The notes: generated from the letters alone by a model not told the origin. Counted from the first letter of the stretch, positions 1 through 64,000 are shown. The stretch is 64,000 bases of DNA from Candidatus Enterousia sp. (GCA_045613785.1 JAZLBQ010000026.1:64001-128000), one strand, 5' to 3'. A program made the numbers and translations.

Positions 1-1020
1 GCTTTAACCCAAAGTGCAGCGGCAGACGCTCAGAACTATCCGTTTTGCACCATAGAACCGAACACAGGTCGTGTTGTTGTTCCTGATTCAACCTTGCATG
101 AATTGGCACGTGTTGCTGGCTCGCAAAAGATTTTACCGACACAACTTGAAATTGTTGACATTGCAGGTCTTGTCCGTGGTGCATCAAATGGCGAAGGTTT
201 AGGTAATAAATTCCTGGGCAATATTTTATCGACTGACGCAATTATTCACGTTGTTCGTTGTTTTGAAAATGACGACATTGTTCACGTTCACGGTCAAATT
301 GATCCATTAGGCGACATAGAAACGATTGAAACAGAATTGATGTTGGCAGATCTTGAAAGCATTGATAAACAAATAAAAAACCTTGAAAAAAAGGCACGTG
401 GTCTGGACAAAGACGCAATAAAATTATTATCGGATGCCCAGGCAATCAAATCGAATTTAGAAAAATCAATACCTGCCCGTCTTGGCGATATTGATTCCAG
501 TCCATTTAACTTATTGACCACCAAGCCAGTGATTTATGTATGTAATGTTGACGAAGCATCGGCAGCCACTGGTAATAAATATTCAGACCAAGTTCGTGAA
601 AAATTTGGTGCGACAAATGATGTATTGGTAATATCATCAAAAATAGAAATGGAGATTTCACAAATTGTTGACCCAGACGAACGGAAAATGTTTTTAGACG
701 ACCTTGGCTTATCAGAATCAGGTCTGGATCAAGTTATAAAGACAGGTTATAAAACACTTGGGCTGCAAACATATTATACCATTGGTCCAAAGGAAGCACA
801 TGCCTGGACAATTACAACTGGAATGACTGCACCGCAGGCTGCTGGAAAAATTCACACAGATTTTGAACGTGGTTTTATCCGTGCCGAAGTAATTTCACCT
901 GCTGACTTTATTGCACTTGGTGGCGAAGTTGCCGTCAAAGAAGCAGGCAAGATGCGTCTGGTTGGTCGTGATTATATAATGCAGCCTGGCGACATATGCC
1001 ACTTCTTATTTAACACATAA
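1..1020 (+). CDS. ychF: Redox-regulated ATPase YchF (Obg family), 5'-truncated by window edge
   Basis: Frame 1 is open from base 1 (AQNYPFCTIEPN); DIAGLVRGAS, GEGLGNKFL, TAPQAAGKIHTDFERGFIRAEV. Confidence 0.96.
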   Translation, partial: ALTQSAAADAQNYPFCTIEPNTGRVVVPDSTLHELARVAGSQKILPTQLEIVDIAGLVRGASNGEGLGNKFLGNILSTDAIIHVVRCFENDDIVHVHGQIDPLGDIETIETELMLADLESIDKQIKNLEKKARGLDKDAIKLLSDAQAIKSNLEKSIPARLGDIDSSPFNLLTTKPVIYVCNVDEASAATGNKYSDQVREKFGATNDVLVISSKIEMEISQIVDPDERKMFLDDLGLSESGLDQVIKTGYKTLGLQTYYTIGPKEAHAWTITTGMTAPQAAGKIHTDFERGFIRAEVISPADFIALGGEVAVKEAGKMRLVGRDYIMQPGDICHFLFNT

Positions 1021-1021
1021 A

Positions 1022-1048
1022 AATTCCCCCTTGTGGGGGATTTTTTTT
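1022..1048 (+). terminator. Rho-independent terminator after ychF
   Basis: TCCCCC-TTGT-GGGGGA followed by a T run. Confidence 0.75.
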
Positions 1049-1100
1049 ACCTTTTTTATATTGAAATTATTGTCATAAATATTAAAATAAAAATGTTAAA

Positions 1101-1147
1101 AATTCCCGGTCTTTTTGATAATTTTGTTCAAAAAAGCCGGGAAATTA
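1101..1147. repeat. Long imperfect inverted repeat at the dnaG 3' end
   Basis: TTCCCGGTCTTTTTGA ... TCAAAAAAGCCGGGAA. Confidence 0.5.
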
Positions 1148-1149
1148 TT

Positions 1150-2775
1150 TTATAAAGAAATCAGCAATTTTAATTTTTCATTATATTTTTTTAAATCGTT
1201 ATCAATCTGTGCAATTTCATCACGAATTTTAACATCACCTGTTTCCAGCAACCGATTTGTCAGTTCACGTTTTTTTGTATTTAGTTTTTCCAAATAGCGT
1301 TGCAATTTTAACGATACAATAAATTTTTCTGCTGACACTAAATCCATATTTAAATCTGGTGCATTACCATCGAAATCGATTCCCAGTGTTCCCAAGAATT
1401 CCAAATATCTTTCTGCCAGTTCTGGGAAAGTATTCACAATATACAGCAACGTTCTTTTAGTAATTGCATCGATATCAGGCAGTTTAATATTTATTGGTTC
1501 TTTAACTTTTTTCCAACTTTGCCAGTTTTGAAATTTCCGCTTATCGTATTCTTGTTTATAGTGTTTTTTTAATTCATTATCAGCCAACTTTTCCGATTCT
1601 GCGTCCAAGAATTTTTCAGCCTGTGCACGTCCTCCTGGCGTTGAAACGACAAAGTTGTTATTTGCTATTTCCCACAAGAAATCAGTCAACCCAACCGCAT
1701 CATCAATAATTTTACGCATTGCATCGACGCCGCCATTTTCAAGTATTTCATCAGGGTCTTTACCACCTGAAACAAATGCAAATTTGATATCAGACGTATC
1801 ACGAACAAACGGCATAACAATACTGCATGCACGTGCTGCGGCCTTTTGTCCTGCCCCATCGCCATCAAAACAAAAAGTAATATTTCGATTAGATTTACAT
1901 AGCAACGCAATATGGTCTTCGGTCAGTGCTGTCCCAAGAGGTGCAACAGTTTCACCAAAACCATTACATTGCATTTTAATTGCGTCAATTTGTCCTTCGA
2001 CAACGATACTACGGTTTGCACGATGAATTGCATCACGTGCAAAGTTCAAACCGAAAACAGTTTTACGTTTATGAAAAATATCAGTATCAGTTGTATTTAT
2101 ATACTTTGGTTCACTTCCGTCCAGTGAGCGTCCAGAAAAAGCAACAACTTTACCCTTGGCGTTAAACAAAGGGAACATCAATTTATCACGAAAGAAATCA
2201 TACATTCCATAATCGCCACGCCGGCAAAGTCCAGCATCAATCAGGTATTTTGAATCTGCATATTTATTTGCGATGATATTATTTTTTGGTGCATATCCGA
2301 TACGATATTTTTTTATCATATCATCTGTGAATCCACGTTTACGGATATAATCCAATGCAACCGCCCCATCAGGTGTGAATAATTTTTCAGAATAAGTCTG
2401 TGCGGCTTTTTCGCAAATATCAAACAACGCTTCTTCACGTTGCACGACATTTTGTGGTCTAGGCTTGTATTCTGGCATTTTCATACCAGCCATATTAGCC
2501 AGTTCTTCGATTGCTTCCTTAAAGTCAATATTATTGACCTTCATAGTAAAAGAAATGATATCTCCACTTTCGCCACAGCCAAAGCACTTACAAATACCCT
2601 TTTCTTCATTTACACAGAAACTGGGGGTTTTTTCATTATGGAAAGGGCAACACCCCCAATAATTTTGCCCTTTTTTTGTCAGCGGCACACGTCGTCCGAC
2701 CACATCAACGATAGACAGTCGTTGACGCAGTTCATCGGTAAAGTTTGAATAACTAAATTTACCTTGTTGTGCCAT
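1150..2775 (-). CDS. dnaG: DNA primase
   Basis: CPFHNEKTPSF...CFGC zinc finger; FSGR, PKYINT, VVEGQID, FCFDGDGAG, KDPD Toprim motifs. Confidence 0.97.
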   Translation of the reverse strand: MAQQGKFSYSNFTDELRQRLSIVDVVGRRVPLTKKGQNYWGCCPFHNEKTPSFCVNEEKGICKCFGCGESGDIISFTMKVNNIDFKEAIEELANMAGMKMPEYKPRPQNVVQREEALFDICEKAAQTYSEKLFTPDGAVALDYIRKRGFTDDMIKKYRIGYAPKNNIIANKYADSKYLIDAGLCRRGDYGMYDFFRDKLMFPLFNAKGKVVAFSGRSLDGSEPKYINTTDTDIFHKRKTVFGLNFARDAIHRANRSIVVEGQIDAIKMQCNGFGETVAPLGTALTEDHIALLCKSNRNITFCFDGDGAGQKAAARACSIVMPFVRDTSDIKFAFVSGGKDPDEILENGGVDAMRKIIDDAVGLTDFLWEIANNNFVVSTPGGRAQAEKFLDAESEKLADNELKKHYKQEYDKRKFQNWQSWKKVKEPINIKLPDIDAITKRTLLYIVNTFPELAERYLEFLGTLGIDFDGNAPDLNMDLVSAEKFIVSLKLQRYLEKLNTKKRELTNRLLETGDVKIRDEIAQIDNDLKKYNEKLKLLISL

Positions 2776-5018
2776 TACTTTTTATTTGCCTTGTTATTTA
2801 TCAGTTTAATTGCGGTTTCCAAATCAGGTTGTTCTTTGACAGAAACATTGACCCGATTAGAAGATATATATGCACCATACCGCCCAGTTGGGTAAAAGAA
2901 AATCATTTTTTTAGTTTCTGGATTTTCACCGATTTTAATAGGTTCTGCTTTTTTACCAGCATTTGCCAATAATTCACGTGCGGTTTCCAGTGTTATTGTT
3001 TCTGCTGTCCATTGTTTTGCAGCGACATTTTTAGCCCCATCTGTGACATAAGGTCCAAATTTACCAACTCTAAATTCGATACCATCACCCAGTTCGACAG
3101 CATCAGATTTAACAGCCTGTGCGGTTGATTCTGCGGCCTGTGCGACTGCGGCATCGACTTTGCCCAACTGTTTAGTGTATTTACAGTCTGGATATTTTTC
3201 GCATCCTATAAAAGGTCCAAACTTAGACAATTTAATTCCCAGTTTTGCTCCACATTCTGGACAAACATCATTGTCATCAGGGAACAAGTGTTTATGCATA
3301 AACTCATTTATTTCATCGATAATATCTGCTGTTCTAATACCTCTTGCCCCATCAATCATATTGTTAGTAGGTGTCCAGAAATTTTCCAACGCAGTAATTT
3401 TATCTTGTTTACCATTTGAAACATCGTCCAAAGTATCTTCTGTTTTTGCGGTAAAGTTCACATCAACCAAATCAGTAAAATATTTATTAAGATAAGAAGC
3501 GATAACCCAACCACCATTTGTTGGATGGAAACGTCGTTGTTTATCCTGTTCAACATATGCCCTATCAACAATTGTTGACATAATAGTTGCGTATGTAGAA
3601 GGTCGTCCGATTCCCAGTTCTTCCATTTTTTTTACAAGAGATGCTTCTGTATATCTTGGTGGTGCCTGTGTAAAGTGCTGTTCAGGGATAAATTCTGTGA
3701 TAATGATTTTATCACCGACCTGCATATTTGGCAGTTTTGATTCTTTTTTATCGTCTTCGTCGTCTTTATCTTCGGTATAAACCTTCATAAATCCGTCAAA
3801 GGTTCGCACAGACCCCACAGCGTGGAACACACCGACGTGATTATCTGTTTCTATATCTGCTGCGACAGAATCAAATTCTGCATTTTTCATTTGGCATGCA
3901 ATAGTTCTTTTCCAAATAAGATCGTATAATTTTGCTTCATCACCACTAAGATTTTTTGCAGGTGCATCAAAGTGTGTTGGTCGAATAGCTTCGTGTGCTT
4001 CCTGTGCATTTTTTGATTTTGTTGCATAAATATTTGGAGAACTTGGCACAAAGTTATCACCATATTCCCGTCCGATAAAGTTTCTAATTTCGCTAACTGC
4101 ATCAGCGTTCAAGTTTGTTGCGTCGGTTCGCATATATGTAATTAAACCTTGTTCATACAAGTGCTGTGCGGCACTCATTGTTCGTTTAGACGCAAAGAAT
4201 AATTTTCGTGCGGCTTCCTGTTGCAGTGTAGATGTTGTAAAAGGTGCGGCAGGTTTACGTTGTGTTTTTTTCTTTTCGATATTGATAACGCTTGCACTAA
4301 CTTCTGGTGTTCCCAGAGTGTTCAAAATATTATCAACTTGTTCTTGATTTTCGATGGTCATTTTTTCAATTTTCTGACCATTGAATTTATTTAGCATTGC
4401 CTTGAACGCCACGGAATTTGCCGTGCAGGCTGATTCCAGACTCCAATATTCCACAGGTTTAAAGTTTTCAATTTCTTTTTCACGGTCAACGACCAGCTTT
4501 ACTGCCACAGACTGAACACGTCCTGCGGACTTTCCCAAATTTCTACGCCACAGCAACGGTGAAATACTAAAACCAATCAGATAATCTAATGCCCGTCTGA
4601 CCAGATATGCATCGACCAAGTTTTTATCAATTTCACGTGGTTCATCGATTGCGGCCTGAACAGCTTTTTTTGTAATTTCGTGAAAAGCGACACGATAGAC
4701 TTTTTTATCTTTAAGTAGTCTTTTAGCTTTAAGTATATCCAGCAAGTGCCACGCAATGGCTTCACCTTCACGATCAGGGTCGCTTGCCAGATAAACGGCA
4801 TCTGCTTTTTTTAATTCTTCTGTAATCAGTTTAATTTGTTTTTCTTTACCTGGCATAATCTGCCATTTCATTTTGAAATTATTTTCTGTATCAACGCTGC
4901 CGTTTTCAGGCACTAAATCACGGACATGACCAACCGATGCGATAACACGCCAACCGCTACCTAAGTATTTTTCAATAGTCTTTGCCTTGGACGGTGATTC
5001 CACAATCAGTAAATTCAT
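2775..5018 (-). CDS. topA: DNA topoisomerase I
   Basis: MNLLIVESPSKAKTI start at 5018; DPDREGEAIAWH, SAGRVQS, GLITYMRTD, AQEAHEAIRPT; one Zn ribbon plus C-terminal repeats. Confidence 0.97.
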   Translation of the reverse strand: MNLLIVESPSKAKTIEKYLGSGWRVIASVGHVRDLVPENGSVDTENNFKMKWQIMPGKEKQIKLITEELKKADAVYLASDPDREGEAIAWHLLDILKAKRLLKDKKVYRVAFHEITKKAVQAAIDEPREIDKNLVDAYLVRRALDYLIGFSISPLLWRRNLGKSAGRVQSVAVKLVVDREKEIENFKPVEYWSLESACTANSVAFKAMLNKFNGQKIEKMTIENQEQVDNILNTLGTPEVSASVINIEKKKTQRKPAAPFTTSTLQQEAARKLFFASKRTMSAAQHLYEQGLITYMRTDATNLNADAVSEIRNFIGREYGDNFVPSSPNIYATKSKNAQEAHEAIRPTHFDAPAKNLSGDEAKLYDLIWKRTIACQMKNAEFDSVAADIETDNHVGVFHAVGSVRTFDGFMKVYTEDKDDEDDKKESKLPNMQVGDKIIITEFIPEQHFTQAPPRYTEASLVKKMEELGIGRPSTYATIMSTIVDRAYVEQDKQRRFHPTNGGWVIASYLNKYFTDLVDVNFTAKTEDTLDDVSNGKQDKITALENFWTPTNNMIDGARGIRTADIIDEINEFMHKHLFPDDNDVCPECGAKLGIKLSKFGPFIGCEKYPDCKYTKQLGKVDAAVAQAAESTAQAVKSDAVELGDGIEFRVGKFGPYVTDGAKNVAAKQWTAETITLETARELLANAGKKAEPIKIGENPETKKMIFFYPTGRYGAYISSNRVNVSVKEQPDLETAIKLINNKANKK

Positions 5019-5022
5019 TTCC

Positions 5023-6168
5023 CTAACTCCCCTTTGCCGATAATTGTTGGTCCTTGTGAATATATGCGTTTTGACATAAACCAAATCCGAACATCAGTGA
5101 TAACAGACTGCTACCTCCGAAAGACATCAGTGGCAACGGCACACCCACGGTTGGTAATAACCCCAAAACCATAGAAATATTTATAAAGTAATAAACAAAA
5201 AAGTTCAACATAAATCCAAAGCAAATCAGTTGTCCAAATCTGTTGCGACATAATTTTGCACACCAAAACAGCACGACCACAATCCAAGTATAAATCAGCA
5301 ACAGGCTAAACGCACCGATAAAACCAAATTCTTCACCCAGCATAGTAAAAATAAAATCGGTTTGTTTTTCTGGCAAAAAAGATTGTTGTGATTGCGAGCC
5401 TTTCATATACCCTTTTCCTGTCATACCACCACTGCCAAAAGCAATTTTTGCCTGATTGATTTGATAACCTGCCCCTTGCAAATCGCTGTCTGGATTAAAC
5501 AGTGTAATAATGCGTCCACGCTGATAATCGTGCAATCCACCGAACCAAATTGCTGGTGCTGCCATCAGTCCTAATATTGCTGCGATAATAAACCATTTTT
5601 TATTTGCCCCAACGATATAGAAGACCCCAACTGTAATCATACCCAGTGATAATGCAGTTCCTAAATCAGGTTGTGCCACAATCAAACCGAATGGCACCAG
5701 CAGCATTAGTCCTGGCACCAGATAGTTTTTAAATTGTCCTAGTTCAACGGAATTAAACCAAGCAAAATATCGTGCCAACGCCAACACTAATGCAATTTTA
5801 ATAAGTTCAGAAGGTTGAATATGAATAAATCCCAGGTTTAACCAACGTTGTGCCCCCATACCTGTATGTCCGACAAAAGTAACCAAAACAATCATAATCA
5901 GTGCGACAGCATAAATCAGATAAGCCGACTTTACCCATGTTTTGATATTTGTAAATGCGGCGAAAAAGAACACACCAAACCCCAGCATAATTTTCATCAA
6001 CTGGCTAAACGCAAAAGGTTTCCAATTACCGCCTCCTGCTGAATACAGCACAACGATTGATATCGTCAGCACCATACACATAGGCACAAACAATCCCCAC
6101 GAAAAACGTCCCAGTTTTTCTGGCAGTGTCATCATATTTGCATTTGAAACACGTGTTTGTTTTGCCAT
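5023..6168 (-). CDS. rodA: Rod shape-determining SEDS glycosyltransferase RodA
   Basis: GAQRW, IQPSE, QPDLGT, FLPEKQTDFIF, GVPLPLMSFGGSS; follows mrdA. Confidence 0.95.
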   Translation of the reverse strand: MAKQTRVSNANMMTLPEKLGRFSWGLFVPMCMVLTISIVVLYSAGGGNWKPFAFSQLMKIMLGFGVFFFAAFTNIKTWVKSAYLIYAVALIMIVLVTFVGHTGMGAQRWLNLGFIHIQPSELIKIALVLALARYFAWFNSVELGQFKNYLVPGLMLLVPFGLIVAQPDLGTALSLGMITVGVFYIVGANKKWFIIAAILGLMAAPAIWFGGLHDYQRGRIITLFNPDSDLQGAGYQINQAKIAFGSGGMTGKGYMKGSQSQQSFLPEKQTDFIFTMLGEEFGFIGAFSLLLIYTWIVVVLFWCAKLCRNRFGQLICFGFMLNFFVYYFINISMVLGLLPTVGVPLPLMSFGGSSLLSLMFGFGLCQNAYIHKDQQLSAKGS

Positions 6169-6172
6169 TTGA

Positions 6173-7945
6173 TTAAATTCCTTTTAACAGTTCCTTCATC
6201 AACGCTGCTGCACTGCGTGCTGCTGGTCCACTTGAACCAGAGTGTTCAGTAACAACACAGACTGCATACTTTGGATTATCTGTTGGTGCATATCCAACAA
6301 ACAGTCCGTGATTTCGCATACTCCACTTTAATTGTTCATTGGTCAGAACACCACTTAAACGTTCTTTTTTAGAAATGCTACGCACCTGTGAAGTCCCGGT
6401 TTTACCGCCCATACGCTTACCTTTGACATTGATTGCACTGCCGCTGGCTGTTCCGCCTTTTTTTAGAACTTGTTCCAGTCCGTTCATCACAAATTTGATA
6501 TTTTTCTGTTGTAATCCCATCGTATCAAATTGTGGTATTTTATCTGTTTTAATCAGTCGTGGTATAATCTTTTTATTAGAAGCAACACGTGCCATCATTA
6601 CTGCCAACTGTAAACAGTTTGCCAAAATAAATCCCTGACCGATTCCAGAAATAACTGTATCACCGTGCACCCATCGTGTTCCGACCTGTTTTTCCTTCCA
6701 GTATCTATCTGGCATAACGCCTGGCATTTCACGTGCGATGACATCGTCCATAAATTTTTCTGTAAATCCCAGACGAATAGCCATTTCTTTGATAGCGTCG
6801 ATTCCGATACGCAATGCGACTTGATAGAAATAAATATCGCACGAATGTTTCAAAGCCCCTGCCAGGTCAACCCAACCATGTCCTTTTTCTTCCCAACAGT
6901 GATATCTGCGGTCGCCATAGTCCCAATGTCCTGGACAGAAAACTTTTTCACGTTCTGTTATTGCCCCTGCTTCCAAGGCCGCCAACGCTACAACGATTTT
7001 GAACGTTGACCCTGGTGGATAAAGCCCTTCAACGGCTTTGTTCATAAAAGGTTTTGCGATATCATCACGCAAGTTTTGGATATATTCATCACCGTCATCT
7101 TCACGGAACATATTCGGGTCAAAACTAGGTGTAGAAACCATTGCCAAAATATCACCTGTTTCAATATCCAACGCCACACCACAGCCAGAACGATGATTAG
7201 TCAATGCGTCATAAAGAACACGCTGTGCATTATCATTGATAGTTGTCTGGACATCATTACCAGCAACAGGCGGAATAAATTGAGATTTATCTTCACCTGT
7301 GATACGACCGACTGCATTAGTAATCATAACAGTCTGTCCTGCATCACCCTTCATATTATCGTTATAAATTTTTTCCAGTCCGGTGATACCAGTGGTTAAA
7401 AACGGAGCGTTTGGCACAGGATTTTTAGGTTCTCCTACATAACCGAATATTTGTGCCCCAGCAGGTCCTAATTCATATATACGTGCATATCCGCTTTCTA
7501 CGTGCAACCCAGGCAAATTTTTTGCTTGTAATTTTGCTAACTTTCCCCAGTTTGTATTTTCGCTGACCAAGACCGGTTGAAACTTTAATTGTTTTTTTAT
7601 TTTTTGTCTGATTTTATCGACTTTTTTTTGTTTAAGATTCAAATCATTTTGGACAACAGCAATCAGTTCATCTATATCGACAGCTTCTTCTGGGATGATA
7701 TAAATTCTGTAAATAGGTGCATCACGTGAAATAGGCACACCATTTCTGGACAATATTTTACCACGTTCAGGCATATCTATTTGAATACGGAAAGAATTAT
7801 TTTCGCTTTTCTTTTTATAGTCCTGATAACTAAACAGTTGCATTTGCAGCATACGCAAAACCAAAGCAGACGTCAAAACAGCCCCTGCTGTAAGGAACAA
7901 AGCACTTCTGCGGTCAAAGGTGCGTGAAACTTCTGTATCAATCAT
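6173..7945 (-). CDS. mrdA: Penicillin-binding protein 2
   Basis: N-terminal TM; YPPGSTFK (SxxK), SCD, KTGT motifs. Confidence 0.95.
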   Translation of the reverse strand: MIDTEVSRTFDRRSALFLTAGAVLTSALVLRMLQMQLFSYQDYKKKSENNSFRIQIDMPERGKILSRNGVPISRDAPIYRIYIIPEEAVDIDELIAVVQNDLNLKQKKVDKIRQKIKKQLKFQPVLVSENTNWGKLAKLQAKNLPGLHVESGYARIYELGPAGAQIFGYVGEPKNPVPNAPFLTTGITGLEKIYNDNMKGDAGQTVMITNAVGRITGEDKSQFIPPVAGNDVQTTINDNAQRVLYDALTNHRSGCGVALDIETGDILAMVSTPSFDPNMFREDDGDEYIQNLRDDIAKPFMNKAVEGLYPPGSTFKIVVALAALEAGAITEREKVFCPGHWDYGDRRYHCWEEKGHGWVDLAGALKHSCDIYFYQVALRIGIDAIKEMAIRLGFTEKFMDDVIAREMPGVMPDRYWKEKQVGTRWVHGDTVISGIGQGFILANCLQLAVMMARVASNKKIIPRLIKTDKIPQFDTMGLQQKNIKFVMNGLEQVLKKGGTASGSAINVKGKRMGGKTGTSQVRSISKKERLSGVLTNEQLKWSMRNHGLFVGYAPTDNPKYAVCVVTEHSGSSGPAARSAAALMKELLKGI

Positions 7946-8394
7946 TTATGCACCTTTTTAATAAGCGTTGTAATTGGGATATACAACAAGGTTGTCCAAA
8001 AGAAAATCCATAACCCCCACAGCAGGTTTAAAAACGTAAAATTCATTAAAACCTGAACCAGAACGGCACAACCAAAGAATACCATAAAAGCTGCGATTGC
8101 ATCTTTGTCCAGTCTTGTTAAATCAACCAAGGTTTGGAAACCGTTCAATGCACTGAACAGGCAATACATAGCAATCCAAAAGCAAACAGTTTCAAAATTG
8201 TAATCCAAACACAAACACATCAATATAGAAAAAATCGTGAACCATCTAACAGGCTGAACAAACGAGCAAAAGAAAATAGGAATTATTGCCAATACCCCTG
8301 CAGGATTCCAAAAACGTCCTGACAATCGCCACAAAGCCACCGTTATAAGAAACGGGAAAGAAATCTGCAAAAAGTTTATAATTTTGCTTTTCAT
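7942..8394 (-). CDS. mreD: Hydrophobic membrane protein, probable divergent MreD
   Basis: Multi-TM, 150 aa, overlaps both mreC and mrdA; call rests mainly on position. Confidence 0.6.
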   Translation of the reverse strand: MKSKIINFLQISFPFLITVALWRLSGRFWNPAGVLAIIPIFFCSFVQPVRWFTIFSILMCLCLDYNFETVCFWIAMYCLFSALNGFQTLVDLTRLDKDAIAAFMVFFGCAVLVQVLMNFTFLNLLWGLWIFFWTTLLYIPITTLIKKVHK

Positions 8395-9215
8395 CTGTAT
8401 TCATTTTGTGGTGTATCAAATTTCAATATTAAAACACGAGATAATTTATCGTGTGCGACAACATCAACATCGACACTGTCAATCATTTCACCGATAATTA
8501 AACCTGCTGGCAAAACCCCTGAAATATTACTAGAAACCAGTTTTATCCCTTTTGAAGGTTGGAATTCTGGGTCGCTAAAAAATCCCATTGTAGGATTATT
8601 TGAACCATTACCGGTCATAAACCCATAGACTTCTGACCCGACGACCCGAACGGCGATATTTGTATCGGCATCAGTCAAGGCTCTTACACGGGCGAAGTTT
8701 TCAGCCACATCGATTACGATACCGACTAAATGCATATCTGTTGTTGCGACTGCCATGCCACTTTCCAGTCCATCACGAATACCCCGATTTATGATAAAGG
8801 TGTTATGACCCAGGACACTGTTGTCATGGATAACATCAGCGATAACAGTATCTCTTGGTTGTGCATTGACGATATTTAACTCGTCATTTAGTTTTTTATT
8901 TTCTGCCAATGCGATATCGCACAAATTTTTATTGATTGTTGCGGCATCAAGTTTTGCTCTCAGTTCTTCATTTTCGGCACGCAGGTTTGACAGTTCTGCG
9001 ACATTATCGATTGTTCCCCCGACGACCCGAATAGGCCATGTAATAATATCACCTACGACTTGTGCGACAGGGACGACGATATGTCCCAGTGCGTTCATTA
9101 TTGCATAATCGGGTTTAGCGATCATAATATAGATGAACAGCACAGGCAGCACTGCCGCTGTTGCGACTGCCTTGGCCAGTGGATATAATTTGGAAGTGAC
9201 ATTATTTTTTTTCAT
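8391..9215 (-). CDS. mreC: Rod shape-determining protein MreC
   Basis: TM, coiled coil (LRAENEELR), INRGIRDG, LVGIV, PAGLIIG. Confidence 0.9.
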   Translation of the reverse strand: MKKNNVTSKLYPLAKAVATAAVLPVLFIYIMIAKPDYAIMNALGHIVVPVAQVVGDIITWPIRVVGGTIDNVAELSNLRAENEELRAKLDAATINKNLCDIALAENKKLNDELNIVNAQPRDTVIADVIHDNSVLGHNTFIINRGIRDGLESGMAVATTDMHLVGIVIDVAENFARVRALTDADTNIAVRVVGSEVYGFMTGNGSNNPTMGFFSDPEFQPSKGIKLVSSNISGVLPAGLIIGEMIDSVDVDVVAHDKLSRVLILKFDTPQNEYR

Positions 9216-9259
9216 CGCCTGCTACTTTAATCCTAAAAAGTCAGATATTCAATAAAAAC

Positions 9260-9324
9260 TTGATTTTTGAAATAAATATGGCACAATTGGGCTGGTCAAA
9301 GTGGCAGGCATTGCCACCAGACCA
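9260..9324 (+). promoter_or_regulatory. Putative sigma70 promoter and leader hairpin of rpmI-rplT
   Basis: TTGATT-16-(TG)CACAAT; then TGGTC/GACCA and GTGGCA/TGCCAC stems. Confidence 0.45.
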
Positions 9325-9354
9325 AGAACTATCTAGAAAATAAAAGGATATAAA

Positions 9355-9558
9355 ATGCCAAAATTAAAGACAAAGTCGTACTTAAAGAAACGTGCGTCTA
9401 TGACCGCAACCGGCAAAATCCGTGTTGCCCGCAACTCTCACAAGAAACTGTTGCGTAAGAAATCTGCCCGTGCGAACAAAGCGGGTGCAAAACCACAGTA
9501 TCTGAATGAAAATATGGTTGGACAGGCAAAAATCCTGGCACCATATGGGTTGAAATAA
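9355..9558 (+). CDS. rpmI: 50S ribosomal protein L35
   Basis: MPKLKTKS..KKR..TATGKI; upstream of rplT. Confidence 0.93.
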   Translation: MPKLKTKSYLKKRASMTATGKIRVARNSHKKLLRKKSARANKAGAKPQYLNENMVGQAKILAPYGLK

Positions 9559-9576
9559 GCAAGGGGGTAACAGGTC

Positions 9577-9945
9577 ATGGCAAGAGTAAAACGTGGAACA
9601 ACCGTAAAACAAAAGCACAATAAAATATTGGCACGTGCCAAGGGTTATTTGGGTCGTCATCATTCTACATACCGTGCGGCCCGTGAAAAGACAGAAAAGG
9701 CAGGACAGTATGCATACCGTGATCGTCGCGTTAAAAAGCGTGAATTTCGTGGTTTGTGGATTGTTCGTATCAATGCCGCTGTCCGTGCAAATGGTATGAC
9801 TTACAGCCAGTTTATGAACGGCTTGAAAAAAGCTGGTGTTGCTTTGGATCGTAAAGTATTGGCAGAAATGGCATATGCTGGTGATGCAAACTTCACAAAA
9901 TTGGTTGACACAGCGAAACGATTTATCAACGCCGAAAGTAAATAA
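9577..9945 (+). CDS. rplT: 50S ribosomal protein L20
   Basis: [39 protein letters not shown]. Confidence 0.97.
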
Positions 9946-9979
9946 TACCTTGTCGGCGGGGTATCTGTTTTGTAATAAT

Positions 9980-10003
9980 AAAGCCGTCGTTTGACGGCTT
10001 TTT
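9980..10003 (+). terminator. Terminator-like hairpin between rplT and pheS
   Basis: AAAGCCGTC-GTTT-GACGGCTTTTT. Confidence 0.65.
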
Positions 10004-10024
10004 AATTTTGATTGGGGTAAAGTT

Positions 10025-10972
10025 ATGCACGAACAAATAAAGAACATAAATACACTAGAAGAATTGCAATCGCTGTATTCTGCAACATTTGGAAAAAATG
10101 GCACGATGACAATGCGATTAAAAGAAATGAAGAATTTGGACAATGAAGCCCGTGCGGCACTAAACAGTGAAAACACAGCGTTGCGTGAATTGTTCAAAAC
10201 ACGTCAAAGTGAAATTGAAAATGCGGTCTTGATGGCAGGTCTGCAAAAGCAACGCCTGGATATGTCGTTAAATCCATTACCTGAGAACACGGGGACAATC
10301 CATCCGCTGACACAAAGTCTGTCTGAAATTGCAGAAATATTAGAATCATTTGGTTATAAAATGTTCACTGGCCCAGAAATCGAAGACGACTGGCATAATT
10401 TTACAGCATTAAACACACCATTGCATCACCCTGCCCGTGATATGCAAGACAGTTTCTTCTTGGAAAACGGGAATGTTTTACGCACTCAGACATCTGCGAT
10501 ACAAATACGTGCAATGGAATCAGACGGTGTTCCAATCAAGATGTTTGGTGTTGGTTCGACATACCGCAAAGAATGGGACGCAACCCATGGTCCAATGTTT
10601 GGTCAAATCGAAGGTTTATATGTTGATAAGAATATAACTATGTCAGATTTGTTGGCAGATGTTCGTGCATTTTTATCACGCTTTTTTGGAATTGAAAATG
10701 TTGAGTTGCGTATTCGACCATCATTTTTTCCTTTCACAGATCCGTCTATTGAAATTGATATGAAATGGCGTGGTGATAAGTGGCTGGAATTGATGGGTGC
10801 AGGTATGGTTCACCCGAACGTTTTGCGTAATTGTGGCATTGACCCTGATGAATACCAAGGTTTTGCATTTGGTTTTGGTTGGGATCGTCTTGCGATGTTG
10901 AAATACAATTTACCAGACTTGCGTGATTTGTATAACAATGACGTTCGTTGGTTAAAATCGGCTGGCTTTTAA
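10025..10972 (+). CDS. pheS: Phenylalanine-tRNA ligase alpha subunit
   Basis: HPARDMQDSF, LRTQTS, RPSFFPFTDPS, GAGMVHPNVL, GFAFGFG. Confidence 0.97.
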   Translation: MHEQIKNINTLEELQSLYSATFGKNGTMTMRLKEMKNLDNEARAALNSENTALRELFKTRQSEIENAVLMAGLQKQRLDMSLNPLPENTGTIHPLTQSLSEIAEILESFGYKMFTGPEIEDDWHNFTALNTPLHHPARDMQDSFFLENGNVLRTQTSAIQIRAMESDGVPIKMFGVGSTYRKEWDATHGPMFGQIEGLYVDKNITMSDLLADVRAFLSRFFGIENVELRIRPSFFPFTDPSIEIDMKWRGDKWLELMGAGMVHPNVLRNCGIDPDEYQGFAFGFGWDRLAMLKYNLPDLRDLYNNDVRWLKSAGF

Positions 10973-10987
10973 TACGGGGGTATAATT

Positions 10988-13294
10988 ATGAAATGGACTT
11001 ATGATTGGCTGACAGAATATTTAGAAACGACGGCATCTGCAAAAGATGTTGCTGACACGCTTACCCGTATTGGTCTGGAAATAGAAGACGTTCAATCTCC
11101 TATTTCACCGATTGCCGCCCGCATTGTTGAATGCAAGGCTCACGAAAACAGCGACCACTTGCATGTTTTAATGGTTGATGATGGAACTGATACATTTCGT
11201 CAGGTTGTATGTGGTGCACCGAACGCTCGTGTTGGTTTGATATCTGCCTTGGCAGTGCCAGGTTGTGTGATTGGTGGCCACGAAATAACATCTGGCAAAT
11301 TGCGTGGTGTTCTATCGAATGGTATGATGTGTTCTGCACTGGAATTAGGAATTGGCGACGACCACAGTGGAATAATTGAATTACCAACTGACACAAAAAT
11401 TGGTTCTGCTGTTCTGGAAACAAAAACAGTATTTGACGCAGGCATTACACCGAACAGACCTGATTATTTATCTGTTCGTGGCATTGCACGTGATTTATCT
11501 GCGGCAGGTCTTGGGAAGTATATTGCACCATCTGACAGTGCGTTTGAAATTGTTTCTGGCGATCGTCAGGTTATTTTACAGACAGATAAATGTCGTGCGT
11601 ATAAAATGATAGAAATTCACGATATAACTGTGAATCAAAGCGACAAGAAAATTTCATCACGTTTGGCAGCGATTGGAATCAATCCAAAGAACGCCCCTGT
11701 TGATGCGACCAATTATATCTGTTATGACATGGCACAACCGATGCATTGCTTTGACGCAGATGAAATCCATGGTGATATAGTTGTCCGCCAGGCGACCAGT
11801 GGTGAAAAATTCACAGACTTGTTTGGCAACGAACACCAATTACAAGAAACAGATATGGTAATTGCCGACAGCGAAGGTATTTTGGCACTGGCTGGTGTGA
11901 TTGGTGGTGCACGTGGTGCAACAACGGAAAGCACAAAAAACATAATCCTAGAATCAGCATATTTTGATTCTGTATCTGTCCGCAAGACTGCAAAACGTTT
12001 GGGGATTTCTACGGATGCGTCATACCGCTATGAACGTGGCATAGACCCGACAATAACAGGTTCTGCTGCAATGTGTGCTGCAAAAATTATTATGTCATCT
12101 TGTGGTGGTAAAATTGTTGGCACATTTGCTGCTGGTGATGATTCTGCACCAAATAAGCAAATAAAATACAATCCAAATTACTTTACTAAAAAGACGGGTT
12201 TTGACATTGCCCAAGATATCCAGCGTGATATTCTGGTTGCATTAGGTTATGGTGTTGATTATTCAAATTCATCACAATGGATTTTGACTGTTCCACCATT
12301 TCGTGTTGATGTAGAAATACCTGAAACAGTTGTTGCAGATTTATTGCGTATTCACGGCTATGACAAGATTGCTCAGTCAACCAATCACACGCATGGCGAA
12401 ATCTGTCATCACGACAACCATGAAATGAATATCAAAAGATTATTGTCATCACGTGGTTTAAATGAGTGTCGTTCATTTGGATTTGGTAATCTGTCAACAG
12501 AACAATTGTTGTCTGACAAGCCAAACATTAAAATATCAAATCCGATTACATCAGACTATGACACGATGCGAAATGGTTTGATGTTTGGTTTATTACAGGC
12601 GGTATCAAATAATGAAAAGCGTGGATTTGCTGATTTGAATTTATTTGAATTGGGGACAGTATTTGATGGTGATGCACCGACCCAGCAACACACATCTGTC
12701 TGCATTGTTCGCACAGGTTCCATTTCGCCAAAGCATTGGACAGGCCGTAATCGTGATGTAGATGTATATGATGTAAAATCAGATCTTATTGCATTATTAC
12801 AAGGTCAGCGTTTTACAATCTCGACAGAGGACGCACCACGTTGGGCACATCCATACCGCTATGCAGCGATTATGCAAGGTAAAAAGAAACTGGCTGAATT
12901 TGGCGAATTGCATCCATCTGTTGCAAAACAGTTGCGTATAAAAACACGAGTTGTTATAGCAAACGTTGATGATATAAAGAATATCCCTGCAAAGCGTGGT
13001 GGCAAACAACCATCTTTGTCAGATTTTCAGCCAATCACCCGTGATTTTGCATTTATAGTTGATGTGGACACGCCTGCTGAAAAGCTGACCAGTGTTGCTA
13101 GATCTGTAGATTCACGAATAACAGACATTGTTGTTTTTGATGCATTTGACATGAAAGACGGCAATAAATCGATAGCATTCACGATAACGTATCAACCAAC
13201 AGAGAACGTATCGGAAACAGATTTGCAAAAATTGCAAACATCGATAATAGAAACTGTTGAAAAAAAGTGTAATGCCCGAATACGTGACAAATAA
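10988..13294 (+). CDS. pheT: Phenylalanine-tRNA ligase beta subunit
   Basis: VVCGAPN, GMMCS, TPNRPD, RYERGID, RDFAF anticodon-binding domain. Confidence 0.97.
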   Translation: MKWTYDWLTEYLETTASAKDVADTLTRIGLEIEDVQSPISPIAARIVECKAHENSDHLHVLMVDDGTDTFRQVVCGAPNARVGLISALAVPGCVIGGHEITSGKLRGVLSNGMMCSALELGIGDDHSGIIELPTDTKIGSAVLETKTVFDAGITPNRPDYLSVRGIARDLSAAGLGKYIAPSDSAFEIVSGDRQVILQTDKCRAYKMIEIHDITVNQSDKKISSRLAAIGINPKNAPVDATNYICYDMAQPMHCFDADEIHGDIVVRQATSGEKFTDLFGNEHQLQETDMVIADSEGILALAGVIGGARGATTESTKNIILESAYFDSVSVRKTAKRLGISTDASYRYERGIDPTITGSAAMCAAKIIMSSCGGKIVGTFAAGDDSAPNKQIKYNPNYFTKKTGFDIAQDIQRDILVALGYGVDYSNSSQWILTVPPFRVDVEIPETVVADLLRIHGYDKIAQSTNHTHGEICHHDNHEMNIKRLLSSRGLNECRSFGFGNLSTEQLLSDKPNIKISNPITSDYDTMRNGLMFGLLQAVSNNEKRGFADLNLFELGTVFDGDAPTQQHTSVCIVRTGSISPKHWTGRNRDVDVYDVKSDLIALLQGQRFTISTEDAPRWAHPYRYAAIMQGKKKLAEFGELHPSVAKQLRIKTRVVIANVDDIKNIPAKRGGKQPSLSDFQPITRDFAFIVDVDTPAEKLTSVARSVDSRITDIVVFDAFDMKDGNKSIAFTITYQPTENVSETDLQKLQTSIIETVEKKCNARIRDK

Positions 13295-13317
13295 AAAATC
13301 CCCGAAAGGGGATTTTT
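13295..13317. terminator. Bidirectional terminator between pheT and tRNA-Thr
   Basis: AAAATCCCC-GAAA-GGGGATTTTT. Confidence 0.75.
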
Positions 13318-13324
13318 ATATTTC

Positions 13325-13400
13325 TGGTGCCGGTGATAGGACTTGAACCTACGACCCCCTCATTACGAATGAGATGCTCTACCAACTGAGCTACACCGGC
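13325..13400 (-). tRNA. tRNA-Thr(CGT)
   Basis: GCCGGTGTAGCTCAGTTGGTAGAGC...TTCGTAA loop...GGTTCAAGTCC...ACCA. Confidence 0.95.
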
Positions 13401-13474
13401 GAACGAAGAAAACTATAATGTATTCGAAAAATAAATTCCAGTGTTTTTTATCCTGGAAAAAAACATATAAAAAA

Positions 13475-13490
13475 ACCGGTGTTTACCGGT
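13475..13490. repeat. RCCGGY-N4-RCCGGY motif/hairpin at the mnmG 3' end
   Basis: ACCGGT GTTT ACCGGT. Confidence 0.75.
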
Positions 13491-13496
13491 AATTTT

Positions 13497-15164
13497 TTAT
13501 GCTTTTAATTTTCGCATTACAACCATAATACCTGCTGGTGTCATACCTGGTATTCTTGACAGGTCTGCGACATTTTCTGGTCTTGTTGCATTTAACTTTT
13601 CGACCAGTTCATTTGTCAGTCCTGGCAAACCGTCATAGACAAAATTCAACGGGATTTTCATTTCTGCATCACGTTTATACGCAGCGATTTCACGTTCATT
13701 TCGTGCAATATATCCTGCATACATTTTGTCATTTTCTGCAACTATTTTTCCGACTTGATTCATTCTGGAATCGAATTCCGCACATGTCATCAATCCGAAT
13801 TCGCACGCCATATTTCCCAGACGTTTTATCGCATTATCAGCCCGCAAGTGCAATCTGTATTCTGCACGAGATGTAAACATACGATATGGTTCATCAACCC
13901 CCAGTGTTGTAATATCGTCAATCATAACACCAATCATTGCATTAGTTCTGTCCAGTTCCAGATATTTCTTACCCAATGCAAAAGCGGCAGCATTTACCCC
14001 TGCAACCAAGCCCTGTGCAGCGGCTTCTTCATACCCAGAAGTTCCATTGATTTGTCCTGCAAAGAACAATCCATTATAGTCTTTGGATTGCAGTTTTGCA
14101 TTCAAAGCCCGTGCATCAATAGCGTCATATTCGATTGCATATCCATACCGAATAATTTCAGCATTTTCCAGACCTGGAATTGTCCGAATCCATTTGTCTT
14201 GAACGTCTTTACCGAAACTGGTTGAAATCCCATTAGGATAAATCAGTTCACTGTTATAACCTTCTGGCTCTAAAAATACGTGATGCGTTTTATGTTCTGG
14301 GAAACGCATAACTTTATCTTCCAGACTTGGGCAATACCGTGGGCCTGTTCCAGTAATATCGCCGTTATACATTGGTGCGTCAGAAATATTTTTACGAATA
14401 ATATCGTGTGTTTCTTCATTAGTATGCGTAATAAAGCAAACGTTTTCTTTATTTGTATTTCTATAAGCCTGATTTTCTACATCCAACGAAAACCAGTCGT
14501 GTGGATTATCCCCAGGTTGCACTTCGCAAACATCCAGGTTTATCGAAGACCGTAAAATTCGTGCAGGCGTTCCTGTTTTCAAACGCAGAATTTTAAAACC
14601 TAAGCTTTGCAAGAACTGTGATGTTTTTGAATCATTTTCTTGGTAAGTTCCATCATCTTGCAATCGGCCTGATGGAATTTTTTCACTGCCACGTGTAACC
14701 ACGCCGCCCAAGAAGGTTCCTGTTGTAAACACGATTGCATTTGCAAAGTATTTATCGTTTATTGATTTTTCGATTGCGTTGATACTTTCAACTTTTTCAA
14801 AGATAACCCGAACACCAGTTTCGTTTAGAATATCAACAATTGCATTGTGATACATATCCCTGTCAATTTGTGCACGCAGTGCCTGGGTTGCAGGTCCATG
14901 TGTTGCATTTAATGTTCGCCAGTGGATACCTGCCCTATCTGCGGCTCGAGGCATTACGCCACCAAATACGTCCATTTCTGCAATCATTTGTGATTTGCCG
15001 GGGCCACCAATACTAGGGTTGCATGACATAGCCCCTAAATCTGAATCTGCCAGCGTAATCAGTGCAACATTTGCACCATAATGCTTGGCAGCGACAGCTG
15101 CTTCGACTCCGGCATGTCCACCACCAATAACGATAACATCAAAGTGTTCTGATTTTTGCACCAT
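13497..15164 (-). CDS. mnmG: tRNA uridine-34 carboxymethylaminomethyl modification enzyme MnmG (GidA)
   Basis: GGGHAG, MSCNPSIGG, GPRYCPS, AGQINGTSGYEEAAAQG, EPYRMFTSRAEYRL. Confidence 0.97.
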   Translation of the reverse strand: MVQKSEHFDVIVIGGGHAGVEAAVAAKHYGANVALITLADSDLGAMSCNPSIGGPGKSQMIAEMDVFGGVMPRAADRAGIHWRTLNATHGPATQALRAQIDRDMYHNAIVDILNETGVRVIFEKVESINAIEKSINDKYFANAIVFTTGTFLGGVVTRGSEKIPSGRLQDDGTYQENDSKTSQFLQSLGFKILRLKTGTPARILRSSINLDVCEVQPGDNPHDWFSLDVENQAYRNTNKENVCFITHTNEETHDIIRKNISDAPMYNGDITGTGPRYCPSLEDKVMRFPEHKTHHVFLEPEGYNSELIYPNGISTSFGKDVQDKWIRTIPGLENAEIIRYGYAIEYDAIDARALNAKLQSKDYNGLFFAGQINGTSGYEEAAAQGLVAGVNAAAFALGKKYLELDRTNAMIGVMIDDITTLGVDEPYRMFTSRAEYRLHLRADNAIKRLGNMACEFGLMTCAEFDSRMNQVGKIVAENDKMYAGYIARNEREIAAYKRDAEMKIPLNFVYDGLPGLTNELVEKLNATRPENVADLSRIPGMTPAGIMVVMRKLKA

Positions 15165-15892
15165 TAAAAACGTCCCATACCACCATTTACGTGTAAAGTC
15201 TGACCATTGATATATGCGGCCTCATCAGAAGCCAAGAAGACACAAGCATTTGCGATATCTTCTGGTTCGCCAAATCGTCCTGCTGGGATTTGTGCCAGAT
15301 AATTTTTCTTTAATTCTTCCGGCAAAACATCAGTCATAGGTGTTTTGATAAAACCTGGTGCGATTGCATTTGCTGTGATACCACGAGATGCAACCTCGGC
15401 TGCGATTGATTTTGTCATTGCGATCATACCGCCTTTTGATGCGGCATAGTTTGCCTGACCTGGTCCACCGATTGTTCCGATTATCGAAGCCATATTGATA
15501 ATGCGTCCAAATCTGTTTTTCATCATCGGCATGATTGCGGCCCGACACATTTTGAAACAAGACCGCAAATTAGTATTGATAACATCATCGAATTGTTCAT
15601 CAGTCATACGCATCAACAAAGTATCTTTTGTAATACCGGCGTTATTTACCAGGATATCGATTTTACCGGCTTTTTCGATTGTATTCATAATCAATTCAAC
15701 GGCACCGCCTTCTTGGGCTAAATCCGCAGGGATTTTGATAAAATCATCACCGAACTCGGCGTTCATTTTAGCGATATTTCGACCTGAAACAACAACAGTT
15801 GCCCCTGCTTCCTTCATTTTTTTTGCGATTGCGACCCCGATACCACCTGTTGCCCCTGTAATAAGAGCGACTTTTCCTGTTAAATCAAACAT
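15164..15892 (-). CDS. fabG: 3-oxoacyl-ACP reductase
   Basis: TGATGGIG, NNAGITKD, YAASK; follows fabD. Confidence 0.95.
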   Translation of the reverse strand: MFDLTGKVALITGATGGIGVAIAKKMKEAGATVVVSGRNIAKMNAEFGDDFIKIPADLAQEGGAVELIMNTIEKAGKIDILVNNAGITKDTLLMRMTDEQFDDVINTNLRSCFKMCRAAIMPMMKNRFGRIINMASIIGTIGGPGQANYAASKGGMIAMTKSIAAEVASRGITANAIAPGFIKTPMTDVLPEELKKNYLAQIPAGRFGEPEDIANACVFLASDEAAYINGQTLHVNGGMGRF

Positions 15893-15894
15893 GA

Positions 15895-16770
15895 TTATAT
15901 CTCCAACTTTTTTGCGGTTATTTTATCAGTAATTCTTGAACACAGACCTGTCAAGACATTACCAGGTCCAACTTCTATTTGTTCTGTGATACCTAAGTCT
16001 GCCATATTCAGCACAGATTCACGCCAGCGAACACCATTAGTAATTTGATAAACTAAAGCATCTTTGATTTCATTTATATCTGTCATTGGTTGGCAAGTTT
16101 TATTAGAAATCATCGGCACTGACAGCGAATTAAATTGAACAGATTCCAAAGCGGCTTTCATTTGTTCGGCTGCTGATTTCTGTGCACGGCAATGCACAGG
16201 CACAGACAACGCCAACGGCATTGCACGTTTTGCCCCTGCGTCTTTTGCGGCGGCAATAGTTTCTTCTACTACATCTTTAAGTCCTGAAATAACAACCTGA
16301 CCTGGACAGTTATCATTTGCCACATCGCAATTAGTTTTTGCACAAATTTCACGCACAGTATCAATATCCAGTCCCAGAATCACAGCGGTTAAACCATCAC
16401 CAACCGGGACAGCATTTTGCATTGCATTACCACGAACACGCAACAGTTTTGCAGCGTCTCCCACAGACAATGCACCTGCTGCACACAGGGCAGTATATTC
16501 GCCCAAACTATGTCCTGCAACATATTCAGGCAATGCCACCCCACTTGCACGTAGCATTGCGATACTAGTTGCCATAATTGCTGGCTGAACATTTGCGGTC
16601 AGTGTCAGTTCATCAGCAGGCCCATTAAAAATAATATCCGACAGTTTTTGATTTAACGCATCGTCAACCTCGTCAAAGACGGCACGTGCCGCTGCATTAT
16701 TTTCGTATAAATCTTTGCCCATACCAACGCTTTGTGCACCTTGACCTGGGAAAACAAAAACAGAAGCCAT
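15895..16770 (-). CDS. fabD: Malonyl-CoA:ACP transacylase
   Basis: FPGQGAQ, GHSLGEY, EVGPG. Confidence 0.96.
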   Translation of the reverse strand: MASVFVFPGQGAQSVGMGKDLYENNAAARAVFDEVDDALNQKLSDIIFNGPADELTLTANVQPAIMATSIAMLRASGVALPEYVAGHSLGEYTALCAAGALSVGDAAKLLRVRGNAMQNAVPVGDGLTAVILGLDIDTVREICAKTNCDVANDNCPGQVVISGLKDVVEETIAAAKDAGAKRAMPLALSVPVHCRAQKSAAEQMKAALESVQFNSLSVPMISNKTCQPMTDINEIKDALVYQITNGVRWRESVLNMADLGITEQIEVGPGNVLTGLCSRITDKITAKKLEI

Positions 16771-16799
16771 ATAAAATCCTTTTGTTCAAGACCCTTAAA

Positions 16800-17345
16800 T
16801 TATAGTTTTCTAATTGAAAACTCGCAACCACAATAATTTTGCCGATAAAAATCAGATTCACGATTTATCTGGACACGCAGATTTTCGTCCCATTTAATTT
16901 TTAGATATTGAATATTATTGCAATTTTTTTCGGCAGCCACATCTACTTGGGTCTGACTTTTATGTCGTGAAACGCCCAGCACGCTTGCGATTGCGTTATA
17001 GCCATTTTGTTGTGCGAATTGAACGGCTCTGTGGAAACGATATTCAAAGCACACAGAACATCTTGCACCACGTTCAGGTTCATTTTCCAGACCCATAACA
17101 GCCTTTCGCCAAGCATCATGGTCGTATTCAAGAACTGCATATTTCGCACCAACACTTTCACAGTATTTAATCTGCTCGTTCATACGTTTAGTGTATTCAG
17201 ATTCTGGAAAGATATTAGGGTTAAAGAATAAGACAATAAAATCATCAATATTATCAACAGCGTTTTGGGTCAGTTGCCTAATTGCCCCCGCTGAACACGG
17301 TGCACAACAAGACAACAAAACCAAACGCAATTTATTATCGGACAT
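16800..17345 (-). CDS. queH: Epoxyqueuosine reductase QueH
   Basis: CCAPCS, FFNPNI, EPERGARCSVC, YRQNYCGC. Confidence 0.9.
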   Translation of the reverse strand: MSDNKLRLVLLSCCAPCSAGAIRQLTQNAVDNIDDFIVLFFNPNIFPESEYTKRMNEQIKYCESVGAKYAVLEYDHDAWRKAVMGLENEPERGARCSVCFEYRFHRAVQFAQQNGYNAIASVLGVSRHKSQTQVDVAAEKNCNNIQYLKIKWDENLRVQINRESDFYRQNYCGCEFSIRKL

Positions 17346-17889
17346 TTTGCAAAAATTTTGCCAATATTTCAGGCATTTTACCAGTTGTTGCTGGGTAAAC
17401 CTGATTCATATTATTGTTTACAACGATATCGTTATTATCTAATTCGTGCCAAAAAACAGTTATAGAAACTGGGATTGGGCGTGGTGCTGCCAAAGAGCCT
17501 GGCATTCTCAGACCGATGCTATGCTGTGTATGAGAACCAGTCTTGATTGCAGGAGCGTTCATATTTCTATCATTTATCGCTGGTGAAAATTTTGCACCTG
17601 GATTTGCACGTTTAATATTTTTTGCATTTGTGATTTCATCTGCGACCCACAAAGGCAAAGTTTCTGTTTCAATAACATGTGTTGTGAAATTAGTTTTCAA
17701 ATCATAGTTTTCAACAGTTCTGATAATTTCAATTTTATAAATATCTGGACGACTTGCATTTGCAGACAAAATCTTTTTCATATCATGAATACTTTTGAAA
17801 TCACCATTTGCCATAAATTTTTTACCGTGCAAACGCAGTGTCCAAACTTCACGTGTTCCAATATTTTTTTTATCAAATTTATTTTCCAT
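17335..17889 (-). CDS. Hypothetical protein, paralog of the adjacent ORF 17931-18446
   Basis: 184 aa, overlaps queH; shares YKIE, W(V/I)AD, Q(V/I)YP..TGK.P motifs with its neighbour. Confidence 0.8.
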   Translation of the reverse strand: MENKFDKKNIGTREVWTLRLHGKKFMANGDFKSIHDMKKILSANASRPDIYKIEIIRTVENYDLKTNFTTHVIETETLPLWVADEITNAKNIKRANPGAKFSPAINDRNMNAPAIKTGSHTQHSIGLRMPGSLAAPRPIPVSITVFWHELDNNDIVVNNNMNQVYPATTGKMPEILAKFLQNVR

Positions 17890-17930
17890 CTACTTTTCCT
17901 TTTACTTTTTACCATACATTCCGCTAGGTA

Positions 17931-18446
17931 TTATCGTGTTTTACGTATTATTCTGGATAACACCATTGGGATTTTACCCGTATTTTCCGGATAAATCTGC
18001 TTTAAATTTCTGTCTAAAACAACGTCATTATCAGACAGAGTATGAAGATAATCATCACCAGGAATCAAAAGATTTGTTGGTGCTTGATTACTCATTATAA
18101 CATTTTTACTTTGAATATATCGCTTGCCTTTCGTAATTGCAATTTTTTTGCCACTGGCAGTTTCTGTATATTCGATTTTATCTGCAATCCAGTATTGTTG
18201 AGTTAGCTGTTTTTTGATTGTTTCAAAAACATTTTTTTTGATTATCTGCTTTTCTGTGGTTTTTACCAGTTCTATTTTATATGCATCTGAAAAGCGTTCT
18301 AAATAATCCGAAACATCATGCACGTTTTTAACAATGCCTGCCACGATATGCTCTGCTGTATAAACGTTTATCCTGCAACCTTCTTTTGCATCATCTGTAA
18401 AATCACGAAACAAAGCATACTCACTTAAATCAATTTGACCAGCCAT
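17931..18446 (-). CDS. Hypothetical protein, paralog of ORF 17335-17889
   Basis: ATG at 18446 with AAGG upstream; homologous motifs to its neighbour. Confidence 0.8.
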   Translation of the reverse strand: MAGQIDLSEYALFRDFTDDAKEGCRINVYTAEHIVAGIVKNVHDVSDYLERFSDAYKIELVKTTEKQIIKKNVFETIKKQLTQQYWIADKIEYTETASGKKIAITKGKRYIQSKNVIMSNQAPTNLLIPGDDYLHTLSDNDVVLDRNLKQIYPENTGKIPMVLSRIIRKTR

Positions 18447-18458
18447 AAACAATTACCT

Positions 18459-20450
18459 TTAACCTAGTTTATATTCTGTTCCAATTTCTGCGTCCGTCCC
18501 CAGTTCGATGATTTTATCGCCATCACTGCCCTGTCCAACTTCTGCTGGGCTGCACATCATACCAAAAGACTCTACACCTGCAACAGTTCTTTGTGCCATT
18601 GGTTTTTTCATACCTGGCAATTTAGATCCCACAGGTGCTAAAACCCCACGCAGACCAACATAAACATTTGGTGCACCACAAACAATTTGAACATTTTCAG
18701 TTCCGTTATTTACAGTTAAAACATGTAAATCATCACGTGTTGGGTGATTTTCAACTGCAGCAATTTCAGCGACGATTGGTTTTGGTGTGTTATCAGGTTG
18801 TTTTACAGTATATTTTTCTGTCATTTGTGCAATTTTTTCATCATCAATACGACTAAACAGATTTTCAGGCACTACAAATTCCGCCCCATCAGCAATACGA
18901 GATTCGAATTTTTCTGGCCAAGACAAATCTTGTTTATCTGCAAAAATATTCTGCATTTTTTCTGCTGCCACTGGGATAAAAGGTGCAGACACACGTGCAA
19001 ATAAATCAATCAACTGAAAGCATTGGTTCAATACCTTGCCTGCTGCGTCCAAATCACCATTTTTAACCAATGCCCATGGTTCATATTTGGTCATATATTC
19101 ATTACCGATTGCATACAGACCACGCAAAGCAGCGATTGATGCACGGAATTCACAAGCGTCCAACGCACTTGTCAGTTCTGACAATTTTTCATTGATTTGC
19201 GATTCCAGTTCAGGGTCGATTGTTCCTGTTGCTGGGACATTTGTTCCAAAGTTTTTAGCAGTCAATTTACAAACACGACTTACAAAGTTCCCCAACATAC
19301 CGTTCAGGTCTTTGTTTACAATTTCTGCAAATCGATTGATTGTAAAGTCTGTATCGTCTGTTTCTGGTGCAGACGCAATAATTGCATACCGCCAGCAATC
19401 CGCATCAGCATCCATAATCGCATCGTTTAGGAAAATGCCATTTCCAGTAGATTTTGAAATTTTGGCCCCATTAAAGTTCAAGAAATTAAATGCCTTTAAC
19501 GTATCAACAGTTTTCCAGTTATCGTTCATTGCCAATTCTTGTGCTGGGAAAAAGATTGAATGGAACGAAACATTGTCTTTGCCCATAAATTGTGTATAGT
19601 GAACATCGTCGCCACCAAACCACCAGTCTGCCCAGTTCTCATTTGCTGCCTGTGAAATTGATACATACCCCCACGGTGCATCAAACCAAACATAAAAGAC
19701 TTTATTTTCATATCCTGGCTTATTTACAGGAATACCCCATTTTAAATCACGTGTGATTGGGCTGTCCCGCAAACCTTCGTCCAGCCACTTGTTTGCGATT
19801 GCCAATGCGGTCTTGGGCCACCCTTTTCGTGAATCAATCCATTGACGCAACTTGTCCTGCATTTGACTTGATTTGAAATACAAGTGTTTAGTTTCACGCA
19901 TTTCAACGGGTGAATCTTTTGTAATAGCACTGTGTGGGTTTATCAACTGTTCTGGTTCCAGTGTTGCCCCGCACTTTCCACATTCATTACCGTATGCACC
20001 GTCAAATCCGCATTTTGGACAAGTTCCGATAACAAATCTGTCGGCCAAGAACATTTCGTCTTTGACTGAATAAGGTTGCACAGACGTTTTTTCGACCAAC
20101 ATACCCTGTTCGTCCAGACGTGTAAATAATGACTGAATTAGTTCTGTGTGTTTTTGTGTATGTGTTCTGCCATAGATATCAAAAGACAAACCAAAGTTTT
20201 TAATGGCATCGACGTGTGCTGCACGATACTTATCGACATATTCTTCGACAGGCATATTTTCTTTCATTGCACCGATTTCACTGGCTGTGCCGTGTTCATC
20301 AGCCCCGCAAATGAACAGAACATCACGTCCCATTGCCCGGCAAAATCGTGCATAAACATCACTTGGCAGCAAGCAACCAACCAAATGCCCGATATGCAAA
20401 TTATAGTTTACGTATGGTAATGCCGATGTAATTAAATACTTTTTTGCCAT
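18459..20450 (-). CDS. metG: Methionine-tRNA ligase with a C-terminal PheT-B2-like tRNA-binding OB domain
   Basis: ALPYVN..HIGH, CPKC/CGKC zinc knuckle, YVWFDA, GKDN, KISKS; C-terminal IVCGAPN...GMMCS. Confidence 0.96.
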   Translation of the reverse strand: MAKKYLITSALPYVNYNLHIGHLVGCLLPSDVYARFCRAMGRDVLFICGADEHGTASEIGAMKENMPVEEYVDKYRAAHVDAIKNFGLSFDIYGRTHTQKHTELIQSLFTRLDEQGMLVEKTSVQPYSVKDEMFLADRFVIGTCPKCGFDGAYGNECGKCGATLEPEQLINPHSAITKDSPVEMRETKHLYFKSSQMQDKLRQWIDSRKGWPKTALAIANKWLDEGLRDSPITRDLKWGIPVNKPGYENKVFYVWFDAPWGYVSISQAANENWADWWFGGDDVHYTQFMGKDNVSFHSIFFPAQELAMNDNWKTVDTLKAFNFLNFNGAKISKSTGNGIFLNDAIMDADADCWRYAIIASAPETDDTDFTINRFAEIVNKDLNGMLGNFVSRVCKLTAKNFGTNVPATGTIDPELESQINEKLSELTSALDACEFRASIAALRGLYAIGNEYMTKYEPWALVKNGDLDAAGKVLNQCFQLIDLFARVSAPFIPVAAEKMQNIFADKQDLSWPEKFESRIADGAEFVVPENLFSRIDDEKIAQMTEKYTVKQPDNTPKPIVAEIAAVENHPTRDDLHVLTVNNGTENVQIVCGAPNVYVGLRGVLAPVGSKLPGMKKPMAQRTVAGVESFGMMCSPAEVGQGSDGDKIIELGTDAEIGTEYKLG

Positions 20451-20573
20451 TATTTACCCTTTTTTTACTGCGGAAATTATAAAACATATTTTGAATAAAT
20501 CAATAGTTATAAAAAACTTGAAAAAACAATCGTGTATAGTATGTTAGTAAGCATATAAAGTAATGGATTTAAC

Positions 20574-21083
20574 ATGCAACCAAAAAAACAACTTGATAAA
20601 AACACATTGATATACCTTGTAAATGAAATAACCAAGAATCACGGCATCAAGAACACATCGCCTGTAAAGTTGGGTCGTCTGATGTATTTGTTGTGGCTTG
20701 AATATGCGTCCCTGCAACCAGGTTTGACATTTCCGGAAAACTCACCAATGGCGAATATGCGTTTTATAAATTATGAACGTGGTCCTGCCGAAGAACTAAG
20801 TTCTGATAATTTTGATACAGTCCGTTCTGAAATTTTGGCTGGCAAGATTCCAAACTTTTCCCAGACATCATTTCATTTAAAAGAAAAGCATAATATGGAA
20901 CAGGCTTTTACCACTGTTCGCAACATATATTCAATGCATCGTGCGACAGATTTGTGTAATTTCATTATGTATGAACTACCGACTTGTCAGTTCAAGCCAA
21001 AGATTTGCGAATTGACATTTAATGACCAAGAATTTGTCCGTGAACTTCGTGCATTTATCCGCAAGCGTGATAGATTAAAATAA
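20574..21083 (+). CDS. Hypothetical protein, Panacea/SocA (DUF4065)-like antitoxin domain suspected
   Basis: VKLGRLMYL and FINYERGP resemble KLxKLLY and FxAWxxGPV. Confidence 0.55.
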   Translation: MQPKKQLDKNTLIYLVNEITKNHGIKNTSPVKLGRLMYLLWLEYASLQPGLTFPENSPMANMRFINYERGPAEELSSDNFDTVRSEILAGKIPNFSQTSFHLKEKHNMEQAFTTVRNIYSMHRATDLCNFIMYELPTCQFKPKICELTFNDQEFVRELRAFIRKRDRLK

Positions 21084-21087
21084 AAAG

Positions 21088-21103
21088 ACCGGCAAACGCC
21101 GGT
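21088..21103. repeat. RCCGGY-N4-RCCGGY motif/hairpin
   Basis: ACCGGC AAAC GCCGGT. Confidence 0.75.
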
Positions 21104-21112
21104 TTTTAAATC

Positions 21113-21189
21113 TGGTGGGTGGTATTGGACTCGAACCAACGACCTTTACGATGTCAACGTAACGCTCTAACCAACTGAGCTAACCACCC
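21113..21189 (-). tRNA. tRNA-Val(GAC)
   Basis: GGGTGGTTAGCTCAGTTGGTTAGAGC TTACG-TTGACAT-CGTAA ... GGTTCGAGTCC ... ACCA. Confidence 0.95.
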
Positions 21190-21306
21190 AAAACGACCCG
21201 ATTATAACAGATAAAAATATAATTGCAAATGATATTTCGTAGTTGTGCAAAGTTCTAACCTCCAACCACCTTATTGCGGTGTTTTTTTTATAAATTGGTG
21301 TCAATT

Positions 21307-21432
21307 ATGCATATTATTGACCAAATTGAAGAATATAGACTAAACAACAAAATCCAAGTTTTTCAAATTTGTAATATAATTGGTTTGATAATATTTATAA
21401 TTGCAACAAAATATCCTCTAAAAAACATATAA
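21307..21432 (+). CDS. Possible 41-aa small protein, below the ORF-track cutoff
   Basis: MHIIDQIEEYRLNNKIQVFQICNIIGLIIFIIATKYPLKNI; GGTG upstream; hairpin just after the stop. Confidence 0.35.
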   Translation: MHIIDQIEEYRLNNKIQVFQICNIIGLIIFIIATKYPLKNI

Positions 21433-21436
21433 AAAA

Positions 21437-21452
21437 GCCGGTAAAAACCGGC
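21437..21452. repeat. RCCGGY-N4-RCCGGY motif/hairpin at the accC 3' end
   Basis: GCCGGT AAAA ACCGGC. Confidence 0.75.
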
Positions 21453-21456
21453 AATT

Positions 21457-22806
21457 TTATTCTTCGTTTTTCAAGAATTTTTCCAACCATTTATTGTCAA
21501 AATTCAACTGTTTTACGTCTTTGTTTTTTAACAGTTTTTGTTGCAAAGGAATAGTTGTTTTTACGCCTTCGATAACAAATTCGTCCAACGCACGTGTTGC
21601 CCGCATCAAGCACGCAGGTCTATTTTGTGCATGAACAATCAATTTTGCAATCATAGAATCATATGTTGGTGGAATTGTATAACCTGTATAAACAGCACTA
21701 TCGACACGAACGCCCAAACCACCTGATGGTGCATACAGTGTAATTTTTCCAGGGTTTGGAACAAAAGTTTCTGGGTCTTCTGCATTTATACGGAATTCGA
21801 TAGCATGTCCATTTGGGATAACGTTTGATTGTGTATAACCCAGTTTTTCACCTGCTGCGATACGAATTTGTTCACGAACCAAATCCACCCCATAAACCAT
21901 TTCTGTCACAGGATGTTCTACCTGTAATCTAGTATTCATTTCCAAGAAATAGAATTTGCCATCTTCGAACATAAATTCAAAAGTTCCAGCATTGACATAT
22001 CCCATTTTTTTTGCTGCTGTTTTGCAGATTTCAATCATATCATCACGTTGTTTTTGTGATAATACAGCGGCGGGGCATTCTTCCAAAACCTTTTGGTTGC
22101 GTCTTTGCAGCGAGCAATCACGTTCACCAAAGATAACGACATTTCCGTGCATATCACCTAAAACCTGGAATTCGATATGACGTGGATGTGTCAGTAATTT
22201 TTCCATATACAGCGTTCCGTCCCCAAAAGCCGACTGTGCTTCATTTTTAGTCAATTGGAACGCCTCTGCCATTTCGTCTGAATTCATAACGGGTCGCATA
22301 CCACGACCACCGCCACCAGCGGCTGCTTTTAACATAACAGGATAGCCAATTTTTTCGGCCACATCCAATGCTATTTCCAAAGAATCGACTGCCCCATCAG
22401 ACCCTGGCACAACTGGCAAACCACATTCCACAGCAGTCTTTTTTGCATTTACCTTGTCGCCCATGCGAATAATCATTTCTGGCGAAGGCCCAATCCAAAT
22501 CATACCATGCTGCTCAACTTTGTGTGCAAAGTCTGCTCGTTCAGATAAAAATCCATATCCTGGGTGAATTGCATCTGCATTTGTCAGCAATGCAGCGGTT
22601 AAAATTGCGGATTCGTTCAGATAAGATTCACGTGCTGGTGCAGGTCCGATACATACAGACTCGTCTGCCAGTTGCACGTGCATAGCGTCCTTGTCAGCGG
22701 TTGAATATACAGCAACTGTTCGGATACCCATATCACGACAGGCACGAATAACACGCAAGGCGATTTCCCCACGGTTAGCGATTAAAACTTTTTTAATTTG
22801 TGACAT
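21457..22806 (-). CDS. accC: Acetyl-CoA carboxylase, biotin carboxylase subunit
   Basis: ANRGEIALR, HPGYGFLSE, GGGGRGM, EMNTRLQVEH, YDSMIAKL. Confidence 0.97.
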   Translation of the reverse strand: MSQIKKVLIANRGEIALRVIRACRDMGIRTVAVYSTADKDAMHVQLADESVCIGPAPARESYLNESAILTAALLTNADAIHPGYGFLSERADFAHKVEQHGMIWIGPSPEMIIRMGDKVNAKKTAVECGLPVVPGSDGAVDSLEIALDVAEKIGYPVMLKAAAGGGGRGMRPVMNSDEMAEAFQLTKNEAQSAFGDGTLYMEKLLTHPRHIEFQVLGDMHGNVVIFGERDCSLQRRNQKVLEECPAAVLSQKQRDDMIEICKTAAKKMGYVNAGTFEFMFEDGKFYFLEMNTRLQVEHPVTEMVYGVDLVREQIRIAAGEKLGYTQSNVIPNGHAIEFRINAEDPETFVPNPGKITLYAPSGGLGVRVDSAVYTGYTIPPTYDSMIAKLIVHAQNRPACLMRATRALDEFVIEGVKTTIPLQQKLLKNKDVKQLNFDNKWLEKFLKNEE

Positions 22807-22807
22807 C

Positions 22808-23251
22808 TTATTCGATAATGATTATAGGTTGGTCAAATTCAACTGCTGCACCATCTTTGGCCAAGATTTCTGTTACAACACCGTCTTTGTCGGATTTGAT
22901 TGGGTTAAATGTTTTCATTGCTTCGACCAACGCAACGGTATCGCCTGCTTTGACAGATGCGCCGACACTAACGAATGGTTCTGCCCCTGGTTCTGGTGCC
23001 AGATATACAACACCGACCATTGGTGATTTCAGTGCATATCCACTGATTTTTGTTTTTTCTAAAGAATCTGAACTTGTGTTTTTTACCTCAGAATTTGTTG
23101 TTGCCGATGCGACTGCAACGGTCTTTTGTTTAGATAAATGAATATGTTTACGATACAAGCCAAATAAAAATTGGCGTTCTAAATCTAACTCTGTAATTCC
23201 CATATCGTCCATAATTTTTGACATAGACTCTACGGTTGCACGAAAAGACAT
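22808..23251 (-). CDS. accB: Biotin carboxyl carrier protein
   Basis: SPMVG and EAMK biotinylation motif. Confidence 0.93.
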   Translation of the reverse strand: MSFRATVESMSKIMDDMGITELDLERQFLFGLYRKHIHLSKQKTVAVASATTNSEVKNTSSDSLEKTKISGYALKSPMVGVVYLAPEPGAEPFVSVGASVKAGDTVALVEAMKTFNPIKSDKDGVVTEILAKDGAAVEFDQPIIIIE

Positions 23252-23318
23252 TTTAATCCCTTTATTTATAGTTCACTGTCATGCACAATATAAAATTTTA
23301 CCATATTCTGTCGCATTG

Positions 23319-23547
23319 TCAAGGAACAGGGTCGTATCCAAATCCGCCACCTGGTCTGCATCTGGATATTCTTTTCAAACCCATAAAAGTTCCACGAAAT
23401 GTTCCGTATTTAATTATTGCCTGGCGTGTATATTCACTGCATGTTGGGACAAATCTGCAAGCTGCCTTGCCGCCAAAAACAGGGGACAAAGCCACTTGAT
23501 AAAATCGCACGACGCCCAGTGCAATTCTTTGGAAAAAAGAAAGTTTA

Positions 23548-23558
<11 letters not shown>
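23319..23558 (-). CDS. yidD: Membrane protein insertion efficiency factor YidD
   Basis: CRFVPTCSEY, RISRCRP, GYDPVP. Confidence 0.93.
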
Positions 23559-25056
<1,498 letters not shown>

Positions 25057-25070
25057 AAAGCAACAAAAAA

Positions 25071-25086
25071 ACCGGCAAAAGCCGGT
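25071..25086. repeat. RCCGGY-N4-RCCGGY motif, bidirectional terminator-like (mreB/der)
   Basis: A run-ACCGGC AAAA GCCGGT-T run. Confidence 0.8.
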
Positions 25087-25090
25087 TTTT

Positions 25091-26425
25091 TTAATCGTAT
25101 GGATTTTCCGATTTTTCGTATTCTATTATTATTGGCAAGTGTTCCCATTTCAAGGCTGTTGCCAACCCACGACGCAGATATCTGGTATAAGATTCTGGAA
25201 TATCAGATGCCCCACCGACATTGATTGTAATTTTCATTGGATGTCGTCCTGTCTGTCGTGCAAACTTGATTTTCATTGGTCGTTTCAGTCGTGACAAAGG
25301 TGGTTGTCTGTCTGCAACCAGTTTTTCGACAATTCTGTTGATTAAACTTGTCGGTGCGGTTGCGTTTGAAATATCCCACTGTTCATATATACGGCGGAAC
25401 ATATTTTGAACACCAGTTCCTGTTTCTGCTGACACTGCTAAAATCATAGGTTTAATAATCTGATGAAAAGAATTAGAAAACTGATGTTTTAATTTCAGTA
25501 ATTTTTCATCACGAATTTCTGGTTCGACCAAATCCCACTTATTCAGTGCCACGCACAATATTTTACCGGCGTTATAAACACGTGCTGCAATCCCCAAGGC
25601 CTGGTTTTCAATGTTTCTGGTTGCATCAACCATTAAAATAACAACATTAGCCTTTTCGATTGCGTCCAAAGATTTCAGTGCTGACAATGTTTCAACATCA
25701 TCTGTGACCCCTGCCTTGCGACGAAGACCTGCGGTATCCATCAGGACGATATCCCGTCCATAGAACTTTGTTGGGATTTTTACTGTATCTCTTGTAATTC
25801 CAGGTGCGTCCATAACGATTTGTCTTTTTTCGCCCAGCACACGATTTACAAAAGTTGATTTTCCAACGTTCGGCTGCCCCAGAACAGCAATCTTGATTCT
25901 GTTGTCTTGGTTTTTTTCTGGCACAGGTGCATTAGCAGAATCCCCGGCGATTTTATCCAAGAATTCATAAATGTTATCAAATCCACGTTTGTGTTCAGCA
26001 GCCACCAAAACAGGCTCACCAAAGCCTAGTTTGTAAAAATCGTGAACATTTGCCAGTCGTTTTTCCGATTCGCTTTTATTGACCAACAGCATTACAGGTG
26101 CTTTTGTTTTTCTGCGGACTAATTTTGCCCAATCTAAATCTTCATTAGTCAGTCCTACACGACCATCGACAACGAACAAAACCGCATTTGCGTTTGCGAT
26201 TTCATCTATTGCCATATTTGTTGAATCCAGTGCAATTCCGGCGTTTGCACGTTCCAGTCCTGCTGTATCAACCAGTGTATAAGGTCGATTATGAAATGTG
26301 CCTGAAATTGTATCACGTGTGACCCCAGGTCTGTCATGAACCAGTGCATCACGTGTTCCCGTCAATGCATTAAATAATGTCGATTTACCCGTATTTGGGC
26401 GTCCTGCTATAACTATTTTCATCAT
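25091..26425 (-). CDS. der: Ribosome biogenesis GTPase Der (EngA)
   Basis: Two G domains: GRPNTGKS/PGVTRD/DTAG and GQPNVGKS/PGITRD/DTAG/NKWD. Confidence 0.96.
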   Translation of the reverse strand: MMKIVIAGRPNTGKSTLFNALTGTRDALVHDRPGVTRDTISGTFHNRPYTLVDTAGLERANAGIALDSTNMAIDEIANANAVLFVVDGRVGLTNEDLDWAKLVRRKTKAPVMLLVNKSESEKRLANVHDFYKLGFGEPVLVAAEHKRGFDNIYEFLDKIAGDSANAPVPEKNQDNRIKIAVLGQPNVGKSTFVNRVLGEKRQIVMDAPGITRDTVKIPTKFYGRDIVLMDTAGLRRKAGVTDDVETLSALKSLDAIEKANVVILMVDATRNIENQALGIAARVYNAGKILCVALNKWDLVEPEIRDEKLLKLKHQFSNSFHQIIKPMILAVSAETGTGVQNMFRRIYEQWDISNATAPTSLINRIVEKLVADRQPPLSRLKRPMKIKFARQTGRHPMKITINVGGASDIPESYTRYLRRGLATALKWEHLPIIIEYEKSENPYD

Positions 26426-26491
26426 AACTTTTTCCATTGATTTTTTGTAATTATAAAGCAAAAATATAAATAATCAAATAGGGGCGTAAAT

Positions 26492-27088
26492 ATGAAGAAA
26501 AAAATCAAGAACGTATTCAAGCATACACGTAATCTGATTGTGAATCCGAAACGCTATTTTACCAAGATTGTTGCGGACGGCAACATGGAAGAATCGATGT
26601 TAAAGGCATTTTTATATGGTCTGTTGGGTGGCTGCCTTGTTTTGTTGATTCGTCTGCTAGGTGGTGCGACAATAACACTTGGTGCGATATTCACAGCGAT
26701 TGTGATTGTTCCTGTTTTGGCAGTTGCATTGCTGTTTGTTATGGGTGGCCTGATGATGTTGGTGTCTGAAATCACTGGTGGCGAACGTGATTGGGAGATT
26801 GCGATAAAAGGCCTGGCATCAATATTTTTTATATATCCGATAATACTTGTCCTGAATGCTTTGGCATTTAATTGCACATCTATTTGGGTAATCAGTATGC
26901 TGGTAGATATTTATGTTTTGTTCTTGTTTTATAACATATCGTTGTATTGTATGCGTGGCAAGCGTGGCAATGTTTTAATGGTGATTGGTATTTTGGCATT
27001 GTTTATTGCGACGGTCTATGCCACAGATTATCGAATTGGCTGGTTTATGTTAAAAAATACCAGTGCGACCCTGGCATGCTTATTGTAA
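26492..27088 (+). CDS. Yip1-domain membrane protein (YknW-like)
   Basis: LIVNPKRYF N-terminus, about 5 TM helices, GG after TM3. Confidence 0.7.
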   Translation: MKKKIKNVFKHTRNLIVNPKRYFTKIVADGNMEESMLKAFLYGLLGGCLVLLIRLLGGATITLGAIFTAIVIVPVLAVALLFVMGGLMMLVSEITGGERDWEIAIKGLASIFFIYPIILVLNALAFNCTSIWVISMLVDIYVLFLFYNISLYCMRGKRGNVLMVIGILALFIATVYATDYRIGWFMLKNTSATLACLL

Positions 27089-27095
27089 TGAAAAA

Positions 27096-27111
27096 GCCGG
27101 CAAAAGCCGGT
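27096..27111. repeat. RCCGGY-N4-RCCGGY motif/hairpin
   Basis: GCCGGC AAAA GCCGGT. Confidence 0.75.
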
Positions 27112-27203
27112 TTTTTTATTTTGTGAATACAGATAAATTGCCCCCTGCCCTTGGATATGATATAATATACCAGATATAAATCCGACCAAGGGACATATAA
27201 AAC

Positions 27204-27944
27204 ATGACAGCAAAATTCAAAAATAAAACCAAAAAAGAAAATGTGATATCATTGCATGATATAAATAAAAGTTTCCCATTGGAATTGGGCGGTTTTCAAC
27301 AAGTGTTATTTGATATAAACTTTGATATTCAGGCTGGGGAATTTGTTGCGATAATGGGGCCATCTGGGTCTGGTAAATCAACCTGTATGAATATCATTGG
27401 TGCATTGGACACACCGACATCTGGGGTTTATGAATTATATGGTCGTGATGTGACAGGTTTAACCCCTGATGAATTGGCGATTGTTCGCAATGAATACATT
27501 GGTTTTGTTTTTCAGCAGTTTAATTTATTACCGAAACGCACCGTCCTTGATAATGTAATGTTGCCATTGATGTATCAAGGCCTGCCTATGGATGAAAGAA
27601 TTCGTCGGGCTCGTGAAATGTTGACACGTGTTGGTCTGGAAAAATTTGAAAGTTATCTGCCGACGCAACTTTCAGGTGGTATGAAGCAGCGTGTTGCGAT
27701 TGCTCGTGCATTGGCAGGGAATCCAAAATTGATTCTTGCGGACGAACCTACGGGTGCTTTGGACAGTAAAATGGGGAACGAGATATTACAGTTTTTCAAA
27801 AAACTAAACCAAGACCTGGGAATAACTATTGTAATGATTACCCACGAATTTGATATTGCACGTTATGCAAATCGTCTGATACACATTCGTGATGGTCGGA
27901 TAAATTATGATGGTCCAGTGCCAAAGAACGATAATAATTTATAA
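27204..27944 (+). CDS. MacB/YknY-family ABC ATP-binding protein
   Basis: GPSGSGKST, IGFVFQQFNL, LSGG, ILADEPTGALD. Confidence 0.93.
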   Translation: MTAKFKNKTKKENVISLHDINKSFPLELGGFQQVLFDINFDIQAGEFVAIMGPSGSGKSTCMNIIGALDTPTSGVYELYGRDVTGLTPDELAIVRNEYIGFVFQQFNLLPKRTVLDNVMLPLMYQGLPMDERIRRAREMLTRVGLEKFESYLPTQLSGGMKQRVAIARALAGNPKLILADEPTGALDSKMGNEILQFFKKLNQDLGITIVMITHEFDIARYANRLIHIRDGRINYDGPVPKNDNNL

Positions 27945-27972
27945 AAAATTACTTTTTGTATAAGGGGGGGAT

Positions 27973-29190
27973 ATGACACTAAACGACATTTTAAAAGAAT
28001 CCTGGTTGTCAATCAGTGGCAATAAAATCCGTTCATTTTTGACGGTTTTGGGAATTATTATCGGTGTGATGGCTGTTGTAATAATGGTTGCGGTTGGTGA
28101 AACAGTTCAGCGTGAAATTACAGATCAGTTTTCATCACTTGGCACAAACACAATAATGATACGTGCTGGTGCGGCACAATCTGCTGGTGTTCGCACAGGC
28201 AATCGTCAAACGCTTACTATCCAAGACGCAGAATTTATTGCAAAATTACCTGATGTAATGGCGGTTTCTCCTGTTCAAAATGGTTCTGCCCAGGCAATAT
28301 ATGGCAACAAAAACTGGGGGACATCAATGGTTGGTGTTTATCCCGATTATACAACTGTTCAGAACATAGAAATGGAATATGGCACTTTTTTTGATAACTC
28401 TGCTGTTCGCAATGCATCGACGTATGCTGTGATTGGGCCGGAAACAGCCGAAGAATTAGGTTTGCCGGAAAATCCAATTGGTCAGGTTATCCGTGTTCAA
28501 AACACGCCATTTGTAGTTATTGGTGTTACCCGTGCCAAGGGTGATTCTGCAATGGGCAGCCAAGACGATATGATAATGATTCCGATAACAACGTTAAAGA
28601 AACGCCTACAAGGCTCACGTTTTCCAAACTCTGTGAATATGATTGCGTTAAAGTTGTTTCCTGATTCAGACAACACGGCCGCCATTGAACAAATGACCGC
28701 CCTGCTGCGTCAACGTCATCGTTTAAAAGACGATGCGGTTGATGATTTTCAGATAATGGATATGAAACAGGTAATGGAAACAATGACAACGGTAACTGGA
28801 TATATGAAATTACTGTTGATTGCGATTGCGGCAGTTTCGTTGCTTGTTGGTGCGATTGGTATTATGAATATGATGTTGGTATCTGTGGCAGAACGCACCC
28901 GTGAAATCGGCATACGCAAGGCAATTGGTGCTCGTGAACGAATGATAATTATTCAGTTTTTATCAGAATCTGTTTTAATTTCATTTATCGGTTCGATGGT
29001 TGGTCTGATTATAGGTGTTGGCCTGTCCCAAGGCGTTGGTAGGTTTATACTAGGCTATAATGTTCCGTTCAGTGTATGGCCGGTTGTTTTATCGGTATCA
29101 GTAGCGGTTATTGTTGGTCTGTCTTCGGGTGTTATGCCGGCAATGAAGGCTGCCAAACTAAACCCAATCGACAGTCTGCGATATGAATAA
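27973..29190 (+). CDS. MacB/YknZ-family ABC permease
   Basis: RSFLTVLGIIIGV, GIMNMMLVSVAERTREIGIRKAIGA, PAMKAAKLNPIDSLRYE. Confidence 0.93.
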   Translation: MTLNDILKESWLSISGNKIRSFLTVLGIIIGVMAVVIMVAVGETVQREITDQFSSLGTNTIMIRAGAAQSAGVRTGNRQTLTIQDAEFIAKLPDVMAVSPVQNGSAQAIYGNKNWGTSMVGVYPDYTTVQNIEMEYGTFFDNSAVRNASTYAVIGPETAEELGLPENPIGQVIRVQNTPFVVIGVTRAKGDSAMGSQDDMIMIPITTLKKRLQGSRFPNSVNMIALKLFPDSDNTAAIEQMTALLRQRHRLKDDAVDDFQIMDMKQVMETMTTVTGYMKLLLIAIAAVSLLVGAIGIMNMMLVSVAERTREIGIRKAIGARERMIIIQFLSESVLISFIGSMVGLIIGVGLSQGVGRFILGYNVPFSVWPVVLSVSVAVIVGLSSGVMPAMKAAKLNPIDSLRYE

Positions 29191-29207
29191 CAAAGGAAAG
29201 AAAAAAA

Positions 29208-29223
29208 GCCGGTGTTTACCGGC
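29208..29223. repeat. RCCGGY-N4-RCCGGY motif, bidirectional terminator-like
   Basis: GCCGGT GTTT ACCGGC. Confidence 0.78.
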
Positions 29224-29230
29224 TTTTTCA

Positions 29231-30094
29231 TTACATTTTTAATTTACTTTGCATCTGCACCAAGACCGGCACATCAACGCCTAAACTTTTTGCACGTTCA
29301 ATCAGACCGCACAGTGCAAAAATACCTTCGACTGTTCCTGATGGTTCTTCGCCACGTGCGATAGCCATACCGCCTGAAAAGTTTCTGCTGGTTGGGCTGG
29401 TTGCAGACAAGAACAAATCCCCTATTCCGCAAAGTCCTGAAAAGGTTTCAATTTTTGCCCCCATTGCCAGTCCAATTTTTATTACTTCGTTCCAAGCCTG
29501 TGTAAAAATCAAAGCCCGTTCATTTTCTCCACCTGCGGCAACGCTGTTGTATCCACAAATAAGAGCAACTGCATTTTTACCAACCCCGCAAACTTCTGCA
29601 CCGATTACGTCATCGCTATTGACCAGATACAGTTTATTCAGTATTTCATTGCCTGCGTCCAGTGCCTTGGTTGTTCCTGCCAATGTTGAACCGGTTGGAA
29701 CGCCTTTTGCGACTTCTGCTGCGAATTGTGGGCCTGACAGAACGCCAAAATCGACGCATTCTGGCAATTCAGTTTGCAGAATTTCAGACATAAATTGTCC
29801 TGATGCACATTCTGCCCCTTTGGTGCAAATGATAACAGGCTGTCCGTTATAAGAATTGCGTGCCTTGCGAACTGTATCACGGAAATAGGCAGCAGGCGTA
29901 ACAACCAGCCAAGCGTCCATTTCTTTCAAGTCATCTAAACTGTTTGTTATACGAATATTTTGTGGCAAAACAACATCATCAAAAGATTTATGCTCTCCAT
30001 CATAAGACCACAGCACAACATCTGCACCACCACGTGCAGAAACGATTGCCAATGCAGTTCCCCAGGCCCCTGCCCCGATTACACCTACTTTCAT
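29231..30094 (-). CDS. gpsA: NAD(P)H-dependent glycerol-3-phosphate dehydrogenase (compact)
   Basis: GAGAWGTALA, TKG, LSGP.FA.EV, KN, GIGDL, SRN, VEG. Confidence 0.93.
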   Translation of the reverse strand: MKVGVIGAGAWGTALAIVSARGGADVVLWSYDGEHKSFDDVVLPQNIRITNSLDDLKEMDAWLVVTPAAYFRDTVRKARNSYNGQPVIICTKGAECASGQFMSEILQTELPECVDFGVLSGPQFAAEVAKGVPTGSTLAGTTKALDAGNEILNKLYLVNSDDVIGAEVCGVGKNAVALICGYNSVAAGGENERALIFTQAWNEVIKIGLAMGAKIETFSGLCGIGDLFLSATSPTSRNFSGGMAIARGEEPSGTVEGIFALCGLIERAKSLGVDVPVLVQMQSKLKM

Positions 30095-31707
30095 TTTATT
30101 TTCCTTATTTTTCTTTGGATATTGGGCACAACTGTCAATCCATCATCTGATAAATCAATTGCCCTTTTGTATGCGTTATTTGCTTTATCAAACTCGCCCT
30201 TTTCCGCATACATATCACCCAAATGTTCAAATAAAACAGAACAAGTCTCGGCTACATCACCGACCCGTTCCATCACGTCCAGTGCGGCATCAACACCCTC
30301 ACGTGCCGCCACCACATATCCCAGCGTATCCCACGCCAAGATATCAGTTGGATTTTGCTGAACCAGCGTCATAGCATAGTCATATGCATTATCCAATTCC
30401 CGGTTCTGTGCAGCCCATATTTTGGCCTGCAAAGACATAATTTCACCATCTATTATCAAAGTCTCGGCTGCATCTTTAATATCGTCCTGTGCTGCATTCA
30501 TATTACCAAAAGCATAATGAATTTGTGCACGGTTTTTCAAAAAGAACGCCCGCCCTACTTCGTCCAGGTTGTTATCATTTAATGCACGGCGAACGATACG
30601 CAAAGCGGCACGTTTATTGCCGTGTTGGATATGGTGTCCAATCAGTGTATTTACCCCTGGCACAAACAGTGGATACGATTCCAAAGCTTCTTGCAATGGT
30701 TGCATATTTTTTGTTTTTTCTGCAATACGTAAAACACCGAATAGTCTAAAAGGGCTATCCTTATTTATTTTATTGAAATGCTGTTCAAAGTCGCCCTGGT
30801 TATAAAAGAAATAGTTTCCTAAATAATAATCGACGGCATTATTGCTGGCTGCGAATTCAGGTGCTGTAATTTCTGCGAAACGCAACAGCAGCATTGCCAA
30901 ATCAGAATGCATCATAATACTGGTATGAGAAACATTTTGAACCAAACTGAACGCCAGTTGATTTTTATAACCACTGTAAACAGACCAATCGGGAACATTG
31001 TCAAAATCAGCCATAAACATGCCACCTGGTCGTGCGGTAAAATCAGCCTTTAATTGTTCTGCGTTTTCAGGCATATCGTGATGCGTATAAAATGACATTA
31101 AATACATATAGTCATTTATATTCATAAAGTCTGGACTGACTGCTAAAAAGTTTTCTGTTGCAGTATCGATATCGCCCAGCTCTGCATAGATTTGACCACG
31201 GACAAAAGATTTCCACGAAGCGTTTGTTGGTAATTTATCAATAAATTTAAATGTATTCGTTCGCCAATCGTTTGCAATCGCAGACCAAATACGCAAAGGT
31301 GCTACCAACGCAGATTCGTCATTTTTATGTCTGTTGTGCAATTCCTTCCAATTATCGTTTTGAATCAGGTAAGCGTCATAAATCAACTGTGCTGGCGTGC
31401 TTTTTTCGTTCTTTAACAGACGTGCATCAAACGGCATACGTCCACCCAAGAAATCTGCCAAATAAACAGTGTTTTGCACAATAGGATATTGTTCGTTGTT
31501 TAGTATAGAAACGAATCCAGTTGCGGCATCGAAATCGTTGACATAGATTGCGTGCTGAGCCGCCAAGAAAGCCCCGTATTTTGTTTCTGGGAATTCGTAA
31601 GATTCTACCTTATTATTTTCGAACAAGTGCGTCCAAATTGCACCACCTGTCACAGTGATAATTGTGAACAAACTAACAGTGATAAATATTCTTTCTATTT
31701 TTCTCAT
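30091..31707 (-). CDS. Membrane-anchored TPR-repeat protein
   Basis: N-terminal TM; C-terminal DTLGYV and EHLGDMY TPR signatures. Confidence 0.8.
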   Translation of the reverse strand: MRKIERIFITVSLFTIITVTGGAIWTHLFENNKVESYEFPETKYGAFLAAQHAIYVNDFDAATGFVSILNNEQYPIVQNTVYLADFLGGRMPFDARLLKNEKSTPAQLIYDAYLIQNDNWKELHNRHKNDESALVAPLRIWSAIANDWRTNTFKFIDKLPTNASWKSFVRGQIYAELGDIDTATENFLAVSPDFMNINDYMYLMSFYTHHDMPENAEQLKADFTARPGGMFMADFDNVPDWSVYSGYKNQLAFSLVQNVSHTSIMMHSDLAMLLLRFAEITAPEFAASNNAVDYYLGNYFFYNQGDFEQHFNKINKDSPFRLFGVLRIAEKTKNMQPLQEALESYPLFVPGVNTLIGHHIQHGNKRAALRIVRRALNDNNLDEVGRAFFLKNRAQIHYAFGNMNAAQDDIKDAAETLIIDGEIMSLQAKIWAAQNRELDNAYDYAMTLVQQNPTDILAWDTLGYVVAAREGVDAALDVMERVGDVAETCSVLFEHLGDMYAEKGEFDKANNAYKRAIDLSDDGLTVVPNIQRKIRKIK

Positions 31708-31728
31708 AACTATGTTAGAATAACGCTT

Positions 31729-32289
31729 ATGAACAATAAAGTCAAATTTGAACAGTATGCAGCACTGCTGCAAGAATGGTCTGGGCGGATGAATCTTGTT
31801 GCCCCCAGCACATTAAATGATATAGAAAACCGTCACATTGCAGATTCTGCTCAGTTGGCGGATATTTTGCCATCTGATGTTGATATAATCGATTTGGGCA
31901 GCGGTGCAGGTTTTCCTGGTGTTGTTCTGGCGATATTGGGGTGGCGTGTCACTTGTATTGAATCGATTGGCAAGAAGGTGTCGTTTTTGTCGGCTGTAAA
32001 AGATGCGTTGGGGCTGGATAATTTAACGATTTATCATGGTCGTGTCGAAGAATATGTCCGGCATTTACCGGCAAAAAAGGATAATATTGTGTTTACGGCA
32101 CGTGCATTTGCGTCGCTGACAAAGATAATGGATTATGTTGCACACACAAAATGCCGGCTTTTTTTGCTAAAAGGTCGTGAAATTGCCGGGGAAATATCTG
32201 CTGCTCAGCAACATTATAAATTTAATTATGATTTAACACCATCTAAAACAGGTGATGGATTTATAATTTCTGTTCGTTTTGACCGGTAA
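31729..32289 (+). CDS. rsmG: 16S rRNA m7G527 methyltransferase RsmG (GidB)
   Basis: MNLV, RHIADS, DLGSGAGFPG, TARAF; upstream of parA. Confidence 0.95.
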   Translation: MNNKVKFEQYAALLQEWSGRMNLVAPSTLNDIENRHIADSAQLADILPSDVDIIDLGSGAGFPGVVLAILGWRVTCIESIGKKVSFLSAVKDALGLDNLTIYHGRVEEYVRHLPAKKDNIVFTARAFASLTKIMDYVAHTKCRLFLLKGREIAGEISAAQQHYKFNYDLTPSKTGDGFIISVRFDR

Positions 32290-32303
32290 TTTCATGTGAA
32301 ATA
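32288..32303. promoter_or_regulatory. parS-like site 1
   Basis: AATTTCATGTGAAATA versus canonical TGTTTCACGTGAAACA. Confidence 0.7.
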
Positions 32304-32352
32304 CTGGTTAAATTGTTGAAAAAAGAACAATATTTCAAAATAACACAAAAAA

Positions 32353-32368
32353 GCCGGTAAAGACCGGC
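32353..32368. repeat. RCCGGY-N4-RCCGGY motif between the two parS-like sites
   Basis: GCCGGT AAAG ACCGGC. Confidence 0.75.
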
Positions 32369-32403
32369 GTTTTTAATATTAAAATTGTTGAAAAAATGCG
32401 TTT

Positions 32404-32419
32404 TATTTCATGTGAAATA
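32404..32419. promoter_or_regulatory. parS-like site 2
   Basis: TATTTCATGTGAAATA, near-perfect palindrome upstream of parA. Confidence 0.75.
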
Positions 32420-32526
32420 AAAAATAACAGTATGATTTTAGGGTGTTTTTCATAAAATTTAATAAACTCTTGACCGAATCGACCTGTTTTTATAAGGTAA
32501 AAGTCGAAAGGATAGGGATATTTTAT

Positions 32527-33312
32527 ATGGTAAAAGTAATTGCATTTGCAAATCAAAAAGGTGGTGTAGGTAAAACTACGACTGCAATAAATATTGGTGC
32601 ATCATTGGCGGCGATTAAACGTCGTGTGTTGTTGATTGATCTTGATCCCCAGGGAAATGCTGGCACAGGGTTGGGTTTTGTTCGTGCGGGTCATCGTCAA
32701 AGTGCCTATGGTGTTATAATGGGAACTGCAAATATTGCGGATAATATCTTGACAACTGCTGTTCCTGGCTTGCATTTGTTGCCATCGTCCCAGGCGTTGG
32801 CTGGTTTGGAAATTGATTTGCTGGGGATGGCAAATCCAGAATTTCGCTTGCGTGATGCATTGAATACAATCGCAGAACATTATGATTATATTTTGTTGGA
32901 TTGTCCGCCTGCGTTGGGTTATTTGACTGTAAATGCGTTGACTGCTGCAAATTCGGTTATAATACCGTTGCAGTGTGAATTTTATGCCCTCGAAGGTTTG
33001 ACACAACTAACAGATACAATTGCGGCTGTTCGTGAAAAATGGAATCCGGAATTGGATATTTTGGGTGTGTTGTTGACAATGTATTCTAAACAATATGGTT
33101 TAACTAGGGCGGTTGATGATGACGTTCGTCAGGCGTTTGGCGATACAGTGTTTAAAACTGTTGTTCCGCGAAACGTTCGTGTATCAGAAGCCCCCAGTCA
33201 TGGCAAGCCAGCATTGTTCTATGATTTTAAATCGCCGGGTGCTCAGGCGTATTTGCGCGTAGCGACCGAAGTAATTCAAAAAACCGAAGGAATCGAATAT
33301 GTCAGTGAATAA
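32527..33312 (+). CDS. parA: Chromosome partitioning ATPase ParA
   Basis: NQKGGVGKTTT, DLDPQGN, DCPP, QCEFYALEG, EAPSHG. Confidence 0.97.
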   Translation: MVKVIAFANQKGGVGKTTTAINIGASLAAIKRRVLLIDLDPQGNAGTGLGFVRAGHRQSAYGVIMGTANIADNILTTAVPGLHLLPSSQALAGLEIDLLGMANPEFRLRDALNTIAEHYDYILLDCPPALGYLTVNALTAANSVIIPLQCEFYALEGLTQLTDTIAAVREKWNPELDILGVLLTMYSKQYGLTRAVDDDVRQAFGDTVFKTVVPRNVRVSEAPSHGKPALFYDFKSPGAQAYLRVATEVIQKTEGIEYVSE

Positions 33313-34180
33313 ATTTGGTTTAGGGCGTGGTTTGGCCGACTTGCAACTAGCCAAGGGGACAATCCCAGATATTTCAATTTTGGCTGGCACCGAACGTGTT
33401 GTTGTAAAGCAAATTCCGTTAGCACAAATTGGTGCAAATCCTGATCAGCCACGTAAAACTTTTCCGGATTCTGAATTGGCGGATTTGGCGGCATCTATCC
33501 GTGAAAAGGGTGTTTTGCAACCAATTTTATTACGCACGGTTTCAGGACGTCCATATGCGTATGAAATTGTTGCAGGCGAACGTCGCTTTCGTGCATCTAA
33601 ATTGGCAGGACTGTCAGAGATACCGGCGCTGGTAAAAACGATTGATGATAACAATGCGATGGAAATTGCATTGATTGAAAATGTTCAGCGTGAAAACCTG
33701 AATCCAATCGAAGAATCAAATGCGTATAAAAACCTGATGGAATGTTGTGATTATGAATTGGACGATGTTGCCCGTCTTATTGGGAAATCGGCCAGTTATA
33801 TTCGTAATATGTTGCGTTTGACAGCATTACCTGAATCTGTTCAAGGAATGGTTAGTCGTGGTGAGTTGTCTGCGTCGCATGCACGCACGATTGCGACGGC
33901 TGAAAATCCCGAAGAATTGGCACATAAAATTGTTTCTGAAAAATTATCAGTTGCCGCCACGGATCAGGTTGTAAAAACTGCACCACGTGCAAAAACGGCT
34001 CGTGCACATACGTCAAACACAATCGATGCAGCGACAGTTCAAGATATAGAATCACGGATAAAACGTGCTTTGGGTGTTTCTGTAAAATTGACCGAGCGTC
34101 GTGGTGGGGCAGGGCAGATTGTGTTGTCTTTTGTCAGTCGTCCACAGTTGACGGAACTTGTTGAAAAACTGACCAAGTAA
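33299..34180 (+). CDS. parB: Chromosome partitioning CTPase ParB
   Basis: GLGRGL, QPRK, GVLQPIL, AGERRFRA, ENVQRENLNPIEE, HTH. Confidence 0.96.
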   Translation: MSVNKFGLGRGLADLQLAKGTIPDISILAGTERVVVKQIPLAQIGANPDQPRKTFPDSELADLAASIREKGVLQPILLRTVSGRPYAYEIVAGERRFRASKLAGLSEIPALVKTIDDNNAMEIALIENVQRENLNPIEESNAYKNLMECCDYELDDVARLIGKSASYIRNMLRLTALPESVQGMVSRGELSASHARTIATAENPEELAHKIVSEKLSVAATDQVVKTAPRAKTARAHTSNTIDAATVQDIESRIKRALGVSVKLTERRGGAGQIVLSFVSRPQLTELVEKLTK

Positions 34181-34195
34181 AAAAGTTGAAAAAAA

Positions 34196-34270
34196 GCCGG
34201 TAAAAGCCGGCTTTGTTGTAGGTTGTGTTTGTATAATAAAAATGTTGATAAATTACCGGCTTTTGCCGGT
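34196..34270. repeat. Two oppositely oriented RCCGGY-N4-RCCGGY motifs after parB
   Basis: GCCGGT AAAA GCCGGC (34196-34211) and ACCGGC TTTT GCCGGT (34255-34270). Confidence 0.78.
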
Positions 34271-34432
34271 CTTTTTGTGCATTTTTATAAATTGTTTGTA
34301 TGTGAATCATATTTGTTGTCAGAAAAAAATATTGATATAAAAATCAAAAATAAACAGTAAAAAGCCGGGATTTTAATTGAAAACCCAGAAATATTTTTGT
34401 ATCTTTACACCGCAAACCCAAAGGGGAAATAA

Positions 34433-34627
34433 ATGGACGAAAAAAAATTATCATTCGAAGAAGCTTATAAACAACTAACCGAACTGGTAAAAAAGATGGA
34501 ATCAGGCGAATTGCCGCTGGCTGATTCTGTTGCAGCCTATGAACAGGGTATAAAGTTAAAGGCGTATTGTGAACAATTGTTAAAAGAAGCCGAATTAAAA
34601 ATCGAAACATTAAAAGTCAGTGCATAA
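34433..34627 (+). CDS. xseB: Exodeoxyribonuclease VII small subunit
   Basis: LSFEEAY..L..LV..MESGELPLADSV..YEQG..L...C...L..AE. Confidence 0.92.
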   Translation: MDEKKLSFEEAYKQLTELVKKMESGELPLADSVAAYEQGIKLKAYCEQLLKEAELKIETLKVSA

Positions 34628-34652
34628 AAATATTTAATCAAACGGATTTATT

Positions 34653-37184
34653 GTGGCGGAAAAAAGCAAACTTACCCCAGTTATGCAGCAATACGTGGAT
34701 ATGAAGTCTGAGAATCCAGACGCATTGCTGATGTTTCGTTTGGGGGATTTTTATGAATCATTTTTTGAAGATGCACGCATTATCAGTTCTGCGTTGGGTC
34801 TGGTTTTGACGGCTCGTGGCACAGATGCAGATGGTCAGGAAATTCCAATGTGTGGGATACCATGGCATGCAGCGGACAACTATTTTGGTCGTCTGGTCAG
34901 GGCAGGGCACAAGGTTGCATTGGTCGAGCAGATGGAAACACCTGCCCAGGCCAAGGCTCGTGGTCATAAATTTATTGAACGTAATATTGTTCGTGTTTTA
35001 ACGCCTGGAACATTGACTGATGAAAATTTGCTGACACCAAAGAATTCAAATTTCTTGGTTGCAATATCACCGATGTCTGGCGGGAAATATGACATTGCAG
35101 GTTGTGATATATCAACGGGTGAATTTTTTGTTGGTCAAACATCTGATGCTGTTGATGATATGGTTCGTATTTCCCCAGCGGAAGTTATTTTTCCATTTAG
35201 CACTGCCGAAGAAAAAACAATTATGAAACTGCGTGAATTGTTCAAATCCACGCCTGTATATGAAAAATTATATCATCGCACAGATATTGACCAGGTTATT
35301 CACCGTGTTTTTGGTGGTGTTGTTGATGGTGCATCTGCACTGCAAAAATCTGATGGTGCAATAAGTTTGCTGGCAGGGTATTTGTTTAATACTCAGCGTG
35401 GTGCATCGATAACATTTCGCACACCTTATACGTTCAAATCGGGTCGTCAGTTATTGATAGATTCTGCCACATGGCGAAGTCTTGAAATAGACGCACCTAT
35501 AAACGATGGTGGTGTGTGTTTAATTGATGTTCTTGATCAGACTCACACAGCAGCAGGTGCACGAAAAATGCGTTCGTATTTGCGAAATTTATCGGGCGAC
35601 ATTGAACAGATTTTATTGCGTCAGTCTCATATATCGCACTTTGTTTTAAATCCAGATGTTTGCGGTCTGGTATCAAGTGTTTTGACATCTGTCCCAGACG
35701 TAGGTCGTTCATTATCACGATTGTTATCAGGTCGTGGCACACCACGTGATATGCGAAATGTTTCTGATTTTATAAACGCCTTACCACGTGCACAGTTGTT
35801 GTCTGGTCGTCTTGATTTTGATTTTGCGAAACGCTTTGCTGAAATAGACACGCACAGTGAATTTGGGTTGCAGTTATCACGTGCCTTGTCAGAAGACTTG
35901 CCGACATTTTTCCGTGATGGTGGTGTTATTCGTGATGGTTTTGATTTATCACTGGATAATATGCGTTCGTTGTCAAATGGGGCCCGTGAAACGATTGCTG
36001 CACTTCAGGCAGAATATGTATCAGCAACGGGTATAAACACACTAAAAATCAAATATAACAATATTCTGGGCTATTTTATTGAAGTTCCAGCAGCCCGTGC
36101 AGATACTTTGCTTACCCCTGAATCTGGCTTTATTCATCGTCAGACAATGTCTGGCAACATGCGATTTACGACATCACGCCTGATTGAATTGGATAACGAT
36201 ATTCGCAGTGCCGCTGAAAAGGCATCTGCCATAGAATCAGAAATCATCAATCAGTTTATTGAACAAATTCGAACAATATCAGATGATTTGCTTGCTTCGG
36301 CAGATTTGCTAGCGGATGCAGACGTTTGGTTGTCATTAGCGATTGTTGCTCAGCGGTATTCTTGGGTTCGTCCAACGATAACAGACGACCGTGCATATGA
36401 TGTTGTTGGTGGTCGTCACCCAGTGATAGAGTCTGTATTACGTCGCAACAGTGAAAACTTTGTAAAAAATGATTGTAATCTAAATGGTCAGTGTATTGCC
36501 TTGCTAACAGGTCCAAATATGGCGGGGAAATCGACATATTTACGTCAAAATGCGATTATAGTTGTTTTGGCACATTTGGGGTCATTTGTTCCTGCGACAA
36601 GTGCTATAATCGGTATTTGCGACCAGTTGTTCAGTCGTGTTGGTGCATCTGACAACCTGGCAGCAGGTCAATCAACATTTATGGTTGAAATGGCAGAAAC
36701 GGCAAATATTTTAAATCGTGCCACAAATCGTTCGTTTATTATCTTTGATGAAATTGGTCGAGGCACAGCGACATATGACGGTATGGCGATTGCTCAGGCG
36801 GTATTGGAATATTTAGACGGCTTGCAGCCACGCACATTGTTTGCGACGCATTATCACGAATTGACATCACTTGTCTTAAATGGCGGATTAAATCATGTGC
36901 TGACATTGACGATTGACGTGCGTGAGCATAATAATGAAATCATATTCATGCACAAGATTGTTCCAGGTGTTGCCAGTCGTTCGTATGGTATCCATGTTGC
37001 AAGAATGGCAGGAATGCCTCAGTCTGTTGTATCACGTGCAGAAACAGTTTTATCTGCACTGGAATCAAGCGAAACGGTTGCATCGGCACAACAGATGCCA
37101 ACAGCACCGAAATCAACACCTGTGTCCAAGAAAATGCGTGTTTCTGATGAATTGCTACCCCCGCAACTAAGTTTGTTTGGATAA
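34653..37184 (+). CDS. mutS: DNA mismatch repair protein MutS
   Basis: FRLGDFYE, GPNMAGKSTYLRQ, STFMVEM, DEIGRGT, FATHYHEL; GTG start. Confidence 0.97.
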   Translation: MAEKSKLTPVMQQYVDMKSENPDALLMFRLGDFYESFFEDARIISSALGLVLTARGTDADGQEIPMCGIPWHAADNYFGRLVRAGHKVALVEQMETPAQAKARGHKFIERNIVRVLTPGTLTDENLLTPKNSNFLVAISPMSGGKYDIAGCDISTGEFFVGQTSDAVDDMVRISPAEVIFPFSTAEEKTIMKLRELFKSTPVYEKLYHRTDIDQVIHRVFGGVVDGASALQKSDGAISLLAGYLFNTQRGASITFRTPYTFKSGRQLLIDSATWRSLEIDAPINDGGVCLIDVLDQTHTAAGARKMRSYLRNLSGDIEQILLRQSHISHFVLNPDVCGLVSSVLTSVPDVGRSLSRLLSGRGTPRDMRNVSDFINALPRAQLLSGRLDFDFAKRFAEIDTHSEFGLQLSRALSEDLPTFFRDGGVIRDGFDLSLDNMRSLSNGARETIAALQAEYVSATGINTLKIKYNNILGYFIEVPAARADTLLTPESGFIHRQTMSGNMRFTTSRLIELDNDIRSAAEKASAIESEIINQFIEQIRTISDDLLASADLLADADVWLSLAIVAQRYSWVRPTITDDRAYDVVGGRHPVIESVLRRNSENFVKNDCNLNGQCIALLTGPNMAGKSTYLRQNAIIVVLAHLGSFVPATSAIIGICDQLFSRVGASDNLAAGQSTFMVEMAETANILNRATNRSFIIFDEIGRGTATYDGMAIAQAVLEYLDGLQPRTLFATHYHELTSLVLNGGLNHVLTLTIDVREHNNEIIFMHKIVPGVASRSYGIHVARMAGMPQSVVSRAETVLSALESSETVASAQQMPTAPKSTPVSKKMRVSDELLPPQLSLFG

Positions 37185-37197
37185 AGGAACAAAAACA

Positions 37198-38070
37198 ATG
37201 AAATCAGGCTGGATAATCTTGGACAAAGACAGTGGTTTATTTTCCCGCACAGCGGGCGGTCGCATTGCCCGAATGTTGGGGACAAAAAAATATGGACATA
37301 TTGGGACATTGGATCCGATGGCTGCGGGTGTATTACCGATTGCGATTGGCGATGCGACCAAGATGATACCATTTGTCGAAGAAATGAATCCATCTGTCAA
37401 AGAGTATTTGTTTTCGATGCAATTTGGCTTTGAAACAGATACATTGGATATAACGGGCACTGAAACCAAGCGTGATAACAAAATCCCGACCTTGGAAGAA
37501 GTTTTGTCAGTTTTGCCAAATTTTATAGGGAAAATAAATCAAGTTCCGCCGATTTATTCAGCAGTGCACGTAGAAGGTTCACGTGCATATATAGCCGCCC
37601 GTCAGGGCAGGGCGTTGGATATTCCTGCCCGTCCTGTTCAGATATATGAGCTGGAATTTATAGGGCTAGATGGTAAATCTTGGTGTTTTAGGACACGTTG
37701 CAGTCGTGGAACATATGTTCGTTCATTGGGGCGTGATATTGCCAATTTGTGTGGTTGTATTGCGACTGTGGACAGTATTCGTCGCACGCAAAGCAATGGA
37801 TTTGATGTAAAAAACGCCGTCCGACTTGATTTTTTGGAAAAAGTATTTAATAATAGTGGAAATTTAGGCGAAAACCTAAAACCGATAGATTTTGGACTGG
37901 GGGACATTCCGGTTCTGAATCTGTCTGACAAAGACGCGAATTTCTATCGAAATGGTGGCTTTGTCGAAACTGGGGCAGGGGACGGTCTGTTCCGCATTTA
38001 TACGGGTGATTTATTCATTGGTATTGGTGTGGTTTCTGGTGGTCAACTGCGACCAAAGCGAACAATTTAA
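37198..38070 (+). CDS. truB: tRNA pseudouridine-55 synthase
   Basis: [33 protein letters not shown]. Confidence 0.96.
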
Positions 38071-38090
38071 TAAAAATAAAAGGAAAAATA

Positions 38091-38363
38091 ATGTCCATTA
38101 CAAAGGCAAAAAAATCTGAATTGATTCAGGAATACAAAATTTCTGAAAACGACAACGGTGGTTCAGTTGAATCCCAAGTTGCTGTTTTGACAGAACGCAT
38201 TCGCAACTTGACAGAACATATGAAGGCGAATCACAAAGACAATCACTCAAAACGTGGTTTGTTGTTGATGGTAAACCGTCGTAAAAAGTTGCTGGCTTAT
38301 ATCAAGAAACGTAATTCATCTGATTACGAAGCCTTGATTAAAAAGTTAGGTCTGCGTAAATAA
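38091..38363 (+). CDS. rpsO: 30S ribosomal protein S15
   Basis: [26 protein letters not shown]. Confidence 0.96.
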
Positions 38364-38364
38364 T

Positions 38365-38388
38365 AAATCCCCCGAATGGGGGATTTTT
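38365..38388 (+). terminator. Terminator after rpsO
   Basis: AAATCCCCC-GAAT-GGGGGATTTTT. Confidence 0.75.
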
Positions 38389-38453
38389 CTTGCACTGATA
38401 AAGTTATGTTTGCAAAAAAAAATCGCCCAAATGGGCGACTTTTTTGTTTGTTA

Positions 38454-39122
38454 TTAGAAACCTTTTGGTGTTTCCATTTTTACTTTTGAAATCTTTTTAT
38501 CCAGTGCAGCAACAACTTCCTTGGTGATGTCCAAGTTTTCTGTATTTGCACCTGTGCGTGCCATACGTCCATCGATTACCAAAGACAAATTCTTTTTATC
38601 GATAATACCTTCGATAACAGGATCCAAGTGCTTGCTTTGAATTTCGCTCAATGCCTTTTGATAAGAAGTTTCGATGCTTTGTGCACGTTCTGTCAAATCA
38701 CGTTGCAACTTTGTGACTTTGTTTTGATAGTCAACAACACGGCGTTGCAATGCTTCACGAGATAAAACATCTTGTGATTTTTCGATTTCGGCTTTTTCTT
38801 TTTCCAAATCCTTCTGCTGTTTGGTCAATTCGTCACGCAGTTTGTTTTCGTATTTTTCTTTTTGTTCACGCAAATCTTTTAAAGCAACTGCGTTTGATTG
38901 GATTTCGTCCATACGAACGACTGCGATACGCAAGTTTGCACCATTTGTTGCGTCTTCTGAAACGACTGTCATAGCGTCTGCAACAGAAGCACCACCGTTG
39001 TTATTGTTCAGTGCAGAAACTGCCCATGCACCCAAAACGGCGACTGCAACAACAGCTGCTGCGATAATACCTGTTTTCTTATAGTTTTTTACAACATTGT
39101 TATCTGATGATTTATTTGCCAT
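38454..39122 (-). CDS. skp: OmpH/Skp-family periplasmic chaperone
   Basis: IAVVRMDEI, long coiled coil, LVID, DITKEV..ALD. Confidence 0.85.
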   Translation of the reverse strand: MANKSSDNNVVKNYKKTGIIAAAVVAVAVLGAWAVSALNNNNGGASVADAMTVVSEDATNGANLRIAVVRMDEIQSNAVALKDLREQKEKYENKLRDELTKQQKDLEKEKAEIEKSQDVLSREALQRRVVDYQNKVTKLQRDLTERAQSIETSYQKALSEIQSKHLDPVIEGIIDKKNLSLVIDGRMARTGANTENLDITKEVVAALDKKISKVKMETPKGF

Positions 39123-39207
39123 TTTCCATCCTTTTTGCTTGTTATGGCAATCACTATACCAATAAAAAGTTGAAAGTAAAACAGAAAGTTGTTCCGAAAA
39201 TAGTCAT

Positions 39208-39239
39208 AAAAAAATCCCCCGAACGGGGGAATTTTTTTT
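39208..39239 (-). terminator. Terminator after the TPR gene
   Basis: TCCCCC-GAAC-GGGGGA flanked by A and T runs. Confidence 0.65.
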
Positions 39240-39253
39240 CTAGATTTTCAAGT

Positions 39254-40294
39254 TTATTGTGCCTGAACTTCTTCGACTACTTCTGTGGTCTGTTCTGCAG
39301 GCTGGTTTAATTCGTTGATTAAACCTTGTAATCTAGCCATTGTTTCAGAATCGTTCAATGCAACAGCGATAGTGTATGAAGATTCTAAATCAATGCGTGC
39401 GGCATCAACGTTGCCCAGATTCAGATTTAATGCAGCAGACTTTTCAAAATAGCTCATTGCATTACTGGACAGTGATTCACGTTCTTCCATTGTTGGTGCA
39501 CCTTGGATTTGTTCAGAAATCACACGCACAGCTGAAGAATAGTCGTTGATAGCGTCGGCATAATTACCTAATGCAGTGTATGCTTCTGCTCGTTCAGCGT
39601 AAACATTTGGGTTTACTGAGCCTTCTGGGCGTGCCAAAGAGTTTGTATAATCAGCGATAGCACCTTCCCAGTTTTTCAGCCACAGATTCAGCTGACCACG
39701 TTTTGCATACAAATCACGCATTTGCAGAACAACTGTTGGATTAGAAGTATTTGCAGCCAAAGCGTTATTAATATCGTTCATTGCTGCATTGTAATCTTCC
39801 AGACGAGTGTTCAACAAAGCACGGTCATAGTATGCAACAGCGTTTGCAGGATCTTTTGCCAATGCGGCATCAAAGTTATCCATTGCATTGCGATAGTCGC
39901 CAGACTGCATATATGCTTCACCACGCAAGATGTATGTATCTACAGTTGCAGCCCCTGCGTCAATAGCGGCAGTCAAATCGACAATAGCAGCATCTAATTC
40001 GCCAGCCAGCAATTTTGTTTTACCGCTTTCATAGAAATCAGCAGACTGCATCAAAGCTTCTTCTGTAATTTCCATTTTTGCAACCGAAGGAACGTCTGTG
40101 TGTGAACGCCCCAAGATATAAAAAGTCGCAGCGATAAAGAACAAAATGATGAACCAATATACATAGATTGAAATCGACCAAGGGCTAAAACAAGTTTTTG
40201 TTTTTTCCTGTTTGATTGTAGGTTTAGACGCTACAGGACGCACTTTTTCGGTGTTTTTCTTGACTGGATATTTTTTTGCAGGTGTTTTTTTCAT
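39254..40294 (-). CDS. Membrane-anchored TPR-repeat protein
   Basis: Basic N-terminus, one TM, repeated Y..RG/A...AI.DY TPR units. Confidence 0.85.
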   Translation of the reverse strand: MKKTPAKKYPVKKNTEKVRPVASKPTIKQEKTKTCFSPWSISIYVYWFIILFFIAATFYILGRSHTDVPSVAKMEITEEALMQSADFYESGKTKLLAGELDAAIVDLTAAIDAGAATVDTYILRGEAYMQSGDYRNAMDNFDAALAKDPANAVAYYDRALLNTRLEDYNAAMNDINNALAANTSNPTVVLQMRDLYAKRGQLNLWLKNWEGAIADYTNSLARPEGSVNPNVYAERAEAYTALGNYADAINDYSSAVRVISEQIQGAPTMEERESLSSNAMSYFEKSAALNLNLGNVDAARIDLESSYTIAVALNDSETMARLQGLINELNQPAEQTTEVVEEVQAQ

Positions 40295-40322
40295 ATAAAT
40301 CTCCCTTCCTTTTAATAGAATA

Positions 40323-41021
40323 TTAGAGAGATTTTAACATTTCGTCAATTGTTTTCTGTGATAATTTTTTAATTTTTCCCACGGGCAGTTTTCCCAATGA
40401 AATATTTCCGTATGAAATTCTGTGCAATTTGCGAACACCGCACCCGCACGCACGCAGAACAATTCGCACTTCGTTCTTTTTTCCTTCTGTGATTGTTATG
40501 CGTAAATTATTGCCACCTATTTCATCTATTTTCATAGGTGCGTATTTAATTCCGTCGATTGTGATACCGTTTCGTGCATTGTCCAGTTTTGAAAAATCAT
40601 GACTGTTTACAGTTGCGATATATGTTCTTTCTATTCCAGATGATGGCAATGTCAATTTTCGTGCCAAATCCCCATCGTTAGTCAGTAATAATAAGCCTGT
40701 TGTTTTGTAATCCAAACGTCCAACGTATTTTAGGTTTTTGTATTCGTCGCCTAAAACATCATAGATTGTTTTCCGGCCATTTGGATCACGCACAGTTGTC
40801 ATGGTGTTCAATGGTTTATGAAAAGCAAATAATTGAATTTCTGATTTTTGTGTAATTGTCTGTCCATCGATTTTTACGACATCGTTCTCTTCAACAAAAA
40901 ATACAGGTGTTGTGATAACAGCGTCATTCACAGACACTCGGCCATCTGCAACCAGTGCCTCGGCGGCTCTTCGTGAAGCCACCCCACAATCTGCGATAAA
41001 TTTTGCGATACGAACACTCAT
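40323..41021 (-). CDS. rRNA pseudouridine synthase (RsuA/RluB family, S4 domain)
   Basis: ASRRAAE, VGRLDYKTTGLLLLTNDG, EGKKNEVR. Confidence 0.92.
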   Translation of the reverse strand: MSVRIAKFIADCGVASRRAAEALVADGRVSVNDAVITTPVFFVEENDVVKIDGQTITQKSEIQLFAFHKPLNTMTTVRDPNGRKTIYDVLGDEYKNLKYVGRLDYKTTGLLLLTNDGDLARKLTLPSSGIERTYIATVNSHDFSKLDNARNGITIDGIKYAPMKIDEIGGNNLRITITEGKKNEVRIVLRACGCGVRKLHRISYGNISLGKLPVGKIKKLSQKTIDEMLKSL

Positions 41022-41022
41022 A

Positions 41023-41679
41023 TTATTCCGTTATTTTTGCTATTGCGACCACTGCTGCAACTTCTGCACGCAAAATAGTTTTTCCTAATGATATTCCGAC
41101 GGCTCCTGCGTTGTCCAGTTGACTAAATTCATTGTCTGAAAATCCACCTTCTGGCCCAACCAAGATTGATTTTGTATTTTTTATATTTGCTTTTAAATCC
41201 TTGCCATATGCAGCCCGTTCATCTGCAAACACAACCTTGCTCAGGTCTAAATCAGCAAATTTAATTGGTTGCATTATTTTTGGAATGCTGTTTCGATTAG
41301 ATTGTTCTGCGGCCTCTATCACAATTTTTTGCATACGTTCCCAGTTGATGTGATGAGCTGTTGTTCTTTCGCAAATCACGGGTTGTAGTATTTTTACCCC
41401 CATTTGGGTTGCCATATTGATTAAATCGTCAGTCCGTTTAATTGGTGCAAACATCAGTGTTAAATCGCCAGACGGGTCGCAATGCTGTGTTTTGTCCCCG
41501 ATGACCAGGCTTTTATCATCATCAGACAAAACTGCCGAATATTCATTACCGTTTCCAAATACCAGACATTGATTTGTTCGCATAACCCGTCGCAAATAAT
41601 GTGCAGTTTCACGTCCAGCAGGGATAATGTCGCCCACTGATATATTTTCACCGACAAAGATTCTTGGAATATTTTTCAT
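41023..41679 (-). CDS. rsmE: 16S rRNA m3U1498 methyltransferase
   Basis: HYLRRVMR, EAAEQS, VGPEGGFS, LGKTILRAEVA. Confidence 0.95.
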   Translation of the reverse strand: MKNIPRIFVGENISVGDIIPAGRETAHYLRRVMRTNQCLVFGNGNEYSAVLSDDDKSLVIGDKTQHCDPSGDLTLMFAPIKRTDDLINMATQMGVKILQPVICERTTAHHINWERMQKIVIEAAEQSNRNSIPKIMQPIKFADLDLSKVVFADERAAYGKDLKANIKNTKSILVGPEGGFSDNEFSQLDNAGAVGISLGKTILRAEVAAVVAIAKITE

Positions 41680-41734
41680 ATTTTTATAATTCCTGATTTA
41701 TAAAAACCTAAAATTCTGATATAATCATAACACT

Positions 41735-43984
41735 ATGGCAGTGAAATTCAACATTTTATCCGCATCTGGCAAGGGCAAAGGTTTAAATATCTTTCGCTCG
41801 TCCGCCTACAAGGAATTCGACCAAAACGGTGTTGCCCGTGAATTTTGGTCTATCCGTTGGGCGATTATTACGTGGTTGATTGCAGCGGTTATGGTTGCTG
41901 CGGCATTCCCGGTTGAGCATATATGGCGATACGGTTGGTCGCCAGCCAGCCAAGATTGGTTGTTGTTATATTTACAGAATTTGGTTTCAACGGGTGGTGT
42001 TTCTGTTTTGTCTGAAATACCGTCGTGGATATGGCGTTCTATAATGCGTCCTGATTTTTCGTGCATAACCCCGATATTACCAATAATTGGCTATTACTTT
42101 TTATCTGACGGCACAATGGCGGACGAATTTAATCCCCACAGCAAGGATAAATTCGACGAAAAAACCTCACGCAAGGCAACCGCAGACGATATTAAAAAGA
42201 TGGCTCAGGACCATAAAAACAAAGAAGGCTTGTTCAAGGGCTTTATGATGGTGTTGGGCTATTTCAAAGAAAAACCATTGATGTTTGATGAATGTTTATC
42301 GACATTGTGTGTTGCTCCCCCAGGGACTGGTAAAACAGCAGGTGTTGTTGTTCCTACGATTTTAGAATGTGACAAGGTGTCGATGATTATCAACGACCCA
42401 AAACCTGAATTGAAACAAAAAACGTCTGCGTATCGTGCGTCGATTGGACCAGTATTTATTATGAACTGGGCGGGTCAGGACGATCCAGCACGTGGAATTT
42501 ATTATCCGTCGTGGAATCCATTGTCCCCAGGTCATGTTCCTTTTAATACCGAAGAGCGTGATTTATACGTTGATTCCATTGCAAATACATTGATTCCTGA
42601 CCGTTCGTCGTCATCTGCTGACCCGCACTGGACGATTACGGGGCGTGCTGCCTTGACCGGATTTATTCAATATATTATTTCCAAGGTTGAACGTGCCAAG
42701 GCCGATGATTATTTCTTTGCACGCATATCAAACGGCACTTTTAATGCCGAAGATGCGGCGGTCCTGGGTGATTATTATTTGTCTATGTCGTCTGACCCAA
42801 ATGCCTATGCGGCATATGCTTTGTTGCAGCGTGGCGAATTAAACGCAATGAATTATGTTCATGTTGGGACATGGGAAAATATCCCCGATGCCTGGCATGG
42901 GCGTGAGGCATCATTATCAATGATATTGGATTGGTTAAACGCATCACAAATTGCCATCGCCGAAGATATCGAAAATCGTCGTCGTCAGGGCGACCAAATG
43001 GTTATGATGGCTGACCCAACCAAAGATATGTTTATGAAGGCTGTTGAGGAAGCCCGTCGTTATGCATATTCGCACCGTGCCGTCCAGGAATTGACGCAAC
43101 TTGCCAGCACCCCGGACAAGGAACGTGGCTCTATTATGTCAACTGCATTGTCGGGCTTAAATATCTTCCGTAATGCGGCTGTTCGCAATCGCACCAGCCA
43201 CTCTGATTTTCATTTTTCGGACCTGCGTGGAATGATTGATCCACGTGATGGCAAGATGAAACCAGTAACGGTTTATCTGTCAATCAATATGGTTGATGCC
43301 CAGGCATTAAATCCAATAACGGCAATCTTTATAGAATTGATGTCAAATTTCTTGTTAGCAAACAAACCCGAAGAAATAAGAAATGGGGAAAAGCTAGGGC
43401 CTTGTCCTGTTTTATTTGTAATGGATGAAATGCCAAAAATGCAAAAGCTGCAGGCGGTTATTCAGGGGCCCGATTTAGGGCGTGGTCAGTCGATTTCATA
43501 TTTGATTATCGGTCAGGACTTGCATCAGATTGCTGAAAAATATGGTCAGGACGCCGCAGCGACCATTATATCAACGACCGCTGCAAAGATTGTTATGCGT
43601 CAAAACGACCCAGACACAGCAAGGCGTTTTTCGGAAATGATGGGTTATAAGATGAAAAAGAAAACCGTCAAGGGGCCTGATGGAAAAGACAAAGAAGAAA
43701 CGTCCCAAGAATTATTGTTTACAGAAATGGACATTATGAAGCTGCCCGATGCAAAGCAACTTGTAATTGTTCAGGGGCATTATAATAGACCGATAGAGGC
43801 TGATCAGGAACGTTATTTTATTGATAAAAATGCAGTGCAAAAAAAACTGTATGCCAAGGTTCAAATGGGAGAATGTGCACCTTTGCCTGAATTTTTGGTG
43901 CCATCACATCACCGTGCACTGGGTTATTCCGGAACGCCACGAATATACGATCCGCAGACTAAAAAAATCAAAGAGTTGGCATAA
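41735..43984 (+). CDS. virD4: Type IV secretion coupling protein (VirD4/TraG family)
   Basis: N-terminal TMs; APPGTGKT...VVVPTIL, INDPKPEL, WNPL, SDFHFSDLR, FVMDEMP, GRG, QD..QI...YG. Confidence 0.88.
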   Translation: MAVKFNILSASGKGKGLNIFRSSAYKEFDQNGVAREFWSIRWAIITWLIAAVMVAAAFPVEHIWRYGWSPASQDWLLLYLQNLVSTGGVSVLSEIPSWIWRSIMRPDFSCITPILPIIGYYFLSDGTMADEFNPHSKDKFDEKTSRKATADDIKKMAQDHKNKEGLFKGFMMVLGYFKEKPLMFDECLSTLCVAPPGTGKTAGVVVPTILECDKVSMIINDPKPELKQKTSAYRASIGPVFIMNWAGQDDPARGIYYPSWNPLSPGHVPFNTEERDLYVDSIANTLIPDRSSSSADPHWTITGRAALTGFIQYIISKVERAKADDYFFARISNGTFNAEDAAVLGDYYLSMSSDPNAYAAYALLQRGELNAMNYVHVGTWENIPDAWHGREASLSMILDWLNASQIAIAEDIENRRRQGDQMVMMADPTKDMFMKAVEEARRYAYSHRAVQELTQLASTPDKERGSIMSTALSGLNIFRNAAVRNRTSHSDFHFSDLRGMIDPRDGKMKPVTVYLSINMVDAQALNPITAIFIELMSNFLLANKPEEIRNGEKLGPCPVLFVMDEMPKMQKLQAVIQGPDLGRGQSISYLIIGQDLHQIAEKYGQDAAATIISTTAAKIVMRQNDPDTARRFSEMMGYKMKKKTVKGPDGKDKEETSQELLFTEMDIMKLPDAKQLVIVQGHYNRPIEADQERYFIDKNAVQKKLYAKVQMGECAPLPEFLVPSHHRALGYSGTPRIYDPQTKKIKELA

Positions 43985-43985
43985 C

Positions 43986-44014
43986 AAATAAATCCCCAAA
44001 ATGGGGATTTATTT
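43986..44014. terminator. Bidirectional terminator virD4/sspB
   Basis: AAATAAATCCCC-AAAAT-GGGGATTTATTT. Confidence 0.7.
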
Positions 44015-44481
44015 TATTGTTTTCTATTTTTTCTAAATTCGTCCAGTGATACAACCCGACCTGGGTCTGGAACAGTTCCTGGCCTTTCTTCTAGTGGTAA
44101 TTCCATATCATTATCTGCGGCGGCTGTTTGTTTTCTTGGCTGGAATGACAGCATAAAGTCCACAGATGGGTCTTTGAATTCGACCAGTGCTGAAAAAGGC
44201 ACACGAATAAAGAAAGGTCGTCCATCAAACGTCAGCTGAACGCCAAATTCTTTGTCTGACACATTTAAATTATTATATGAATATTGCAAGACGATTGTCA
44301 TAACGTCAGGATATCTGATACGTAAAAAGTCTGGCAACACAACGCCTGCATCACGTGTTTTAAACGTGATAAAAAAATGTGTTCCATCGCCTAAGCCATT
44401 AAATTGTGCGTGAATCAATGCGTCTTTTACCACAGATTTTAACGCATTGTCTAATAAAGTTTGATAATCAATTTTCGCCAT
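44014..44481 (-). CDS. sspB: ClpXP adaptor SspB, alphaproteobacterial type
   Basis: HFFITFKT, YPDVMTIVLQ, F.DPSVDF, VVSLDEFRK. Confidence 0.92.
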   Translation of the reverse strand: MAKIDYQTLLDNALKSVVKDALIHAQFNGLGDGTHFFITFKTRDAGVVLPDFLRIRYPDVMTIVLQYSYNNLNVSDKEFGVQLTFDGRPFFIRVPFSALVEFKDPSVDFMLSFQPRKQTAAADNDMELPLEERPGTVPDPGRVVSLDEFRKNRKQ

Positions 44482-45568
44482 CTTCTTTTTTCTCCGGACA
44501 TACTATATTACTAATTTCCCCGTTCTGGCAAGCAACAAATACAGCGTCTGGAACATCGCTAAATATTTCACTGTCCAGACCTGTTGCCCAAACTTGTGCA
44601 TCTGCCACCCCCAGTTCTTTGAACATTCTTTTTCGTGCGTTTTTATCCAGATGTGCTGCAGCCTCGTCTAATAAAATAAGAGGTCTTTTACCAGTTTTAG
44701 TTCTAATCAATTTTGCGTGTGCCAAGATTAAATCGATCAAGACTGTTTTTTGCTGACCTGTGCTGGTCAGGTGTGCTGGCAGCCCCAATTCCTTGTTAAA
44801 TACGCCAAAGTCTGATTTGTGCGGTCCGTCCAGAACCATTTTATCGCCAATAAGTGTTCGATTGTTTTTCAGGTATTCATTATATTGTCGTTCTGTATCT
44901 GCAACCGAAACGCCATCAATCAGCATTTTTTCAATCATTCCAGACACAGAAACCGCACATCGTTCCAGGAAATAATTTATTTCTCCGGCATATTGGATAC
45001 GTGCAACAGCCACTGCAACGGCACTGCCAGCAATTTGAATATCCAGTGCGTCCAACCAATGTGAATTTGCACCTGTTTTAAGTGCGACTGCTCGTTCACT
45101 AAAAAGTTTGCTCAATTTTGCTACCCGGCCTGCGTGTGAAGCATCAAAACTGGCGGCCAGTCTGTCAAAGAACGCCCGTCTGTCTGCTGCACTATCGACG
45201 AACAATCTGTCTTCTTTAGGGGAAATCCAGACGATACGTAAATGTTTTGCTAAATCAGTAAGTGTTGCGTTTTCGCCATCAATTTTTGCACGCCTATTGG
45301 TGTCGCCTCCGACAAAGTTCACTGCAACCTGGGTTTCGTCGTCTAATTCTGCAAAAACACTAAAACTGCCATTTCCGCCAAATCGTGCAACGTCGCTCAT
45401 TGCTGCACCACGCATACCACGGTCGCCACCCAGCATAGAAACAGCTTCCAGCACAGCGGTTTTTCCAGCCCCGTTTGGGCCTGTGATAATAACATTTCTG
45501 TGACCGAATGTTGTAATTCTGCACATTGTGTGATTTCTAAAATCGGTCAAACTAATAGAATTTATCAT
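44468..45568 (-). CDS. recF: DNA replication/repair protein RecF
   Basis: LTDFRN, GPNGAGKT..LEA, RRAFFDR, GPHKSD, STGQQK, LLDEAAAHLD. Confidence 0.93.
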   Translation of the reverse strand: MINSISLTDFRNHTMCRITTFGHRNVIITGPNGAGKTAVLEAVSMLGGDRGMRGAAMSDVARFGGNGSFSVFAELDDETQVAVNFVGGDTNRRAKIDGENATLTDLAKHLRIVWISPKEDRLFVDSAADRRAFFDRLAASFDASHAGRVAKLSKLFSERAVALKTGANSHWLDALDIQIAGSAVAVAVARIQYAGEINYFLERCAVSVSGMIEKMLIDGVSVADTERQYNEYLKNNRTLIGDKMVLDGPHKSDFGVFNKELGLPAHLTSTGQQKTVLIDLILAHAKLIRTKTGKRPLILLDEAAAHLDKNARKRMFKELGVADAQVWATGLDSEIFSDVPDAVFVACQNGEISNIVCPEKKEDGEN

Positions 45569-45591
45569 ACGGCGATAATACAAAATAAAAG

Positions 45592-45613
45592 AAACACCCG
45601 CAAGGGTGTTTTT
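45592..45613 (-). terminator. Terminator after tRNA-Cys
   Basis: AAACACCC-GCAA-GGGTGTTT. Confidence 0.6.
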
Positions 45614-45627
45614 AGTTCTTTTTTTAG

Positions 45628-45701
45628 TGGAGGCCTGGGTCGGAATCGAACCGGCATCCAAGGATTTGCAGTCCTCTGCATAACCACTCTGCCACCAGGC
45701 C
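45628..45701 (-). tRNA. tRNA-Cys(GCA)
   Basis: GGCCTGGTGGCAGAGTGGTTATGC...CTGCAAA...GGTTCGATTCC...TCCA, 74 nt. Confidence 0.95.
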
Positions 45702-45801
45702 TGAACTTTTTTGTGCAGGGGTATAATACGCAAAAATAAATTGTAATTCAACATAAAAATTGTATAATTAGAAAAGAAATTTGATAGAGAGAGAATTTTT
45801 T

Positions 45802-47145
45802 ATGAAAAAACTGTCACTTATCTTGGCGTGTGCTTTGCCGGTTTCTGCATTTGCTTCTATAGAAGACTGTGCATCACGCACAACTATTCCATCTGGAAAG
45901 TTAAATTTACCCCAGATTATTGAACTGGGGTTGTGCAGAAATCCGCAAACGGCATCATCTTATTTGGCGTATGAATCGGCACGATTTGCAAAAAATGCTG
46001 GTTATGCTGATTATTTACCGTCTGTCAGTGTATCTGCCAATGCGTCTTTACCATATCGTAATGAACAGTGGGGCGATTGGTCATATGGTGCGTCGCTGTC
46101 TGCATCGTATTTGATATTTGATTTTGGAAAACGTTTGTCTGATTTAAATCAGTCAATATCCTCGTGGCGTGCGGCTGGCTTTGATTATGACGAATCTGTT
46201 CAGAATTACGTTTATGGTCTGATTGGTTCTTATTATGCGTTATTAAATGCGGACGCTGATGTTCGTTCTGCTGAAATGCTACGCACTGTTGCCAAGACCG
46301 CCCAGGACACAGCGAAAAAGAAATTTCAGGCAGGTTCTGTGGCCAAGGCTGATGTGTTAAAGGCAGATACAACACTTGCCAGTCGTGATTTAGATTTAGA
46401 ACGTGCAAAGAACAATCGTAAAATTGCCCAGGGTAATTTGCTGGCCAAGTTGTCTTTTTCAGCAGACCAAGAAATTGAAATTGCTGACCTGCCGTCAAAT
46501 ATTGGCACGCCTCAGGAAACAAAAACGCTGGACGAATTGTTTGCCCAGGCACAAAAGACACGACCTGATTTGTTGCGTGCCACAGCGAACAAGGATGCAG
46601 CCTGGCACCGTCGCAATAGTGTGTTTTTAAGTAATTTACCATCGATTTCTGCATCTGGCTCTATTTCGTGGAATGATACCCCATCTGAAACGTATGGTGC
46701 GGGTTCTGAAAATATCAGTGGCAGCATTGGAATCCGTGCATCAATGCCGTTGTTTGCAGGTTTTGCAAATTTATACAATGCTCGTTCTGCCCAGGCAAAT
46801 TATGAACGTGCAATGGAACAAGAACGTCAAACCCAGGACAATGCAACACTGGATATTTTTACGGCCTATCATAATTACAAGACGGCACAAACGGTTTTGC
46901 AGCAAACAGAGACATTGTTAAAGTCAGCGACAGAATCAGAACGTGTAACTGCGGGTATGTATCGTGTTGGTCGTGCAACAATGTTGGATTGGCAGACAGC
47001 ACAATCTGAACTGGTAAATGCGGAAAAGCAAAACAATGCAGCTAAGTATGATTTGTTTACAAAGCGTGCGGCGGTTGCGTTAGCGGTAGGTGAAATTAAA
47101 ACAGAATTAGAAGGAAAGGCAGATGAAAAAACAAACGACGAATAA
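45802..47145 (+). CDS. TolC-family outer membrane efflux protein
   Basis: Signal peptide; two OEP repeats (LPSVS, YLIFDFG; LPSIS, MPLFAG; Y..G). Confidence 0.9.
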   Translation: MKKLSLILACALPVSAFASIEDCASRTTIPSGKLNLPQIIELGLCRNPQTASSYLAYESARFAKNAGYADYLPSVSVSANASLPYRNEQWGDWSYGASLSASYLIFDFGKRLSDLNQSISSWRAAGFDYDESVQNYVYGLIGSYYALLNADADVRSAEMLRTVAKTAQDTAKKKFQAGSVAKADVLKADTTLASRDLDLERAKNNRKIAQGNLLAKLSFSADQEIEIADLPSNIGTPQETKTLDELFAQAQKTRPDLLRATANKDAAWHRRNSVFLSNLPSISASGSISWNDTPSETYGAGSENISGSIGIRASMPLFAGFANLYNARSAQANYERAMEQERQTQDNATLDIFTAYHNYKTAQTVLQQTETLLKSATESERVTAGMYRVGRATMLDWQTAQSELVNAEKQNNAAKYDLFTKRAAVALAVGEIKTELEGKADEKTNDE

Positions 47146-48337
47146 AGTTTCCGAAACCAAGCGTCCATCGATTCTTCGCAGAATTTGGTCGTATATTTGG
47201 CGTAAAAAATGGTGGATAATATTATTGTGTTGTGTCTGTGTTGGGGGCTGGTTGTTGTTTGGGTCAAAGACTAACAAGCCAGGCGAATTTATCACGGTAA
47301 ATATTACTCGTGGCGACCTGCGTCAGGTTGTTACAGCAACTGGCGAGATTCGTCCTGTAAATACTGTAAATGTTGGTTCTCAGGTATCTGGCACGATTGA
47401 TAATTTATATGTGGACTTTAACAGTCGTGTAAAAAAAGGCGATATTTTGTTGACAATAGAACCATCTGTTTTGCAAGCGACTGTTGATGAAGCCAAGGCA
47501 TCGCTAGACAGCACGATTTCTCAGCGTAATTTTGCAAAGAGTGAATATGAACGTGATAAAATGTTGTATAACGAAGGCTTTATTTCACGTGCAGAAATGG
47601 AACAAAAACTAACTCAATATGAACAGTCAGAGCAATCTGTAAAACGTGCACAATCCACATATGATCGTGCTGTAACGAATTTGGGGTATGCAACAATTTT
47701 ATCGCCTGTTGATGGGACCGTAATTTCACGCAAGGTAGATGTTGGTCAGACTGTTGCTGCATCTTTTCAGACACCAGACTTGTTTGAAATTGCCGAAGAT
47801 TTAACAAAAATGCAAATTGAAACCGCCGTATCAGAAGCGGACATTGGTGTCATCACAGAGGGTCAGCCTGTGACCTTTACAGTTGATGCGTATCCAACTG
47901 AAACGTTTGATGGTGTTGTTCGTCAGGTGCGTTTGTCGCCAACCACGACATCAAACGTAGTTGTTTATACAGTTGTGATTGATGTTGATAATTCAGACTT
48001 GCGTCTGATGCCAGGTATGACAGCATTTGTAACGATTATAATTTCAGAACGTGATAATGTATGGCGTGCTGCAAACTCTGCATTTTTAATTCGCAGTTTT
48101 GACAGGTTTTTGGCTCCCGAAGAAATAAGTGGTGCAACACCTGCGTCGCACTTGGCAATATTGCGTGATGGCAATGTAGTTTTTGTTCCTTATACCAAGG
48201 GCTTGACCACTGCGACAGAAACAGAAATTATCTCGGACGAGATTCAAATGGGTGATAAAATTATCACAGGTCGTATGGGTATGACATCGACTAATAAGCA
48301 GCAAGGAATGTCGCCTATGCGTGGTCCACGAATGTAA
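47123..48337 (+). CDS. MacA/YknX-like periplasmic adaptor (membrane fusion protein)
   Basis: ATG.I.PV.TVNVGSQVSG, SPVDGTVI, GQTVAASFQTP, LMPGMTA. Confidence 0.92.
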   Translation: MKKQTTNKVSETKRPSILRRIWSYIWRKKWWIILLCCVCVGGWLLFGSKTNKPGEFITVNITRGDLRQVVTATGEIRPVNTVNVGSQVSGTIDNLYVDFNSRVKKGDILLTIEPSVLQATVDEAKASLDSTISQRNFAKSEYERDKMLYNEGFISRAEMEQKLTQYEQSEQSVKRAQSTYDRAVTNLGYATILSPVDGTVISRKVDVGQTVAASFQTPDLFEIAEDLTKMQIETAVSEADIGVITEGQPVTFTVDAYPTETFDGVVRQVRLSPTTTSNVVVYTVVIDVDNSDLRLMPGMTAFVTIIISERDNVWRAANSAFLIRSFDRFLAPEEISGATPASHLAILRDGNVVFVPYTKGLTTATETEIISDEIQMGDKIITGRMGMTSTNKQQGMSPMRGPRM

Positions 48338-48338
48338 T

Positions 48339-48362
48339 AAACGCCCGATTGGGCGTTTTTTT
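48339..48362 (+). terminator. Terminator after the adaptor gene
   Basis: AAACGCCC-GATT-GGGCGTTTTTTT. Confidence 0.75.
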
Positions 48363-48445
48363 ATAAAACGTTTTATTATCATTTGCCTTATTTTATTTTT
48401 TTATGTTATAATTACATACGAATATTCAGCTGAGAGAGAATTTAG

Positions 48446-49708
48446 TTGGCCAATAATTTTATAACAGTTAATCGAAAAAAATACGCCGTTGGTCTGTTGT
48501 GGCAGCCCATTGGGGCTGGTTTTGCTGCCCGTGGTTATGCTCGCAATTTGTCCAAGAATATTGATAAAAAACTGACCTTGTTCACAGAATATCGTTCAAT
48601 GGTTGGTCTGTCATCACGTCGCAATGGTATTCATTCTGGAATGACCAGTGCTGCTGCTGATGTGATGGAAAGTTTTTCAGAATACACATCATTTATTGCG
48701 GTGTTTAATGTTGATAGCAAATATTACCTAGTTGCTGCTCGTAATGGGATAATTTTATCAGATGTTGTTTTTGATAATGAACAAGATGCCCGCAATGAAT
48801 ATGTAAAGTTATCCGAGATTCCTGATTGGGGTGCGTTTTTTGCACCGTCTTCGTGGGGAATGCCACGTGCAGCAGAGCGAAATTTATCAGACTTATTAAA
48901 CGGTCAATCGCACGCTGTATTGCGTCCAATCAGTCATTTGGGGGCAGGTGTTGTATCGTTGGTATTGTTGGGTATTTTTGCACTGGTCTTGGGGATTATT
49001 TTTCGTGATTCAATAAATCAGGCCTTTACCCCACGTCCTCAGGTTGCGGAACTAGATCCGGAATTGGTTGCAGAATACAAGCGTCAAATCGAAGAAAGCA
49101 GCAAGAAATTAGACCAGGAATACCAGATTGAAAAGGTTTTGCCACCAGAACCAATAGTAATGCCATATGAATTATTGCCTGATGTTGCTGCCCGTGCGGC
49201 TCAGTGTTATCAGGCGATTGGTTTTGTGATGCAGCCGATTCCAGGCTGGACACAAATGCGTGCGACGTGTGGTGAAACACATGTTACTGCGGAATTTCGT
49301 CGCAGTTTTGGCACGTTGGGTGAGTTTTATAATATCGCAACAGAATTGATGCCTGCGTCATTTGTTGAAGAAGTAGATGAAAACACAATTCGTATTCGTG
49401 CAACCTTGCCGACATTGGAATCATTTGCTTCTCAGGACGAACGAGATGCAGATACTGTTGTTCGTGATATAACAACATTGTTTCAGTCGATTGATACACC
49501 TGTTCAAACCCAGGTTGTTGTTGATACGCTGACCAATGGTGTTGACGTTGCGACAGTCAACGTCATAGAAGTTGGTGCAGAATCAAAACTGATTCCGACG
49601 CAGTTTATGGAAATTTTTAGTGAATTTGGCGGCGTTTATCTGATGCAGACATCATGGGACGTTCGCTCACGTTCTTGGAACTATGAGGTGGTAATCTATG
49701 CAAAATAA
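48446..49708 (+). CDS. Type IVB pilus accessory protein, PilO(2)-like
   Basis: YAVGLLWQP N-terminal motif, central TM, C...GW....C periplasmic part; TTG start; first gene of the pil cluster. Confidence 0.7.
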   Translation: MANNFITVNRKKYAVGLLWQPIGAGFAARGYARNLSKNIDKKLTLFTEYRSMVGLSSRRNGIHSGMTSAAADVMESFSEYTSFIAVFNVDSKYYLVAARNGIILSDVVFDNEQDARNEYVKLSEIPDWGAFFAPSSWGMPRAAERNLSDLLNGQSHAVLRPISHLGAGVVSLVLLGIFALVLGIIFRDSINQAFTPRPQVAELDPELVAEYKRQIEESSKKLDQEYQIEKVLPPEPIVMPYELLPDVAARAAQCYQAIGFVMQPIPGWTQMRATCGETHVTAEFRRSFGTLGEFYNIATELMPASFVEEVDENTIRIRATLPTLESFASQDERDADTVVRDITTLFQSIDTPVQTQVVVDTLTNGVDVATVNVIEVGAESKLIPTQFMEIFSEFGGVYLMQTSWDVRSRSWNYEVVIYAK

Positions 49709-50405
49709 CAGCAAGTTTTTATTTGGTTTAATAATCAGTGGCACACTGTCTGTGTTTGGGGCTGCGCATTCAGCTGACATTGTCGTTGATGAAGAAGTCG
49801 TGGACATTGACCTGGAACAGGCGTCTGCTGATGCGGTTGCTGATTACGACATCAATGGTTCGCTGTTTCAACAGATAACCGACCTGGAACAGGAAAAGGT
49901 TTTAATGCAACTTGAAAAAGAGCGTGCTCAACTGGACTTGGAATTAGACAGATTAGCGGCAGAAAAAATAAAGTTGCACATGGAAATTGACACGCTTTCT
50001 GGTCGTGCAGAGCAACAGCAACAAGAAATTGAAACACAAAAGGCAAAACTAGAAGCCGAAGCTGCTCGTATCGAGAAAGAAAAAGATTCTTGGCTGGCGA
50101 AAATGGATGCCGAAGAATCCAAGTCATCAAAATCGACAAAAAAATCCAGCAGCAAAGATTCTGACGACGACGAAGACGAAGACAGTGTTGATATAACAAA
50201 ATTATATCGTCTGGTAAATGTTATTGGTGCTGGCTCTCAATTACAGGCAACAGTAGAAGATTTGAAAAGTGGTCAAAGCAAGCGTATAAGTGTTGGTCGC
50301 ACATTAAATGGCTTGACTGTAAAATCTATATCGCTTTATGACGGCGTTGTATTTGTTGACGCCGATGGTAAAACCCAGAATTTGAACATCAGCAACGGAA
50401 AGTAA
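49698..50405 (+). CDS. Type IVB pilus PilP-like protein
   Basis: Signal peptide, coiled coil, C-terminal LVNVIGAGSQLQATV...VG..L.G.TVKSI..DGV. Confidence 0.7.
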   Translation: MQNNSKFLFGLIISGTLSVFGAAHSADIVVDEEVVDIDLEQASADAVADYDINGSLFQQITDLEQEKVLMQLEKERAQLDLELDRLAAEKIKLHMEIDTLSGRAEQQQQEIETQKAKLEAEAARIEKEKDSWLAKMDAEESKSSKSTKKSSSKDSDDDEDEDSVDITKLYRLVNVIGAGSQLQATVEDLKSGQSKRISVGRTLNGLTVKSISLYDGVVFVDADGKTQNLNISNGK

Positions 50406-50409
50406 AATT

Positions 50410-52047
50410 ATGGTTGATTCAAAAGTCCAAGATTTTATTACAACTGATTCCACTACCCAGCCATCAATTCCTGCTGGGTTGGAAAATTCTGAAACCAAGG
50501 ACATAATAGATTATCTGTTTTCCAATGGTAATCGTTTGCTGACAGCGACGGGTGCGATTCTAGAATTACCACGTGATACCCAGAACTTGATAGCATATTT
50601 TACTGGTGGTGAAATAATTATATCACGCACCCATCGATATGACGGTCGTGTTTTATCATTTTTAGAATTGTTAAAGCAACGTGGTCGCAAAATACGGACA
50701 CCGTTTTATTCAGATCTTGGGTTGATATCAAATATTTATAAATCGAACGAAATGCATTTGGGGGGGGCATCACGTTCACGTTCTGATTTTGATAACCAGA
50801 TGCAGAAAGATTTTGTAGACATAATTGCCAAGGCTGCCGCTCGCAAGGTATCTGATATTCACATCGAAGTTGCGGATCAAACAACGATATATTTCCGTGT
50901 TGATGGCAGTATACAGCCGGTATTAGAATATAACAGCCAGTGGGGCGAAGCATTTCTTCGTGCGGCTTTTGCGTCATCTGATATATCCAATGCGAACTAT
51001 GCTGTAAATGAATATCAGTCTGCCCAAAAAGATGGTCGCACGCCTTTGCGTGGAACCAAGGATTTGTATTTGCCATCTGGCGTGCTGGGCGTTCGTATGC
51101 AGTTTAATCCGATTGCCTTTGGAACACGCTATGCGGTTCTGCGTTTATTGTATGACAATCCGTCCGAAGGAATCAAGATTGAACAGGAATTTGGGCCATA
51201 TGAACAACGGTTGCTGGCTCGTCTGCGTTCTTTTCCAACAGGTCTGGTAATAGTTGCGGGTCCGACCAGTTCTGGTAAATCAACAACCCTTGTTCGTAAT
51301 ATGTCGCTGATGTTAAAAGAACATAATTACGAAATCAATATGATTACCGTTGAAAATCCAGTGGAACAAAAGATTTTTGGTGCACGTCAAATGCCTGTTG
51401 TAAATACCACAGACGAAGAGCAACGTGAAAAGAAATATGTAGAAGCCCTGGCTGCTGCATTGCGAAGCGACCCTGACACATTGATGGTTGGCGAAATTCG
51501 CACACTTGCTGCGGCAGAATTGACTGTTCGTGGTGCATTGTCTGGTCATAACGTATGGACAACATTGCATGCAAATTCAGCAATGGCGGCATTGACACGT
51601 TTGTTAGATTTGGGGGTAGAGGCATTTAAATTAAAAGAAGAAACCTTGATGCGTGGCTTGGTATCTATGCGTCTGTTTAAAAAGGTCTGTCCTCATTGTC
51701 GTGAACCCTTGGTCAATCATCCAGAGCGTGGTGCATATCGTCGTGTAATGGACGCATACGGTGAAATAGGGCTAAACCAAATATATCAGCGTGGATCTGG
51801 TTGTCCACATTGTAATGGCACAGGGAACATTGGTCGTGTCAAGGCTGGTGAAATAATCATCACCAACAGTGAATTTTTACGTCTAGCATTATCTGGCAAT
51901 ACGGACGGTGCTGTCCGCTATTGGCTTGAAGAAATGTCTGGTCGCACATTAAAAGAAGCCGCCGCATCACTAATGTTGCAGGGTATAATCAGTGTAGATG
52001 AACTGGAACGTTGGGTCGGTCAACTTGATCAGCCAGGGGCGTATTGA
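50410..52047 (+). CDS. Pilus assembly ATPase (GspE/PilB family; R64 PilQ/BfpD-like)
   Basis: SDIHIE, GPTSSGKST, LRSDPD.LMVGEIR, GH..TTLH, two CPHC. Confidence 0.92.
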   Translation: MVDSKVQDFITTDSTTQPSIPAGLENSETKDIIDYLFSNGNRLLTATGAILELPRDTQNLIAYFTGGEIIISRTHRYDGRVLSFLELLKQRGRKIRTPFYSDLGLISNIYKSNEMHLGGASRSRSDFDNQMQKDFVDIIAKAAARKVSDIHIEVADQTTIYFRVDGSIQPVLEYNSQWGEAFLRAAFASSDISNANYAVNEYQSAQKDGRTPLRGTKDLYLPSGVLGVRMQFNPIAFGTRYAVLRLLYDNPSEGIKIEQEFGPYEQRLLARLRSFPTGLVIVAGPTSSGKSTTLVRNMSLMLKEHNYEINMITVENPVEQKIFGARQMPVVNTTDEEQREKKYVEALAAALRSDPDTLMVGEIRTLAAAELTVRGALSGHNVWTTLHANSAMAALTRLLDLGVEAFKLKEETLMRGLVSMRLFKKVCPHCREPLVNHPERGAYRRVMDAYGEIGLNQIYQRGSGCPHCNGTGNIGRVKAGEIIITNSEFLRLALSGNTDGAVRYWLEEMSGRTLKEAAASLMLQGIISVDELERWVGQLDQPGAY

Positions 52048-52048
52048 T

Positions 52049-53119
52049 ATGAATAAACTTGAACTGCTGTATGCAAAACTTGTATTCAGGTTAAACACTG
52101 AAAAGCGTATGTCGATTTGTCGCAAATTAGCATCGTTATTGCGAAATGATTTTACTTTGATAGATGCGCTGGAACGCCTTGAAATGGTTGAGTCAAAAAA
52201 TGGCAAAGCACCACATGAACCATTTGCGATTGTTATGCGTCAGTGGCAAAAGAACTTGGAACAGGGTATGACTTTTTCCGAGGCTACTCGTGGTTGGGTT
52301 CCACCGAACGAAACGTTATTGGTAACATCAGGGAATTTATCAAATCTGGTAATTGCACTGGAAAATGTTGGTCGTGTTGTCGAAGGCACAACCCGTATTC
52401 GTCGTGCAATGACATCGGCGATTGGTTATCCGATGTTTTTGTTGGCGTTGACGTTTGGTATTATTATTATGGTTGGGCTTTATCTAGTTCCGCCATTGGC
52501 AGAAATTGCGGGTAATTCAGTTGTCTGGCGTGGTGCTGCCCGTTCATTGATATGGTTGTCTGATTTTTCTATTCAATATTGGTATTTGTTTTTAGTTATT
52601 TTTGCCGTGATAGTATCAGTTATCTGGCTAAGTTTGGCAAATTGGTCAGGACGGATTCGTGTGTTTTTTGATAAGTTGCCACCGTGGAATGTTTACAAGA
52701 TTCAAGTATCTGTTGGTTGGTTGATGTCATTGGCGGCAATGGTTGGTTCTGGTGTTACGATACCTGATGCCATGCGAATGCTGGCGGATAATGCCAACCG
52801 CTATTTACGCAGTATTTTAGATGCTGCCCTTCATCACATTGCCAACGGTGATAACCTTGGGGTTGCACTGACGCATATTGGGCGTGATTTTCCAGACAGT
52901 GAAATTATTGGGGATTTGACGATATATGCCGATATGAACGAATTTGATGAAAACCTGAATCAGATTGCGAACGATTATCTAAACGAATCTGTCCGCAAGA
53001 TGGAGCAGATATCAAACACATTAAACAGTCTGGGCATATTGCTAGTTTCTGCCATAATTGCTTGGGTTGTTCTTGGGACGTTCCAGATGCAAGATCAAAT
53101 AACGTCTGCATTGACTTAA
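52049..53119 (+). CDS. Pilus platform protein (GspF family; R64 PilR/BfpE-like)
   Basis: Two GspF repeats, YP..L, 3 TMs, DKLPPWNVY. Confidence 0.88.
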   Translation: MNKLELLYAKLVFRLNTEKRMSICRKLASLLRNDFTLIDALERLEMVESKNGKAPHEPFAIVMRQWQKNLEQGMTFSEATRGWVPPNETLLVTSGNLSNLVIALENVGRVVEGTTRIRRAMTSAIGYPMFLLALTFGIIIMVGLYLVPPLAEIAGNSVVWRGAARSLIWLSDFSIQYWYLFLVIFAVIVSVIWLSLANWSGRIRVFFDKLPPWNVYKIQVSVGWLMSLAAMVGSGVTIPDAMRMLADNANRYLRSILDAALHHIANGDNLGVALTHIGRDFPDSEIIGDLTIYADMNEFDENLNQIANDYLNESVRKMEQISNTLNSLGILLVSAIIAWVVLGTFQMQDQITSALT

Positions 53120-53142
53120 ATGAAAAGAAAAGCAAAATAAAA

Positions 53143-53158
53143 CCCGGCAAATGCCGGG
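53143..53158. terminator. CCGG-family hairpin, bidirectional terminator-like
   Basis: CCCGGC AAAT GCCGGG with A/T flanks. Confidence 0.7.
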
Positions 53159-53179
53159 TATTTTTATCTGAATCAAAGA

Positions 53180-53818
53180 TTATTTGTTTGGAATAATTTT
53201 CAATTCTACACGACGGTTTTGTGCACGGCCATTTGCATTTGCGTTTGAGGCAATTGGATTTGAAGAGCCCATACCCAAGACTTCGAAGCGTGAAGATTTG
53301 ATTCCTTGACCTTCCAGGTATGAAGCCACAGACTGTGCACGCTGGCGTGACAGATTCAAGTTATATTCTGCACTTCCTGTGCTGTCAGTGTGTCCTGAAA
53401 CCATAAGTGTTGAATTGTCGTATTTCTTTAATACCTTTGCGACAGAGTTTAATACTGGATAGAACGAAGCGTTGATATCAGCAGAATCTGTCTTGAAAGT
53501 AATGTTTCCTGGCATAATCAGGCGAATGCTGTCTTTGTCTTCGACGACCTGAACACCTGTTGAAACCAGTTCTGCACGCAATTCAGCGGCCTGTGCATCC
53601 AAATAATATCCAACACCACCACCGACTGCACCGCCAGCCAATGCACCAATCAATGCCCCTTCGCTACTTTGTGTGCTGCCAATCAAAGCCCCAGATACTG
53701 CACCAATTGCAGACCCCCAAGTTGCTTTTGAAGTCTGTGTTTGACCTGTGTATGGATTTACGGTTGTGCAACCTGCGACCAGTGCTGTGATTGCAAAAAC
53801 AGAAACTAATTTTTTCAT
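53180..53818 (-). CDS. OmpA-family lipoprotein (YiaD-like)
   Basis: Lipobox VAGC, glycine zipper, GHTDSTG...LSRQRA...NRRVE. Confidence 0.92.
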   Translation of the reverse strand: MKKLVSVFAITALVAGCTTVNPYTGQTQTSKATWGSAIGAVSGALIGSTQSSEGALIGALAGGAVGGGVGYYLDAQAAELRAELVSTGVQVVEDKDSIRLIMPGNITFKTDSADINASFYPVLNSVAKVLKKYDNSTLMVSGHTDSTGSAEYNLNLSRQRAQSVASYLEGQGIKSSRFEVLGMGSSNPIASNANANGRAQNRRVELKIIPNK

Positions 53819-53882
53819 ACTTTCTCCTTTATTGTTTGTGCTGATGAATATCATAGAACATAATTTTTTAAAACACAAAAAT

Positions 53883-53909
53883 AAATACCCACAAACGGGG
53901 TATTTTTTT
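53883..53909. terminator. Terminator-like hairpin
   Basis: AAATACCC-N7-GGGTATTTTTTT. Confidence 0.55.
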
Positions 53910-53922
53910 ATTTGACTAGGAA

Positions 53923-54120
53923 TTATTTATTTTTTTGTATTTGTTTAAAAACTGCTTGTTGTTTTAACAAATTCACAGAATCGACTTGTTCTTTTGGTGT
54001 TTTGTTTGTATCAGAACTACCTAATTTCGAAGTAAAAATCGATTGGAGATGCATAACGATTGCGATTGCGACGCCTGCAACAACCATATATTCTAAAAAT
54101 TCTTTTATATCTTTTTTCAT
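53923..54120 (-). CDS. Small single-TM hypothetical protein (65 aa)
   Basis: ATG at 54120 with AGG upstream; MKKDIKEFLEYMVVAGVAIAIVMHL. Confidence 0.55.
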   Translation of the reverse strand: MKKDIKEFLEYMVVAGVAIAIVMHLQSIFTSKLGSSDTNKTPKEQVDSVNLLKQQAVFKQIQKNK

Positions 54121-54180
54121 TATCAACCTATTTTGCAATTTATATTTCCAAAAAAAATCCGCCATTTGGCGGTGAAATCT

Positions 54181-54257
54181 TGGTGGGTGTTGAGGGACTC
54201 AAACCCCCGACCCTCTCGGTGTAAACGAGATGCTCTAATCAACTGAGCTAAACACCC
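54181..54257 (-). tRNA. tRNA-Val(TAC) with non-canonical D/T loops
   Basis: Full cloverleaf with CCA; TCTCG-TTTACAC-CGAGA; D loop AGTTGATTA, T loop TTTGAGT. Confidence 0.92.
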
Positions 54258-54295
54258 AAGGCTTTACAGCGAAACAAATATTATAATAAATTTTT

Positions 54296-55030
54296 TTATT
54301 TGTCCAGTATTTTTTTACCGTTTTCTAAATTTATGCTTTCATTGTCAACGATAATCAGATTGTTTTGCAAAACAGGCTGCTGTGCAGATTCAATCAAGGT
54401 TCGCCAATAAACATCTCCACTAGCGGTTTCAATGGCATAAAGATAATTGTCCGTGCCGACAACAAAGGCGTATTTTTCGGTCAGGACAAAAGGAACTGCA
54501 ACCCCGATGTCCAGACACCACTTTTTGTCGCCTGTTGCGGCAGAAATCTTGCAAAACGCATCGCCCAAACCTCCTGCATACACCCATTTACCGTATGGGA
54601 TAATTGGTGCTACAATATCAACAGTTGACGAGCCACCTGTCAAATTGCTGGCACGATATACATCTGCAATCCAGGCAATTTTACGTGTTTTTGGATTTAT
54701 TTTGATAACTTCCCCAGTGGTCAAACCTGCATACAAGTATTGTCCGCTACAAACAGGTCTGCGATTTGCAGAAACAGTATCGCTGGTTGGGAATCCGCTA
54801 AAAATCTTTTTATCCTCTTCCCAGATAGTGTTCAAAGAATCCTGGCTATATGGGCATTTTGAATTATCGATAACGATTTCGGACAGTGAAGTATCAGTAA
54901 TTGATTTGTTTTGCACGATTACCTGTGTGTCTTGAAATACTGCTGTTCGGACACCTGGCAAAATAGGATCATGCTTATCGCACGCCACCAATCCTAATGC
55001 ACAACAAACAATACTGACAACTTTACGCAT
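54296..55030 (-). CDS. PQQ-like beta-propeller lipoprotein (short BamB-like)
   Basis: Lipobox LVAC; ILPGVR; blades ending TRKIAW, TGDKKW, SGDVYW; follows a YfgM-like gene. Confidence 0.75.
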   Translation of the reverse strand: MRKVVSIVCCALGLVACDKHDPILPGVRTAVFQDTQVIVQNKSITDTSLSEIVIDNSKCPYSQDSLNTIWEEDKKIFSGFPTSDTVSANRRPVCSGQYLYAGLTTGEVIKINPKTRKIAWIADVYRASNLTGGSSTVDIVAPIIPYGKWVYAGGLGDAFCKISAATGDKKWCLDIGVAVPFVLTEKYAFVVGTDNYLYAIETASGDVYWRTLIESAQQPVLQNNLIIVDNESINLENGKKILDK

Positions 55031-55047
55031 CTTGACCGTCCTGTGTT

Positions 55048-55698
55048 TTAACGAATGCTTTGTGCTGTTGCAGAAACGACATCTGGTGCATCTTTGTCGT
55101 TTATAATTTTATCCAGCCACTTATTTGCAACAGCAGTATTCCCATCAGCCAAATACTTTTGTGCGATGGTTAGTGTTGCAGTATAATAGAACGGTGAACT
55201 TTTAGTGTTCAAATCGTCTAAATAGTCTTCGACTTGTTCGGCGGTCATCTCATCGCCTTTGATTCCAATGACGTGCAATTTTGCCAAATCACGAAAATCA
55301 GGTGTATTTCCGTTGTTTGCCAGTGTTTCCAGTTTGTTCAAATCTTTATCAAGCAAATAAGCCTGGAACAATGCCAAATCAGCGGTTGCCCCAGATGTGT
55401 TTTTTGATAACGCAGCCAAAGCATTTGCATCAACGTTTTCAACGGCTGTTTCATATGCAGCAGCAGTTGCGATTTTGTTTGCCTTGTGTGTTCTGATGCC
55501 GATTTGAATTGCGGTTGTTGCAATCAGTATAACCAACGCTGTTGCCAAAATATGTTTAGAATACTTTTTGATAAACTGCATAGTTTTTTCATTGTTCACA
55601 TCTTCCCAGACTTCACGATAAAGAGCATCTTCCATATGTTCAGCGTGTGTTTTCTTAGGTGTCTTGACTTTTTTATTTCTTTCCAGCATTGTTGCCAT
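55048..55698 (-). CDS. YfgM-like membrane-anchored TPR protein
   Basis: LYREVWEDV..EK...FIKKY then TM; upstream of the BamB-like gene. Confidence 0.7.
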   Translation of the reverse strand: MATMLERNKKVKTPKKTHAEHMEDALYREVWEDVNNEKTMQFIKKYSKHILATALVILIATTAIQIGIRTHKANKIATAAAYETAVENVDANALAALSKNTSGATADLALFQAYLLDKDLNKLETLANNGNTPDFRDLAKLHVIGIKGDEMTAEQVEDYLDDLNTKSSPFYYTATLTIAQKYLADGNTAVANKWLDKIINDKDAPDVVSATAQSIR

Positions 55699-55751
55699 AA
55701 TCTAATCTCCTGTGCTTGAAAAATGTTAAATTTTGTTATACTATAAAATTT

Positions 55752-56666
55752 ATGAGCAAGGAAATCAAGACCACAATACCATCAACTGCCAATACCAGTA
55801 TTGTTGCTGCCCGTGGGGTCAGTGATGAATCTGGGTTGGCTCAGTATATTCAAACTGTGCAAAAGATACCGGTTTTAACGGCTCAGCAAGAATATGATTA
55901 TGCTACTCGTTGGGCAAAGTCTCATGATTCTCATGCTGCGGAACAGCTGGTTGCCAGTCATCTGCGTTTGGTTGTATCAGTGGCATACGATTACAAGAAT
56001 TATGGTATTCCTGTTGGTGAATTGATTGCCAGTGGAAATATGGGGTTGATGCAGGCTGTTCAAAAATTTGACCCTGACAAAGGATTTCGTTTTTCGACCT
56101 ATGCGATGTTCTGGATCAAGGCCGAGATTTACGAAACTATATTAAACAACTGGTCGTTGGTTCGCATTGGGACATCTGCCAATCAAAAGCGTGTATTTTT
56201 CAATCTTGCCCGTGCCAAGCGTGCTTTGGGGATAATGGACAATAACCTGTCGGATGAGCAAACAAAACAGATTGCCGAATATCTAGAGGTTCCCGAACGT
56301 GATGTTGCCCGTATGGCGACTCGTATCAGTGCCCGTGATTTATCGCTAAACGCACCGATGAATTCAGATGATGGTTCGACAGATATCTTGTCAAATATGA
56401 CTGCTGGTGGCGACACTATCGAAGAATCTTTGGAACAGGCGGAATTTCGACGTCTGGGAATGGGGTTGCTGAAAAAGCACTTGGAAAAAATGCCAGAGCG
56501 TGATCGTGCGATATTGACAGCACGTCGCCTGCAACAGCCGGCGGCAACACTTGAATCGCTGTCCCAGAAGTATGGTGTATCACGTGAACGTGTTCGTCAA
56601 ATTGAAGAACGTGCCTATAACAAATTGCGTAATGCAATATTGGACGAAACCAAAGGACAATTTTAA
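55752..56666 (+). CDS. rpoH: RNA polymerase sigma-32 factor
   Basis: SHLRLVV, FDPDKGFRFSTYAMFWI, RpoH box QKRVFFNL, VSRERVRQIE. Confidence 0.92.
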   Translation: MSKEIKTTIPSTANTSIVAARGVSDESGLAQYIQTVQKIPVLTAQQEYDYATRWAKSHDSHAAEQLVASHLRLVVSVAYDYKNYGIPVGELIASGNMGLMQAVQKFDPDKGFRFSTYAMFWIKAEIYETILNNWSLVRIGTSANQKRVFFNLARAKRALGIMDNNLSDEQTKQIAEYLEVPERDVARMATRISARDLSLNAPMNSDDGSTDILSNMTAGGDTIEESLEQAEFRRLGMGLLKKHLEKMPERDRAILTARRLQQPAATLESLSQKYGVSRERVRQIEERAYNKLRNAILDETKGQF

Positions 56667-56667
56667 T

Positions 56668-57693
56668 ATGTTTTCAATATCCAGAATTGCGATTCTTGTG
56701 GCAATGGTTGCGGTCTTGCCACTTTCTGCGAATGCGTATCAGTATGACACAGGAAGATTTTCCTTTCGTTTAACAGGTTATGGCACCAGTGGTGTTATAA
56801 ATCCGGATTTTGATTCATCACTGTTTATCGGAGATTGGCGTGTTCGCACTCAGATGACTGTTGCGGCAACTGATGATTTGAAGATAGGTGCGGTTTATGC
56901 TCTGGATCAGGCCGCACTGGATAAAGGAAACTTTTCCCGTGAAACGTTTGCATATTTAGAATCACGTCAATACGGTCGCATTGAATTAGGCTGGACAGAT
57001 TCCATTGCACGTAAATTGGGGGTAGGGTTGCCAGACGTTGGTGGTTTGCGTATAAATGACCGTCCATTATTTAACGAGAAAATTATCCCAGACGGCCCTG
57101 TGATTCCTGATACGACACTGACATCTGGCCGCAATGCACCACGAATAAATGTTGTTTCTGCACCGTCTGATGGGGTTCAGTATGGTTTATCTGCTTCTCT
57201 CTTTGCGACTGACTATGATTATGCGCTGGATGCAGGTCTTAAAATCCGTCGTCCATCTGGCAAGGTTAAAACAGCATATTCATTAGGATTATCGTTTATG
57301 GACAATCCCAACGGTTTTGACCCAGAAGTATATACCCCGGCTGTCACTGCTGATTGGCGTGCCCAGATGTCGATTGGTATGAATTTGCAGTATAACAGCA
57401 TTGTTTGGGGAACAACAGGCCGTATAATTTATGACCGCAATCCTGTGGGCGAAGTTTCTGATGGTTTTGTTGTTGGCACAGGCGTCAGTTATGACCTGTT
57501 GCGATACAGTATATCATTGACCTATATGTTATCTGATACAGGCGTATGGCAGAAAGAAATTGAAAACTTTATCGACCATATGGCGATTGCGTCATTTCGA
57601 TATAAATATAATGAATTTGTTGATATCTGGATGTCTGGCGGTATAACATCTCAGACTCCATTTGTATCAGCGGGTCTTCGTTTTAGTTTTTAA
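56668..57693 (+). CDS. Outer membrane porin-like beta-barrel protein
   Basis: Signal peptide (ANA), YGRIELG, amphipathic strands, C-terminal AGLRFSF. Confidence 0.75.
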   Translation: MFSISRIAILVAMVAVLPLSANAYQYDTGRFSFRLTGYGTSGVINPDFDSSLFIGDWRVRTQMTVAATDDLKIGAVYALDQAALDKGNFSRETFAYLESRQYGRIELGWTDSIARKLGVGLPDVGGLRINDRPLFNEKIIPDGPVIPDTTLTSGRNAPRINVVSAPSDGVQYGLSASLFATDYDYALDAGLKIRRPSGKVKTAYSLGLSFMDNPNGFDPEVYTPAVTADWRAQMSIGMNLQYNSIVWGTTGRIIYDRNPVGEVSDGFVVGTGVSYDLLRYSISLTYMLSDTGVWQKEIENFIDHMAIASFRYKYNEFVDIWMSGGITSQTPFVSAGLRFSF

Positions 57694-57722
57694 AAAATCC
57701 CACCAAATGGTGGGTTTTTTTT
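57692..57722. terminator. Bidirectional terminator porin/rlmN
   Basis: A run-CCCACC-AAAT-GGTGGG-T run. Confidence 0.75.
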
Positions 57723-58827
57723 AATGTTTGTTTTTTGCGTTATTTAGTCTTAATTGTCCACAGGCTGACCCGATATCTGTTCCACGTTCACGTCGGATAC
57801 GTGTATGAATACCATTTTTAATTAAAATATCCTGGAATCTGTGAACAGCATTTCCCGAAAGTCCTGCAAAGTCCCGTTCATCAACTGCGTTCCAAGGGAT
57901 AAGATTTACCATACAGTTTTTGCCACTCAAAATTTCGGACAATTTTTCTGCGTATTCTGGTGTAGCGTTATATAATTGAGTTTCTCCATTATCGTCTTTT
58001 TTACCCAGCAAAATGTATTCTATCATCAACTGACGATTATGATTGTCTGTGAAACGCCAAGCAGCGTCCAGGACTTCGCTCAATTTATACTTGTTATTGA
58101 TAGGCATAATTTGACTGCGTAATTCATCGGTTGGTGCGTGCAGCGAAATAGCCAAGTTTATTGGTCGTCCCCATTCAATCAGTCTGTCAATTCCCGGCAC
58201 GATTCCACATGTTGAAACAGTAATCTTACGCCAACCGATACCCATTTCACTGTTAGCCCGTTCGATAAAGCCGATAACATTTTCTGTGTTTTGCAATGGT
58301 TCACCAGTCCCCATAACAACAATGTGTGAAACATCGCCATTGTTTGCATCACCATTTGGTCGAATAGGTTTGTCGCTAAATTTATCGCTTCTCAGTTCCC
58401 ACTGTGCCACCAGAATCTGCGAATAAATTTCATTAGTTGTTAAATTGCGTTTTAATCCCAACAAAGTGCTGGCACAGAACTTACAACCCATCGCACACCC
58501 AGCCTGAGAACTAACACAAACGCTGTTTCCGTATGTTGTTCGCATCAGAACGCATTCGATTTGTTCCCCATCGTCCAGTTCTAACAAGAATTTAGTTGTT
58601 TCGCCGTCTGCCGATTCTAATTTTTTCACAATTTTAACAGGCAACGTTCTTGCGTTTTCATTCAGTTCATCACGCAATTTTTCTGGTAAATTTTTCATCA
58701 CAGAAAAATCTGGTGCACCACGATTTAGCCATTCACGCACCTGCTTTGCCCGAAACTTTGGCTGTCCCAAATCGGTTATATATTTTTCTAGTTCTGCATC
58801 AGTCCAGTTAAATAAAATCGGTTTCAT
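57721..58827 (-). CDS. rlmN: 23S rRNA/tRNA m2A methyltransferase RlmN
   Basis: CVSSQAGCAMGCKFC, MGTGEP, SLHA, NLIPWN, ACGQL. Confidence 0.96.
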   Translation of the reverse strand: MKPILFNWTDAELEKYITDLGQPKFRAKQVREWLNRGAPDFSVMKNLPEKLRDELNENARTLPVKIVKKLESADGETTKFLLELDDGEQIECVLMRTTYGNSVCVSSQAGCAMGCKFCASTLLGLKRNLTTNEIYSQILVAQWELRSDKFSDKPIRPNGDANNGDVSHIVVMGTGEPLQNTENVIGFIERANSEMGIGWRKITVSTCGIVPGIDRLIEWGRPINLAISLHAPTDELRSQIMPINNKYKLSEVLDAAWRFTDNHNRQLMIEYILLGKKDDNGETQLYNATPEYAEKLSEILSGKNCMVNLIPWNAVDERDFAGLSGNAVHRFQDILIKNGIHTRIRRERGTDIGSACGQLRLNNAKNKH

Positions 58828-59651
58828 AGTTTATATCTGCTATCGTTTATAACAATGACGGCCTTGCGACGCAGTTGTTTTAACTGTTGGTCGGCCTGGA
58901 ACATCGCTTGTTTGTATGTTGTGTTTTGTTTAATAACATCGTCCAGATTTTTATATTCATCTGTCTTTTTTGTGCTGCATACCAGCAACACGGAATTATT
59001 TTCTAGTTTTGACCATGTCAGCACAGGCAATCCTACAACTCTTTCACGAACATCAGCGGACAGTTCATATTGCTTTGCTGTAAATTTCTGCGGAATGCCA
59101 CCTAAATCTTCGGCCATTTTAGTAGCCGCTTCACAGGACTTTGGTTTAGTCAGTTTGCTTGCGACATCTGCTGGGATGTCTGTCAGTCGAACAATAGTCA
59201 TCTCAATCGGCAGTCCATGTTCCCGTTCCAGACTTTGTTTTTCATTTTTTATATCTTCTGCCTGAATATCCAGTGTTGGCATAATTGTTCGTGCTACAAT
59301 AATCTGCCATGCGATTTCTGCCCGCAAGGCACTTTTTGCCATTTCTTTTTCAGCGGTTGACAGTTCTCCCAAATTCATTTTTTTCAGTTCTTTATCAACT
59401 ACATCATCGTCAGGGACTGCGTTAAAGTTTTGTGCATAAGCCAACTTTACATTGTCGTCGATAATATTTTGCAGTGCCACACGTCGATTGTCTGTGCCGG
59501 TATAGCCCTGTTTAGTCATCAGTTTTGTTCGCATTGTGATATCTGTATCTGTAATAGGCGTTCCATTTACAGACGCTACGACACTGGCGGCAAACCCTGG
59601 TGTAATTCCCAGCATTGCGAACAAAACAGCAAAAGATTTAAGTTTTAACAT
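58824..59651 (-). CDS. surA: SurA-like periplasmic chaperone (reduced)
   Basis: Signal peptide, ASVNGTPIT, C-terminal LKQLRRKAVI; downstream of lptD. Confidence 0.75.
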   Translation of the reverse strand: MLKLKSFAVLFAMLGITPGFAASVVASVNGTPITDTDITMRTKLMTKQGYTGTDNRRVALQNIIDDNVKLAYAQNFNAVPDDDVVDKELKKMNLGELSTAEKEMAKSALRAEIAWQIIVARTIMPTLDIQAEDIKNEKQSLEREHGLPIEMTIVRLTDIPADVASKLTKPKSCEAATKMAEDLGGIPQKFTAKQYELSADVRERVVGLPVLTWSKLENNSVLLVCSTKKTDEYKNLDDVIKQNTTYKQAMFQADQQLKQLRRKAVIVINDSRYKL

Positions 59652-59669
59652 CTCTCTTTCCTTAGGGTT

Positions 59670-61685
59670 TTAATATTCCTGGCCATTGATTGCCATACCG
59701 AATCTGAATTGGAACGTTGTTGTTCCGACATAGTCTTCTTTGATTGCGTTATCACGTCTGTATTCCACAGACAGATAATAGCATGGGTGCGAATAAAAGA
59801 ATCCGCCAGTATGTCGCTGGAATTGTCCTTGTTCCATATTATAAATTGCGTTCCAACGCACGGCCCATCTGTCTGTCAGTTGTAATCCTGCACCAACGAT
59901 AGCTTCGTTTATATCGGTGTTTTCTGTCAGATCATCACTAAGATTTTGTGACCAGATATGCCCGATATTGAAAAAGTTTTTTGCACTTCCGATTCTGGCA
60001 GATGTTTCCATATGACGCAGTGCCAAATCGTCTTGGTTTAATCTGAATCTGGACGCAACGTTCAACCATTTCATATTGTTATAACTAATCCGCCCGACAT
60101 AGTCTGACAGTCCTTTGTGAAAACCGCTGTTCAAATCACTTTGCAGTTTATCATTAAAGTCATAAGACTGCCCCAGGAAAATTTCCACATTTGTTCCTTC
60201 TTCGTTGAATGCGGCCCAACGAAGACCATAGTCTACATATTTTCCATTTTCCCAAACGTCCAGTCCTGAAAATCGATTGTCTGAAAACAGTGTTGAATCT
60301 GTCAAAATAGTTCCAGCAGAATCATTGTTTTCTGCAAAGACTTCATTGTCCAAATGTCGCATAACAGTGATTCTAGCACGTGGTTCTATAATTTGTGTCC
60401 AGTTATTAGAAGGCTTGAATAATGGCAGTCCCCATTCTAAATATCCGCTTGGCAAAAAGCGATTTTTCATACCAGAAAACACTTCGCCGCCCACCATTTC
60501 TGTATTATCAAAATGATACAAGTCATATCGTGCTGAAACACTGGCGGTCAGTCTGTTGCCACCCCACAATGTCCACGGTGTAGTCAGACGTGCATCACCA
60601 ATCATACGTTGTGCAGCAGTCCCGTCACCTGAAATTCCCAAAACGTCGGCACTGAATGTTGCATACGTTTCGCCGAACAGCGGTGCGGTCTGATGAACGG
60701 CACGTATATTTGGTAAAATATTACCATCTGGGGTATTTTGGTTTCCTGTGCTATCACGCAGTTCCTGGAATATGTGTGCATCTGCTACGACATAACTGCT
60801 TTGTCCAAACAGTTCCAGTTTTGCGCCAGAATCCAAATATGGCTGATCATCATAGAACCCATATTTTTGCAAATAAGTTTTATCTGACGCACGTTCCAAG
60901 AACACAGTTGCACGTGCATATTCGCCCAGTTCAATAACATCATTATTAAAAATATGCCAGCGATTTTCGCCTTCACGATTATGGGTAAAAGATGCACTTG
61001 TTCTGTATTCAGAATGAGGGGCATTTAATCTATGTTCGACTTGGAACAGTGGATTTTCCTGGGTCAGATATGAAAAAGTCCACGTCATATCATGTGTATC
61101 AGACAGTGATATATACAGTGGGAGATTTATCTGAGTTCCCATTTTATTTGTTGATGCAAAATCAGGCATTAAAAAACCTGTTTTATATTTTACACCTGGG
61201 TCAGGCATTTCAAAGTAAGGCAACCATAAAACCGGAATATCATATGTCCGCAGCACCGGGCTGTAAAAACTAAGCATACGAGTATCCATATCGTGGACAA
61301 TTTTATAAGTTGAAATTTTCCAAGCGTCCCCGTATGCATCGCAATCATCGCATGCGGTAAAAGTAGCCTCTCTAGCGATTGTTAAATCACCTTTTCTGGT
61401 AATGTTGTCAGATTCAACATAAACGTGATTTCCCAGCCACAGTTTAATATCATTTCCAGACAGTTCGTCGCCTTGCTGTGTAATATATGAATCTTTCAGT
61501 GTCAATCGCTGTCCAGATTGATTTACGATTTCTGTATTCCCCAGTGTTTTAATAGATTCAGTCTTTACGTCATATTCAATTTTATCGGCAGTTATAGTCC
61601 GTGCTTCGTTCATATCAACAGACAATGCCACCGCATAACTTGTGGTGGCTGCCATAATCGTCAAAAATCCATAAAACTTTTTCAT
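59670..61685 (-). CDS. lptD: LPS assembly protein LptD
   Basis: ITADKIEY, FTAC..C, PVLWLPY, SDKTYL, EPR, NRFSGLD, SDYVG, C-terminal HPC. Confidence 0.93.
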   Translation of the reverse strand: MKKFYGFLTIMAATTSYAVALSVDMNEARTITADKIEYDVKTESIKTLGNTEIVNQSGQRLTLKDSYITQQGDELSGNDIKLWLGNHVYVESDNITRKGDLTIAREATFTACDDCDAYGDAWKISTYKIVHDMDTRMLSFYSPVLRTYDIPVLWLPYFEMPDPGVKYKTGFLMPDFASTNKMGTQINLPLYISLSDTHDMTWTFSYLTQENPLFQVEHRLNAPHSEYRTSASFTHNREGENRWHIFNNDVIELGEYARATVFLERASDKTYLQKYGFYDDQPYLDSGAKLELFGQSSYVVADAHIFQELRDSTGNQNTPDGNILPNIRAVHQTAPLFGETYATFSADVLGISGDGTAAQRMIGDARLTTPWTLWGGNRLTASVSARYDLYHFDNTEMVGGEVFSGMKNRFLPSGYLEWGLPLFKPSNNWTQIIEPRARITVMRHLDNEVFAENNDSAGTILTDSTLFSDNRFSGLDVWENGKYVDYGLRWAAFNEEGTNVEIFLGQSYDFNDKLQSDLNSGFHKGLSDYVGRISYNNMKWLNVASRFRLNQDDLALRHMETSARIGSAKNFFNIGHIWSQNLSDDLTENTDINEAIVGAGLQLTDRWAVRWNAIYNMEQGQFQRHTGGFFYSHPCYYLSVEYRRDNAIKEDYVGTTTFQFRFGMAINGQEY

Positions 61686-62737
61686 TTTTTTGCCAACGCC
61701 ATCAATATCCCTGCCAGTAATAGTCCCAACCCTACGGCCAGCATACCGAACTGAGTTAAACTGCCTATCATATTAGAAGCCGACATATACAACGCCATAA
61801 CCCCTGCCATTGCCGCCACTGCAACCATAGGTGCAAAACTAGTTCTTCTGCGTAACAGCGAAGATTTTAGTAAAATGACAGCACACAAAGCCGCTAAAAT
61901 TATATTCATAATTGGCGACAAGAAACGATTACACAATTCAGTCAGAATCATTTTATGTTGTTTTTTTGTTTCAGCATCAAATGCAATTTTTACTAAATCT
62001 TTGGTTGGGATTCTTCGAACACGGAACGAAGTGTTTTCTTTATCTACAACGTTCAAGTCCATATCAAAGGTTTCAAAAGTTCCTGTTACCATTGTTTCGC
62101 CACTAGCCTGCAACGAGCCATTTGTCATAACCAGTGATAATCCACGGATTGTTGAAACTAATTTACCTTTTTCTGCAAAAATCATACTAGGTGCATCTCT
62201 ATCACGCATATCGGACAACATAACCTGGCTTAAATCATATCCTGAAACCTTGTCAACATATACGACCAATCCATCAGAAATTTCTGTAAAAGCACTTTCT
62301 TGTAATTTCATATGTGCCATACCGTATTGCAGATTCCATTGTGTATCATAGAACAGCGATTGTGATTTAGGCACAATCCAAACATTCAACGCCAAATTCA
62401 ACAAGGTCAACACGATACCCAATCCTAATGCAGGTTTTGCAATTTGTTTGGGCGACAAACCGGATGCTGCCATAACAGTGATTTCATTGTCAGAAATCAT
62501 TTTGTTATACACGAAAATAACAGCAATGAAACAGACGAACGGAACGATAATAGACGCAATAAAAGGAATCATCAATGCGGTCAATCCCAAGAAACTGCCC
62601 ACATCAATTCCGTATTTCAATAAAAACTTCATCATTGACATAATTTGCATCATCCACGCCAGTCCTGTCAGCACCAGCATCAGCATTACAAATATTGCAA
62701 TCAGTTGTTTTATAAAATATCTGTTTAAAATCTTCAT
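61682..62737 (-). CDS. lptF: LPS export permease (LptF/LptG family, LptF-like)
   Basis: MKILNRYF, DNEITVMAASGLS; 3+3 TM layout. Confidence 0.85.
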   Translation of the reverse strand: MKILNRYFIKQLIAIFVMLMLVLTGLAWMMQIMSMMKFLLKYGIDVGSFLGLTALMIPFIASIIVPFVCFIAVIFVYNKMISDNEITVMAASGLSPKQIAKPALGLGIVLTLLNLALNVWIVPKSQSLFYDTQWNLQYGMAHMKLQESAFTEISDGLVVYVDKVSGYDLSQVMLSDMRDRDAPSMIFAEKGKLVSTIRGLSLVMTNGSLQASGETMVTGTFETFDMDLNVVDKENTSFRVRRIPTKDLVKIAFDAETKKQHKMILTELCNRFLSPIMNIILAALCAVILLKSSLLRRRTSFAPMVAVAAMAGVMALYMSASNMIGSLTQFGMLAVGLGLLLAGILMALAKK

Positions 62738-62744
62738 ACTGTTC

Positions 62745-62773
62745 AGTATAAAATATAACTTTTCCCTTTTCAA
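62745..62773 (-). promoter_or_regulatory. Sigma70 promoter 7 nt upstream of the lptF ATG (predicted leaderless)
   Basis: TTGAAA-17-TATACT-7-ATG. Confidence 0.6.
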
Positions 62774-62800
62774 GACTTGTGTGCGGACTTTTATTCTATA

Positions 62801-62825
62801 AAAAATCCCCCGACAAGGGGGCTTT
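62801..62825 (-). terminator. Terminator after the OmpA-family gene
   Basis: CCCCC-GACAA-GGGGG with an A run (T run on minus strand). Confidence 0.6.
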
Positions 62826-63507
62826 ACCGTGCAGGTGCAATTCGCAATTCAACCCGTCGATTAGTAAGGCGGCCAATATCATCTTGTGCTGCGATTGGTC
62901 GTGCAGATCCACGCCCAACGATAAACAACCTTGTTGTATTTATGCCTTTTTCAGAAAAATAGACCCCGACACGCTGTGCCATATCCAATGATAATGCGTT
63001 TGCAGCATTTGTATCACGCATTGCATCTGTATAACCAGCGATTTCGATAAATGTAGCGTTGTATTTTTTCAAGATTTTTACGATTGTATTCAGTGTATCA
63101 TCGCCTGTGATAGAAATGTCTGCGATATTCAGTTCCATAATCGCATCACGAACTAAAATAACTACAACGTCTGTTCCTGCACGCTGAACAGAAATTCCTG
63201 GTTTTCTCAGTGCGTCATATAACGCAAATTCCAGTTCTGCCATATATTTTGTTGCTATTGCATTGTCGTTTGCAATTTTGTCGCCATATTCCATTTCGTC
63301 AGGCACCTTGACAGTTCCAGAAATCAATTCTCCGCCCGCTCCCAGATAAACAGGTCGCTTTGCCACCCTTGACATTTCGGTCATATCTGTAAAACTTGCC
63401 CCATTTAAATAATTGCCCCAGGTATATCTAGGCGGGCTAGAATAAGGTGCACACGCCACAGTGGCACACGACAAACAAAATAATAAAAATAAGTTCTTTA
63501 ACTTCAT
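62824..63507 (-). CDS. OmpA-family lipoprotein (divergent)
   Basis: Lipobox VAC; IAGYTD, GRGSARPIA, NRRVELRI. Confidence 0.85.
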   Translation of the reverse strand: MKLKNLFLLFCLSCATVACAPYSSPPRYTWGNYLNGASFTDMTEMSRVAKRPVYLGAGGELISGTVKVPDEMEYGDKIANDNAIATKYMAELEFALYDALRKPGISVQRAGTDVVVILVRDAIMELNIADISITGDDTLNTIVKILKKYNATFIEIAGYTDAMRDTNAANALSLDMAQRVGVYFSEKGINTTRLFIVGRGSARPIAAQDDIGRLTNRRVELRIAPAR

Positions 63508-63966
63508 TTATTCAATGACAAACGCAACCTGATTTGTGTTTGAATCAAAACAATTATCTGTCAGTCCTGTTTCAAAACCGTTTACCAGCATTGCGGTTGC
63601 CCATTTTGGTTGTTTTGCAGAAAAATATTCACATTCATCTGACGATAAATCGACCAGATTTATTGAAAAAGTTTTTCCATCTGCACTGGATTCGACAGAC
63701 CAGTTATCGCCACCCAATGGTGCTTTATCAGATTGCAACGCACCTGCTTTTATCAGATAGTCAATAGAAACCCCCTCATAAGTGCCACGCATTTCCAGCA
63801 ACAGTTTTGTGTTTTGTGCGATTTGTTCCAATTCTGCATCAGCAATGGTTCGGATTTGGTTTGCTCGTATCATATTATATATACCCAAACTAGCGACCGT
63901 CATAACCCCGGCGATTGCCATAACACCGATAACTTCGATTAAAGAGCGTCCAGATTCATTGTTCAT
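63508..63966 (-). CDS. Type IV prepilin-like protein (PilS-like C-terminal domain)
   Basis: MNNESG|RSLIEVIGVMAI class III signal with Glu+5; PLGG..W.V...F.I.L..LS..EC; two Cys. Confidence 0.82.
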   Translation of the reverse strand: MNNESGRSLIEVIGVMAIAGVMTVASLGIYNMIRANQIRTIADAELEQIAQNTKLLLEMRGTYEGVSIDYLIKAGALQSDKAPLGGDNWSVESSADGKTFSINLVDLSSDECEYFSAKQPKWATAMLVNGFETGLTDNCFDSNTNQVAFVIE

Positions 63967-64000
63967 TATTTTACCCCCACTATTTCTGCATTTTCGAACA
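63966..64000 (-). CDS. Probable 3' end of an upstream gene coupled to the pilin
   Basis: ...FENAEIVGVK* with TAATG stop/start overlap; runs off the window. Confidence 0.3.
   Translation of the reverse strand, partial: FENAEIVGVK

Follow-up and report, generated by a model that had tools for sequence, protein, structure and literature searches.

Candidate intrinsic terminators of one CCGG hairpin family around the replication origin of Candidatus Enterousia

Short motifs that gather around the origin have been described in Bacillus subtilis, where the 25 ram regions bound by RacA extend from -412 kb to +200 kb relative to the origin (PMC4914108), and in Staphylococcus aureus, where the nine ricS sites of RicO fall in a stretch of ~700 kb about oriC (bioRxiv 10.64898/2026.03.06.710092, a 2026 preprint). 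As far as the accessible text of these reports goes, the CCGG motif of Candidatus Enterousia sp. described here resembles both systems: a short, GC-rich palindrome occurs ~9-25 times, only in the part of the chromosome near the origin, and the ram palindrome has a similar center, GCCGGC. However, ram and ricS have a known cognate protein with ChIP-shown binding, whereas no such protein was found for the CCGG motif, its intergenic copies all look like terminators, and they are mostly lost in some species.

Other described systems place short palindromes at gene ends. Inverted copies of DNA uptake sequences form terminator hairpins in Neisseria and Pasteurellaceae (Kingsford et al., 2007; PMC1852404), and our motif is likewise a short specific sequence found as an inverted pair in many stems of one lineage. 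Against what the accessible part of that study describes, it has fewer copies by two orders of magnitude, is spread regionally instead of genome-wide, and shows no uptake link. REP/REPIN elements, associated with RAYT transposases, are also short palindromes found outside genes at their 3' ends, in some cases as pairs; units of this kind with a CCGGC core occur in a sister genus (G102), but the CCGG family has no RAYT gene, no conserved sequence outside the terminator, and stable orthologous positions. Another likeness is to bidirectional intrinsic terminators, with a GC-rich stem-loop, a tetraloop and A-run/T-run flanks directly past stop codons, often between convergent genes. Unlike ordinary terminators, the CCGG members constitute one genus-confined family around the origin, and stems elsewhere in the genome are of a different family. 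In our judgment, a terminator family inherited around the origin is the best explanation, and a reasonably probable one.

The hairpins and their setting in the genome

We analyzed a stretch of 64,000 nucleotides (the window) from a genome assembly of 26 contigs and 1,044,118 bp (~1.04 Mb; completeness 96.5%; G000). The strict pattern RCCGGYAAANRCCGGY matches nine times in the window, at the positions originally predicted, and never in 100 shuffles; these same nine copies are the genome-wide total. All nine are intergenic and lie within 21 kb, straddling the GC-skew switch beside parAB. Mapped against this origin, the concentration around parAB anticipated by the original prediction is real, and it recurs across the genus. 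The looser pattern CCGG-N6-CCGG has 16 sites in the genome. Ten of them fall at 13-35 kb of the window (the nine strict copies and the in-gene near-copy at 32058) and an eleventh is the variant at 53144, so that both the variant (53143) and the near-copy within rsmG noted earlier were recovered. The motif as a whole is an inverted repeat with a 6-bp stem and a 4-nt loop. The description of each half as a palindrome holds throughout for the CCGG core alone, as the hexamers ACCGGC and GCCGGT are not palindromic.

A C-run/G-run terminator after pheT (13294..13317) forms the left edge of the CCGG zone; the pheT end bears a CCGG hairpin in G004, G006, G042 and G002. The first copy (13475..13490), which folds on both strands, lies at the mnmG 3' end, upstream of tRNA-Thr, and the second (21088..21103) lies between a 169-aa ORF (+ strand) and tRNA-Val (- strand), with an orthologous copy in G015 and G016. 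The third follows accC (21437..21452). As predicted, it shares its 5' flank with the first: the 15-mer AAAACATATAAAAAA occurs in the genome only at 13460 and 21422. Convergent mreB and der have one copy in common (25071..25086); the mreB end is of CCGG type in 5/7 genomes and of TCCCCC type in G006 and G016. On the + strand, the copy at 27096..27111, with a G-T wobble as its outer pair, separates a 198-aa membrane ORF from lolD and is orthologous in G015 and G004. Another serves a convergent lolC-like gene and gpsA (29208..29223; orthologous in G015, G004 and G042). The remaining copies belong to the parABS region, except for the variant ACCCGGC-AAAT-GCCGGGT (53142..53159), which lies outside the cluster at a gene end that carries a standard CCGG hairpin in G042.

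That the copies can act as terminator hairpins was borne out by folding, by their placement at stop codons and by their flanks. All ten intergenic copies (nine strict and the 53143 variant) fold on either strand into a stem of 6-14 bp closed by a 4-nt loop, with energies from -8.6 to -17.9 kcal/mol, and each strict copy lies 5-20 nt 3' of a stop codon between A-run and T-run flanks in the ORF and Pfam maps. In an independent scan, the CCGG copies were the top terminator-like sites at 13-33 kb, where 7/8 passed the T-tract rule, either for both strands or for that of the preceding gene. The 27096 copy satisfied this rule solely on the strand opposite its gene, yet seven T follow it on the + strand. 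After parB, the T tail is weak at 34196 (TTTGTTG) and good at 34255. Core hairpin energies averaged -9.7 kcal/mol for the CCGG copies and -9.2 for other terminators. By their make-up, the intergenic CCGG copies are certainly short bidirectional intrinsic (Rho-independent) terminators, for which we infer termination in vivo.

Within the zone, CCGG hairpins take the place of other terminators instead of adding to them. At 13.4-34.3 kb, 8/8 terminators are of CCGG type, as against 12/230 elsewhere (Fisher p = 5.6e-10, from a crude terminator scan and with a zone picked after the data had been seen). Outside the cluster the stem fashion of this genome is TCCCCC, and 87/238 of its terminators have C4/G4 stems; the C-run/G-run stems reported past 38 kb were thus found as described. 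The AAAN spacer, which had been taken as a trait of the family, turned out to be a general loop preference, as AAAN/NTTT loops are also present in 52/122 non-CCGG terminators of this genome with 4-nt loops.

Inheritance, turnover and distribution in the genus

The genome of G015 is collinear with that of G000 over 17.5-64 kb of the window, at 80-82% identity, and each orthologous terminator keeps its family. Retention of the CCGG type extends further at some ends, namely accC (7/7 genomes compared) and parB (8/8, including loop variants). Over eight site pairs of G000 and G015, no CCGG core base has changed (0/64), nor has any AAA of the loop (0/24), as against 7/8 for the loop N and 14/32 for the R/Y stem positions. 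The core of C-run stems is identical at 5/8 sites, the other three having one extra or shifted stem pair, and conservation of the CCGG core does not exceed that of the C-run core at terminators. Weakening the original reading, the outer and inner stem pairs covary freely by transitions, and the GC core stays fixed in terminators of every type. The CCGG core could be frozen without any protein reader because a 6-bp stem cannot spare its G-C pairs.

The stem fashion of G042 is ACCGCCC-N4-GGGCGGT. Between G042 and G000, the CCGG type is kept at 7/21 orthologous gene-end pairs and the CCGCC type of G042 at 1/16, and on this ground the CCGG family is the more persistent. Identity to G015 is 81.6-82.3% inside the zone and 80.1-80.4% outside; we regard it as no higher in the zone, and therefore slower near-origin evolution does not account for the retention.

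The motif family is genus-specific, with 2-19 copies in 46/46 genus genomes and 0-1 in other genera; across 41 genus genomes, copy number ranged from 0 to 24 per genome. In our own tally, 55 of the 114 copies listed for ten relatives lie within 25 kb of parB, a span of ~5-6% of each genome. This half near parB would mostly represent a single inherited state, because the same operon ends bear a CCGG hairpin in species after species. Origin-proximal restriction of the kind seen for ram and ricS holds in G000 but not in all species. G045 has 0/5 copies within 25 kb of parB, its origin region keeping just a loop variant at parB; G006 has two strict copies and has lost most origin-proximal ones; and over half of the copies are dispersed in G070 and G003. 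Hairpin loss is tolerated, as in G006 and G045.

Uniform, high-copy spread across the genome was not seen in any relative examined. This bears on the proposal that the motif is of the DNA uptake type and, like the sequences of Neisseria and Pasteurellaceae, makes terminators where two copies are inverted. The motif does behave as a genus-specific dialect, one copy sits in a poorly conserved protein loop, and ComEC is present. Uptake sequences usually number at least 1,000 per genome, according to the accessible text of PMC1852404, so that 9-24 regionally clustered copies do not fit, and the specific part here is merely CCGG with covarying neighbors. We consider this origin scarcely credible.

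Whole hairpins have been swapped at orthologous sites across species, and there are hints of copying: the flank exclusive to the 13475 and 21437 copies, and the tandem duplication that produced the parB pair. In G072, G083, G046 and G033, two hairpins lie 58-61 bp from each other and the AAATAAAAATGTT-type lead-in is repeated. Whole-hairpin replacement would also fit a REP/REPIN-like or MITE-like miniature palindrome, spread by local-hopping transposition and co-opted as a terminator, and G042 has recurrent, nearly identical units of ~30 bp, for example AAAAAACACCGGCAAATGCCGGTGTTTTTT. The tandem pair 3' of parB and the single copy in a tolerant protein loop point the same way, and the sister genus G102 has true REP-like GTCATCCCGGCGNAGGCCGGGATGAC units, some of them paired 58 bp apart. 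However, the Y1/RAYT transposase (PF01797) had no match in the genome, with a control that matched in 6/14 genomes, and no target-site duplications were seen. The unit carries no sequence beyond terminator needs, the two hairpins after parB arose by direct tandem duplication instead of forming an inverted REPIN, and copies are stably orthologous genus-wide. A mobile origin is thus improbable.

Our preferred explanation is therefore one of terminators and their descent, for which structure, context, distribution, orthology and substitution pattern are established directly. The unit would be a 6-bp RCCGGY stem with an A/T-rich tetraloop, an upstream A-run and a downstream T-run, placed a few bases past a stop codon. 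A single hairpin family of this kind would have originated within the genus, been confined to the origin-proximal ~100-150 kb in the ancestor, and been inherited at the same origin-side operon ends (accC, mreB/der, lolC/gpsA, rsmG and parB), the origin-centered cluster being chiefly one ancestral state kept by descent. Stems would have evolved only by transition-type compensatory changes at two A-T/G-C pairs, and species-own stem fashions would have replaced the family outside the cluster and, progressively, inside it. Some copying between neighboring sites, like the reason for the local ancestral burst, is something that we infer.

The parABS region and the copy within rsmG

Motif copies at 32058, 32353, 34196 and 34255 bracket parS-parA-parB. 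The strict copy in the rsmG-parA gap (32353..32368), also recovered by the terminator scan, lies as predicted between two parS-like sites. The first (32288..32303) overlaps the rsmG stop codon, and its ATTTCAYRTGAAAT core is also found 3' of rsmG in G004, G006, G016 and G015; the second (32404..32419) is upstream of parA. These parS-like sites are conserved in relatives. A CCGG-N6-CCGG pair occurs 46-66 nt past the rsmG stop in 20/41 genomes, or in 23/41 if the whole 300 nt read past the stop are counted. The two copies after parB (34196..34211, identical in G015, and 34255..34270, + strand) were indeed present, although their arrangement required correction: they are in tandem, both upstream of a small + strand xseB (34433-34627), and the second arose when ~60 bp, the parB end together with its hairpin, was duplicated in tandem long ago, with spaced pairs in relatives. 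An 88-aa minus-strand ORF placed here after parB was spurious.

The motif was also considered as parS itself and rejected, as it has no arm in common with the canonical inverted repeat. The suggestion of an alternative ParB target fared no better, since ParB has its own parS-like sites adjoining the motif. No second ParB was found in the genome, and no candidate binding protein emerged among the four hypothetical ORFs of the zone, which had no Pfam match. The single MerR-type match is a 131-aa frame far from the origin. Altogether, a protein-binding site for a macrodomain factor is unsupported: no cognate protein was found, the AAAN loop is general and core conservation at the terminator copies is ordinary.

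On the other hand, the near-copy TCCGGC ATTT ACCGGC (32057..32072, + strand) lies in the coding sequence of rsmG, in the variable, tolerant loop of RsmG (codons V-R-H-L-P-A). To judge from its lack of a U-tract, this copy cannot terminate transcription. In agreement with the idea of conservation at synonymous sites, a CCGG-N6-CCGG pair is kept in this loop in 30/41 genus genomes. The codons used are Arg CGG (28/28), Pro CCG (28/28) and Val GTC (25/27), CGG being rare in 14 genes of the window (19/318 Arg codons). Moreover, four genomes without the first CCGG re-form the pair exactly 10 nt downstream. The fixed parts are only the two CCGGs and an A/T-rich spacer. This pair is the one observation at odds with a terminator-only reading, because descent and hairpin energetics leave its retention in rare codons and its re-formation unexplained; it may hint at some reader of the sequence itself. 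The one outgroup rsmG examined (G101) has no CCGG. The flanking DNA of G101 looks AT-rich, and this lack may be compositional.

A second, sequence-specific role beside termination therefore deserves a place as a minority view. By analogy with RacA-ram or RicO-ricS, a putative genus-specific DNA-binding factor might read duplex CCGG-N6-CCGG and so mark or organize the origin/parABS region. Half-sites one helical turn apart, the clustering of the copies across the skew switch and near parB of relatives, the bracketing of parS-parA-parB and the rsmG pair all argue for this dual use, and the accessible accounts of ram (PMC4914108) and ricS (bioRxiv 10.64898/2026.03.06.710092) offer precedents. Against it stand the failure to find a candidate protein in this genome, the variable copy number, the species with lost or dispersed copies, and the fact that every intergenic copy is exactly where a terminator is needed; clustering across species, being largely one inherited state, is not independent evidence. 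We rate dual use as rather unlikely. The recognition site would then belong, in a conjecture that we hold just as tentatively, to a centromere-adjacent system of the ram or ricS kind in an alphaproteobacterium with a reduced genome, with sites embedded, as an economy, in terminators and, without a terminator, in the tolerant rsmG loop just upstream of parS.

In the 3' half of rsmG, several single CCGGs are likewise fixed at synonymous positions (columns 153-154; last codon, 197), and seven CCGGs fall within 310 bp at 32058-32364, whereas the window as a whole has 1.3 per kb. Paired GATC sites and SeqA provide an analogue for a reading in which methylated CCGGs, paired one helical turn apart near the origin, might be read in a replication-dependent manner. 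Two C5-methyltransferase genes are present. However, the chromosomal one adjoins an NgoFVII-like endonuclease domain, which presumably points to a target other than CCGG, and the other is on a small contig that avoids CCGG. HpaII-type and Bse634I-type endonucleases were not found in G000 or in 25 relatives, in searches of which the second had no positive control. Methylation reading is, in our view, very improbable.

Implications for terminators and the origin region

If the CCGG core is also read as sequence, an origin-domain organizing system would exist in an uncultured gut alphaproteobacterium with a tiny genome. Binding sites would then double as terminators, and the in-gene site of rsmG would be a precise handle for testing this. 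If the hairpins constitute a terminator family only, they would be a clear example from nature of stems that evolve in separate families, each tied to a lineage, one of which has been frozen around the origin for the life of the genus. This would bear on where the terminators of streamlined genomes come from and how they are copied and replaced. In practice, terminator type may serve as a positional and taxonomic marker in metagenome-assembled genomes.

CCGG hairpins around the skew switch

The strict pattern RCCGGYAAANRCCGGY matches the window nine times and none of 100 dinucleotide-preserving shuffles. The nine copies are those that the original prediction had placed near parAB, three of them between convergent genes (21088, 25071 and 29208) and six between co-directional units (13475, 21437, 27096, 32353, 34196 and 34255). 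A scan of the whole assembly (26 contigs, 1,044,118 bp, 96.5% complete; the window is C26:64001-128000) recovered the same nine strict copies and none elsewhere. The looser form CCGG-N6-CCGG has 16 sites genome-wide. Ten of these lie at 13-35 kb of the window, namely the nine strict copies and an in-gene near-copy at 32058, and the eleventh is a variant at 53144. A CCGG pair at any other spacing (2 to 13) gives at most seven sites.

Along contig C26 the cumulative GC skew declines steadily, is lowest at about 22-24 kb of the window, stays low until about 30 kb and then rises. Hence, the CCGG cluster spans an origin-type skew switch, and the proposed concentration near the origin and parAB holds for every strict copy in the genome. 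The surrounding genes are classic origin neighbours: pheT, mnmG, fabG/D, queH, metG, tRNA-Val, accC/B, yidD, rnpA, mreB, der, lolD/C-like, gpsA, rsmG, parA, parB, xseB and mutS. Between the parB terminators and mutS is the small xseB gene (exonuclease VII small subunit; 34433-34627, plus strand; PF02609, E = 1.7e-19); the longer 88-aa ORF that overlaps it on the minus strand (34344-34610) was rejected as spurious. The dnaA gene is on a contig other than C26. A search for DnaA boxes gave 24 one-mismatch matches against 22.9 expected, with no cluster, and did not locate oriC. Canonical parS gave only 3-mismatch matches, not above chance, and a parS-like variant of the genus was found after that search. 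An Rfam search of the window returned four tRNAs and nothing else.

In a crude hairpin-plus-run scan of the genome we found 238 candidate terminators, comprising 87 C4/G4 stems, 56 C3/G3 stems, 75 others and 20 containing CCGG. The CCGG type makes up 8/8 terminators at 13.4-34.3 kb versus 12/230 elsewhere (Fisher p = 5.6e-10, a generous value because the zone was picked after the data were seen). The clustering is therefore a replacement of other terminators and not an addition to them. Stems of the form TCCCC(C)-N4-(G)GGGGA appear at 13294, just beyond the zone, and from 38 kb on, in agreement with the C-run/G-run stems originally noted beyond 38 kb. Under a looser definition the family is less exclusive, with 11 further CCGG-stem terminators that differ in loop or spacing scattered on six contigs. 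We also considered a general local homogenisation of terminators and rejected it as having weak support at best: with the CCGG family set aside, neighbour similarity is slightly raised in the source genome (0.465 versus 0.428 shuffled, p about 0.001), and on contig C1 of the relative G042 it is not above shuffled (p = 0.17).

This genome strongly avoids GC-only palindromes, with observed/expected ratios of 0.13 for CGCG, 0.16 for GCGC, 0.49 for GGCC and 0.73 for CCGG, an avoidance that reduces the vocabulary for stems to C-runs and CCGG. A reading in which CCGG matters as a methylation site is a minor one and lacks a supporting enzyme. No HpaII-type or Bse634I-type endonuclease was found in this genome or in 25 relatives, the second search being one that had no positive control anywhere. 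The chromosome does encode a restriction-modification pair (C7:139467-141696; L075 5467-7696), made up of a 330-aa C5 cytosine methyltransferase and a neighbouring 384-aa protein whose C-terminal DNA-binding domain is of the NgoFVII type; with this partner, the methyltransferase is no evidence on CCGG. The main genome that houses this pair is the one that strongly avoids CGCG (0.13) and GCGC (0.16). Of note, ten small, lower-GC contigs (C6, C9, C11, C13, C16, C17, C18, C19, C20 and C23; 50,994 bp in all) contain CCGG once, GGCC once, CGCG six times and GCGC five times, versus 47-140 expected for each. By composition, they resemble a restriction-evading phage, plasmid or foreign replicon, and C17 encodes a C5 methyltransferase of its own.

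Structure and divergence of the hairpins

In every intergenic copy, the arms of an inverted repeat make a 6-bp stem around a 4-nt loop, with an A-run before it and a T-run after it, and the element begins 5-20 nt past a stop codon. Predicted folding energies on both strands range from -8.6 to -17.9 kcal/mol. In an independent consensus scan, the CCGG copies rank top among the terminator-like sites in 13-33 kb, and their mean core hairpin energy is -9.7 kcal/mol versus -9.2 kcal/mol for the other terminators of the genome. The imperfect stem pairs, at 27096 and 34196, are G-T on the sense strand, that is, G-U wobbles in RNA. Structure, context and energy together argue that the intergenic copies are short bidirectional intrinsic terminators, as predicted for their stems; the fold on both strands, the A/T-run flanks and the position after stop codons all support this assignment. 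The single RNA run found, a metatranscriptome (X1), contained 37% of the sampled words, only in short, low-depth contigs, one of which bridges the hairpin at 29208, and the bin after parB had no cover among them.

Eight pairs of orthologous sites could be compared with the close relative G015. The CCGG cores show 0/64 changes and the three loop A's 0/24, versus 14/32 changes at the four R/Y stem positions, all of them transitions and mostly compensatory or via G-T, and a changed fourth loop base in seven of eight pairs. At the C-run sites of the same two genomes the stem core is identical in 5/8, and in the remaining three a single stem pair is extra or shifted. Since a 6-bp stem has no spare G-C pairs, and a C-G/G-C swap has to pass through a mismatch, conservation of the core needs no protein. 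Nor is the fixed AAAN spacer, originally taken as a trait of this family, specific to it: 52/122 non-CCGG tetraloops of the genome are likewise AAAN or NTTT. Flipped loops (AAAC versus GTTT) look like small inversions inside the hairpin.

Some copies also resemble each other beyond the stem. The 15-mer AAAACATATAAAAAA occurs only at 13475 and 21437, and the pair after parB is a tandem duplication of about 60 bp covering the parB end and its hairpin, with such pairs recurring at 58-61-bp spacing in G015, G072, G109, G083, G033 and G046. The shared 15-mer and the tandem pair can be read as signs of copying between sites. A REP origin driven by a RAYT transposase is a minor alternative, and such a transposase was not found. 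Separately, a sister genus (G102) carries dozens of REP-like units GTCATCCCGGCGNAGGCCGGGATGAC (C4:126538-139369, C5 and C8; L065, L067 and L068), some of which form REPIN-like inverted pairs with a 58-bp spacing. Its CCGG-N6-CCGG matches are such units without A/T-run flanks, and we discarded them as evidence that the CCGG terminator family is old and was genome-wide. A related unit, TTCCCGC-CTGC-GCGGGAATGAC, stands in place of the mnmG terminator near the mnmG 3' end in G006:C9.

Inheritance across the genus

From 17.5 to 64 kb of the window, genome G015 aligns collinearly at 80-82% identity, and every orthologous terminator keeps its family, inside and outside the zone. Among eight genomes whose gene ends were compared, a CCGG hairpin follows accC in 7/7, parB in 8/8 (the G006 and G045 hairpins being loop variants), rsmG in all five with the gene end read, mreB in 5/7 (G006 and G016 have a TCCCCC stem) and gpsA in 5/8. 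Most origin copies are lost in G006 and G045, and the latter has no CCGG hairpin at pheT, der, the 198-aa ORF or gpsA, though all are at its origin. Conversely, four ends with C-run stems in the source genome (1014, 13291, 39308 and 43978) have CCGG hairpins in G042, G002 or G004; its zone seems shrunken. Between G042 and the source genome, the type is matched at 7/21 orthologous gene ends for CCGG and 1/16 for CCGCC, which indicates that the CCGG family persists while other types turn over. Judging from these gene ends, the origin clustering would be mostly one inherited state.

Gene order is scrambled at single-operon scale between the window and G004:C6, G006:C9 and G016:C42, at about 75% DNA identity, and nearly every block end falls on a terminator hairpin of either family; G015, the closest species, is fully collinear. 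As a sign of recombination at hairpins these breakpoints were set aside, since selection favouring breaks at the ends of operons would account for them equally well. Past the C-run terminator at 1025 (window about 1100-1160) there is another conserved hairpin, a longer one, TCCCGGTCTTTTTGA ... TCAAAAAAGCCGGGA, which recurs at the orthologous place in G004, G002 and G006, in the last of these twice, flanking a 1.6-kb insertion.

The strict motif was present in 40/41 genus genomes of a first draw (0-24 copies; reversed control 0-1) and in 46/46 of a second (2-19 copies), with the genus consensus (A)CACCGGC-AAAT-GCCGGTG(T). Outside the genus, it has 0-1 copies in five other genera of the family and is present in 1/29 genomes of other families. 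An uptake-type sequence, as originally proposed, does not fit: ComEC is present, but the copy number is unsuited to that role (PMC1852404).

The 5-contig assembly of G042 has its skew minimum and parB together at about 365-370 kb of C1. On this 416-kb contig, 15/16 CCGGYAAANRCCGG sites are at 288-382 kb and 14/17 CCGG-type terminators lie past 280 kb. In ten relatives with parB placed (G004, G006, G015, G002, G009, G042, G045, G013, G003 and G017), 55/114 listed copies are within 25 kb of parB, a span of 5-6% of each genome; as kin, these species are not ten independent observations. Extremes were 8/8 in G015, 3/12 in G002 and 0/5 in G045, and copies are dispersed in G070 and G003. Outside the origin zone, the source genome and G015 favour TCCCCC stems, and G042 C1 is dominated by ACCGCCC-N4-GGGCGGT, with ATCGCCC variants as well. 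Terminator fashion thus varies between species within one genus.

The rsmG copy and a possible sequence reader

One result is at odds with a pure terminator reading. The near-copy inside rsmG (32057-32072; codons GTC CGG CAT TTA CCG GCA), which precedes the first parS-like site by about 230 nt, has a U-tract on neither strand, and CCGG-N6-CCGG occurs in the same variable RsmG loop in 30/41 genus genomes. The register is that of the source genome in 26 of them; in the other four (G095, G014, G003 and G002) the pair is shifted by exactly 10 nt, reusing the Pro-Ala CCGG with a new CCGG downstream, the first being absent. Among 28 genomes with Arg..Pro-Ala, Arg is CGG in 28/28, Pro is CCG in 28/28 and Val is GTC in 25/27, and these columns rank first or joint first in conservation among 73 degenerate columns. 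The adjacent Arg codon varies (CGT 18, CGG 4, CGC 3, AGA 3), and in 14 window genes CGG serves 19/318 Arg and CCG 38/247 Pro. The residue between the two CCGGs also varies (H, Q, D, R, S), and the inner stem pair is often mismatched. The conserved feature is a pair of CCGGs at a 10-bp distance with an A/T-rich spacer. The test of synonymous sites called for in the original prediction was positive at one locus, rsmG. No other in-gene copy recurs across species, a possible second case being the gene immediately left of the window in G004 and G006. The outgroup rsmG (G101, the sole one examined) has zero CCGG, and its flanking DNA looks AT-rich.

A second island in rsmG (32145-32165; ACA AAA nGC CGG CTT TTT) has fixed third codon positions and is kept in about 38/41 genus genomes, including those that encode a different residue there. 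The third position of the last rsmG codon, CGG, is fixed too. The island at 32145-32165 may belong to a parAB signal such as a promoter.

These data leave some room for an added, sequence-specific role of the motif at the origin or par region, with the duplex or the hairpin read by a putative factor. The rsmG copy, the persistence of the CCGG family and the way in which copies bracket parS-parAB speak for it, as do two precedents: RacA-ram, whose 25 regions lie between -412 and +200 kb relative to the origin (PMC4914108), and RicO-ricS, with nine sites in about 700 kb (preprint, bioRxiv 10.64898/2026.03.06.710092). We nevertheless consider such a role unlikely. Copy number ranges from 0 to 24 per genome, G006 and G045 have lost most origin copies, and those of G070 and G003 are dispersed. 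Moreover, the terminator copies show no excess constraint, and every intergenic copy stands where a terminator belongs. No candidate protein was found either: a search for binding proteins gave one MerR_1 match, and at E<=0.01 Pfam returned no family for the hypothetical ORFs of the zone (169, 184, 173 and 198 aa). The 184- and 173-aa proteins are adjacent on the minus strand (17335-17889 and 17931-18452) and look paralogous from a similar C-terminal stretch (...N-D-[IV]-V...Q-[IV]-Y-P...T-G-K-[IM]-P...). As for ParB, the suggestion that the motif is an alternative target was not sustained, given that ParB has its own conserved parS-like sites (32288 and 32404).

To our knowledge, neither spatially segregated terminator stem families nor an origin-centred one has been described, and a non-exhaustive literature search found no such description. 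Altogether, it is safe to assign the intergenic copies to one genus-specific terminator family that has been inherited around the origin, and their clustering probably reflects descent together with local copying.
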